From: Haliotis rubra
Lineage: Eukaryota
Length of the DNA: 64,000 nucleotides
Reading direction: 5' to 3'
Assembly: GCF_003918875.1 (NCBI RefSeq)
Contig: NW_025765593.1
Location: 62,001 to 126,000 of the forward strand
The position numbers were made by a program, and so were the translations under genes. Position 1 is the first letter of the stretch. Each line of letters begins with the position of its first letter. A model generated the notes under the pieces. That model made no database searches. It saw only the letters and a list, made by a program, of their open reading frames with translations, and had not been told where the DNA came from. Positions 1 to 64,000 of the stretch are shown piece after piece.

Positions 1-32
1 CAGCGTATCTCCCTCAATACCGATCTGAAACA

Positions 33-420
33 CCAGCAACTGCTCTAAGTTCTGTTTTATTATGGCAACTACTCCATGTACTGTTTTACTATAGCAACTA
101 CTCCAAGTGCTGGTTTACTATAGCAACTACTCCAAGTACTGGTTTACTATAGCAACTACTCCAAGTACTGGTTTACTATAGCTAGTGCTCCAAGTACTGG
201 TTTACTATAGCAACTACTCCAAGTACTGGTTTACTATAGCAACTACTCCAAGTACTGGTTTACTATAGCAACTACTCCAAGTACTGGTTTACTATAGCAA
301 CTACTCCAAGTACTGGTTTACTATAGCAACTACTCCAAGTACTGGTTTACTATAGCAACTACTCCAAGTACTGGTTTACTAAAGCTAGTGCTCCAAGTAC
401 TGGTTTACTGTAGCAACTAC
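33..420. repeat. Intronic 29-bp minisatellite, ~13 units (CAACTACTCCAAGTACTGGTTTACTATAG)
   Basis: Direct tandem repeats; the pattern shifts 2 nt per 60-nt line, i.e. 58 = 2 x 29. Confidence 0.95.
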
Positions 421-1917
421 CCTCAAGATTATGATATTTATCAACTACAAACGTATAAAGCTGCAATGATTGATGGTTTACGTTCCGTGTTTTCTGATTT
501 TATGAAGATATTCAGTTTACCACTGTTTTGAAATGTCGGCTCGTTTTGTCCCATCGGAGTCGGACTTTCTCCTGACTCTGGTGACACATATCCCTCTCAC
601 TGTACACCGACTGACTTTCTCTCAGGACACTGAAGCCAGGAACTGATGTCTGGTTCCTTGTCTGGACCACATCAACTCCATCCGACGTTATGTCCGACGC
701 CAGCCCCGCCTTGTTGAAGCACCGGACTGTGGTGTAGACTGTCACAGATGACGAGTGGATCTTAGAGGCGATGTCATGTTGGGCTGTGGACTGACCTGGG
801 GGGACCCTCTCAAACTGTTTCATGTCACTGCTGCCTCGTGTCCTCCCTTGTCATTGAACAAGATACTAGTACATGGCGTACGTACAAGAAATGGTTAAGA
901 TGTTTGTATATATATGAATACATTAGGACTATGTTTAAATACTGTGACGCCATACTCGCTACACGTGGAACTGTTTCCATCTACATTCCATATAAATCTC
1001 AAACAGTTTATGTCCATTTACTATAGAAGAGAAAAAGCGCTTCATCCATAAAATTTAATTATACCGTATGGTTAAGTTTGGATTCCTGATAGGTTCATTA
1101 CACATATGTCAACCACATATTTTATCATTTGTGGCTTGCAAATGTCAGGAATTCCCTGAAATATATTTCATATTGAACATTCATATTGTATTGATTAATT
1201 TTAGGATTGCCTGAATTTGTGTCTGACATAAGATGTTTACTCTTTGAAAGTAACCACGAAGTGCACGTCTTGTTGCCATGGATCTTTCATTCCAGCGACT
1301 TTATGTTTAACAATACAGAAAATGCTAGCGTTTAATATTGTTGGCAATGAAGTACTCCACGTACCAATAGCCCAGTCGCAGTGTTCTACACCTGATTCTT
1401 CATCTCTGACTTGCCAGTAGACACTCACCACGCCTGATGTCTGATAGTCTTCATCTCGTCCTGGAACAAACGTAAACACTCAATCTGTGTCAATGAAGCA
1501 GCTAAATTACCACGTTACGAAGAACTCTTTCAATTATTGCATTTGATGTAATATTAATCCATCAAGAGTTGTAGACCTGCACGTTGTTTTTATTCATCTG
1601 ACATATATATAAATTTCAAGTTTTTACCATCCAGACCATCACTGATGAGGTCGAACTGTGGTGCAGTCATGTCTACTGTGATGGCGTTAGAGTATGTAAC
1701 AGTAGAGAGCCCAGCAGCATTCGTCGCCATGACAGTAATGTAAATAGTGGCGCCATGGAGCAGCTGCACATTAGACAGTGTTCCCTGTGTGGCTCGACCT
1801 AAGTCCGTGTAGCCCTGGACATGTGTACCACCTGGAGTTGTGCCTGAAACATAAGACCTTTTGATTACACGAACGCACAGAGTATGATATGATAAGTAAC
1901 TTATACACGGACTAATA

Positions 1918-2077
1918 TACTCAGGAAAACGAATAAGGGACCACCTGAAGGTACAAGTGTTCCTTTATTCTTTTCCAGGTTTCTTCACATGGTTTGTGTT
2001 GCACTGTGGGTGAAATTCTGGAAAAGAATAAAGTAACACTTGTACTTTCATGTGATCCCTTATTCGTTCAATGAGTA
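1918..2077. mobile_element. 160-bp MITE (TACTCA...TGAGTA) in a TA-rich site; copy A only at this position
   Basis: Long imperfect TIRs (gaataaggga..tacaagtgttcctttattcttttccag / ctggaaaagaataaagtaacacttgta..tcccttattc); absent at the homologous B site ~41770. Confidence 0.85.
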
Positions 2078-2162
2078 TATATATTATCATTGCGATAACG
2101 GTACACTGAAACAATGATGTGTTGATGAGCTCCTGAAAGATTAGAAAGAACTGTGTACACTA

Positions 2163-2292
2163 GTGAGTGAGTGAGTGAGTGAGTGTGTGTGTGGTGGTAC
2201 GCTGATTTTAGCAACATTCTTGCAATATCACGACGGAGGACACTAGAAATGTATTTTACACATTATACCCACGACGTGAACCAAAGCCGGGA
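2163..2292 (-). mobile_element. Decayed copy of the tRNA-derived SINE (homolog ~41855-41975)
   Basis: (GTGA)n tail, then tacgctgattttagcaacattc..atatcacgacggaggacac..aaat..cacatt.taccca, the reverse complement of the 23053 element. Confidence 0.65.
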
Positions 2293-2509
2293 ATCTATTT
2301 TGTCGCAATTCCAAATCTGGTCCTATGTCAGAGATTATGCTTTCCTCCCCCATCCCAAGTGATAGTCGTTGAAACAATACGCAATATTCAAGTTAACATA
2401 TTATTCTAGGATCTATAATATCGAACATTTACCATCTCACTATACTACACAGTGTTGCATTTACTAATTCAGAAAAGTCAGTTGAAGTAATGACAATATA
2501 TCTAGTTAC

Positions 2510-3268
2510 CAATCGCCCACTTGTACTGTGTAATAGGAGATTGTAGGTCCTCGAAGTGCCAGGAAACATGTAGAGATGACCAGTGAGACAGGAACACAGA
2601 GTTGACCACCAGACGCTCCTCGGTGTCCACACTGTCTGGACCAGCAACATAATCCACAGTCTGGACACTTACATGGTCCAGTACAAACTCCATCATCAAT
2701 GACGATGACGTTATCTTCAGCACTACACTGGTATCTACGGCTGTGAACCTGTATGTGTGTTTGTTCCAGAGGACGACTGAGTGATCTCCCACACTGCAGG
2801 TGCCTCTACAGAGGTTAGGGTCAAGGGTAAAGCTGAAGACTTCACTTCCTATTGTAACTATTGTATCAACTGGTCTTTTGGTGTTGGAAACAGTATCTGG
2901 GTATCCAGCATGCAGAGTCAGCTTGTACTGCCTCCCAACCTCAAGACCTGAGATCATTTGTTGGATGCTTCCAATTACGGACACAAACTTATGTCCATCT
3001 TTAGCTAAAGGTGAATCCGGCGCCTGAACCTTGATACACGACGCTGTGTCAGTTTCCCATGATGTTGGTATGACGAGGTTGCAGCTTGACGTACTTCCTG
3101 TAATATCGTCTACCTCGAAAGATTGGTTCTTCACCAGATTGTCTCCAAGATACGCTACATCCTGACGTTCAGGTGGAGATGCATCAACAACGACCCCATC
3201 AGAAACGACAACATCTGAGGTGTAACCAACAGCATCCACAGCATACACCTTGCTCCATATTCTTGTAC
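2510..3268 (-). CDS. Largest exon (759 nt), copy A: galactose-binding-like (CBM4/9- or DUF642-like) module between FN3-like repeats
   Basis: NLVKNQSFE..PTSWE..IQQMISGLEVGRQYKLTL..WNKHTYRFTA..LKITS..LDHVSV matches the NLxxNxxFE / Q..G..Y.L / W..F.A / .D.V pattern of jelly-roll carbohydrate-binding modules (recognised by eye). Confidence 0.65.
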
Positions 3269-6200
3269 CTGAACACAAGATAATGTCATCATGTGATAGA
3301 TATATATATACACATCATCCTATATCTAACATAAGTGGCACTAACATAATGTAGCGTTCTATATTCACTGACCATTTACGATTGGAGACAACAGGGACCT
3401 CCTAGAAGATGTGTGTAGTCCTATATCCAACCAGTCCAACACACTGCAATCTGATGTGTCGTTGCTTGTCCCCACACACCAAAAATACTTGATTATTGTG
3501 GAGTCTGTGTCCGAGAAGCCGTACCATGAGGCGGATGCTTCGGATGTTGAACTCTGGTAGTCCAAGTCATGGATGCCTGCATCAATATTCAACGGTATGA
3601 AAACATGCATTAAAGTTTAGTATACTGTATATATCATACCTCTGTTAATACCATATTAAGAGAGACGAAAGGATCTACAATATTACGAACCACGTCCATC
3701 CTTCACTCTGCCTGCCACTGGAGGCATGACGTCCACCTGTACTCCATCAGAGTAGGCCCAGTTGACCAGACCAGCCTTGTTGTAAGCCAGGACACTGCAG
3801 TAGTAGACGGTGTTTGGACGTAAAATCAGACCTGTCGCTGTATAGCTGGTGGAGGTCAGGTCCTCTGATTCGTGGATACTGTGACCTGCATCCGAATTGG
3901 AAAGTTATACGATGGTCTGTTTAAATAGGTGATTGCAATTAAATGTCATTTGGCAAAATTAGTCAAGAATGGGGTCCTCCAAATTCGACAGTTATACGAT
4001 TGTCTGTTGAATTATTGAATTGCAATTAGACGAAATTTGTCAAAGTTAGTATTCAAAATACCTCCTTGCACAGTGCTGATAAAGACCCTGTATCTGAGGA
4101 TGCCGCTCTGACCCTGAAGGAACTTTCCACTCCACTGGACAAACAGAGTTTCGTTCTGTGTCTGAAAGTCTGTATCTTTGGTGTCAGTTGGGTGTGCAAA
4201 CTCTTTCACCTGTGGTAACACAGCAGCGCTAAGTCACTCCATCTAAACACATTCACCTTCTACAACACTGAGACCAACGACAGCTCTGTAAAGACATGTG
4301 AACAATATAATAGCAGATACTTACAGCTTGGCCCATCTTGACTGTTACTGTGGGTGGTGCTGTTTGGATAAGGACGCCATCCGATTTGAAGATGCTGTTG
4401 GTTTTGTTATACCATGCTCTCACAAAGAAGTAATAGTTCACTCCAGATGTCAGAGACTGGCCTGCAAATCATCATGACACATATATCAGCTGTTTACGTG
4501 TATTCAGATTGTTGAAGTGCTATGTCGATTAGTGATTGAATTGATAACAACTGGTTATATGATCATGTTTGTGTCGTGTGAAGTTGTACACAAGTATGAT
4601 TCATTCTCACCTGCAGGTAATGACACAACAGCAGATGTTTGTAGACCTGCATCAAACCAAACCCTGTCGACTATGGCGTCAAACACTCCCGTTGGCTCAT
4701 CACTCTCTTCTCCTATACTGTATTCATATCTGTTCCAAAGGACAAATATTACAGACAACAAATAACAAATAGCACGTGCCAGGATGCATCTGCGACCTCA
4801 TGTACATATTACAAAGTATGCATAGCGTGTATAGAAAAGACTGCTTACCGTGAAACAGGTGATCCCCCTGACGAGTCAGTCCAAGTGGCAGCCATGACAG
4901 TGTTGAACAGACTGACGTCGACGTCATTAGAACCACCCGGAGACATGAGGTCCACTACGTCTTTGATTCTGATGTTTTTATCTGCTCCACCAAGATGCAA
5001 AGGGGTTGAAGTTTTCGTTAGAAAACGGAAATGAGGGTTTCTAGCAGCTAAACCCTTCCTGCTCTGTTAACCTGTTGTGAGTTTATGTACTGGACGTATA
5101 GCCATAAATGCAAGACACGTGTAAGAGATATATAGCTACGAAAATGACTGAAATGTGATATTAGGTCCTAATCCTTGTTCTGTTTGGTTTCTCTTTTCTC
5201 CACAAACCTGATTTGTCTTGTGTACATGCTTTACTGGCAGAACAGGTACCGCCCTGTACAGCACAGACACAATGGCCCTCACAGTTGTAGGCCTGGCACC
5301 TCCTCACCAGCCACAGAGTAGAATCTGCCTCCAGGACCAGTTCAGCGTGGTAGGCATCACTCTGTAGGCCAACCTAGAAGTAGCAGTGGATACAATCATG
5401 CTGTGAGTATCGGATATCTTCAGTTCACAAAGGTTTAGGACAGCGTCAAAGTACCTACCCCATTCACACCCCAGATAGCTACAAACACAGATCCTGATGA
5501 CGGCAGGGTACGAGTGTGTACTGTGAAACGTTGCAGGACTCCTTCATCACCCTTGTTCACACCCGAGTCACTGTGGAAGACCTTCTCATGTAGTGTACCC
5601 TGCAATAAACATATATTTGTGTATGTACAAGGTGGATCTTCCCTCCTTGTACATTTACAACATGTAACATTGTATGTATAAACAACTCGTATTTCTATTT
5701 ATATGGGTATTGCGATCGTTGTCTCAAAGAAATTTCTCACTGTATTGTAATCTGTTCCGAATTCGTGAGATCCTATTGTTACAAGGTAATGGCCCATTCC
5801 TGAATGTCGGTCAGAGAAGCCAAGCCACGCCAGGTTCAGACTGGTCCTGTTCCAAGTCATCCAGCCAGTCTGATGTCGTGGAAGTTTTACTGCATGGTCA
5901 GTTTCTATGGCGAACGTACCTGCAGATTAAATATTACATCATCATCATTACTATTATCGACGTCATCGTCCTGAGATTTCTCAGCAGAGTAAGATTATCA
6001 TTCATTGATCTGTTTTTTGGACCACAACAAAATCATACCTGTATTTGGTTTCGAGCTGTCAACCAAAATGTTGTTTGTGTTTGCCGATACACAGAGACCC
6101 GCCATATTGCACGCGGTAACCTTCACCTTGTATTTACTTCCATCATGCAAATCAAGGTTCACAAAAATGTATTCTCGGAGTAAACCAGGCACCTGGAATA

Positions 6201-6289
6201 CAACATACATGGATGAAAAGATGAACGCTCAGTATTCCTGTGTATTGACAATATTTCAGCTTGACATTACAAGACCTGATTATCCTTTG

Positions 6290-6482
6290 TTAAGCTATAT
6301 GACGGCGGTCTATACATAAACGATTCTGGACTAGATAATATAGTGATTTACATCATGAGCATCGATCTGCGCAATTGGGATACGGTGACGTGCACCATCC
6401 AAGTTAGTCCACCCGATCCCGTTAGTCGCATACCATTAGTACCGTTACGATAAATATGGGTTGTTGGAGACCCATTCTAACT
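6290..6482 (-). mobile_element. Decayed SINE family 2 (homolog ~45925-46112)
   Basis: gctatatgacggcggtc..catgagcatcgatctgcgcaattggga..cacccgatcccgttagtcgc. Confidence 0.75.
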
Positions 6483-8323
6483 GAATGCCAAATTTACTGC
6501 GTTTTATATATAAGACAAACCTTTACCTCAAGATTAGAACTATCTATCTCTCCAAGCTGGTGAGATGATAAGGAGAGGTATTGGCGTTCTATGGAGGACT
6601 CGGCGTCTTGGAACTCCCAGTGTAGACCTATAGCTGTCCGACTTACTGTAGTGTTAGGAACAAGGGACATTAACCTTCTCACTGTCGGAGGTGAAACCAC
6701 AATGGGAATGCTGTCATCCACCAGTACCCCATTAGACATGGCCTCTGAATAAAGCCCTGAAACATGATGCAGTGTTTGTCACGATTCTGTCCACCTGCTA
6801 CATCTACAATTCGACTGTTGTCGTCAACCGTCTGCAACATACCTGCTTTGTTGAATGCCCGGATAGTGTTGTACAATGTCCGTCCTACGGGCAACTGTTG
6901 GTCATGTGGCAGGGTGTGGAAGATGACCTCCCCCAAGGCTGCAGTGCGGGCTGAGAGAATGTCGTCAGCTCCTGGTTTTGTTCCGACACGCCATTCATAG
7001 TAATCTAATCCGGATTCAGGGTCGCTAAAGCCTCGCCACTTGCAACCAATGAATGTCCTGCAAAGAATACCAACTCTCTGTAAACACTGCATAGTTCCAA
7101 AGTAATTTAAAGATATTTCCATCAAGATAGAACTGGTTCTACTTAATCATTTCTACTAGATACTCTATTGTAATACCAAATACTCCTTATCACCTAGTCG
7201 CCTGGAACTGTATGTCCACGTCGCCTGTGCCATCCTGCACTGTTCCAGGAACTGGTGGGGAGCTGTCCAGGATCACACCGTCTGAGGTTGAGGAGCTGCT
7301 GCAGAGGCCTGCTGTGTTACAGGCTGTCACTGTGGTGAAGTACTTCACTCCAGGGGAGAGCAGGATGTGCTGGAGGCTGATATCTGAAATTAAATTGTAT
7401 CGATATATTTTTCTTGACATTATTTTAAAAAAGCACAGTCGAGAAAGCAATGAACAATCCTCACATTGATGTAGCCCTGTCTTGGCTTCTTTCATTTTGT
7501 CGTCAAATCCTGCGCAGGTTCCGACCTTGACCTTGTAAATGGCGACACTTGAATGAGGATCATCGAAGCCTTCCCAGTAGGCTGCCATCTCTGAGACACT
7601 GGTGATATAGTCCTTGTCTTTGTCATCATGTGAGGCAGCTGACTGTACTCCGTCATAGACGTGGCCAGTAGATGGAGGCGTGGTGTCCACAACCAGAGGT
7701 CGTGATGAGGACAGTGTGTACAGACCTGCACCGTTGATGGCCTGGAAGAAGGACATCAATAAGATTGACCGACATAAGTTAGGACTTCAGACCATTCTCT
7801 ATTTATTACAAACAAGTTTATATTATTATTTGAATCTTGAAATCAAAGACGATTGTCTGTTTAAGTGAGACAGACGAGACTCCTACAACCCAGCTACCTC
7901 AACGATCGAGATCTACGGAAGAACTAACACTCGGGGATCATTATGTGTCATCATTTTTTGTACACATGAAATAATAGAAGATAGAAACGTCCAAAGCTAC
8001 CTTCACAGTTATATAATACGAGTGACCATCCTCTGTTTTATTAAGTGTGTCAATGTCCAAACAATCCTCAACGGTCATCATGTACTCCGACACATCAGCA
8101 TACGCAAGTCTGGTGCCCATAGCAACGCTGTATGACTTTATTCCACTTTCCTCGTCTGTGAAAACGTTCCTCCAGCTGTGGAATATATCAACGCCGTTTA
8201 TTTTCCAGTGTAGAATATTACTCAATCAACATTTGCCTTGAACAGGAGATGAAATCAGACACGTCGTGTGACTACTTCAGTGTATGTTTTGTCCACCACT
8301 AAAGTAAATATTGAAACCTAAAT

Positions 8324-9199
8324 TATACGTGAATAACGAACTCGTGAGTAGCGAATTAACGGCTATAGCGAACTGATTTGCTACCCCCAAGACCCAATTA
8401 ACGACATGATTAGCGAACTCACTCAGTGTCAGCTCAGCCACTTAGCGGTACAGTATACATCAATCTTGTTGGCGGTGAATCAACATTGTTTGATGGTCAT
8501 TAATTAATTAACAAAACAAACATATCGTGTTTAACGAAAGTTTTCGTTGACGAGGACGGTATCCATTGCCCTAGTATGATTGGCTGCCTTAGGTCACGTG
8601 TCTGATTTTGACCAATGGCGATCCTTATAGCAGACTGTGGCGAAAAAGCGTCATTAGAAACCAATCTTTATCCAATAAAATCGCTTTTTACAACTGTGAA
8701 AATACTCTCGGCAAGGGTACAGTGATATTGTTGACGTTCCAGAGCTGTCGAACGATACCAGACACCACACGATTCGCCTCGCATGTTATTCATACGAAGC
8801 TTCGAAAACGGAGGTATTTCCCGTTGTTGTGTCATGTTAACGAACGGAAAGCCTGATTACATAAAAATGAAAATATAAAAGAAAAAGGCACGGGCATGTT
8901 ATGACATGTCACAAATGGAAAAAAGATCGCTACAGTTTTTGCTTCTTTCGTGGTTTATCTGGACATTATAAATGTAAGCTTGCATTTTCATTAAAAAATA
9001 AATGTATTTAAGTTGTAGTTGTATTATTTCAAGTTTTTTATAAAAAGAAACTTCATATTTATCAACATGATATAGGTAATGTCTGAGAATGTCTACATCT
9101 TTACAATCCAAGATGGCGGTCAAATGTGAATAACTAACAACGGATATAGCGAACTAAATTTCTTGGTCCCTTGGAGTTCGTTATATCCGTGTTCTACTG
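8324..9199. mobile_element. ~0.88-kb non-autonomous Tc1/pogo(Tigger)-type DNA element; copy A only
   Basis: Right end gagttcgttatatccgtgttctactg+TA (reverse complement CAGTAGAACACGGATATAACGAACTC); partly deleted left end ..aataacgaactc; empty site aaaTAttttga at ~47950-47960. Confidence 0.8.
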
Positions 9200-12100
9200 T
9201 ATTTTGATAATTAATGTGAGGATACATTAGAAGTATACCTAGCACACAAAGTTTATTATTCTGTATTGTACATTTGTGAATGTTACCCATATAAAACAAT
9301 TAGTTAAAGAATTCAACACATAAGAATAGTAATACAATCAACTGAAAAAGAAATCAGTGTTAATAGATCGAGCAAGTTTGGCAGCTATATATGAATGTTT
9401 AACGTTAATCCGACCAGAACTGGACATGTCAGCTTCAATAAGAAAGCCAGTACGTTATCTACAAATGCAGAGTTGTGGAAAATTGCTGCCGTTGTACAGT
9501 AATCTCTAGTTCTTGACAGATTTTGTGTTTAGAATTGAAAACATGTATTGTATCAAGAACAAATGCAGCCTATGTATTTATTGACTCAACAAGGTCGGTA
9601 AAAATATTATGAAATATATTTTCGTAAATGATGCTAATTTTGTTCGAGAACCCAACATATTAGCATCAACCTGTCCTTTTTTCCTTCAAAGGTTTCTTTG
9701 AAAACATTTGAACGAGCTCATATGCCACTTTCTCAACGTTACCAGACATGTATAAGACGTGATGTAATGTATCGTCCCTCCACGTTAATGTGTTGCCCTG
9801 TTAGTACTGGAGTTGTGGCGTCGACAAGGAAACCCCCTGATACAGCAACTGTTGTCTTCTTCACAAAATCTGTGGCTGAAAGAAATATTATTAAGAGATA
9901 AGACATTTCTTAAGAACTGAAGCATTTATTTTAAAACATAGCATAAGTTGAATGTATACCCATGATGTATTCATCCTGTGTCCAAGACATTGAAAAATGC
10001 ATTGATGTCACCTTTGTTAGATTTGAACGAAAGTTTCAAAACTGCCACAATAAACACATATTTAAGTCAGTCACGTATACCTGGCCCTGTTTTCCAAAAC
10101 ATGGAGTTTAGATGAACAAAGCTGAACTTTATCGACTTTCAGCTTACCTCTCACTAAGACATAGTATGTACTTCCAGTATGCAGGTTGAGCCTGTGTAGA
10201 ATGTACTTGTTTACATATCCAACACGGGTGTAAATGACAACATCGTGTCCACCAGGGAAAGTACCTGAAGGTAGAAAACATTTATCTATCAGGAATGTCA
10301 TAAATTTACCTGAGACAGTGATAATTGTCAAGGAATTAGAAATTGAATATGTTATATGGTAGAGCAGCATGAACAAATTGTTCAGTTCATTACCCACTGC
10401 AACTTCATAAAAGGCAATCCCAGCAGCATGAGCAGAGAAACCTTCCTCTTCCACATCAACAAAAGCGGTCCAGCTAATTGCAACTTCTGTTTTGCTAACC
10501 TGTACATGAGAAATATATCAATATCAGTGTACTTGCCCAAATCGATGGCTCTACTGTAGTTTCAGCATTGACCTCACACTAACAACCAAGTTACTTCATA
10601 TGCTGTCGAAACCAAGGGGAACATTATTTAAAAGAGTTCAGTTTACCTGAAATGTTCCGTCTATGAGGTTCTCGATGTTCACTGTCCCCGGTGTAGGTGG
10701 AGTCAGGTCGACAGTGATGCCGTCACTGCAGGCGTTCACTTCAGTCAGATGTGATGTCCACTTCTCAAAACGAGTGTTTTTGTCATCAGCATGGATGCAC
10801 ACATAAAATCTCCTGCCGTGTTCTTAGTAGGACAGCTCTGCAAACTCCACGTTGATGAACTCGTTCACTTGAAAAAAGGAAAAGATGAAGGCATGGATGA
10901 ATGCGACATCTTTTATGAACGCCAACACCGTAAGTTTTTACGAAAATTGTTAAAACACTAACTCACCTGTGTGTCCACACTTGATGACATCCGGCATGCT
11001 ACAGGGGTCAGTGACGGTCATCAGAGTCTCTCTCTTGTAGTGAGATGAGGGGTCCAACTGGTCACCTGCCACAACTGCCCACGTGTAGTTCCTGTGACGT
11101 AGCGTCGGCCACACAGCAGACAGGATGTTCTTGTAGGGAGTGTAGTCAGCATCATACCAGTGACTATTCTGATCTAAGGTTATTCCTTGACCAGCATTTT
11201 CGTTGTTTGCTCCTGTAATCAATCATAAATGTACCCCTGGGATGTTTCATCGACAGAACATTCAGTTCACTAGCCTTAAAACGTACATTTAACGAGGGAC
11301 TACACATTTTCCTGAAACTTATTGTAACTACGCACTTACTGATAACATCTAGGACAACTGCAGGCACGATATTTGGAGGATTATATGCTGCACATTCTTT
11401 GACATCTGCTGACACCGTTGTATGTAAACCAACGTGGTTGTAGCCCCTGACTGATACTCTTCTGCACTTGGTAAAGCGAATCAGTTTTGGCAGGTTTAGA
11501 GTGAAACTTATCTGAAGACAGAAGAAGAAAGTGGTAGCCAACCCATATACCATTTTGTTCACTGATATCGGAAAGGCATCAAAGGTATAAAGAATAGATA
11601 AATATTCCATGAACAATTTTACCTTGTCATCAGCCTCACTTTCAATAGCATCAGCATCCACTGTCTGCCAGTCTATCAACATTTTGTCGTTGTGACTGTC
11701 ATCTGTCAGACCCCACTCATATCTGTCAATGACGTCATAAGCTTCTTGTAATACTTTTATATCAGGATCACGGAACCGAGCCATCTTCACCTGGATCTAA
11801 AACACCATGCAATAAATACCATAATAACATAATACATTCAGATGGAAAGAAACGGAACGCTTGGAAAGAAATATGTAACTTGCCTGTGCTTGTCCACTGT
11901 CAGATTCCCGATACGTCAGCGATATATTGCCTGGTGTTGGAGGATGTGCTATGACAGTCACGCCATCACTGTATATGGGTTTAGAACATACATTCACTAC
12001 ACAGAACTTGACAGCAGCTCTGTAGGTTGCCCCTGGTTCTAGATGAAGACCGCTAGCCACCACCATATCCGATGTTCCAAGAGGCTCAAACTCTCGTTCA

Positions 12101-14211
12101 ATGTCCCATAGGTCAACTATGAGAATAAAAGCTGAATGGCCAAATTGCAACTTTTCAGTAGTTCATTATGCATTTATAGAAACGACAACCCTATTGCACT
12201 ATTGTATATGAGATACACAGTTTACAGTAAACGTTTTGTGGCGTTTATCTTACAATACATCTCTTCTGTTATATACAATGGTGAAATAATATCGCACCAA
12301 TGTAGAAGGAAGCACATTATGGATTAAACATGACCAGTACTTTACTGGATATATTTTTCCTAATTATGATACATTTCCAGCAGGTAAGTTTACAAGTTAA
12401 ATTGATTTAATAAACCACTCGGCCTGAGGACAATTGTGACTATGCTAATCTTTTGGTCATCGAGCGATCTTCACATACCAGTTCGAGGAACTTTCTTTTG
12501 CAAACTCCATTGTACATCAGGATAACTGAGCAGCCAGTTGCGTGTATCCCAGTGGGCCGCATATGATGAAGTAGATACTTGGTATGTGTTATCTCGTGAA
12601 CATCTCTGTTAAGACATTCATCAATACATTTAACCTCTCACATAGAAGACCACAAGTGTAGCGACTTTGCAGCACACAAGCAATATGTTACTTATATGGC
12701 TGAGGATATTATTTCATGAGCGTGAGGGACACGCAATTGTATTTCAAAGCGATCGAGGAATATATACAAACACTGACTCAAGTATCGTAAAATCGTGAGG
12801 ATACACGTTATAAAATCTTCATAAGAGACACTTCGTCGGTGCGCTTCGCAAACATTGTTTGATAAACACATTCTGACGGAGTAGGAATTTATGTTATGAA
12901 TATGTAAATGATTTTCTTTTTTTGTTTACTGTCGAGATGTGTCGACTTCCATACTGAATGCCTTGTTGATTACCTAACCCGGCGACATAGACTGTGACGG
13001 CGTTGTGACGTGCATGTTGCGAAACGTATGCACAAAATATCCAGGTAAACGGCTAATATGTGCAAGGCTATACCTTGATCACATGCACAACAGCCTACTA
13101 AATCCAGTTACGTAATATCTCACTCACCGTCTGGTTTACTGCACTTCGGAGACCACCATTCACTAAAATCAAATTTCGTCGAAAACTCAATTCACTCACA
13201 ACTAAGAGCATGAATTGACTTTCTAGTAGATTTTAGTTCACATTAGTTCAGTAAGCCTAATAAGAATCCTGCGGTTTTATCATTTTTAAAGTGTATCAAA
13301 ATAAACAACAGAGCTTCTGAAACTAATATTTCTAATTATAAAACATTCGTTCGTTCAATAGTGTTTTGTGCTGAAAAGCCATGTCTTTTATCATTTCCCA
13401 TAGAAACTGTCAGACTTGCAGAATTATAGAATTACGTGTTAAATTTTTATCATGTCGGACAATTTGAAACTAGTCCTTATCATACGGTTAAGGTTAAAAC
13501 ATTTGAGTTGCAAAATCTGAAATCATATATTTCAGAATCATTATAATCATAAAGTATATGCAACATTTTAATGCAATTTTTCGTCATCCATGACAACTAC
13601 AACAAATACCATAATCACTGCATCCTAGGCCATCTCTGACAATGACATCTGTGATGTCAACATTGGGCCTGATGATCGTCACACCGTCAGAGGACACCGT
13701 CACGTCTCCACCGCCATCGGTAGCAGCCATGACAGTCACAAAATACTTCTGAAATTAGACAGAGGCGCCACGTCATTGTACATATACAATCCTGTAAACA
13801 ACAGAACAAATTCATAGTTTGCAAGTGTTTCAATCAACATCAGTTTACCAACCGTTTTCCAATGCAGGCTCAAACCAGTGAAAGAATGTAAGGTTGCACT
13901 TCCAACATAGACATGCGCCTGAAAATCTGTTGTAAATGGCTGAGACCCAATTCCAACCGTGTACGTAATGGCAGTTATTCCATTGTCAAATCCATACCAT
14001 CTCGCTGTTAATGTTCGTGTTGATATTTGGTAGTCTGTGTCATCAGTACGCTGAAAGTATACAGACATATTTATGTCTTCCATGGTCATCTCACATGCTA
14101 CAGGGACGATGTGTTTGTCGAGTATATAAAACAAACATTAATAATGTTGGGCCATTTTCGAAATTAGCTTTGATTGACCTGACCTGGTTAGAACACCACG
14201 AACGCATAGTA

Positions 14212-14456
14212 AGTGAGTGAGTGAGTATAGTTTTACGCCGCGCTTAGCAACATCCCAGCTATATGACGGCGGTCTGTAAATAATCGAGTCTGGACCAGAC
14301 AATCCAGTGATCAACAGCATGAGCATCGATCTACGCAATTGGGAATCGATGACATGTGTCAACCAAGACAGCGAGCCTGACCACCCGATCCCGTTTGTCG
14401 CCTTTTATGACAAGCATGGGTTACTGAAGGCTCATTCTAACCCGAACCTTCACGGG
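14212..14456 (-). mobile_element. SINE family 2 (~245 bp, same 3' tail), 14-bp TSD
   Basis: gagtgagt..tttacgccgc..cagctatatgacggcggtctgtaaataatcgagtctggaccagac..cttcacggg flanked by acg(a/c)acgcatagta. Confidence 0.85.
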
Positions 14457-14488
14457 TACGCACGCATAGTATCACCCGTAGGAGAATA

Positions 14489-14964
14489 CAGTGGAAACCT
14501 GATAAGTAAAATTTCAAGGGACTCGCCAAAATTGTTTACTTATCAGGTATTTTACTTATCCAAACTGATAAAAACCTGCAAATGACAACCATATGCATGT
14601 ATATGTATGCATATGTAGCAGTGGACCACTTATCAGGGCTGGCCTCCAGTTATCAGTGTATTGTCAACTGCATGACCCCAGCGAGCTGTAAGTAGGATGT
14701 TTGTTTAACTGGAGACTGACACGTGCCCCTCATGTCGGATTATGTGGTAATCACTAATTAAGTTATCCAGTCTCTTTTGTTAAGTAATTTACTTCCAGGG
14801 ACTGTGAGAAGACGTTTAGTTTAGCGGTATTGTTTACTTATCCGAGTTTAGTTAACCAGAGTCTAATAGTGATAATTAATGAAGAAATTTGCCGGGACCA
14901 AAGAAAAGTGTTTACTTATCAGGTCTGTTTAGTTAAGCGGTCTTTACTTAGGCGGTTTCCACTG
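14489..14964. mobile_element. 476-bp MITE with TIR CAGTGGAAACC and TA target-site duplication; copy A only
   Basis: TA|CAGTGGAAACC...GGTTTCCACTG|TA; subterminal tttacttatc repeats; single TA at empty site 53406-53407. Confidence 0.9.
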
Positions 14965-17900
14965 TATTGTAGTACATGAGTTCATGAGGTAATGAATGAT
15001 CTACAAACATATAGATATAAATAATGCAAACAGAAAGAAAACATTTGTTGTATAAATAGCAGAAGATTCGAAAGCAAAATGTATCCAGTTGAACATGACA
15101 AGAGTTGTACTTATGGGATACAAGAACTAAAATAATGATCTCAAAATAGTCAAAGGCTATATCCCTTTCTTTACACGTCAGCATAACACTATCTTTATTA
15201 CCAGAAACTCACGAAACAATAACAGGTTGTATAAGCAATGAAGTGTCCTACTAATCACGACATTTATGACAATACGTCTCGAAGACTATAGTTACTGACT
15301 TAATACGTGATGACAGAACTATCCACTATCGATAAAAAGAAAGCTGAAGAGTGTTTGAAATATTATAAACGTGATCGAATCATGCATATCATGTAAAATA
15401 CAGATTATATAAATCACTAGCATAAAATTGTGTGAACCTGTTTGTTTCGTGATATGATATTCAAACACACATTCGCGTTCGTTTGCCGAATACGTGATTA
15501 ATAACATTAAAGATACACACACCGGTATTGTGAACAAGGATTCTTCTCCAGCTGGAATAACGTCTTCTACTACACCACGTAAAGGCGGCATGACGGTATG
15601 GACGTAGGGTTCAGACACTGCCACTGTAGACAGTCCAACTATGTTTGTGACTCTGACTGACACAAAGTAGGTGTGGCTGTGATGGAGGTCCCAGTGGAGG
15701 TCTGTGAGGGCAACAGCTGTACACGTGGGTGGCGACGTCAGTGTACAACCTCCTCCTGACTGCAACGTCGTGAAGGGGATTATTGTCGACTTGCCGTCCT
15801 TAGTTCCTGACGAACATAATGTAAGTGCAATGGCAGTTTCATAGGCGTTTGAAATAAGATGAAGGATATTAGAGCGATAACGACTGCACATACCTACTGC
15901 AGCTTCATATTTTAGATACCCAGTGTCTGTGAATGCTGTCTCTGGCCAACGTGCAATCAAATAGTTGTGTCTCAGCGTCACTGTCACTGATCCAGTAAAT
16001 GCAGGGTATCGTGTATACACGGTGACAGGTCCAACAACCTTTAATGAAAACAGTTATATCTGGTCATTTCGTTCAAATACGTGTGTTTACGCAAAGAGTC
16101 ATCAGTCCAAAGAAATTGATACATATTTCATAAACATACAACATGAAACATAAATGATTCTCTTGTGTGCCCTTACTCTGACAGTTGAGATGCCAGCTTT
16201 GTTGATGGCCTTGATGGCGATGTAGAACTGTTGCCCCTCACTGAGACGAGGATGGTAGCCCTGATACTGAGGATGATGATGAGTGGACGTGTAGGGCAGG
16301 ACATCTGGAGCTGCTTCACCAGAAGGATCTGACATCAGCCCCAGCTCGTAGTCATAGATACCACTCTCAGAGTCACTGCCAGTCCAGTTTACGAAGAGCT
16401 GGGAAACAATCAAACACTTTACTGAAAGCAGTGTACAGTTTATAAATAGACGACACATGATCAAAAACTGAACTGAGATACGGATAAAAACGTTGTTACT
16501 GTACACAAATAATCAAATACTGATATGATAAGCTGGAGAAAACATTGTTAAGTTTCACAAATAATGAGTATTAAAATATACACAAAGGGTGTGCATGTTG
16601 GTACTTCATTGCGATCTTCATTAGATAAGGTACTCACGTGGTGTTCCCTGTAGACATAGAGTAAGTTGGTGAAGCTGACAGGCAATGCTAGTAAAGATTT
16701 ACACTCAGGATTGATCCCAAGTTGCATCCCACTTCCATTGTTGTATCGATGTATTGGAAACAGGGACATTCTCTGGTCATCTACTGGCGTGGCCTTGGAA
16801 CTGGAGACAGTTACATGATGTATCTGTGTGATGGCTAACTGTATACTGTATACTGTATACTGGAGTATTGTAAACGATATTAATGTTGCTTGTGAGTTAC
16901 TGATTACTTATAATGAGGACACTGTTTAAAGATAAATAGGTTTAGAGTTATCCTCGTTACCAAATGACTATTTAATTACAGATAGGTGGCATCGAATTTG
17001 ATGTTGAATTTGATGAGACAAACTTGAACTGGCTGTGGGCATGATCCAAAGTCGGCTAATCATGACGTCGACGATCACATCGTGAAATTGCGTTCATATC
17101 GGGGGAAAGTAGGATTCTTTTATAAGAACATGTGCATAGCCTTGAGTTCAGATGTAAAATCAAAACTCAAATCATTCAGGACAAATTGTCGTTTCAAGAA
17201 TTAGAAAGACGACAATGTTCCTTCTTCCAAATAAGACAATGTAAATTACCGATGACAACAGCCCCGAACATAAATCCAGAATAATGTCAGAAACTATTCA
17301 ATCAGACACAATGCTAATTTTTAATATGGTCCAACAGTCACCTGTTGCATATCCAGTTGTTATCCTCCTGGTATCAGCAGCATTGATGTTTATTGCTAAT
17401 TCTTCAGGCAAAATTACAATTACGTTTTTAAACCTCCAACCGGATTTCATCTATCGTGGTATTATGTGAAAATGAGAAATAAAATTAAGTACTTTCAATG
17501 ATACTGGAAGTATGACCATCACACTGGACAGTCACGTATCACAGAATTAGAAGAAAAATACAAAAAAAACGCATACACTTTTCATTAAACTGTTGTACCT
17601 GCAACTGCCATCTGGATTGACCACCAGGGTACGTCTCCTGTGGGCGTCGATGAACCACACAACATTATCTGATGACTTGACCAGCCCCTCCATCACCCTA
17701 GAGTCTCTCACTGCCACCTCACTGACACTGGGTGGTGTTGTGTCTACAGTCACTCCGTCAGAACACACTGGGTCAGATGCTCCCAGTGCTCGGTTGAAGG
17801 CCACCACTGTCACGTGATACTTGCCGACAGAGGGCGCTGTCCAGGAGGCGGATGTGGAATAGGTTTTCGTGACCTACATGTGATGAGTGAATGATCCGAA

Positions 17901-20796
17901 ATATTTAGACAGATTTGTGTGATTTTTACAAGAGAAAAACAACATCATTTCATCTTATCTCCAGTACAGAAACACACACACACACGCGAGCATGCACGCC
18001 CCACCCATGCACGCACACATGTTACTTCCATATTATCTACATTCACCACATTTTCTAATTCATCAATCACATGATTGTCTGGTTTGTTTTCAGGTAGTCG
18101 CCGCATGGCAGGGGTACTGCGAAAATACTTCCAGTTTTAGGCAACTGTTGTGAATGGAGTATGATACTTGTAGGGCAGGAGATGCTTAGCCTTTTGGCAT
18201 GAACATGGTGTCATCACTGGTTTTCAGTGATCCATTCACATGACTCACACAGCCCGTTTTCCCCTTTACAGCAAACAGAATTTGTTTCAAGGATAGTCAA
18301 AACTGTGTATTCTTAAACGCTGACGTTCTATATTTACCTCAAATGAAGATTTATTAACTCCAAATTCATTTGCAGACAGTGATGAGGCCCAAATTTATAT
18401 TGGTAAAGGGTGACTCCGCTCTGCTCTTTGTCAAAAAATCCGCCCCCATTGGCTGGAGAGTTGGAGATGTTGCTGGTAGTCCACTTCCGGGTTCCCTATC
18501 TGACCATCCTTAACAACGCCAGGATGAGGGGCTTGTATCAACTGTAACCTGGACAAGGTCGTGGAACAGCATGTTAGAAAACAGATCATGTATATTGATC
18601 AACAGGGAAATCATATATACTTGTATTGAACGCATAGAAGCGATTTCCATCAATCATACGAAAAGTTTGACTTACTTTAAACTCCATCTTTGTTTTAAGC
18701 TGGCGTGGTTTGTCACATTGACCTCTAGATAATAGTAGTCAGAGTCGTGATCCCCTGCTTTGTTGCTGAATATTCCACCATGTGGGAGACTACTGTCTAC
18801 TACGATGGGCTTTACTTGGAAGTGACGATGGTAGCAAACTTTGGCTGGCGTGCAGTAACAGTTAGCTCCCCTTGGGGCATCAGTGTAGGCGCTCTTGCAG
18901 TCAGCAATACTCTGTGTTATTTACATACCACATATTTGTAACAATACAGTTAGCTTTTGAGACATATTGTCATTAATATTATTGATGGTGTCTGACCAAC
19001 CCCATTGTCAAATATGTGATAAAGTGTGTTTAACAAAGAGAAGTGATGGAGTAAAGCGCATGTTCCATTACCGCAAGAAGTGCAACTATGGCATACATAG
19101 GTGTGTGTACTGAAAACTACTTACACTTGTGTTCCCTTGAGCCGTGATGTGCTGAACTCCATGCACGATGTCTAAACCCCGGTATTTATCTACAATACGC
19201 CATGACACCGTCTCCAAGCCACTGTGCTCATCGTATGCAATCCACTCCATTCTGAAATTGCATAACAAAGTTTGATTTAATTCATCACATCAGACCGTTG
19301 TTTCGGAGATATTTTATCGTGATCAAGGTAGTCCACTGTTTTGAGTAGTACTCTGGTAAAGTTGGACGAAGGCCAAAATACAGGTCATGTCCCCGATATA
19401 AGTCTCTAATGTTTGTCAAAGGGAATCTAAAAACGAACCAAAAATAATACTATTTCTGTATAATTATCTATTAATGAATACCATAAGCAAACAAAAGACT
19501 TGCGTCATTTCGGAAGTACTTAGGTAAAGTTGGACGGAGGGGAAAATACATCTCATGATATGTTTATTTACTTAGTCAAAATATTTATTTATCCAAATTC
19601 TTAAAGTTAATCTAGAAATGAACTAACAATAATGCTGCTGAATTATAATAATTAATTAATTAACGCCATATTAAAACAAGGACTTGCGTCATTTCGGAAA
19701 ACTCCTCTGCTCCATGTACACTGATGTTGAGTCGGTCTCCCCTGGTTAGCCAAAGGTTCTCTATGACTGGGGGTGATGTGTCGATGTGGACTGTCACATG
19801 TTCTTCAAGGAATTCCCGTCTGATGTCATAGGCTCGTATCCAGAAGCGTACAGTGTCCCCGTCCACTAGTGAGGGTGTTATGGTCTGTGACTGACTCAGA
19901 CCTTGACTGGTGAACAGGTTATCAGCTGGTGGACTGGTGATGGACGACCCTCCTTGGTGGTCGACTTTGTATGACGACAAGAATTGTGTTACACCTGTTG
20001 AATATACATGACCATACTCATTTATCAGAAGAGGGAGATGCTTGGGATTTCAGGGTTAAAAGTTAACAAACAAAACGATTATGAATGCTTCTATATGGCC
20101 ATTATTAGTTGCTTCGTTGAATAAGTGTGTATACACCAATGATGGATTGTTGTTTTCTTGTGATAAATGTGTCATTATATATTAGATTCCAGAACATGTA
20201 TATGTTCTATTTAAACAAGCTTGCAAATTGTGCCAACCTTGAACATTGTTGATGGCACCCACACTTCTGTCACCCTCCTTATCGTCATAGTCCGAGCTGA
20301 TGTCACCAACAGAAGCCACGCCATGGAGCCACTTGTTGTTGTGGTGGACTGTGTTGATGTATCTGTTGGTCCAGTCTACTGTCACTGATGATGACGTAGA
20401 TTGCCACTCTGATGTTGCTGATGATGCTGTTGTCACACGGAGAGATGTATTTGCTCGTGTTGTTACAGTCGAAGTACCATCATATATCAGGATTCTTCTT
20501 GTACTTCTGTGATTACCTCCCTTGTCATAGGCAGTTAGGACGACAGAATACACGCCCGCCGTAGTCAGTGTGTAGCTGTTGGACGTCTGAAACATGTAGA
20601 AAAAATACATACATCTGTAAACTGAACACTTGACCACACACCGTGACAGATCGATTGTCAATGGAATTAATGTCCTTGTCAGTTCAAGTGTCATGTTCGT
20701 GTCAGTTCAGATGTTTTGTAGCTGGATCAAGTAGTAGTACTTATTTTTACTACTTATTTGTGAAGGTAACACACACACGTGCGTAAGCACATGTAT

Positions 20797-20820
20797 ACAC
20801 ACACACACACACACACACAC
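20797..20820. repeat. (CA)n microsatellite, shorter in copy B (~59230)
   Basis: Direct inspection. Confidence 0.9.
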
Positions 20821-22840
20821 GTGCACACGCGCATGCATTCACATAGCGCTTACTATATTCACGAGACTGCAAATGATCAACCATGATTTGTATTCATGTA
20901 AATATTGAAACCACAATTCCTCACCGTTGAGCTTGTCAACGTTGTAGTCTTAACACGACGTTTATCCCTGAGTACATCCCCAACAGCGTGGAGTTCATAC
21001 ACGTCCTTGACAAAGTAGTCGACTCCTGCATCAGTATCTGACCAGCCACTCCAGCGGAAGTTCACTGTGGGCTGAAACAAGTAACAGATTCATTCTCCCT
21101 GTCTACCATCAACATCGGGTGTGAAATATAGCTATGGTCATATACTTACAGTCTTGATAACATCGGGAACAGTCAGCATGCTGCCATCACAGGCAGCAGT
21201 ACCAGTACAGTGATAGGGATCCACCAGGTCTATGGACACATTAAAGGTGTGGGTCTGTGTGGCACCGTTGTAGTAGTAGGTCGCTAGTGTGTTACTCTCC
21301 TTGTTCCGGACCTTCACATACCCTCCATTACTTGTTGAATAAGTGAATTCCATACTGAAAACAATCATGTCAAAATATTTACAGAATTCTACAAATGGTG
21401 AAAATTATATCAATTGAGAAACAGTTGCACTGTAGTTCATCAACGTTCTGTTGACTAACTTACACTGTACACAGCAGTGGCCACTTAACTTGTCAACATA
21501 CCGAGTGTACATATGATCATATTGATAGTAGACTTATATATACAATTATTCGTTTGGACTATTCATATTTTTGGTTTTATTTCGTTTATATCTGACATTC
21601 AGATTCCCAGCTGAAAGATGAAAACATTCAAAATAACGCACTGTGTCTGTATCGTAGCTAGCCCCTCCCCACTACTCACACATCTCTGTGTTGGAAGGGC
21701 AGAGATAGTACAGACGTCCCTGGTGGGTTTCCTTCACAGGTGTACAGGTCTGTGTCCGGGCTGCTTCGGCTGGCTCCTCCACAGTTATAGACCTTAGTGG
21801 AGACAACACCTGCACCTTGGTACAACAACACAGTCAGCTGAGTGAACAATGTTTTCAGATAATGATGAAACAAGAAGCACGAGTTGATCAGTTAGGTGAT
21901 TCAGGTTATGTTCTCGCCGACACATCATTTTATCGCTGTTTGATGGTGATACATAAACGCATGCTCGTGATATAGTCGGAATTGAACAGTCGACTTGAAT
22001 GTGGAAAGGGTATTTGATTATGAATTCACCACCGTATATACCGTTGTAAAGCCAGATTAACTGTATAATATAATACCTGACACGTTAGGTATACGTTCCA
22101 ACTTCGAACGTATGCAGCAAAATGTCACATTATGCATACTGTGCCCTCTGATATCCGACATACCTCTCTTTAGTTTGAATGTAGCAGAACCACTGACAAT
22201 TCCCACACGGAAGTCTTCAATGAAGGCATGTCTGGATGGAGGTACCATTTTGTACTCAGCCGTAAACTTATAGTACATTCTGGATGGAGAGTTGATGTTT
22301 GACCAGCTGGTGGACTGAGATGGACCACTGTTGATGTTGGGAGGTGCCTCTGCCGTGTCACCGTTGCTGGCGGTCAGTCTAAGGAGGTTGAGGTGTATTG
22401 TGGGCTTCGTTGTTACTGTAACATACTTGTATCGTATAAACAAAAACGAATGTACAAAATAGACGAACAAATACGATAAACGACAGTACAAAAGATTTAC
22501 AATTTCGTTGACATTTCCAGGTCAAAGGTTTCTATTCATACGGTGTCCATTTGATTTCGCCAAACGATTGGAACTACTTAAATATGGAAAATCAACGCCA
22601 GTGAAAGGCCAATGCCGATCATCCATAGAAACAGATTCAAAGAATCCTGAAGCAACATATAGCGCTGAAAAGTATATAATGAATGAATCACCGAAAATCA
22701 ATGATGGCACAAGGTCTTCGAGAAAAAGGTAAGCATGCCTGGCGCTACTGGCAGCACCTGTCATTTACACCTTGCAAACGAAAAAGAAGCTTTAAGTGTT
22801 TGTTGTTTGCTACTTGTATTCCCAGGTAGCGTCAACTCAC

Positions 22841-25837
22841 TTGTCTGACAATGATTCCCTGTGAAGCCGCTGGAGCAGACACAGTTACTGGCGTACTCGT
22901 TCCTGCAGGTTCCGGGATAACACCGGGTGCTGTCACTCCGCCACGAACACGCCTCTGTAGACACAAATGTGGGATCTGGCTTTACAGCATGGTCGGTTAA
23001 GTATTTAAATCTGTATTGTTCGTTGACGGCATGGCATATTCTTATTTCGACAGGGGCGGTGGGGTATCCTAGTGGTTAAAGCGTTGGCTCTTCACACCGA
23101 AGACCCGGGTTCGAATCCCCACATGGGTACAATGTGTGAAGCCAATTTCTGGTGTCCCCCGCCGTGATGTTGCTGGAATATTGCTAAAAGCGGCGTAAAA
23201 GCAAACTCAGTCAGTCAGTCAGTCTTACTTCGACATGATCTGTTGTAATAAGAAACAATATACATGAAACCGATGTCCACTTCCTGGCTTTTGACTAAAA
23301 ACGATTTTGTTTTATTTGACATATCCAGAGATAGAATCGAATGATACCATACAAATAGATGGATCAATAAAACCCATTTCAGTAATAAAAGACCAGGGAA
23401 TAGAAGAAGTAATATGTTTAGATTGAAAATTCTGAGGGTTTGCTTGTATGTTGTTTTATTCATAACTCGATGAACTGTGATTATATCAGTAGGAACCTAA
23501 CAACATGCATTTGTGTAACTTGGGATATATTGTTGACTCGTAATTCACCAATGGCAACTTACGTATGCATGATCTCCTATCAGAAGAAGCCACATATGCC
23601 CTGTGTCCTGCCTGGTCCAGCAAGACCCCCTCACAGCGACTACACACCTGGTTGCTGCTGCTGGTGCATGTCTCCAGATCACAGTTACTGATGGCGCTGC
23701 ACACTGGCAATGGTAATATGTGACAACGTGAATTTTGAGCTTGGAACGCAGATAACGGAGAAATATATCATGGTCACAAAAGCTTTTACAAGTGAGCCAA
23801 CTGTGCTCAACACCTCATTTCCAGTCATGCAAGCTTACTGTGAGGAAAAAAGATATAAATGGCGTTTACGATATTAGTACAAACCACGAGTATGGCGCTG
23901 ATAGCACAAGAAACAAAATCGGGGATTCAAACCCGCATGTGTAGGTTTATAGCATACCAAAGGGAAGTAACTCCGCGACACGAATGGCGGCACATACACG
24001 TCCCCGATATGAATGAATCGACTGAGCCTTAATGCACGTACTTCTGCAGCGTTCATTGGTGGGGTAAAAGCCTTCATTACAGTTGTCACAGGTCCCAGGG
24101 GAGGTACAGCTGCCCCCACTCTTGTACTGTGTCCTGCCGTCACTGTTGACGATGTGAGATGCCCTGTAGTCGATGTTGCAAGCAGCGGGGTTGATCAGAT
24201 CGTCACATACAGCTGCAATGTTTAAATGGTGTTTAATTGTTACAGTATGTGACTGAAACGATCAATTTCAAATCATGAGAATTCTGAGGTATGTTGTACT
24301 ATTTGCCTAGATGGGATTAAAAGAAAGAAAGCATGTTTGCATGCATTAGTGAGCCTTACAAAAACATGTTTGTGTATGACAATCAAGTTTAGAATCAACA
24401 GTTCTACCAGAATACATTCCACGACCCGTCCAACCTTATATTATACATATCAAGGTATACAGATGATCAGATCATTATGACAACAATTGTAGAGAGGCCA
24501 GACGTCCCTCAGTCCAAGTAGCACAATTCACTTACGATATGGGCAGCCTTTGTTATCTGTTGATCTGTACCCTGATTTGCATCTGTAATTTGTGACCGGC
24601 CTCTGCCTGGTAGCAGAAAACGTGTTCTCTTACGATGCCTTCAAATATTGTCAACACAGGAATGTGCAACTTCGTAACAATATTTATATCATGTATCCTT
24701 TAATAATATGATAATAATCTTTATTTGCACTGAGAAGGCCACAGGCCTATAGTACATAAAGTTATGTTACATTTGAGAGGAATTTAGATCGGGTAATCAT
24801 AGCATAGTAAATGAACATTGAAATATTTTGAAGAAGAACTGGATTTTTACTACTTAACAGTGAGGAGAATTTTATCACATTTGGATGGACATAGTAATAT
24901 CTTTTAATATATTTTGTTCGCAACCTGTCAAAAAATGGACATTAGGAGAAAATGAAATTCATCTTCCATTACAAAGTGTACATATTCTATTTTCTCTTTT
25001 TACATTAATATATCTGCCTCTTTCAATCAACAAATCATGAGAAGAGCATCTGAATCGTGCCAGTGCTATTCTAAACTTTTTAACATTAACACAGGATAGA
25101 TATGACTCAAGGACTATGGCATTTTTAAACAATGAATAATACATGCATTTATTTGATAAGGATATCCTTTCACATCATGTTTGAATATACGTATATTTTA
25201 GTTTTGTCGTTAAGGATTGTATGAATAACGTAGGTGATTCGACATATTGTGTTTTCCATGTAATTCCCAAACCAATAGAATATAAAAAGTTTTTTACATT
25301 GGTTGCCAAGTTTTTTTGTCCACCTTTATCATATAACAACATCATATTATAACACTTCTTGGGTAAGCGATTTGAAGGCATAATCAACAGTTTTAGCCAG
25401 TACTTAATAACTTTAATGCTTGTAGGAATGTGCATTGGGTACCTACCGCATTCACCATTAATCACTGCGTTAACAGTGTTAATTTTAACTCCGAGGAAAT
25501 TTTTGCATGCGTATAAATGGATTTTTTCAATTTCCTTTAATATTCGGAGGTATTGCGGGCATCGATTATGATTGGTCACTACAGATCTGAAAGGGGATTT
25601 CCGTTTGTCATAGAGGTCAACGGTGATGCCCTGACCTTCAGAAAATGTCATCAGAACATAACTAAATCATCGCTCAAAAGCCATTAACAGGGAGATTAGT
25701 CCAATCAGGAAGATGTATATATTCAAAAAAGAACATTATGAATGATAACCAATGTTTTTAAGTACAGAACTTTTTACCTGTATCTTGTGCACCGGCCCCA
25801 CTTCCAAAACCCACACTTCGTTGTGTAACGTGATGAC
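22841..25837 (-). CDS. Copy A N-terminal exons: EMI-like segment and EGF-like cysteine-rich units
   Basis: Spliced translation SSRYTTKCGFWKWGRCTRYR|QRPVTNYRCKSGYRSTDNKGCPY|PVC...GGSCTSPGTCDNCNEGFY..RC|..CSAISNCDLETC..CSRC..SC|..CYPGTC..NCVCSSGFTGNHCQT. Most of this is missed by the ORF track because the exons are short. Confidence 0.7.
23053..23222 (+). mobile_element. tRNA-derived SINE with 13-bp TSD
   Basis: A-box-like ..TCCTAGTGG, B-box GGTTCGAATCC, tail GCTGGAATATTGCTAAAAGCGGCGTAAAA-(AGTC)n; TSD tctta(t/c)ttcgaca. Confidence 0.85.
24706..25532 (-). mobile_element. 5'-truncated non-LTR retrotransposon (CR1/L2-group-like ORF2 C-terminus); copy A only
   Basis: KNFLGV..NAVINGECGRYP..KYWLKL..RLPKKCY and FRIALARFRCSSHDLLIERGRY..RENRICTLCN; AATAAA plus (ATT)n-like tail; flanking duplication TCCTTTAATA at 24696-24705 and 25533-25542, single at 63037-63046. 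Confidence 0.9.
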
Positions 25838-28516
25838 CTGTAAGTTGTATACGCCTCTACGTTTACACTGAAAGGAAAGTAAGACTTGGAGATAGCATTT
25901 TTTCTTCACCCCACACATGCATTCAAACGCATCTTTACTGAGAAATGCCTACAACTATCCATGCATGTGAACAACATCCAATTACTGGGGACTCATTTCC
26001 AGTGTCTTATTTACGAACACGTACGAAAGTGAACACCCCTCTTAGAATTGGAAATATATACCACCGTGAACTTGTCACAGTGGAATACTGTTTCCTCTCT
26101 GTAATTCCTTTTATAGCCCAAATTATGCAAAACCCAGAACCCGTTTAATCCATGGAAGGGTAATTCGGATATTTGTCGTTTGGGGGTACGATTTTGCCTT
26201 CCCGTTTTTATCTCAATTTGTGATTAAGTTTGTCCAAAAAAGTATTAAGATCTACAAAGCTTCTGGGTTGAGTTTACCTGCCCTTTAATATAAACCTTTC
26301 AACAAAAAAGAAACACACAAGCCCAAAAAGTTGAACATATGTATTGTTGTCATTGTCAGCATTAATTCAGTTCACGCCCTGCACATTCAAACTGTGAACT
26401 GTGGCACACCTCTCGTTGTTTTCACGCAAGTGCCCATGTGAAATATATTATACCTAACCCACAATTAGAATAGATCGGAGACTGTTTTCATCAGCTAAAG
26501 CATCACCACCTCACCCCACCCCACCTCACCCCACTCTACTTCATGCACTGAACATCCCGGGCACATACCATAACGGGTTTATTATTCAAAGCCCAACCAC
26601 ACTTAAACCATTTGTGAAGTCAGATGGCATATATTTACGGGATTTTGTACCTTAAATATAATCACTAATCATCATAAGGTATGGTGACATATCTGTTTTC
26701 GAGGAGATTTAGCTCGAGAGTGTCATCTTAAATTTCTGCCAACACACAGTCAATGGTGTACTTCCAGTTTGATACTAAAACCAGTATGTTTCTTATCAGA
26801 TTACAAAATATATCAGCCATAATGCTATGATAGCCTGATAGGTCCAATATCTTTATTAAATGTTCACAAACAGGTAATTGAAAAGACATTACCTGTAATG
26901 TTCTTTTCCAAGAGCCGCCATTTGCAATAAGAATGAGTTTCCCGACGATACAAGGTATTGTCATGTTACACTATTTTGAGGTAATATCAGTTGTCCTTAC
27001 TTTAATGGCGTGTTACGTCTTGTTACCTGAGATGCAAACGGCTTTATATAATCTAAGTCTATGCTTGTGAACATATTGAACATATCTTATGACCACTCAC
27101 TCACGGGCAGTGTTATATTCGATGGGCTTCCTGAACATAAAATAAAAATCTAACTAATCTCCGTCATGTAACATGACTGACCAATTAGAATGACTGACTT
27201 CGAAGAACTGATTTCCCAATTGAAATGATATGTTATGCTATAAGACAATTTGTTATCCTTGGTATTACTTGACATATGTTCTCTCGCCAAAATCTTTAAA
27301 GATACTACACTCTCGGAACAAACAGTGTCATTTCGAGAATACATATTATTGTTACAGAGGACTGTAGAAGTAAACTGATTAACATCTTCACAGCAAAAAA
27401 AAAATGTACAAGGTAACATTCCAGTAATCTAGAGTCAGAAAGTCTGGAAAACAAGTATTGTACATGAAACCCTTGAGCTGATGAAATAATGGACCACTTG
27501 TGTGTAGAAAATAGACACATTTTAGTTACACAAATACTTTCCAAGTAGTGCAGTCTGCGTTAGAGTTAAAAGCAGATATTTTAAATGATACAATACTGGA
27601 AAACATGGAGGAAGGTGCAGCGTGTTTAAGGTGTTTGAGACCACCATTAGCTAAATCTCGTAAGATTTCTATGATTTCAAACCAGATCATACAGACCGTT
27701 CCCATGTCAAGCTTAATAAATTAGTCAATTAGCATGTAGCTCAATATGAAAACTTTGCTCATAACAATCACATAATGAGTAAATATCAATAATAAAGGGC
27801 CTTTTTTCAGCTGACTAAAGATCAGTATATCTCACTGTCAACAGGTGCATGTTTACAGTACACAGAAAAAATCAGATAGCTTAGAGAATATCTTTAATTT
27901 TTGAAAAACGATATTAAGGTTTGATCTTTTTTCAGAGAATACCAGTGGATATATTTTGACCGGCTAAGTGATAAAACAGAAATACTTTCTTACCCATTTG
28001 CTTCCAATCCTGTACTGAGATTCCACGTAGCAAGTGTACAGAACCAGAACACCATACAGCATTGTACAGACACCATCCTTCCTTTCTGTCGATGTTCACT
28101 GAAGGATGACAAGAACGTATCACCGCAGTCCTTCCCTTACATGTGAGAAACACTAATATATATACTGCCGAACACTACAACAGTACAAGGAAGGTGATTA
28201 TTGAACCGTAGTGATCCAACTGGGAGCCTCAGAATTTTGTTGCAATTTGAGTAAATGGACAATTATACTTATTAGGACATCCCTGGGTTATCATATGACT
28301 TTTATCTCTTTCAGACGCTGGGAGTTACTTTCAAGCAGAGGGAGCCACGGTCAGTCAAAAGGTGGTAGACTGGATACTTTGTTACCATGTCTAGAGCTCT
28401 GCAATTGGTGCATAACCAATAACTGATCGGTTCTGTCAAGCTAAACTGTAACATGCATCAGAGCGGCCTTGCACCATAAGCCGGGGTAAGTCAGGACAAA
28501 TACTCTCAAAAAGAGA

Positions 28517-28740
28517 CCCGTGAAGATCCGGGTTAAAATTGGTCTTCAGCAACTCATGCTTGTCGTAAGAGTCGACTATCGAGTTCAGGTGGTCAGACTC
28601 GCTGACTTGGTTGACAAATGACATCGTAAGCCAATTGCGTAGGTCGATGCTGATAATGTGGATTACTGGATTGTTTGGTCTAGTCACGACTAATTATACA
28701 TCGTCGCCAGACAGCTGGACTGGAAAGTAGTCTTAAACAT
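28517..28740 (+). mobile_element. SINE family 2 copy
   Basis: cccgtgaagatccgggtt..catgcttgtcgtaagagtcgact..ctcgctgacttggttgaca..ccaattgcgtaggtcgatgct. Confidence 0.8.
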
Positions 28741-28839
28741 TAACCCCCCCCCCCCCACACCCCACACCCACCCCGTACGACCTAACCCTTGTTTTCAAAT
28801 TGTATTGTGTAACACATTAATGGTTTCCAAAACTCGAAG

Positions 28840-29752
28840 AGTGCTCATGAAACCGGGAGATGACGACGCATAGACGACCCTATACGATTGAAGTCAGCTT
28901 GGGGAATGCTGTTCATTGTGTGAACCAACGCTTCTCTAAATTCATCTAACGTCAATGGCTGATTCCGGGCTCCATTTCACCCCAAGCGTGCTCGATAAGG
29001 GACAGGTCCAGAGAAACTGCTGGACAAGGGAGTACCGGAGTGGTCGGGCATTATCTTGCTGAAACGTGAATTTACGTCTCTGACCTTGAATGAACGGCTG
29101 CACATGAGGTCCAATGATCTCATCCCTGTTTCGCAGACCTGACCTGTCAGATTGCCATTGACAATGACAAGTTGTGTCCGATCATGAGATGTGATGTTCC
29201 CCCATACTATTACGCAATCGCAACCAAACCGAACAACGTTGAACAATGCACGCATCAGCATACTGTTTACCTCGTCGTTTGTACATCCTTGCCCTGCCAT
29301 CTGAGCTGTCCCGATCAAATCTCGACAGTGAAGAAAACACCATCTCAATCTTGTCTTCTGTAACGTAGATGTTGTGTGCATCAGGCAAGACGTGCCTGTC
29401 GTTAACGTTGGAGCAGAAGTGGACGTCTTGCAGGCTGTCCCTCAGTCGGGTCCGTATCGTCCTGGAACTGATTGTGGACGTAAGCCAGGAATGGTCCGAG
29501 CAGTCAAACTGACAGCCTGGAATCGGTTCCTTAGATGGGTCAGCCGAATGTTGTTGTCTTGCTGATGTGACATCCCGCATGAACGCCGGTTCGAGGCCAA
29601 TCTCTCGTGTTCATATTATGTTGAAAACGTCTCCACAGAGATGAGATCATGTTTCGATTGACACCAAAATGTATGGCCACTTCATTTTGGGCCATTCCAG
29701 TCTCCAGCATACCCAAGGCCCGGAGACGCTGATATTCTGTAAGCCGTGTCAT
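28840..29752 (-). mobile_element. Decayed Tc1/mariner transposase (frameshifted)
   Basis: HTH-like MTRLTEYQRLRALGMLETGMAQNEVAIHFGVNRNMISSLWRRFQ; SSRTIRTRL; VIVWGNI..RTQLVIVNGNLTG; decayed PCPAVSLDLSLIEHAW (canonical WPxxSPDLxPIE); ..LDEFREAL..SSMRR. Confidence 0.85.
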
Positions 29753-29860
29753 GACGTGCAAAACGTGAGTAAGTTCATTGTGCACAAAGTGCACGTGTCA
29801 CGACCGATACGCGACATCAGAATTCATATTATGTTATGTCATGTTATGTTATGTTATGAT

Positions 29861-30050
29861 ATAGAAACGAGTTCCGTCCGTCCGTACGTCCGTACGTACG
29901 TCTGTTCGTCCGTACGTCCGTCAGACTTTGTCCGAAGCATATCTCCTAAACTGTTCGTGATAGCTTAATCAAACTAGGTACACATGTCAACCATGATCCC
30001 TAGATGTGTCTTTTGGGCGTTAGACCCAGATGCGAATTTTATTTTTGTAT
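29861..30050 (+). mobile_element. Probable non-autonomous Helentron/DINE-like fragment with (GTCY)n-type microsatellite
   Basis: ccgtccgtccgtacgtccgt.. followed by ctttgtccgaagcatatctcctaaact..atcaaact..acacatg, a layout typical of HINE/DINE-1-like elements. Confidence 0.5.
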
Positions 30051-31179
30051 TACATGACTTAGGCTGTGGCAATGAGGATGTCATTAGGCTTCAACTGAAT
30101 TTGGTGGTAGTGCTCCTTTCTGGAGCAGATCTTAAAACATTTCAATACTCTCCTTCCACTTTGCTGTATAAACTTCCACTTTGCTGTTATGTTATACACA
30201 GTTAGTATACTTTCTGAAAACAGTGTTAGAAGATAATTACGTTTTTTTATTTGATGAGAAGCCAACTTTGTTTCTGTAATAAACAGCCAACAACTTAAAA
30301 ATTTTATGCAATACATTGAAAGTGTAACACAATGCATTCTGACAAATAGGAGAATGTCTTGGTGTTCATTCAAAACCTTTAGACAAAGGTTTAACTTCCT
30401 AAGTCTATTTCGTCTGAAATATATATTACTTGTGAAATGTCATTCTAAGTGCTGAATAACAAAAGGAGGTTTCGTTAGGAGACACAGCCATGTGGAATGT
30501 CAGCCTGTCAGGCACTCAGGGTAAACTCCGGACACTTAGAGTATTAACATGTGATGGTCGTCACACTAAGGTTAATCGCAAAACACGAAACATATGTTAC
30601 ATGAATGCATCATGTAAACCAAATTACTAACTACATGTACATACCCGTCATATGGCTGGAATATTGCTGAGTGCGGCGTAAAACTAAACTCAATAACAAC
30701 ATGTACATACATAAACAAAGGCGAGTTTTGAACTTATACTGAACACTATTTTAATAATTCGGACTGGAAATTCTTTGGCAAATTTAGCTGTCGTCATTGG
30801 TGGGAACAAGCATGTGAAGCTTCATTGATAAAAAATTGGTCGTGTGGTTTCCGACGAGAAGACATTTAAAGACCCCAGAGGCCAGTAAGACATTACTTTC
30901 AGTGAAAACAAAACAACACATTTTGCATACGTGCAAGTAGCGCCTTTTAAAAATAAAACCTGGGAAAGTAACTTATCAGGAGGTCACCTTTGTATGCACC
31001 AACTTTCTTAAAACCAATTCCGGCTGATATATTTGGTCATAATGTCACTTTAGCGTTATTTTGTGAAGATTCTAAATTATTTTCGTTGGTTCTATTACGT
31101 ACATCTGTAAAGTGCAGATACACATATCCACAGATAAAGAAATATATACACGAATGTATAATATACTTACGATCTTGCT

Positions 31180-32010
31180 TTTGATATACATCCAAATATT
31201 GTCGGGGACAAGAAGAAATATCACAACTGTTTTCTGTGCTTCTGCTACGACAGTGTTACATTCCGGGCAACCGTACCCTGGGTATAAACAGGTCTGGATA
31301 CTGATGCAAGTACACTGTACCAGGAAGTTGTGAACAATGCATGGCAAACGACGGTGTAATAAAGCAAAAAGAACACGCATGACAGCATCCTTCGATCTAT
31401 TTTTGACAACAACGAATATTGGGTTGCGAAGGAGAAGAAACTTGACACTCCTTGTAAGAGATTCTTTTCCCGAACACTATTTCAGCCCATCTTCATTACA
31501 TCATCTGCGTGATCATGATCGACATGCACGAGCAGTAAAGAACAAGGTCCACGTAATCGAATATGATCCATCTTGTTTCGCCATGGGACGATTCGAATCT
31601 GATGTCGTCCTTTTGTCGGACCCATACTAACGCCAAGAAACAGTAGGATGGTCGCTGAGTTGCATATATTGTGTATATACCCTCCCAAATAGAAAGGCAT
31701 AGGTGATATTGATATGATAAATTTCAAATATTTATCAAACTTAGTGTTTGATATGTTATATTTTCGTCATCAAAACGAAATGCACAGTGCTAAAAAGCAT
31801 CTTCGGAAACTTAAATGCACGTTTACGTTCGAAAGTGTCAACTGCATGAAAATGTCATGGAGAAAAGGAGCAGATCTGAGGAATCGTACGCGTGCAGGAA
31901 CATTGGCTAAGACTTGTTTTGCTTCTGGACGGTTATTGGCATTTTTTAAGCTAAGTGAAAAAAATATAGTTATTCCGCTACTCACTGCTGTAAATCGGAA
32001 CATTGCCATT
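31180..32010 (+). mobile_element. Possible highly decayed pogo/Tigger-like (DDE_1) transposase
   Basis: SGTRRNITTVFCASA (cf. ITVxxCxxAxG), DHDRH..KNKVHVI (cf. DxHxSH), MKMSWRK..GTLAKTCFAS. Weak similarity judged by eye. Confidence 0.4.
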
Positions 32011-32079
32011 GGACGTCCGGAGGCTGGGGAGTCTCAATCTGTCGCTGCCTGTCAACATGCACTTCACAAGAGTACCAGT

Positions 32080-32255
32080 ATCTTCAGAATGAGAACATTA
32101 CAGTGCTTCCATGGCCTTTGAAATAGCCCGACCTCAGCCCCATCGAGCATTGTGGGATGACCTCGACCGACGCGTACGTGAACGTCAACAATCACCCAGA
32201 CGTTAGATCAACTGTTGCAGGCATTGCAAGAGGAATGGGCCAGAATTTCACAATG
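32080..32255 (+). mobile_element. Tc1 transposase C-terminal fragment
   Basis: NENITVLPWPLK*PDLSPIEH/WDDLDRRVRERQQSP/LDQLLQALQEEWARI, read across frameshifts. Confidence 0.8.
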
Positions 32256-32437
32256 TCGGTGCAGAGTAGTTTTGGGAACGGATGCTGCAAATGATCCAGA
32301 ATTACATGTGTTATCTCACTTTAAAGGTAGCAGATTAAATTTGTGAACATATACCTATCCGTTTCTTTTTGGGGAGAGTGAAAAATAATTTTCATTTGAC
32401 AACAGAGAAACGTAGTTAAAAAATAATCGTCTGCTTA

Positions 32438-32665
32438 CGAAGATCCAGGTTAGAATTGATCTTCGGCAACCCATCCTTGACGTAAGAGGCGACTGAAAGG
32501 ATTGTGTGGTCAAGCTCACTGACTAGATTGACACATGTCATCGTATTCCAGTTGCGTGGATCGATACTCATGCTGGATTGTCTCGTTCAGACTAGATTGT
32601 TTACAGACCGCCGCCATATAGCTGGAATATTTCTGAGTGCGGCGTTAAACAACAACCAACCAACA
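32438..32665 (+). mobile_element. SINE family 2 copy
   Basis: gaagatccaggttagaattg..gtaagaggcgact..ttacagaccgccgccatatagctggaatatt..gcggcgttaaac. Confidence 0.8.
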
Positions 32666-32934
32666 AACGGATATGCCAGCGAGTGTTGCATAGTGTTGAC
32701 TTCATTATCCACGCTGACGTCACAGGTGGACGTTTTGACAGTCATTCAATGCAGCCATCATTTCTGCTCGTGGTTTACATGGGTTTCAGTTGCTGGATTT
32801 CATAGTTGCAAAAAACGTTTCATGAACTTAAATAAATTGTTTTTTATGCCTCAGCTTTAGAGTTTAATTAGTTGCAAACTGTCGATAAATATTGTTCAGC
32901 CATGTGGCTTGATTGCAACCGTTTCCCACTACAT

Positions 32935-33235
32935 CCTCCCTTGTGAGTATCTGAAGGGATGGTGTAAATCCAGCTAGGGTCCATGCAGGAAGCAAATGTA
33001 CTGTAAGTCCCAACGGCTGATAGTATGGTGACCTAGCTTCAGATGCTGGCGATCATTAGCCCGTTTCATATGGTATTGTTCTCTATAGTGATAGTGATAT
33101 CTAACAGTGATATCCAACTTGTTTTACTGTCCTTTGTCGACAGACTTATCATGTATTTACCGTTTATAAACATATGACCTGGTATGGTCAGGTAAAGGTT
33201 GATATATTGCCGATGTGACTTTAATGTTTTACCTC
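32935..33235 (+). mobile_element. SINE-like family 3 copy
   Basis: gaagggatggtgtaaatccagctagggtccatgcaggaagcaaatgtactgtaagtccc; reverse complement present at ~34560-34635 and ~36400-36470. Confidence 0.7.
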
Positions 33236-34299
33236 ACTTCTCTCTTGTAAAGCATAAAGACTTTATTGTCATGGCTTCCTGCTTGTCTTTCAATGGATTG
33301 TTGTAATATACTGCATATGACAGCCAACAATGGCGTAAACATGCCACTGTATAATTATTGAGAACGCCTAACGACAACCTCCATCTGCCGAAAGCCGTCG
33401 ATGCACTGGGTCTGGTCAAGCTGGCTCGTTTTGCAACAATAAGACATTGTGCAATGTCACAGGGGAGTCTCCGAGAATTTGCCTAATATCGTGAACAGGG
33501 AAGTTTACAGAAATGTCTGAAGGGATGAAATACATGCTTGGCTGGTTTCGTGAACATGCTCAGATCAATATCTAACAGGGGCACTGTAACTGCTGTTTAC
33601 GAAAAAAGACTACATGGGCATATTTCAAATATTTTTAAAGTAGGATGAAGTAGGTGCCTACAGGAAGTGGCATGCCACATGTCCATATCGACGTCCCTGC
33701 ACGGTACACAGTCACTGCTCCCAACAAGCCCACTAACAGAGAAGGTGAAACAACCTGATTCGAGCTTTCCCTGACATTGCATACAGTGCAGTTGCATAAT
33801 ATGCTCTGAAACGAAATGTTGAATTGCATGATGATGTGATGTGCATTTGTCCTTCTTGTCAAAAACGATTTCAAATAGATAATTTGAATGCTCACGTTAG
33901 CAATGCAGGAGCATGGAGAGATTTTCATGCACGCTGACATTCCAAGGTATATTTTGACATGTGTACGAGGACGACAAATGTTTTAAATATAGTTTATGGA
34001 CATATTGTGTTAATAGTTTTGAAACATACTGATAGTAATATTACCAATAGTGATGATTATAGTTGTAAAATGAGGTATGGGAAGTATTTCGGTGTGTCGA
34101 AAAGGGAAATTATTTCTGTGGGACTTTACTTTCTCGATTTCTCGGGTATATTATGTCACCTGTGTAAGTATACATGGTTGAGCGATCATGCATATACATC
34201 CATTAATAAAACAATCTCACACATAAATCGACAGTATGTAAATAGCATCCGATGATCAAACAGAAGTATACACTTACATAAATATAGTGTTTTATTTAT

Positions 34300-34740
34300 G
34301 TGAGTGAGTGAGTGAGTTAATATTTAAAGTCACATCCGCAGTATTTCAGCCATATCGTGACCAAGAAAGTTGTACATATATAAATGAATCAAAATAATGT
34401 TAGCAAATAAATTAACCTGTCTGCAAAGGACAGTAAAACAACTAAATAATCACAGAAATAAATTTAAAACTGGTTATTAAATCTAAAATACTTTAACTAT
34501 AAATGACAAGACAATCTAAAAACAGGCTATAGATCGCCAGCAACTGAAGGTAGATCACCATGCTAGGGACCATGGGGACTTACAGTACATTTGCTTCCTG
34601 CATGGACCCTAGATGGATTTACACCTTCCCTTCAGCTATTGGCAATTTTAGATAATCTAGTCATAAATTAAAATAACATATATGCTACGATTAAAAATAG
34701 TGGTAGGTTTAAATTAACTTTGAACTATTTTGGGATCTAT
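34300..34740 (-). mobile_element. SINE-like family 3 copy
   Basis: (GAGT)n tail, gtcacatc.gc.atatttcagccata, gaaggtagatcacca..gggaccatggggacttacagt..catggaccctag.tggatttacacc. Confidence 0.75.
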
Positions 34741-34831
34741 TTTTATATTAACTTCTTTGAGTGGCATTTTAGAAGTTGGGAAGTACAATATAGACCAAAC
34801 TTTATGGATAACAACTTCTTTTATTCGTGAG

Positions 34832-34871
34832 TGCGACGTTTCGATACAGATTCTTGTACCGTTGTCAAGCA
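34832..34871 (-). ncRNA. Minimal type I hammerhead ribozyme motif (Penelope-like-element type, U3-A8 variant)
   Basis: Minus strand reads UGC-UUGACAA-C-GGUACA-agaauc-UGUAUC-GAAAC-GUC-GCA: helix I UGC/GCA, helix II 6 bp, palindromic ACGU helix III, GUC site; AATAAA follows shortly downstream. Confidence 0.65.
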
Positions 34872-36151
34872 TGTCGCTATATTGTATTTATGTATTAAAC
34901 AGCCATTTGTAAACAGAATTGACACGTCGAGTTAACGACGAAAACACCCACACAAAAAACACTTGTACACAAACACAAGCACATTTAAAACATTTTCATG
35001 CCTTCAACAAGACGACAGTTTTTAACCTAATTTCTTTTGAATTCCGTATCACTAAAAGCATGCAAGATGCACAAGCAGATTTAATTTTATTTTATTTCAG
35101 GATAAATATTATAGCTGAAGGACCCTTCTTTCAAGATTATAATATGCACTTCTCAAATCAATAGAATTGTTTTAATGCCGGTGTTAATTATGAATTATGT
35201 TAACATGGTCAAAATTCTGTACATCATGAAGAAGGAAAGTGACCCAATATTTAACTTGTGAGCAAACCCTGCTCAATACCCATGCATGTATCATGTCTCT
35301 TCATATGGCCTCACTCTCACGGCACTTCGTAACCTCAACAAACATGTAATATATCTTAAAGTTTAGACAGGAAATTCAGTAAAACAATGTTCCAGTCATA
35401 TGTGTATGAGTGTGTATTTATCATATTGATTGTAGCTTGATATGACTTACACGAACCGTAGCAAGTGAAAACATTCCCTGTATATATTGATATGAAAACG
35501 GTCGATCTCGCTGGTCTGGAACTATATAACCTAGTCCGATAAAAGCAATTTGAGCTTGTATTATACTTAAATAAGATTTCTTAAAGGTCAAAACAGTCTA
35601 AAATACACACGAACAATGCCTTCTTGAAGTTGGTTCAAACATACTGCACACAATAGGCATACTGCATGTGTATCTCCCAATGGCGATTTCATGGATTCAG
35701 TCAGTTCAAATGTTAGTACGGTATGAAATGAACTATTTGAAAGTTTGTTTTATCTTTGAATTCTAACAAGATACTTTTTGTGTTACAAAAACCAAAACGA
35801 CAAAAACCAAAACACATCTGATAAACACTTTACCATTTGTTCTGGGCTTATTGGTCGGATCCACTAGTGCGCAGCAATTCCCCGTAGAGATGTGCAGCCT
35901 TTCGACACGCCAGAAAGCTTCGTTGTAGGATGGAATCTCGGTTCTCTCAGATTGTGTTTCAAGGTTTGATGTTTGACGTCTAAGACCTGCTTCGCTTTGG
36001 ATTATACCATCATGACACGCCGTGATATATACTGTTGGAAGCGGCGTTAAACCCAACTCGCACTCTTAAGGGCCTATTTACTATAGGGTGATTGATAAAA
36101 TAATCGCTGAACCAGCAGTGTACTATGCATTGTATTCATCCGCTTGTGGTG

Positions 36152-36590
36152 GAGTGAGTGAGTTAAAATTTAACGTCACCTCAGCAATATTTCAGCCATA
36201 CAGTGACGAGAAAAGGTTGACATACACATTATATTCAAGTAGTTACATAACCAGTCATCGAAAGATTGTAAAATATCTAGAGTATCACAGATGGTGTCTA
36301 AAACTAGCTGGTAAATGTAAAAATATTTTATTTATGAAGACAATACAATATAGAAATGTGCTATAGATCGGCAGCAACCGAAGGTAGATCACCATACAAG
36401 GGACCATGGGGACTTACAGTGCCTTTGCTACCTGCATGGACCCTAGCTGGATTTACACCATATCCTTAGCCACTGGCGATTGTAGGAATATTTAGCCGAA
36501 ATTTGAAATAACAAAAATGCTACGTTTAAAGAATTTGGTATGTTTAAATTTTACTTTAAAAGTTTTGGGTTTTACGTACCCTCTTAGGGG
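36152..36590 (-). mobile_element. SINE-like family 3 copy
   Basis: Same blocks as 34300-34740. Confidence 0.75.
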
Positions 36591-37260
36591 GAGCTTGCGA
36601 TGGAACTCAGCATACTCGAAAAGACAGAGAACAATGCCGAGTGCATCGCCCAAAGACTACTCACACAGCACAAATAAGGCTACACAAAGTTCTCGTTTAT
36701 TTTCCAAATAGTAAAACATGAAAGAGTGTGAAAGTAGGGTTGTGTCAAGAGGGAGAATATCCTAATAACTCTCTGGGGCCTTTGCTCAATTACTTTAGAA
36801 AAAATGGGAGTTACATGGATATTCCCCCTACAACATGTCTATACTAATCGATACAATCACTGACATGCACAAGTACATGTATATGTGTATAGGGTGGATT
36901 GAAAATGTTAATACCAAGGTTATAGAAGAATACAAAACGCACGCTGTGTAAGTATAGAAAAAGTATGTATAATATCCACGCTTCATTTTTCCCCTTTTCA
37001 GATCAGTAGGCCGCTCGGTCTGCGTCCATGGAAAGGCGAATACCTTTCTCCTGGGCGACATGTTGTGTGCGTCTTTGCAGTGCACGAAATGAATAATGTG
37101 TTCTTAAAAGTTTAGTTTCTATTATTCAATAAAAATACTATTCAAATCGAATAATTATTTATAATATCATATATTGAAGAAAACAAAACAATCGGCGCAC
37201 CGTGGGTTAGTGTTTTGTAATACATCATACCATTATTTAGCAAACATGAATGAACTGCAT

Positions 37261-37538
37261 TCAGTTCAAGCTTACTGTTTGTGTTGACAAGGTCGACAGA
37301 CCACATGTATCAATAGCGGTTAGAGTAACATAAATCTCATCAAATCTCCGATCTCGTGAATTTAAAGTCAGGGCGATTTCATCATTCTCTGTTAACAGCT
37401 TGTCTACAATATCGGCGCCTCCGAGAACTGTTCCAACGTGAACTTCATACTTCAGGTCGTCCCAGGGAGAAGCAAACATATTCCGCCAGGTGACGGTCAG
37501 TCGGTCGCCAGTTTTGACCACAGACAAACGGCCAGAAG
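37261..37538 (-). CDS. Terminal coding exon of copy B (last FN3-like repeat, no transmembrane helix)
   Basis: Acceptor ccccacag|CT TCT GGC; LTVTWRNMF..LKYEVHVGTVLGGADIV..VTLTAIDTCGLS..SLN*. Confidence 0.8.
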
Positions 37539-40500
37539 CTGTGGGGAGATGTTAAACACGTGTATATTGTCATTAACCATTAACTTGACCGTAGACGGCA
37601 TGACCCACTAACCGGCACATCTATGTGGCATTTGCAACTGACAGAACTGAATTACTTTTATGAAAACTATCCATAATTTTAGATAGTGTGACTTATTTTA
37701 TCACGGTTTTTGAGCAACATAATGTAAGATATCTGGTATAGACATGCATTCGTTTGGCACGTCTAAGCTGTTTTACAGCATACAACACACCTATTATCGC
37801 TGGAGGAAGCCCATGCACCGTGACGTTCAACACAGTTGTCTCTCCGTGTGTTCTCATCTCGTCAATAGGAAAACTGAGGGCATGATACGTCGCTCCATTC
37901 TTCAGTGTTACACCCACTAATGTAGCCAAGGTGTACTCCAGATGGACGGGGACAACACTCTGCTGTGTCAGCGTATCTCCCTCAATACCAATCTGAAACA
38001 CAAGCTACTAATGTAAGTACTGGTTTACTGTAGCTAGTACCCCAAGTACTGGTTTACTATAGCAACTACTCCAAGTACTGGTTTACTATAGCAACTACTC
38101 CAAGTACTGGTTTACTACAGCAACTACTCCAAGTACTGGTTTACTGTAGCAACTACTCCAAGTACTGTTTTACTATAGTAACCACTCAAAGTACTGGTTT
38201 ACTGTACCTAGTGATCCATGTATTGTTCTGCTGTAGCTAGTACTCCAAGTACTGTTTTACTATAGTAACTACTCCAAGTACTGGTTTACTATAGCAACTA
38301 CTCCCAGTACTGGTTTACTATAGCAACTACTCCAAGTACTGTTTTACTATAGCCAGTGCTCCAAGTACTGGTTTACTGTAGCTAGTACTCCAAGTATTGG
38401 TTTACTATAGCAACTACTCCAAGTACTGATTTACTGTAGCAACTACTCCAAGTACTGTTTTACTGTAATAACTACTCCAAGTACTGTTTTACTATAGTCA
38501 GTGCTCCAAGTACTGGTTTACTGTAGCTAGTACTCCAGGCACTGGTTTACTATAGCAACTACTCCAAGTACTGTTTTACTATAGCCAGTGCTCCAAGTAC
38601 TGGTTTACTGTAGGTAGTACTCCAAGTATTGGTTTACTATAGCAACTACTCCAAGAACTGGTTTACTATAGCCAGTGCTCCAAGTACTGGTTTACTGTAG
38701 CTAGTACTCCAAGTACTGGTTTACTATAGCAACTACTCCAAGTACTGGTTTACTATAGCAACTACTCTAAGTACTGGTTTACTATAGCAACTACTCCAAG
38801 TACTGTTTTACTATAGCCAGTGCTCCAAGTACTGGTTTACTGTAGCTAGTACTCCAAGTATTGGTTTACTATAGCAACTACTCCAAGAACTGGTTTACTA
38901 TAGCCAGTGCTCCAAGTACTGGTTTACTGTAGCTAGTACTCCAAGTATTGGTTTACTATAGCAACTACTCCAAGTACTGGTTTACTATAGCAACTACTCT
39001 AAGTACTGGTTTACTATAGCAACTACTCCAAGTACTGTTTTACTATAGCAAGTGCTCCAAGTACTGGTTTACTGTAGCTAGTACTCCAAGTATTGGTTTA
39101 CTATAGCAACTACTCCAAGAACTGGTTTACTATAGCCAGTGCTCCAAGTACTGGTTTACTGTAGCTAGTACTCCAAGTACTGGTTTACTATAGCAACTAC
39201 TCCAAGTACTGGTTTACTATAGCAACTACTCCAAGTACTGGTTTACTATAGCAACTACTCCAAGTACTGTTTTACTATAGCCAGTGCTCCAAGTACTGGT
39301 TTACTGTAGCTAGTACTCCAAGTATTGGTTTACTATAGCAACTACTCCAAGAACTGGTTTACTATAGCCAGTGCTCCAAGTACTGGTTTACTATAGCAAC
39401 TACTCCAAGTACTGGTTTACTATAGCAACTACTGCAAGTACTGTTTTACTATAGCCAGTGCTCCAACTATTGGTTTACTGTAGCTAGTACTCCAAGTACT
39501 GGTTTGCTGTAGCAACTACTCCAAGTACTGTTTTACTATAGCAACTACTCCAAGTACTGGTTTACTATAGCAACTACCCCAAGTACTGGTTTACCATAGC
39601 TAGTGCTCCAAGTACTGGTTTACGGTAGCAACTACTCCAATTACTGGTTTACTATAGCAACTACTCCAATTACTGTTTTACTATAGCAACTACTCCAAGA
39701 ACTGGTTTACTATAGCAACTACTCCAATTACTGGTTTACTATAGCAACTACTCCAAGAACTGGTTTACTATAGCAACTACTCCAATTACTGTTTTACTAT
39801 AGCAACTACTCCAAGTACTGTTTTACTATAGCAACTACTCCAATTACTGGTTTACTATAGCAACTACCCCAAGTACTGGTTTACCATAGCAACTACTCCA
39901 AGTACTGTTTTACTATAGCAACTACTCCAAGTACTGGTTTACTGTAGCAACTACTCCAATTACTGGTTTACTATAGCAACTACTCCAAGTACTGGTTTAC
40001 TATAGCAACTACTCCAAGTACTGTTTTACTATAGCAACAACTCCAAGTACAGGTTTACAGTAGCAACTACTCTAAGTACTGGTTTACTATAGCAACTACT
40101 CCAAGTACTGGTTTACAGTAGCAGCTACTCTAAGTACTGGTTTACTATAGCTAGTGCTCCAAGTACGGTTTTACTATAGCAACTACCCTCAAGATTATGA
40201 TATTTATCAACTACAAACGTATACAGCTGCAATGATTGATGCTTTACGTTCCGTGTTTTCTGATTTTCTGAAGATATTGAGTTTACCACTGTTTTGAAGT
40301 GTCGGCTGGTTTTGTCCCATCGGAGTCGGACTTTCTCCTGACTCTGGTGACACATATCCCTCTCACTGTACACCGACTGACTTTCTCTCAGGACACTGAA
40401 GCCAGGAACTGATGTCTGGTTCCTTGTATTGACCACTTCAACTCCATCCGACGTCATGGCCGCCGCCAGCCCCGCCTTGTTGAAGCATCGAACTGTGCTG

Positions 40501-43500
40501 TAGACTGTCACGGGCGATGTGTGGAACTTAGAGGCGATGTCATGTTGGGCTGTGGACTGACCCGGGGGGACCCTCTCAAACTGCTTCATGTCACTGCTGC
40601 CTCGTGTCCTCCCTTGTCATCGAACAAGATACATAGCGTGCATACAAGAAATGGTTAAGATGTTTGTATATATACTCATGGAAAGAAATACGGGAACATA
40701 TGAACGTACAAGTGTTCCTTTATTCTCTTGCAGGTTTCTTCACAAGGTATATATTGCACTGTGGGGAAATTCTGGAACTAAATAAAGGAACACCTGTGCT
40801 TGCATGTGTTCCCTTATTCCTTTCCATGAGTATATATGAATACATAAGGACTATATTTAAATACTGTGACGCCAAACTCGCTATACGTGGAACTGTTTCC
40901 ATCTAAATTATATATAAAACTGTTTATGTCCATTTACTATTGTAGTGAAGATGCTTCATCCATTAGAATTACATATTCCAGGTTTGGACTCAAGATGAGA
41001 TCAGTACACATATTTCACATGCATTTTTATCATTTGTGGCTTGCAGATGTCAGGAATTCCCAGAAATATATTACATATTGTACAGCAATATTGATCAATT
41101 TTAGGATTGCCTGCATTTGTGTCTGACATAAGATGTTTACTCTTTGAAAGTAACCACGCAGTACACATGTCGTTGCCATGGATCTTTCATTCAAGCCTCT
41201 TTATGATAAACAACACAGAAAACGCAAGCTTTTAAAATTGTTAGCGATGAAGTTATACCACGTACCAATAGCCCAGTCGCAGTGTTCTACACCTGATTCT
41301 TCATCTCTGACTTGCCAGTAGACACTCACCACACCTGATGTCTGATAGTCTTCATCTCGTCCTGGAACAAACGGAAACACTCAATCTGTGTCAATGAAGC
41401 AACTAGATTACTATGTTACGAAGAACTCTTTCAATTATTGGATGTAATATTAATCCATCAATAGAAGTGGACCTGCAACTAAATTATCAATGTCAATTTT
41501 ACCATCCAGACCATCACTGATGAGGTCGAACTGTGGTGCAGTCATGTCTACTGTGATGGCGTCAGCGTACGTCACAGCTGTCAGCCCAGCAACATTCGTC
41601 GCCATGACAGTAATGTAAACAGTGGTCCCATGGAGCAGCTGCACATTAGACAGTGTTCCCTGTGTGGCTCGACCTAGGTCCGTGTAGCCCTGGACATGTG
41701 TACCACCTGGAGTTGTGCCTGGAACACAAGGACCCTCTGGTATAATAAGCAATAACTTACACATGGACTAATATATAACATTATATCGGTAACGGCACAC
41801 TTAAGCAATGGTGTGTTGATGAGCTCTCGAAAGGTTAGAAAGTACTGTGTATATGAGTGTGTGTGTGTGTGTGTTGTTGTACGCTGATTTTAGCAATAAT
41901 CTAACAATATCACGACGGAGGACAATAGAAATGTACTTTGCACATTGTACCCACATGGTGAACCAAAGCAGGGAATCTACTTAGCTATAGTTTCAGATCT
42001 GGTCCTATGTCATATATTATGCTTTCCTCTACGGCCCCTAGTAAAAATCCTTAAAACTAAAAAGGAATATACAAGTTAATATCTTGTTCTTGGAATCATA
42101 ATATCGGACATTTGCCATTAACTCTATCACAGCGGTGCATATAATAGTCACAAACAGTGTATGGACGTAATGACAGCAAAACTAGTTACCAATCGCCCAT
42201 TTGTACTGTGTAATTGGAGATTGTAGGTCCTCAAAGTGCCAGGAAGCATGTAGAGATGACCAGTGAGACAGGAACACAGAATGGACCACCAGATGCTCCT
42301 CATTGTCAACACTGTCCTGACCAGCAACATAGTCCACGGTCTGGACACTCACATGGTCCAGTACAAACTCCATCATCCTTGACGATGACGTTATCGTCAG
42401 CACTACACTGGTACCAACGGCTGTGAACCTGTATGTGTGCTTGTTCCAGAGGACGACTGAGTGATCTCCGACACTGCAGGTGCCTCTACAGAGATAAGGG
42501 TCCAGGGTAAAGCTGAAGACTTCACTTCCTATTGTAACTATTGCATCAACTGATCTGTGGGTGTTGGAAACAGTCTCTGGATATCCAGCATGCAGAGTCA
42601 CCTTGTACTGCCTCCCAACCTCAAGTCCTGAGATCATTTGTTGGATGCTTCCACTTACGGACACAAACATATGTCCATCTTTAGCTAAAGGTGAATCCGG
42701 CGCCTGAACCTTGATACAGGACGCTGTGTCAGTTTCCCATGATGTTGGTATGACGAGGTTGCAGCTTGATGTACTACCTGTAATATCGTCTACCTCGAAA
42801 GATGGGTTCTTCACCAGATTGTCTCCAAGATATGCTACATTCTGACGTTCAGGTGGAGATGCATCAACAACGACTCCATCAGATACAACAACATCAGAGG
42901 TGTAACCAACAGCATCCACCGCATACACCTTGCTCCATATTCTTGTACCTGAACACAAGATAATGTGATAGGTATGTACATACACATCATCCTATATCTA
43001 ACATAAGTGGCACTAACATAAGGTATACTCACTGACCATTAACGATTGGAGATAAGAGTGACCTCCTAGAATATGTGTGTAGTCCTGTAGCCAACCAGTC
43101 CATCACACTGCAATCTGATGTGTCGTTGATTGTCCCCACACACCAGAAATACTTGGCTATGGTGGAGTCTGTGTCCGAGAAGCCGTACCAGGAGGCAGAG
43201 ACTTCGGATGTTGAACTCTGGTAGTCCACGTCATGGATATCTGCAGACATTTTCAACATAAATAATAAATATGTTTAAAAAGTTTACTGTATATATCATA
43301 CCTACGTTAATACCATATCAAGAGAGAAGAAAAGATTGACAATATTACGAACCAAGTCCGTCCATTATTCTGCCTGCCACTGGAGGAATGACGTCCACTT
43401 GTACTCCATCAGAATAGGCCCACCTGACCAGACCAGCCTTGTTGTAAGCCAGGACACTGCAGTAGTAGACGGTGTTTGGACGTAACCTCAGACCTGTCGC

Positions 43501-46500
43501 TGTATGGCTGGTGAAGGTCAGGTCCCCTGATTCATGAATACTGTGACCTGCATCATATAGTATGTAAAACTAGGACTATTGCCTTTCAAGAATGGAGTCC
43601 TCCAAATTCAACAGTTATACGATTGTCTGTTGAATTAGTGAATTGCAATTAGACGAAATTTGTCAAAGTCAGTATTCAAAATACCTCCTTGCACAGTGCT
43701 GATAAAGACCCTGTATTTGAGGATGCCGCTCTGACCCTGAAGGAACTTTCCACTCCACTGGACAAACAGAGTTTCGTTCTGTGTCTGAAAGTCTGTATCT
43801 TTGGTGTCAGTTGGGTGTGCAAGCTCTTTCACCTGTGGTAACACAGCAGCGCTAAGTCACTCCATCTAAACACATGCACCTTCTACAACACTGAAACCAA
43901 CGGCAGCTCTGTAAATACATGTGAACAATATAATAGCAGATACTTACAGTTTGGCCCAACTTGACTGTTACTGTGGGTGGTGCTGTTTGGATAAGGACGC
44001 CATCCGATTTGAAGATACTGTAGGTTTTGTTATACCACGCTCTCACAAAGAAGGAATATTTTACTCCAGATGTCAGAGACTTGCCTGCAAATCATCATGA
44101 CACGTAAATCAGCTGTTTACGTATATTGAGATTGTTGAAGTGCTATGTCGATGAGTGATTGGTTAATACCAATTGATTAAAGCTTCCATATAAGCATTTT
44201 GTGTCGTGTGAAGTTGTACACGAGTATGATTCATTCTCACCTGCAGGTAAGGAGACAACAGCAGATGTTTGTAGACCTGCATCAAACCAAACCCTGTCGG
44301 CCGTGGCGTGAAACACTCCCCTTGGCTCATCACTCTCTTCTCCACCTATACTGTATTCATATCTGTTCCAAAGGACAAATATTACAGACAACAAATAACA
44401 AATAGCACGTGCCAGGATGCATCTGCGAACTCATGTACATATTACAAAGTATGCATAGTGTGTATAGAAAAGACTGCTTACCGTGAAACAGGTGATCCCC
44501 CTGACGAGTCAGTCCAAGTGGCAGCCATGACAGTGTTGAACAGACTGACGTCGATGTCATTAGAACCACCCTGAGACATGAGGTCCACCACGTCTTTGAT
44601 TGTGATGTTTTTATCTGCTCCACCAAGATGCAAAGGGGTTGAAGTTTTCGTAAGAAAACGGAAATGAGGGTTTCTAGCAGCTAAACCCTTCCTGCTCTGT
44701 TAACCTGTTGTGAGTTTATGTACTGGACATTTAGCCATTAATGAAAGACACGTGTAAGAGATCTATAGCTACGAAAATGACTGAAATGTGATATTAGGTC
44801 CTAATCTTTCTGTTTGGTTTCTCTTTTCTCAACAAACCTGTTTTGTCTTGTGTACATGTTTTACTGGCAGAACAGGTACCGCCCTGTACAGCACAGACAC
44901 AATGGCCCTCACAGTTGTAGGCCTGGCACCTCCTCACCAGCCACAGTGTAGAGTTAGCCTCCAGGACCAGTTCAGCGTGGTAGGCATCACTCTGTAGGCC
45001 AACCTAGAAGTAGCATTGGGTACAATCATGCTTTGAGTATAGGATATCTTCAGTTCACAAAGGTTTAGGACAGCGTCAAAGTACCTACCCCATTCACACC
45101 CCAGATAGCTACAAACACAGATCCTGATGACGGCAGGGTACGAGTGTGTACTGTGAAACGTTGCAGGACTCCTTCATCACCCTTGTTCACACCCGAGTCA
45201 CTGTGGAAGACCTTCTCATGTAGTGTACCCTGAAATAAACATATATTTGTGTATGTACAAGGTGGATCTTCCCTCCTTGTACATTTACACCATGTAACAT
45301 TGTATGTATAAACAACTCGTATTTCTATATATATGGGTATTGCGATCGTTGTCTCAAAGAAATTTCTCACTGTATTGTAATCTGTTCCGAATTCGTGAGA
45401 TCCTATTGTTACAAGGTAATGGTCCACCCCTGAATGTAGGTCAGAGAAGCCAAGCCACGCCAGGTTCAGACTGGTCCTGGTCCAAGTCATCAAGCCAGTC
45501 TGATGTCGTGGAAGTTTTACTGCATGGTCAGTTTCTATGGCGAACGTACCTGCAGATTAAATATTACATCATCATCATTACTATTATCGACGTCATCGTC
45601 CTGAGATTTCTCAGCAGAGTAAGATTATCATTCATTGATCTGTTTATTTGGACCACAACAAAATCATACCTGTATTTGGTTTCGAGCTGTCAACCAAAAT
45701 GTTGTTTGTGTTTGCCGATACACAGAGACCCGCCATATTGCACGCGGTAACCTTCACCTTGTATTTACTTCCATCATGCAAATCAAGGTTCACAAAAATG
45801 TATTCTCGGAGTAAACCAGGCACCTGGAATACAACATACATGGATGAAAAGATGAACGCTCAGTATTCCTGTGTATTGACAATATTTCAGCTTGACATTA
45901 CAAGACCTGATTATCCTTTGTTAAGCTATATGACGGCGGTCTATACATAAACGATTCTGGACTAGATAATATAGTGATTTACATCATGAGCATCAATCTG
46001 CGCAATTGGGATACGGTGACGTGCACCATCCAAGTTAGTCCACCCGATCCCGTTAGTCGCATACCATTAGTACCGTTACAATAAATATGGGTTGTTGGAG
46101 ACCGATTCTAACTGAATGCCATATATACTGCGTTTTATATATAAGACAAACCTTTACCTCAAGATTAGAACTATCTATCTCTCCAAGCTGGTGAGATGAT
46201 AAGGAGAGGTATTGGCGTTCTATCGAGGACTCGGCGTCTTGGAACTCCCACTGTAGACCTATAGCTGTCCGACTTACTGTAGTGTTAGGAACAAGGGACA
46301 TTAACCTTCTCACTGTCGGAGGTGAAACCACAATGGGAATGCTGTCATCCACCAGTACCCCATTAGACATGGCCTCTGAATAAAGCCCTAAACATGATGC
46401 AGTATTTGTCACGATTCTGTCTACCTGCTACACCTACAATTCGACTGTTGTCGTCAACCGTCTGCAACATACCTGCTTTGTTGAATGCCCGGATAGTGTT

Positions 46501-49500
46501 GTACAATGTCCGTCCTACGGGCAACTGTTGGTCATGTGGCAGGGTGTGGAAGATGACCTCACCCAAGGCTGCAGTGCGGGCTGAGAGAATGTCGTCAGCT
46601 CCTGGTTTTGTTCCGACACGCCATTCATAGTAATCTAATCCGGATTCAGGGTCGCTAAAGCCTCTCCACTTGCAACCAATGAATGTCCTGCGAAGCATAC
46701 CAACTCTCTGTAAACACTGCATAGTTCCAAAGTAATTTAATAATATTTCCGTCAAGATAGAACTGGTTCTACTTAATCATTTCTACTAGATACTCTATTG
46801 TAATACCAAATACTCCTTATCACCTAGTCGCCTGGAACTGTATGTCCACGTAGCCTGTGCCATCCTGCACTGTTCCAGGAACTGGTGGGGAGCTGTCCAG
46901 GATCACACCGTCTGAGGTTGAGGAGCTGCTGCAGAGGCCTGCTGTGTTACAGGCTGTTACTGTGGTGAAGTACTTCACTCCAGGGGAGAGCAGGATGTGC
47001 TGGAGGCTGATATCTGAAATTGAATCGTATCGATATATTTTTCTTGACATTATTTTAAAAAAGCACAGTCGAGAAAGCAATGAACAATCCTCACATTGAT
47101 GTAGCCCTGTCTTGGCTTCTTTCATTTTGTCGTCACATCCTGCGCAGGTTCCGACCTTGACCTTGTAAATGGCGACACTTGAATGAGGATCGTCGAAGCC
47201 TTCCCAGTAGGCTGCCATCCCTGAGACACTGGTGATATAGTCCTTGTCTTTGTCATCATGTGAGGCAGCTGACTGTACTCTGTCATAGACGTGGCCAGTG
47301 GATGGAGGCGTGGTGTCCACTACCAGAGGTCTTGATGAGGACAGTGTGTACAGACCTGCACCGTTGATGGCCTGGAAGAAGGACATCAATAAGATTGCCC
47401 GACATAAGTTAGGACTTCAGACCGTTCTCTATTTATTACAAACAAGTTTATATTATTATTTGAATCTTTAAATTAAAAAAGGTTGTCTGTTTAAGTGAGA
47501 CAGACTAGACTCCTACAACCCAGCTACCTCAACGATCGAGATCTACGGAAGAACTAACACTCGGGGATCATTATGTGTCATCATGTTTTGTACACATGAA
47601 AGAAAAGAAGATAGAAACGTCCAAAGCTACCTTCACAGTTATATAATAAGAGTGACCATCCTCTGTTTTGTTAAGTGTCTCAATGTCCAAACAATCCTCA
47701 ACGGTCATCATGTACTCTGACACATCAGCATACGCAAGTCTGGTGCCCATAGCAACGCTGTATGACTTTATTCCACTTTCCTCGTCTGAGAAAACGTTTC
47801 TCCAGCTGTGGAATATATCAACGCCGTTTATTTTCAAGTGTAGAATATTACTCCATCAACATTTGCCTTGAACAGGACATGAAATCAGAAACGTCGTGTG
47901 ACTTCTTCAGTGTATGTTTTGTCCACCACTAAAGTAAATATTGAAACCTAAATATTTTGATAATTAATGTGAGGATACATTACAAGTATACCTAGCACAC
48001 AAAATTTATTATTCTGTATTGTACATTTGTGAATGTTACCCATATAAAACAATTAGTTAAAGAATTCAACACATAAGAATGATAATACAATCAACTGAAA
48101 AAGAAATCAGTGTTAATAGGTCGAGCAAGTGTGGCAGCTATATATGAATATTTAACGTTAATCCGACCAGAACTGGACATGTCAGCTTCAATAAGAAAGT
48201 CAGTATGTTATCTACAAATGCAGAGTTGTTGAAAATTGCTGCCGTTGTACAGTAATCTCTAGTTCTTGACAGAGTTTGTGTTTAGAATTGAAAACACGTC
48301 TTGTATCAAGAACAAATGCAGCCTATGTATTTATTGACTCAACAAGGTCGGGAAAAATATCATGAAATATATTTTCGTATAGAATGCTAATTTTGTTCGA
48401 GAACCCAACATAATTAGCATCAGCCTGTCCTTTTTTCCTTCAAAGGTTTCTTTGAAAACATTTGTACGAGCTCATATGCCACTTTCTCAACGTTACCAGA
48501 CATGTATAAGACGTGATGTAATGTATCGTCCCTCCACGTCAATGTGTTGCCCTGTTAGTACTGAAGGTGTGGCGTCGACAAGGAAACCCCCTGATACAGC
48601 AACTGTTGTCTTCTTCACAAAATCTGTGGCTGAAAGAAATAGTGTTAAGAGATAAGACATTTCTTAAGAACTGAAGCATTATTTGTAATGCATAGCATAA
48701 GTTGAATGTATACCCATGATGTATTCATCATGGGTCCAAGACATTGATGAAAATGCATTGATGTCACCTTTCTTAGATTTGGAATGAAAGTTTCAAAACT
48801 GTCACAATAAACACATATTTAAGTCTGCCACGAATACCTGGGCCTGTTTTTTCCAAAACATGGAGTTTAAAATGAACAAAGCTGAACTCTATCGACCTTC
48901 AGCTTACCTCTCACTGAAACATAGTATGTACTTCCAGTCTGCAGGTTGAGCCTGTGTAGAATGTACTTGTTTACATGTCCAACACGGGTGTAAATGACGA
49001 CATCTTGTCCACCAGGGAACGTACCTGAAGGTAGAAAACATTTATCTATCAGGAATGACATAAATCTACCTGAGACAGTGATAATTGTCAAGGAATTAGA
49101 AATTGAATATGTTATATGGTAGATCATGAACAAATTGTTCAGTTCATTACCCACTGCAACTTCATAAAAGGCAATCCCAGCAGCATGAGCAGAGAATCCT
49201 TCCTCTTCCACATCAACAAAAGTTGTCCAGCTAATTGCAACTTCTGTTTTGCTAACCTGTACATGAGAAATATATCAATATCAGTGTACTTGCCCAAATC
49301 GATGGCTCTACTGTAGTTTCAGCATTGACCTCACACTAACAACCAAGGTACTTTATATGCTGTCGAAACCAAGGGGAACATTATTTAAAAGGGTTCAGTT
49401 AACCTGAAATGTCCCGTCTATGAGGTTCTCGATGTTCACTGTCCCCGGTGTAGGTGGAGTCAGATCAACAGTGATGCCGTCACTGCAGGCGTTCACTTCA

Positions 49501-52500
49501 GTCAGAGGTGATGTCCACTTCTCAAAACGAGTGTTTTTGTCATCAGCATGGATGCACACATAAAATCTCCTGCCGTGTTGTAAGTAGGACAGCTCTGCAA
49601 ACTCCACGTTGATGAACTCGTTCACTTGAAAAAAGGAAAAGATGAAGGCATGGATGAATGCGACATCTTTTATAAACACCGTACGTTTTTACAAAATATT
49701 GTTAAAACACACACTCACCCGTGTGTCCACACTTGATGACATCCGGCATGCTACAGGGGTCAGTGACGATCATCAGAGTCTCTCTCATGTAGTGAGATGA
49801 GGGGTCCAACTGGTCCCCTGCCACCACTGCCCACGTGTAGTTCCTGTGACGTAGCGTCGGCCACACAGCAGACAGGATGTTCTTGTAGGGAGTGTAGTCA
49901 GCATCATTCCAGTGACTATTCTGATCTAAGGTTATTCCTTGAGCAACATTTTCGTTGTTTGCTCCTGTAATCAATCATAAATGTACCCCTGGGATGTTTC
50001 ATCAACAGAACATTCAGTTCACTAGCCTTAAAACGTACATTTAACGAGGGACTACACATTTTCCTGAAACTTATTGTAACCACGCACTTACCGATAACAT
50101 CTAGAACAACTGCAGGCACGATATTTGGAGGATTATATGCTGCACATTCCTTGACATCTGCTGACACCGTTGTATGTAAACCAACGTGGTTGTAGCCCCT
50201 GACTGATACTCTTCTGCACTTGGTAAAGCGAATCAGTTTTGGCAGATTTAGAGTGAAACTTATCTGAAGACAGAAGAAAGTGGTAGCCAACCCATATACC
50301 ATTTTGTTCACTGATATCGGAAAGGCATCAAAGGTATAAAGAATAGATAAATATTCTATGAACAATTTTACCTTGTCATCAGCCACACTTTCAATAGCAT
50401 CAGCATCCACCGTCTGCCAGCCTATCAACATTTTGTCGTTGTGACTGTCATCTGTCAGACCCCACTCGTATCTGTCCATGACGTCATAAGCTTCTTGTAG
50501 TACCTTTATATCAGGATCACGGAACCGAGCCATCTTCACCTGGATCTAAAACACCATACAAAAAAATACCATAATAACATAATACATACGAATGAAAAGA
50601 AACGGAACGCTTGGAAAGAAATATGTAACTTGCCTGTGCTTGTCCACTGTTAGATTCCCGATACGTCAGCGATATATTGCCTGGTGTTGGAGGATGTGCT
50701 ATGACAGTCACACCGTCACTGTATATGGGTTTAGAACATACATTCACTACACAGAACTTGACAGCAGCTCTGTAGGTTGTCCCTGGTTCTAGATGAAGAC
50801 CGCTAGCCACCACCATATCCGATGTTCCAAGGGGCTCAAACTCTGGTTCAATGTCCCATAGGTCAACTATGAGAATAAAAGCTGAATGGCCAAATTGCAA
50901 CTTTTCAGTAGTTCATTATGCATTTATAGAAACGACAACCCTATTGCACTATTGTATATGAGATACACAGTTTACAGTAAACGTTTTGTGGCGTTTATCT
51001 TACAATACATCTCTTCTGTCATATACAATGGTGAAATAATATCGCACCAATGTAGAAGGAAGTACATTATGGATTAAACATGACCAGTACTTTACTAGAT
51101 ATTTTTTTACCTAATTATGATACATTTCCAGCAGGTAAGTTAACAAGTTAAATTGATTTAATAAACCACTCGGCCTGAGGACAATCGTGACTATGCTAAT
51201 CTTTTTGTCATCGAGCGATCTTCACATACCAGTTCGAGGAACTTTCTTTTTGCAAACTCCATTGTACATCAGGATAACTGAGCAGCCAGTTGCTTGTATC
51301 CCAGTGGGCCGCATATGATGAAGTAGATACTTGGTATGTGTTATCTCGTGAACATCTCTGTTAAGACATTCATCAATACATTTAACCTCTCACATAGAAG
51401 ACCACAAGTGTAGCGACTTTGCATCACACAAGGAATATGTTACTTATATGGCTGAGGATATTATTTCATGAGCGTGAGGGACACGCAATTGTATTTCAAA
51501 GCGATCGAGGAATATATACAAACACTGACTCAAGTATCGTAAAATCGTGAGGATACACGTTATGAAATCTTCATGAGCGACACTGTTCGTCGGTGCGCTT
51601 CGCAAACATTGTTTGATAAACACATTCTGACGGAGTAGGAATTGTTGTTATGAATATGTAAATGATTTTCTTTTTTTGTTTACTGTCGAGATATGTCGAC
51701 TTCCATACTGAATGCCTTGTTGATTAGCTAACCCGGCGACATAGACTGTGACGGCGTTGTGACGTGCATGTTGCGAAACGTATGCACAAAATATCCAGGT
51801 AAACGGCTAATATGTGCAAGGCTATACCTTGATCACATGCACAACACCCTACTAAATCCAGTTACGTAATATCTCACTCACCGTCTGGTTTACTGCACTT
51901 CGGAGAGCACCATTCACTAAAATCAAATTTCGTCGAAAACTCAATTAACTCACAACTAAGAGCATAAATTGACTTTCTAGTAGATTTTAGTTCACATTAG
52001 TTCAGTAAGCCTAATAAGAATCCTGCGGTTTTATAATTTTTAAAGTGTATCAAAATAAACAACAGAGCTTCTGAAACTAATATTTCTAATTATAAAACAT
52101 TCGTTCGTTCAATAGTGTTTTGTGCTGAGAAGCCATGTCTTTTATCATTTCCCATAGAAACTGTCAGACTTGCAGAATTATAGAATTACGTGTTAAATTT
52201 TTATCATGTCGGACAATTTGAAACTAGTCCTTATCATACGGTTAAGGTTAAAACATTTGAGTTGCAAAATCTGAAATCATATATTTCAGAATCATTATAA
52301 TCATAAAGTATATGCAACATTTTAATGCAATTTTTCGTCATCCATGACAACTACAACAAATACCAGAATCACTGCATCCTAGGCCATCTCTGACAATGAC
52401 ATCTGTGATGTCAACATTGGGCCTGATGATCGTCACACCGTCAGAGGACACCGTCACGTCTCCGCCGCCATCGGTAGCAGCCACGACAGTCACAAAATAC

Positions 52501-55500
52501 TTCTGAAATTAGACAGAGGCGCCACTTGATTGTACATATACAATCCTGTAAACAACAGAACAAATTCATAGTTTGCAAGTGTTTCAATCAACATCAGTTT
52601 ACCAACCGTTTTCCAATGCAGGCTCAAACCAGTGAAAGAATGTAAGGTTGCACTTCCAACATAGACATGCGCCTGGATATCTGTTGTAAATGGCTGAGAC
52701 CCAATTCCAACCGTGTACGTAATGGCAGTTATTCCATTGTCAAATCCATACCATCTCGCTGTTAATGTTCGTGTTGATATTTGGTAGTCTGTGTCATCAG
52801 TACGCTGAAAGTATACAGACATATTTATGTCTTCCATGGTCATCACACATGCTACAGGGACGATGTGTTTGTCGAGTATATAAAACAAACATTAATAATG
52901 TTGGGCCATTTTCGAAATTAGCTTTGACTGACCTGACCTGGTTAGAACACCACGAACGCATAGTAAGTGAGTGAGTGAGTATAGTTTTACGCCACACTTA
53001 GCAACATCCCAGCTATATGGCGGCGGTCTGTAAATAATCGAGTCTGGACCAGACAATACAACATACATGGATGAATAGATGAACGTTCAGTATTTCTGTG
53101 TACTGACACTATTTCGTGGTCACTCTTCAGCTTGAGTGAGTGAGTTTTGTTTTACGCCGCACTCTGCAATATTCCAGCTATATGGCGGCGGTCTGTAAAT
53201 AATCGAGTCCCGACCAGACAATCCGGTGATCAACAGCATGAGCATCGATCTACGCAATTGGGAATCGATGACATGTGTCAACCAAGACAGCGAGCCTGAC
53301 CACCCGATCCCGTTTGTCGCCTTTTATGACAAGCATGGGTTACTGAAGGCTCATTCTAACCCGGACCTTCACGGGTACGAACGCATAGTATCACCCATAG
53401 GAGAATATTGTAGTACATGAGTTCATGAGGTAATGAATGATCTACAAACATATAGATATAAATAATGCAAACAGAAAATAATGGAAAGAAAACATTTGTT
53501 GTATAAATAGCAGAAGATTCAAAAGCAAAATGTATCCAGTTGAACATGGCAAGGGTTGTACTTATGGGATACAAGAACTAAAATAATGATCTCAAAATAT
53601 TCAAAGGCTATATCCCTTTCTTTACACGTCAGCATAACACTATCTTTATTACCAGAAACTCACGAAACAATAACAGGTTGTATAAGCAATGAAGTGGCCT
53701 ACTAATCACGACATTTATGACAATACGTCTCGAAGACTATAGTTACTGACTTAATACGTGATGACAGAACTATCCACTATCGATAAAAAGAAAGCTGAAG
53801 AGTGTTTGAAATATTATTAACGTGATCGAATCATGCATATCATGTAAAATACAGATTATATAAATCACTAGCATAAAATTGTGTGAACCTGTTTGTTTCG
53901 TGATATGATATTCAACCACACATTCGCGTTCGTTTGCCGAATACGTGATAAATAACATTAAAGATACACATACCGGTATTGTGAACAAGGATTCTTCTCC
54001 AGCTGGAATAACGTCTTCTACTACACCACGTAACGGCGGCATGACGGTATGGACGTAGGGTTCAGACACTGCCACTGTAGACAGTCCAACTATGTTGGTG
54101 ACTCTGACTGACACAAAGTAGGTGTGGCTGTGATGGAGGTCCCAGTGGACGTCTGTGAGGGCGACAGCTGTACACGTGGGTGGCGACGTCAGTGTACAAC
54201 CTCCTCCTGACTGCAGCGTCGTGAAGGGGATTATTGTCGACTTGCCGTCCTTAGTTCCTGACGAACATAATGTAAGTGCAATGGCAGTTTCATAGGCGTT
54301 TGAAATAAGATGAAGGATATTAGAGCGATAACGACTGCACATACCTACTGCAGCTTCATATTTTAGATACCCAGTGTCTGTGAATGCTGTCTCTGGCCAA
54401 CGTGCAATCAAATAGTTGTGTCTCAGCGTCACTGTCACTGATCCAGTAAATGCAGGGTATCGTGTATACACGGTGACAGGTCCAACAACCTTTAATGAAA
54501 ACAGTTACATCTGGTCATTTCGTTCAAATACGTGTGTTTACGCAAAGAGTCATCAGTCCAAAGAAATTGATGCATATATTCTTCATAAACATACAACATG
54601 AAACATAAGTGATTCTCTTGTGTGCCCTTACTCTGACAGTTGAGATGCCAGCTTTGTTGATGGCCTTGATGGCGATGTAGAACTGTTGTCCCTCACTGAG
54701 ACGAGGATGGTAGCCCTGATATTGAGGATGATGATGAGTGGATGTGTAGGGCAGGATATCTGGAGCTGCTTCACCAGAAGGATCTGACATCAGCCCCAGC
54801 TCGTAGTCATAGATACCACTCTCAGAGTCACTGCCAGTCCAGTTTACGAAGAGCTGGGAAACAATCAAACACTTTACTGAAAGCAGTGTACAGTTTATAA
54901 ATAGACGACACATGATCAAAAACTGAACTGAGATACGGATAAAAACGTTGTTACTGTACACAAATAATCAAATACTGATATGATAAGCTGGAGAAAACAT
55001 TGTTAAGTTTCACAAATAATGAGTATTAAAATATACACAAAGGGTGTGCATGCTGGTACTTCATTGCGATCTTCATTACATAAGGTACTCACATGGTGTT
55101 CCCTGTAGACATAGAGTAAGTTGGTGAAGCTGACAGGTAATGCTAGTAAAGATTCACACTCAGGATTGATCCCAAGTTGCATCCCACTTCCATTGTTGTA
55201 TCGATGTATTGGAAACAGGGACATTCTCTGGTCATCTACTGGCGTGGCCTTGGAACTGGAGACAGTTACATGATGTATCTGTGTGATGGCTAACTGTATA
55301 CTGTATACTGGAGTATTGTAAACGATATTAATGTTGCTTGTGAGTTACTGATTACTTATAATGAGGAAACTGTTTAACGATAAATAGGTTTAGAGTTATC
55401 CTCGTTACCAAATGACTATTTAATTACAGATAGGTGGCATCGAATTTGATGTTGAATTTGATGAGACAAACTTGAACTGGTTGTGGGCATGAGATCAAAG

Positions 55501-58500
55501 TCGGCTAATCATGACGTCGACGATCACATCGTGAAATTGCGTTCATATCGGGGGAAAGTAGGATTCTTTTATAAGAACATGTGCATAGCCTTGAGTTCAG
55601 ATGTAAAATCAAAACTCAAATCATTCAGGATAAATTGTCGTTTCAAGAATTAGAAAGACGACAATGTTCCTTCTTCCAAATAAGACAATGTAAATTACCG
55701 ATGACAACAGCCCCGAACATAAATCCAGAATAATGTCAGAAAATATTCAATCAGACACAATGCTAATTTTTAATATGGTCCAACAGTCACCTGTTGCATA
55801 TCCAGTTGTTATCCTCCTGGTATCAGCATGATGTTTATTGGTAATTCTTCAGGCAAAATTACAATTACGTTTTTAAACCTCCAACCGGATTTCATCTATC
55901 GTGGTATTATGTGAAAATGAGAAATAAAATTAAGTACTTTCAATGATACTGGAAGTATGACCATCACACACGACAGTCACGTATCACAGAATTAGAAGAA
56001 AAATACAAAAAAACCGCATACACTTTTCACTAAACTGTTGTACCTGCAACTGCCATCTGGATTGACCACCAGGGTACGTCTCCTGTGGGCGTCGATGAAC
56101 CACACAACTTTATCTGATGACTTGACCAGCCCCTCCATCACCCTAGAGTCTCTCACTGCCACCTCACTGACACTGGGTGGTGTTGTGTCTACAGTCACTC
56201 CGTCAGAACACACGGGGTCAGATGCTCCCAGTGCTCGGTTGAAGGCCACCACTGTCACGTGAAACTTGCCGACAGAGGGCGCTGTCCAGGAGGCGGATGT
56301 GGAATAGGTTTCCGTGACCTACATGTGATGAGTGAATGATCCGAAATATTTAGACAGATTTGTGTGATTTTTACAAGAGAAAAACAACAACATCATTTCA
56401 TCTTATCTCCAGTACAGAAACACACACACACACGCACGCATGCACGCCCCACCCATGCACGCACACATGGTACTTCCATATTATCTACATTCACCACATT
56501 TTCTAATTCATCGATCACATGATTGTCTGGTTTGTTTTCAGGTAGTCGTCGCATGGCAGGGGTACTGCGAAAATACTTCCAGTTTTAGGCAACTGTTGTG
56601 AATGGAGTATGATACTTGTAGGGCAGGAGATGCTTAGCCTTTTGGCATGAACATGGTGTCATCACTGGTTTTCAGTGATCCATTCACATGACTCACGCAG
56701 CCAGTTTTCCCCTTTACAGCAAACAGAATTGGTTTCAAGGATAGTCAAAACTGTGTATTCTTTAACGCTGACGTTCTATATTTACCTCAAATGAAGATTT
56801 ATTAACTCCAAATTCATTTGCTGAGAGACATTGAGGCCCAAATTTATATTGGTAAAATTTGACTCCGCTCTCTTTGTCAAAAAATCCGTCCCATTGGCTG
56901 GAGAGTTGGAGATGCTGCTGGTAGTCCACTTCCGGGTTCCCTATCTGACCATCCTTAACAACGCCAGGATGAGGGGGGCTTGTATCAACTGTAACCTGGA
57001 CAAGGTCGTGGAACAGCATGTTAGGAAATAGATCATGTGTATATTGATCAAAAGGAAATCATATATACTTGTATTGAACGCATAGAAGCGATTTCCATCA
57101 ATCATACGAAAGTTTCACTTACTTTAAACTCCATCTTTGTTTTAAGCTTGGCACGGTTTGTCACATTGACCTCTAGGTAGTAGTCAGAGTCGTGTGATCC
57201 CCTGCTTTTGTTGCTGAATATTCCACCATGTGGGAGACTACTGTCTACTACGATGGGCTTTACTTGGAAGTGACGATGGTAGCAAACTTTGGCTGGCGTG
57301 CAGTAACAGTTAGCTCCCCTTGGGGCATCAGTGTAGGCTCTCTTGCAGTTAGCAATACTCTGTGTTATTTACATACCAGATATTTTTAACAATACAGTTA
57401 GCTTTTGAGACATATGGTCATTAATATTATTGATGGTGTCTGACCAACCTCCATTGTCAAATATGTGATAAAGTGTGTTTAACAAGAGAAGTAATGGAGT
57501 AAAGCGCATGTTCCATTACCGCAAGAAGTACAACTATGGCATACATAGGTGTGTACTGAAAACTACTTACACTTGTGTCCCCTTGAGCCGTGATATGCTG
57601 AACTCCATGCACGATATCTAAACCCCGGTATTTATCTACAATACGCCATGACACCGTCTCCAAGCCACTGTGCTCATCGTATGCAATCCACTCCATTCTG
57701 AAATTGCATAACAAAGTTTGACAATTCATCACATCAGACCGTTGTCTCGGAGATTTTACCGTGATCAAGGTAGTCCACTGTTTTGAGTAGTACACTGGTA
57801 AAGTTGGACGAAGGGCAAAATACAGGTCATGTCCCCGATATAAGTCTCAAATGTTTGTGAAAGGGAATCTAAAAACGAACCAAAAATAATATTATTTCTG
57901 TATAATTATCTATTAATGAACACCATAAGTAAACAAAAGACGCGTCATTTCGGAAGTACTTAGGTAAAGTTGGACGAAGGGAAAAATACATCTCATGACA
58001 TGTTTACTTAGTCAAAATATTTATTTATCCAAATTCTTAAAGTGAATCTAGAAATGAACTAACAATAATGCTGCTGAATTATAATAATTAATTAATTAGC
58101 GCCATATTAAAACAAGGACTTGCGTCATTTCGGAAAACTCCTCAGCTCCATGTACACTGATGTTGAGTCGGTCTCCCCTGGTCAGCCAAAGGTTCTCTAT
58201 GACTGGGGGTGATGTGTCGATGTGGACTGTCACATGTTCTTCAAGGAATTCGCGTCTGATGTCATAGGCTCGTATCCAGAAGCGTACAGTGTCCCCGTCC
58301 ACTAGTGAGGGTGTTATGGTCTGTGATTGACTCAGAGCTTGACTGGTGAACAGGCTATCAGCTGGTGGACTGGTGATGGACGATCCTCCTTGGTGGTCAA
58401 CTTTGTATGACGACAAGAATTGTGTTACACCTGTTGAACATACATGACCATACTCAGTTATCAGAAGAGGGAGATGCTTGGGATTTCAGCGGTAAAAGTT

Positions 58501-61500
58501 AACAAACAAAACGATTATGAATGCTTCTATATGGCCATTATTAGTTGATTCGTTGAATAAGTGTGTATACACCAATGATGGATTGTTGTTATCTTGTGAT
58601 AAATGCGTCATTATATATGAGATTCCAGAACATGTGTACGTTCTATATAAACAAGCCTGCAAATTGTGCCAACCTTGAACATTGTTGATGGCAGCCACAC
58701 TTCTGTCACCCTCCTTATCATCATAGCCCGAGCTGATGTAACCCAGAGAAGCTACGCCAAGGAGCCACTTGTTGTTGAGATGGACTGTGTTGATGTATCT
58801 GTTGGTCCAGTCTACTGTCACTGATGATGATGTAGATTGCCACTTTGATGTTGCTGATGATGCTGTTGTCACACGGAGAGATGTATTTGCTCGTGTTGTT
58901 ACAGTTGAAGTACCATCATATATCAATATTCTTCTTGTACTTCTGTGATTACCTCCCTTGTCATAGGCAGTTAGGACGACAGAATACACGCCCGCCGTAG
59001 TCAGTGTGAAGCTGTTGGACGTCTGAAACATGTACATATGGAAACAATACATACATCTGTAAACTGAACACGTGACCACACACCGTGACAGATCGATTGT
59101 CAATGGAATTAATGTCCTTGTCAGTTCAAGTGTCATGTTCATGTCAGTTCAGATTTGTTTAGCTGGATCAAGTACTTATTTTTACTACTTATTTGTGAAG
59201 GTAACACACACGTGCGTAAGCACATGTATACACACACACACGCGCGCGCATGCATTCACATAGCGCTTTCTATATTCACGAGACTGCAAATAATCAACCA
59301 TGATTTGTATTCATGTAAATATTGGAACCACAATTCCTCACATTTGAGCTTGTCAACGTTGTAGTCTTAACACGACGTTTATCCCTGAGTACACCCCCCA
59401 ACAGCGTGGAGTTCATACACGTCCTTGACAAAGTAGTCGACTCCTGCATCAGTATCTGACCAGCCACTCCAGCGGAAGTTCACTGTGGGCTGAAACAAGT
59501 AACAGATTCATTCTTCCTGTATACAATTAACATCGGGTGTGAAAGTGAAATATAACTATGGTCACATACTTACAGTCTTGATAACATCGGGAACAGTCAG
59601 CATGCTGCCAACACAGGCAGTGGTACCAGTACAGTGATAGGGATCCACCAGGTCTATGGACATAGTAAAGGTGTGGGTCTGTGTGGCACCGTTGTAGTAG
59701 TAGGTCACTAGTGTGTTACTCTCCTTGTCCCGAACCTCCACATACCCTCCATTACTTGTTGAATAAGTGAATTCCATACTGAAAACAATCATGTCAAAAT
59801 ATATACAGAATTCTACAAATGGTGAAAATTATATCAATTGAGAAACAGTTGCACTGTAGTTCATCAACGTTCTGTTGACTAACTTACACTGTACACAGTA
59901 GTGGCCACTTAACTTGTCAACATAGCGAGTGTACATATGATCATATTGATAGTAGACTTATATACACAATTATTCGTTTCATTATTCAACATTCAAAATA
60001 ACGCACGGTGTCTGTATCGTAGCTAGCCCCTCCCCACCACTCACACATCTCTGTGTTGGAAGGGCAGAGGTAGTACAGACGTCCCTTGTGGGTTTCCTTC
60101 ACATGTGTACAGGTCTGTGTCCGGGCTGGTTCGGCTGGCTCCTCCACAGTTATAGACCTTAGTGGAGACAACACCTGCACCTTGGTACAACAACACAGTC
60201 AGCTGAGTGAATAATGTTTTCAGATAATGATGAAACAACAAAACTCGAGTTGATCAGTTAGGTGATTCAGGTTATGTTCTCGCCGACACATCATTTTATC
60301 GCTGTTTGATGATGATACATAAACGCATGCTCGTGATATAGTCGGAATTGAACAGTGGACTTGAATGTGGAAAGGGTACTTGATTATGAATTCACCACCG
60401 TATATACCGTTGTAAAGCCAGATAAACTGTACAATATAATACCTGACACGTTAGGTATACGTTCCAACTTCGAACGTATGCAGCAAAATGTCACATTATT
60501 CATACTGTGCCCTCTGATATTCGACATACCTCTCTTTAGTTTGAATGTAGAAGAACCACTGACAATTCCCACACGGAAGTCTTCAATGAAGGCATGTCTG
60601 GACGGAGGTACCATTTTGTATTCTCCCGTAAACTTGTAGTACATTCTGGATGGAGAGTTGATGTTTGACCAGCTGGTGGACTGAGATGGACCACTGTTGA
60701 TGTCGGGAGGTGCCTCTGCCGTGTCACCGTTGCTGGTGGTCAGTCTAAGGCGGTTGAAGTGTATTGTGGGCTTCGTTGTTACTGTAACATACTTGTATTG
60801 TATAAACAAAAAACGAATGTACAAAATATACGAACAAATACGATAAACGACAGTACAAAAGATTTACAATTTCGTTGACATTTCCAGTTCAAACGTTTCT
60901 ATTCATACGGTGTCCATTTCGCTAAAGGGAACTACTTAAATATGGAAAATCAACGCCAGTGAAAGGCCAATGCCGATCATCCATAGAAACAGATTCAAAG
61001 AATCCTGAAGCAACATATAGCGCTGAAAAGTATATAACGAATGAATCACCGAAAGTCAATGATGGCACAAGGTCTTCGAGAAAAAAAGGTAAGCACGCCT
61101 GGCGCTACTGGCAGCACCTGTCATTTACACCTTGCAAACGAAAAAGAAGCTTTAAGTGCTTGTTGTTTGCTACTTGTATTCCCAGGAAGCGTCAACTCAC
61201 TTGTCTGACAATGTTTCCCTGTGAAGCCACTGGAGCAGGCACAGTTACTGGCGTACTCGTTCCTGCAGGTTCCGGGATAACACCGGGTGCTGTCACTCCG
61301 CCAGGAACACGCCTCTGTAGACACAAATGTGGGATCTGGCTTCACAGCATGGTCAGTTAAGTATCTAAATCTGTATTGTTCGTTGACGGCAAGGCATATT
61401 CTTACTTCGACAGGGGCGGTGGGGTAGCCTAGTGGTTAAAGCGTTGGCTCGTCACACCGAAGACCCGGGTTCGAATCCCCACATGGGTGCAATGTTTAAA

Positions 61501-63607
61501 GCCCATTTCTGGTGTCCCCCGCCGTGATGTTGCTAGAATATTGCTAATAGCGGCGTAAAACCAAACTCAGTCAGTCTTACTTCGACATGATCATTTGTTG
61601 TAATAAGAAACAATATACGTAAAACCGATGTCCACTTCCTGGCTTTTGACTAAAAACGATTTTGTTTTATTTGACATATCCAGAGATAGAGTCGAAGGAT
61701 ACCATACAAATAGATATCAATAAAACCCATTTCAGTAATAAAAGACCAGGGAATAGAAGAAATAATATGTTTAGATTGAAAATTCTGAGGGTTTGCTTGT
61801 ATGTTGTTTTGTTCATAACTCGATGAACTGTGATAATATCAGTAGGAACCTAACAACATGCATTTGTGTAAGTGGGGGATATATTGTTGAGTCGTTATTC
61901 ACCAATTGCAACTCACGTATGCAAGATCTGTTATCAGAAGACGCCACATACGCCATGTGTCCTGCCTGGCCCAGCACGACCCCATCACAGCGACTACACA
62001 CCTGGTTGCTGCTGCTGGTGCATGTCTCCAGGTCACAGTTACTGATGGCGCTGCACACTGGCAATGGTAATATGTGACAACGTGAATTTTGAGCTGGGAA
62101 CGCAGATAACGCAGAAATATATTATGGTCACAAAAGCTTTTACAAGTGAGCCAGCTGTGGTCAACACCTCATTTCCAGTCATGCAAGCTTAATTTTAGGA
62201 AAAAAGATACAAATGGCGTTTACGATTTTAGTACAAACCACGAGTATGGCGCTGATAGCACAAGAAACAAAATCGGGGATTCAAACCCGCATGTGTAGGT
62301 TTATAGCATACCAAAGGGAAGTAACGCCGCGACACGAATGGCGGCACATACACGTCCCCGACATGAATGAATCGACTGAGCCTTAATGCACGTACTTCTG
62401 CAGCGTTCATTGCTGGGGTAAAAGCCTTCATTACAGTTGGCACAGATCCTAGGGGAGGTACAGCTGCCCCCACTCTTGTACTGTGTCCTGCCGTTACTGT
62501 AGACGATGTGAGATGTCCTGTATTCGATGTTGCAAGCAGCGGACTGTATCTGATTGTCACATACAGCTGCAATGTTTAGATGGTGTTTCATTGTTACAGT
62601 ATGTGACTGAAACCATCAATGTCAAATCATGAGAAATCCGAGGTATCTTGTATTATTTGCCTAGATGGGATTAAAAGAAAGAACGCATGTTTGCATGCAT
62701 TAGTGAGCCTTACAAAAACATGTTTGTGTATGACAATCAACAGTTCTACCAGAATACATTCCACGACCCGTCCAACCTTATGTTATACATATCAAGGTAT
62801 ACAGATGATCAGATCATTATGACAACAATTTTAGTGAGACCAGACGTTGCTCAGTCCAAGTAGCACAATTCACTTACGATGTGGGCAGCCTTTGCTATCT
62901 GTTGATCTGTACCCTGATTTGCATCTGTAATTTGTGACCGGCCTCTTCCTGGTAGTAGAAAACGTGTTCTCCTACGATGCCTTTAATATTGTCAACACAG
63001 GAATGTGCAACTTCGTAACAATATTTATATCATGTATCCTTTAATATTCGGACATAGTGCGGGCATCGATTACGATTGGTCACTACAGATCAGAAAGAGG
63101 ATTTCCGTTTGTCATATAGGTCAACGGTGATGCCCTGACCTTCAGAAAATGTGATCAGAACATAACTAAATCATCGTTCAAAAGCCATTAACAGGGAGAC
63201 TGGTCAAATCAGGAAGATGTATGTATTCAAAAAAGAACATTATGAATGATAACCAATGTTTTTAAGTACAGATGTTTTTACCTGTATCTTGTGCACCGGC
63301 CCCACTTCCAAAACCCACACTTCGTTGTGTAACCTGATGACCTGTAAGTTGTATACGCCTCTACGTTTACACTGAAAGGAAAGTAAGACTTGGAGATTGC
63401 ATTTTTTCTTCACCCCACACATGCATTCAAACGAGTTGCATCTTTACTGAGAAATGCCTACAACTATCCATGCATGTGAACAACATCCAATGACTGGGGA
63501 CTCATTTCTAGTGTCTTATTTACGAACAAGTACGAAAGTGAACACCCCTCTTAGAATTGGAAATATATACCACCGTGAACTTGTCACAGTGGAATACTGT
63601 TTCCTCT
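37261..63607 (-). CDS. Copy B: giant multi-exon gene (~53 exons, ~3,360 aa) for an uncharacterised, probably secreted EMI-like/EGF-like + ~20 FN3/Ig-like repeat + CBM-like protein; two 1-bp homopolymer frameshifts as assembled
   Basis: Hand-built exons with GT(GC)-AG boundaries and matching phases, 5'->3': 63571-63607 (tentative), 63282-63341, 62878-62948, 62396-62566, 61917-62057, 61201-61314, 60530-60781, 60045-60180, 59574-59778, 59342-59489, 58674-59022, 58124-58430, 57571-57697, 57123-57359, 56786-56995, 56044-56318, 55093-55255, 54632-54853, 54345-54489, 53974-54257, 52607-52804, 52364-52502, 51882-51916, 51230-51357, 50634-50866, 50372-50539, 50092-50263, 49719-49964, 49404-49624, 49151-49256, 48908-49024, 48497-48629, 47631-47805, 47095-47371, 46824-47013, 46473-46687, 46158-46387, 45670-45823, 45371-45549, 45089-45229, 44838-45003, 44482-44614, 44241-44362, 43948-44084, 43685-43832, 43353-43547, 43037-43240, 42190-42948, 41503-41718, 41266-41361, 40287-40612, 37791-37992, 37261-37538 (TGA). 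Recurrent motif e.g. VVDTTPPSTGHVYD..DKDY..WEGFDDPHS..YKVKVGT; WRGFSDPESGLDYYEWRVGT. Confidence 0.85.
38000..40187. repeat. Same 29-bp minisatellite expanded to ~75 units, with a 232-bp (8-unit) higher-order repeat
   Basis: Variant CCAAGAACTGG recurs at 38651, 38883, 39115 and 39347. Confidence 0.95.
40673..40832. mobile_element. 160-bp MITE of the same family; copy B only at this position
   Basis: Termini TACTCATGGAAAG...CTTTCCATGAGTA; empty site gtatatatatg at ~906-916 in copy A. Confidence 0.85.
42190..42948 (-). CDS. Largest exon (759 nt), copy B: CBM/galactose-binding-like module
   Basis: NLVKNPSFE...WNKHTYRFTA...LDHVSV; same exon boundaries as copy A. Confidence 0.65.
52966..53375 (-). 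mobile_element. SINE family 2, equivalent copy in B, carrying an internal 165-bp insert
   Basis: Perfect TSD acgaacgcatagta; extra segment 53058-53222. Confidence 0.85.
61201..63341 (-). CDS. Copy B N-terminal exons: EMI-like segment and EGF-like units
   Basis: Homologous exons, e.g. SSGYTTKCGFWKWGRCTRYR|KRPVTNYRCKSGYRSTDSKGCPH and CACSSGFTGKHCQT. Confidence 0.7.
61413..61574 (+). mobile_element. tRNA-derived SINE (equivalent insertion in copy B)
   Basis: Perfect TSD tcttacttcgaca on both sides. Confidence 0.85.
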
Positions 63608-64000
63608 CTGTAATTCCTTTTATAGCCCAAATTATGCAAAACCCAGAACCCGTTTAATCCATGGAAGGGGAATTCGGATATTTGTCGTTTGGGGTGACAA
63701 TTTTGCCTTCCCGTTTTTACTTCAATTTATGATTCTGTTTGTCCAAAAAAGTATTAAGATCTACAAAGCTTCTGGGTTGAGTTTACCTGCCCATTAATAT
63801 AAACCTTTCAACAAAAAAGAAACACACAAGCCAAAAAAGTTGAACATAGGTATTGTTGTCATTGTCAGCATTAATTCAGTTCACGCCCTGCACATTCCAA
63901 CAGGCAGCTGTGAACTGTGGCACACCTCTCGTTGTTTTCACACAAGTGCCAATGTGAAATATATTATACCTAACCCACAATTAGAATAGCTCGGAGACTG

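What the first reader, a model, noticed from the sequence alone, without database searches (positions are those of the whole stretch)
37261..63607. Tandemly arrayed giant (~3,360 aa) modular protein of unknown function: EMI/EGF-like head, ~20 FN3/Ig-like repeats and a carbohydrate-binding-like module
Seen: the fragmentary ORFs join into one 53-exon gene with consistent intron phases, present twice in tandem. The repeat is D[TS]xPPxxGxVxDG-DxD[YF]Q-WxGFxDxESGIxxYxxxxGT-LxxGxxYxxxVxAxNxAGL-SDG. There is no catalytic motif and no C-terminal membrane anchor. Inference: a long rod-like extracellular protein with a variable N-terminal head and a glycan-binding module, fitting a multi-copy recognition, adhesion or mucus-scaffold system (innate immunity, or gamete/self recognition). 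The acidic DG..DxD linkers may bind Ca2+ and rigidify the rod. I cannot assign it to a characterised gene family.
Basis: partly seen in the sequence, partly recalled or inferred. Interest (0 to 1): 0.85.

Follow-up and report, generated by a model that had tools for sequence, protein, structure and literature searches.

The report
Giant secreted FN3-rod gene, duplicated
This stretch of blacklip abalone DNA holds two tandem copies of a real, transcribed 53-exon gene for a ~370 kDa secreted rod-shaped protein that belongs to a widespread but entirely unstudied family of marine-invertebrate proteins, so it is a sound re-annotation, not a new kind of system.

Summary
The window is Haliotis rubra contig QXJH01001630.1. 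On the minus strand, 63371-37264 carries exons 2-53 of one gene. These encode 3,361 aa; exon 1, the signal peptide, lies beyond the window's right end. Fifteen introns are confirmed by RNA contigs.

A second copy, 95-97% identical, occupies 28076-1. RefSeq annotates only fragments (LOC124271767, 1,928 aa; LOC124271771, 1,494 aa).

Architecture:
- a cysteine-rich/EGF head and a beta-sandwich domain;
- about 20 divergent FN3 domains (structure match Z 10.5);
- a CBM4/16/22- and DUF642-like jelly-roll module;
- no membrane anchor.
An EMI domain is not supported.

Full-length relatives of 3,100-3,500 aa, all named "uncharacterized", occur in many copies in molluscs, annelids, nemerteans, brachiopods, echinoderms, hemichordates and amphioxus, and, shorter, in cnidarians. 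No vertebrate was among the hits. Some paralogues add SRCR, C-type lectin, TSP1, VWA, trefoil or PLAT modules at the N-terminus.

The two copies differ with dN/dS 0.36, so they have been under purifying selection. Copy B has two +1 homopolymer frameshifts, possibly assembly errors. Copy A has a stop codon and clustered indels.

Function is inferred only: most likely an extracellular glycan-binding scaffold. This is a new member of a known kind.

The parts
37264..63371 (-). Copy B, exons 2-53 (52 exons, 3,361 aa). The stop codon TGA is at 37261-37263. Exon 1 (signal peptide) lies beyond the window's right end.
   Evidence: Spliced alignment to orthologues P0173/P0174 and to RefSeq P0001, which is reproduced 1928/1928. 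15 introns are confirmed by RNA contigs.
61201..63371 (-). Exons 2-6: cysteine-rich head (model residues 1-195). It consists of a beta-hairpin, small disulphide-rich modules of C..C..GFY type and one EGF-like module.
   Evidence: AF2 model of the orthologous head has pLDDT 89. EGF_2 scores 19.5 bits against a cut-off of 22.1. A PDB profile hit to the TGF-alpha EGF has E 0.0075. The EphB2 ectodomain is the top Foldseek hit. There is no EMI hit.
59574..60781 (-). Exons 7-9: a large beta-sandwich domain (about residues 196-390) conserved across the family.
   Evidence: High-confidence AF2 strands. VIA matches for model residues 198-365 are to FN3/Ig-like and adhesin repeat domains at Z about 9.
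43037..59489 (-). Exons 10-47: the main array of divergent FN3 domains. Most are encoded by two exons each. Non-repeat inserts lie at about aa 473-657 and in a Cys-rich piece at about aa 2390-2425.
   Evidence: Self-HMM finds 18 strong and about 3 partial repeats over the whole protein. Pfam fn3 scores 53 bits in orthologue P0173. The FN3 fold matches at Z 10.5.
42190..42948 (-). Exon 48 (759 nt): the end of one FN3, a CBM-like beta-jelly-roll module (about aa 2765-2957) and the start of the next FN3.
   Evidence: AF2 pLDDT 82. Foldseek matches CBM4-2, CBM22, CBM16 and Stig cyclases at E about 1e-6 and prob 1.0. DUF642 E 0.017. The NPSFE and DDV motifs are conserved in 30 homologues.
37264..41718 (-). 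Exons 49-53: the last three FN3-like domains and one unassigned domain, then the C-terminus ...TQTVSLN with no hydrophobic tail.
38015..40186 (.). 29-bp minisatellite (about 75 copies) that fills intron 51 of copy B.
   Evidence: Tandem Repeats Finder; self-BLAST.
59393..59399 (-). Frame break 1 of copy B: a run of six G where copy A has GGGGA (one base fewer). It lies in exon 10.
   Evidence: A/B alignment and three-frame translation.
51247..51252 (-). Frame break 2 of copy B: a run of five A where copy A has four. It lies 18 nt before the donor of exon 24.
   Evidence: A/B alignment.
1..28076 (-). Copy A, exons 1-51. Exon 1 (28076-27994) encodes MVSVQCCMVFWFCTLATWNLSTGLEANG. The last two exons lie off the left edge. 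Copy A carries TAA at 10826-10824 and frame-shifting indels in exons 14-15 (18911-18338).
   Evidence: Spliced alignment; signal-exon scan; lesions; last exons found in L002.

Best explanation
Shown:
- 63371-37264 (minus strand) is one transcribed, spliced gene of Haliotis rubra. A diverged tandem copy lies at 28076-1.
- The gene encodes a signal-peptide-bearing protein of about 3,390 aa (about 370 kDa) with no anchor.
- The protein is built from a conserved cysteine-rich/EGF head, a beta-sandwich domain, about 20 divergent FN3 domains and one CBM4/16/22- and DUF642-like jelly roll near the C-terminus.
- It belongs to an old, multi-copy family of 3,100-3,500 aa with no known function, found in cnidarians, lophotrochozoans, echinoderms, hemichordates and amphioxus.
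- RefSeq splits both copies into fragments.

Inferred:
- The protein is secreted as a long rod of roughly 25 beta-sandwich domains.
- The rod serves as a scaffold of an extracellular or apical matrix, or of mucus.
- The jelly-roll module holds a polysaccharide.
- The disulphide-rich head, or the extra lectin, SRCR, TSP1, VWA or trefoil modules that paralogues place in front of it, binds a second partner or links rods together.
- The tandem duplication adds dosage or a slightly different head.
For: Identity and gene structure:
- The window is 100% identical to H. rubra QXJH01001630.1.
- The P0001 exon map is reproduced exactly.
- The full model is colinear with orthologues of 3,389 and 3,406 aa, with no stop.
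- RNA contigs carry GT..AG joints at 15 model introns. Contigs with 0-2 mismatches lie where the copies differ by 9-10%, so copy B itself is transcribed.

Secretion:
- Copy A and the orthologues have a signal peptide.
- There is no transmembrane segment.

Domains:
- FN3 fold and repeat count.
- CBM-like fold and conserved N..FE and DDV motifs.

Family and selection:
- The family is spread across phyla, with adjacent paralogues in several genomes.
- N-terminal add-ons are all extracellular binding modules.
- dN/dS between the copies is 0.36.
Against: - No tissue, protein-level or ligand data exist. Function rests on domain content alone.
- Continuity of the 5' half (63371-50634) with the RNA-supported 3' half rests on homology, not on a transcript.
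- Copy B has two frameshifts in the assembly, and copy A has a stop codon and several indels. One or both copies may therefore be non-functional in this individual.
- CBM-like folds also occur in proteins that bind no sugar, such as the Stig cyclases.
Confidence: 0.6

Rival explanations
1. It is a soluble recognition molecule of innate immunity or of gamete or self recognition. The variable N-terminal end and the lectin-like module would bind foreign or partner surfaces, and gene copies would diversify under positive selection.
For: - The family is multi-copy and often tandem.
- Paralogues carry SRCR, C-type lectin, TSP1 and VWA modules at the N-terminus.
- Head exons 2-6 show dN/dS 0.94 against 0.26-0.36 in the rod. 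Exons 4-5 diverge more than their flanking introns (7.7% against 4.3%, Fisher p 0.02).
Against: - dN/dS does not exceed 1 and rests on only 32 changes.
- The core head is well conserved between species (81% to H. asinina) and between phyla.
- There are no expression or challenge data.
- The same add-on modules are common in ordinary matrix proteins.
Confidence: 0.2
2. Both copies in this window are decaying pseudogenes of a family whose working members lie elsewhere in the genome.
For: - Copy B has two +1 frameshifts.
- Copy A has a TAA stop, where copy B has TTA, and eight small indels in exons 14-15.
- Exons and introns diverge at similar rates between the copies.
- At least eight other loci of the family exist in H. 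rubra.
Against: - dN/dS is 0.36 over 3,085 codons.
- All 52 exons keep their splice sites.
- Copy B is transcribed and correctly spliced.
- Both breaks in copy B are single extra bases in homopolymers, as expected from consensus errors of a long-read assembly. This is my own knowledge and was not tested here.
Confidence: 0.15
3. The public annotation is right: the region holds several separate shorter genes (748+, 326, 410 and 1,928 aa) and not one giant gene.
For: Gene calls on the public contig are split in this way. No transcript spanning the splits was examined here.
Against: - The pieces are colinear, in order and without gaps, with single proteins of 3,100-3,500 aa in more than ten phyla or classes.
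- P0001 starts at an internal Met inside exon 25 and skips conserved residues.
- The sum of the fragments is 3,412 aa.
Confidence: 0.05

Closest known systems
Predicted orthologues: H. asinina P0173 (3,389 aa), H. rufescens LOC124141844 (P0174, 3,406 aa), and the wider family (for example Branchiostoma LOC118405866, Acanthaster LOC110977889, Crassostrea LOC105348718)
   Same: Same length, same order of head, beta-sandwich, FN3 array and jelly roll. Identity is 75-81% within Haliotis and 30-37% across phyla. They are often tandem.
   Different: None in kind. All are computer-predicted and unnamed. The window's own genes are annotated only as fragments.
FN3-array matrix proteins such as tenascins and fibronectin
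   Same: Secreted, with EGF-type modules near the N-terminus followed by a long run of FN3 domains that forms a rod.
   Different: There is no heptad assembly domain, no fibrinogen globe and no FN1/FN2 modules. The FN3 variant has a W.GF.D.ESGI motif and D.TPP..G.V.DG linkers, plus a CBM-like jelly roll. No sequence relationship exists beyond the FN3 fold.
CBM4/CBM16/CBM22 carbohydrate-binding modules and DUF642 (PF04862)
   Same: Beta-jelly-roll fold. The N..FE motif in the first strand and the DDV motif near the end are conserved. Foldseek E is about 1e-6.
   Different: Pfam DUF642 scores below its cut-off for this protein (15.3 against 27 bits). The module sits in an animal protein, and no ligand is known.
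Eph receptor ectodomain
   Same: A cysteine-rich region with an EGF-like module followed by FN3 domains. EphB2 is the top Foldseek hit of the head model (E 1.3e-6).
   Different: There is no ephrin-binding domain, membrane span or kinase. The global TM-score is only 0.2.
Giant bacterial surface adhesins built of Ig/FN3-like repeats (Pfam Big_13, Big_3_3)
   Same: Long rods of about 100-aa beta-sandwich repeats whose ends read VD.T.P. Weak Pfam hits fall exactly on that C-terminal end. This is a working analogy for a rod that carries binding modules.
   Different: This is an animal gene with 52 introns. It has no secretion signal or anchor of bacterial type, and Ca2+ binding is not shown.

Membership tests
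Unnamed giant FN3-rod family (P0173/P0174/P0053 type) | Full-length colinear similarity with the same domain order and a length of about 3,100-3,500 aa | tested here: met
   The spliced alignment gives 3,361 aa colinear with P0173 and P0174. The head aligns to residues 46-466 of amphioxus P0053. The jelly roll sits at the same relative place in 3,100-3,500-aa proteins.
Fibronectin type III domain (PF00041) | Seven-strand beta-sandwich of FN3 topology | tested here: met
   VIA-align gives Z 10.5, rmsd 2.2 A over 92 residues to LAR FN5. Many other FN3 domains match at Z 9-10.
Fibronectin type III domain (PF00041) | Pfam score above the gathering cut-off | tested here: met
   Orthologue P0173 scores 53.4 bits against a cut-off of 25. 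For the window's own product P0001 only faint precomputed hits exist.
DUF642 / CBM4-9-16-22-like jelly roll | Beta-jelly-roll fold of the galactose-binding-domain-like class | tested here: met
   AF2 pLDDT 82. Foldseek prob 1.0, E 1e-6 to 1e-5, with target-normalised TM-scores of 0.53-0.62 to CBM4-2, CBM22 and CBM16.
DUF642 / CBM4-9-16-22-like jelly roll | Pfam DUF642 score above the gathering cut-off (27 bits) | tested here: not met
   15.3 bits for the window's exon and 26.5 bits for amphioxus P0053. The family is listed among precomputed hits for several relatives.
DUF642 / CBM4-9-16-22-like jelly roll | Binding of a carbohydrate | not testable with these tools
   Needs a recombinant module and glycan arrays.
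EGF-like domain | Six-cysteine EGF pattern recognised by a profile | tested here: inconclusive
   EGF_2 scores 19.5 bits against a cut-off of 22.1. The family profile hits the TGF-alpha EGF at E 0.0075.
EMI domain (PF07546) | Profile match to EMI | tested here: not met
   No EMI hit at E<=1 for residues 1-230 of orthologue P0173. Only a loose resemblance of the cysteine and aromatic pattern remains.
Membrane-anchored adhesion receptor | Transmembrane segment or hydrophobic C-terminal tail | tested here: not met
   The maximum 19-residue Kyte-Doolittle mean is 1.32, and the C-terminus is polar.

The most novel reading that the evidence does not exclude
The family is an unrecognised, ancient class of extracellular recognition rods of marine invertebrates. 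A constant FN3 chassis with a built-in glycan-binding jelly roll would present an exchangeable N-terminal sensor (the core Cys-rich head, or SRCR, C-type lectin, TSP1, VWA or trefoil modules). Tandem arrays would diversify the sensor end for immune or self/non-self discrimination.
Probability: 0.12. Interest if true: 0.7.

Novelty: new member of a known kind. Interest (0 to 1): 0.38.

Why it matters
The practical gain is a corrected gene model. Four or more RefSeq fragments per copy join into one 53-exon gene.

The same 3,100-3,500-aa architecture recurs in many copies from cnidarians to amphioxus, none has a name or a studied function, and no vertebrate was among the hits.

A protein this large, this conserved and this often duplicated is probably a major component of some extracellular structure of marine invertebrates, such as mucus, an apical matrix or an adhesive or shell-forming layer. 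Naming the family and finding its tissue and its ligand would fill a gap in comparative matrix biology.

It does not by itself overturn anything.

Tried and rejected
- Pfam on raw exon ORFs gave nothing above cut-off.
- PDB sequence-profile searches gave only weak hits: a CBM4-2 xylanase module at E 0.69 and EGF modules.
- The ESM Atlas search by features gave no usable hit for the head.
- The Atlas search by shape gave only 'hypothetical protein' clusters.
- Three paper searches found nothing relevant: two on 12 locus identifiers in all, one on DUF642 with FN3.
- H. asinina P0005 was a poor guide for the 5' half and produced spurious micro-exons. It was replaced by the closer orthologues P0173 and P0174.
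- A candidate in-window first exon at 63871 (MLTMTTIPMF...) was rejected. The orthologue-like signal exon of copy A lies 2.1 kb upstream of its exon 2, which puts exon 1 of copy B beyond 64000.
- A third tandem copy was sought in the 10 kb downstream of copy A and not found.
- EMI identity was rejected.
- The whole-model Foldseek search of the 472-residue head was dominated by tandem FN3 hits. The first 60 residues therefore remain essentially untested.
Full report
WHAT THE WINDOW IS. Window 27261-60816 is 100% identical to Haliotis rubra assembly GCA_003918875.1, contig QXJH01001630.1. An earlier scan note had already suggested an abalone. Window coordinate x corresponds to record coordinate x + 62000.

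THE OBSERVATION.
- Duplication. Self-BLAST shows a tandem duplication. Copy A spans 1-26484, copy B about 40000-64000, and long blocks are 95-97% identical.
- RefSeq models. RefSeq protein P0001 (XP_046562884.1, LOC124271767, 1,928 aa) belongs to copy B. P0152 (LOC124271771, 1,494 aa) belongs to copy A. My spliced aligner reproduces P0001 exactly (1928/1928) as 29 exons from 50816 to 37264.
- RNA evidence. Runs X1-X3 behave as RNA when laid on 41401-47400. They show 13 joints whose skipped parts begin CT and end AC on the plus strand, which is GT..AG on the minus strand. Loose ends mark two more introns. The DNA run X5 crosses the introns. All 15 introns match the model, and the spliced stretch is open. 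Some RNA contigs have 0-2 mismatches over exons 46-47, where the copies differ by 9-10%. Copy B itself is therefore transcribed.

THE FULL GENE.
- Fragmented annotation. Upstream of P0001 the public contig carries three more gene calls of 748+, 326 and 410 aa. With P0001's 1,928 aa these sum to 3,412 aa.
- Orthologues. Closer orthologues exist as single proteins: H. asinina P0173 (3,389 aa) and H. rufescens P0174 (3,406 aa).
- Model. Spliced alignment of either orthologue to 37000-64000 gives the same chain. After refinement it has 52 exons, 63371..37264. All acceptors are AG and all donors GT, except a consensus GC donor (CAG|GCAAGT) after exon 25. The chain encodes 3,361 aa with no stop and ends in TGA at 37261-37263.
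- Exon 1. The orthologues start with a signal peptide. Copy A has the matching exon at 28076-27994 (MVSVQCCMVFWFCTLATWNLSTGLEANG), 2.1 kb upstream of its exon 2. Exon 1 of copy B must therefore lie beyond 64000.
- Verdict on the count. The stated upper limit 63607 is not an exon edge.

FRAME BREAKS.
- Copy B has one extra G in a G-run (59393-59399, exon 10) and one extra A in an A-run (about 51251, exon 24) relative to copy A and the orthologues.
- Copy A has TAA at 10826-10824 where copy B has TTA. It also has eight small indels in exons 14-15. Its last two exons lie left of the window.
- Against decay: Nei-Gojobori dN/dS between the copies is 0.36 over 3,085 codons (dS 0.068, dN 0.025). Every splice site of copy B is intact.
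- I read the two homopolymer insertions of copy B as probable assembly errors, but I could not test this. Copy A may really be damaged.

ARCHITECTURE.
- Repeats. A self-trained HMM finds 18 strong and about 3 partial copies of an ~90-aa unit. Its consensus is DTDYQVSTTSLSAQWEGFSDEESGIEKYEVAIGT...GTKYYVTVRATNKAGLSTVAVSD, followed by G..VD.TPP..G.V.DG linkers.
- Head model. An AF2 model of the orthologous N-terminal 472 residues, built from 31 sequences, has pLDDT 89. Its last domain, the first repeat, superposes on FN3 domains at Z 10.5, rmsd 2.2 A over 92 residues. Residues 198-365 form a larger beta-sandwich.
- Cysteine-rich part of the head. It has an EGF-like module supported only weakly. 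The whole head resembles the Eph-receptor ectodomain layout. No EMI profile match was found.
- Jelly roll. Exon 48 encodes a module whose AF2 model, from 30 sequences, has pLDDT 82. It matches CBM4-2, CBM22 and CBM16 modules and CBM-like cyclases at E about 1e-6. The motifs NPSFE and DDV are conserved. Pfam DUF642 scores below its cut-off here and just below it in amphioxus.
- Bulk properties. The mature protein is 369 kDa with pI 5.8, 72 Cys and 22 N-glycosylation sequons. It has no hydrophobic segment.

THE FAMILY.
- Distribution. Exhaustive and word-based searches find relatives, most of them 3,100-3,500 aa, with the jelly roll at the same relative position. They occur in gastropods, bivalves, an annelid, a nemertean, a brachiopod, sea stars, a brittle star, crinoids, hemichordates and amphioxus. 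Shorter relatives occur in Nematostella and a coral. Many genomes hold several copies per species, and adjacent loci occur in several genomes. All are 'uncharacterized' or carry automatic names.
- Absences. No vertebrate, arthropod or nematode protein appeared among the hits. This is not proof of absence.
- Copy number. H. rubra has at least eight further loci.
- Conserved core head. It aligns from molluscs to amphioxus.
- N-terminal add-ons. Some paralogues add TSP1+PLAT, SRCR x3, discoidin-like+trefoil, C-type lectin, C-type lectin+VWA, dermatopontin or PAN modules in front of the head.
- Literature. Paper searches on 12 locus identifiers and on DUF642 with FN3 found no description of the family.

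DIVERGENCE BETWEEN THE COPIES.
- Most exons and introns differ by 1-4%. Some blocks are identical. The 3' part (exons 46-50) differs by 6-10% in exons and up to 17% in introns. This mosaic suggests gene conversion or a composite origin.
- Head exons 2-6 show dN/dS 0.94 (25 non-synonymous against 7 synonymous changes). The rod shows 0.26-0.36.
- Exons 4-5 diverge more than their flanking introns (Fisher p 0.02). This agrees in direction with scan note s1-327975 but does not show positive selection.

HOW IT MOST LIKELY WORKS (inferred). A signal peptide and the absence of any anchor point to a secreted rod of about 25 beta-sandwich domains. The jelly roll probably binds a polysaccharide. The disulphide-rich head, or the added lectin-type modules of paralogues, binds another partner or cross-links rods. 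I favour a scaffold of an extracellular or apical matrix or of mucus (0.6 for the whole statement, of which the identity part is near certain). An immune or self-recognition role is possible (0.2). Ca2+-stiffened linkers are plausible by analogy with bacterial repeat adhesins, but I did not test this.

VERDICT. It is a new, better-assembled member of a database-known but unstudied family of FN3-array secreted proteins. Interest is moderate.

Noticed in passing
window 38015-40186 and 35-427: A 29-bp minisatellite (unit AAGTACTGGTTTACTATAGCAACTACTCC) fills intron 51. Copy B has about 75 units. In copy A it spans only about 390 bp within the window (35-427).
   Followed up: partly
window 10824-10826 and 18338-18911: Copy A carries a TAA stop where copy B has TTA. 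It also has eight small indels clustered in exons 14-15. Copy A may be decaying, or that stretch of the assembly may be poorly polished.
   Followed up: partly
window 40287-63371 against 521-25867: Divergence between the two copies is a mosaic. Some exon-intron blocks are identical (around 54345-54489 and 45670-45823). Introns near 41500-43350 differ by up to 17%. This suggests gene conversion or a composite duplication.
   Followed up: partly
window 50545-50816: RefSeq model P0001 starts at an internal Met in exon 25. It then uses a donor at 50742 that skips conserved residues (VCSKPIYSDGVTVIAHPPTPG...). The orthologue-supported exon ends at 50634 with a GC-AG intron.
   Followed up: yes
window 28977-29580: The 9-kb spacer between the copies holds overlapping minus-strand ORFs that look like remnants of a Tc1/mariner-type transposase. 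This is judged by eye only.
   Followed up: no
window 14214-14488, 32439-32656, 53133-53407: A short interspersed repeat is shared between introns of both copies and, inverted, the spacer (78-95% identity). It overlaps scan note s1-328052.
   Followed up: no
proteins P0238-P0252 and P0287-P0291 (metagenome sources): Metagenomic proteins of about 1,650-5,100 aa (most about 2,000) share the same FN3-like repeat type at E 1e-25 to 1e-50. Some also have PQQ-type beta-propeller domains. They look prokaryotic, so the repeat type may be shared with microbial surface proteins.
   Followed up: no
model residue 643 (window about 58250): A single RGD (WLTRGDRLNISV) is conserved in both copies and in two of three abalone relatives compared (KGD in the third). 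This may be chance.
   Followed up: no
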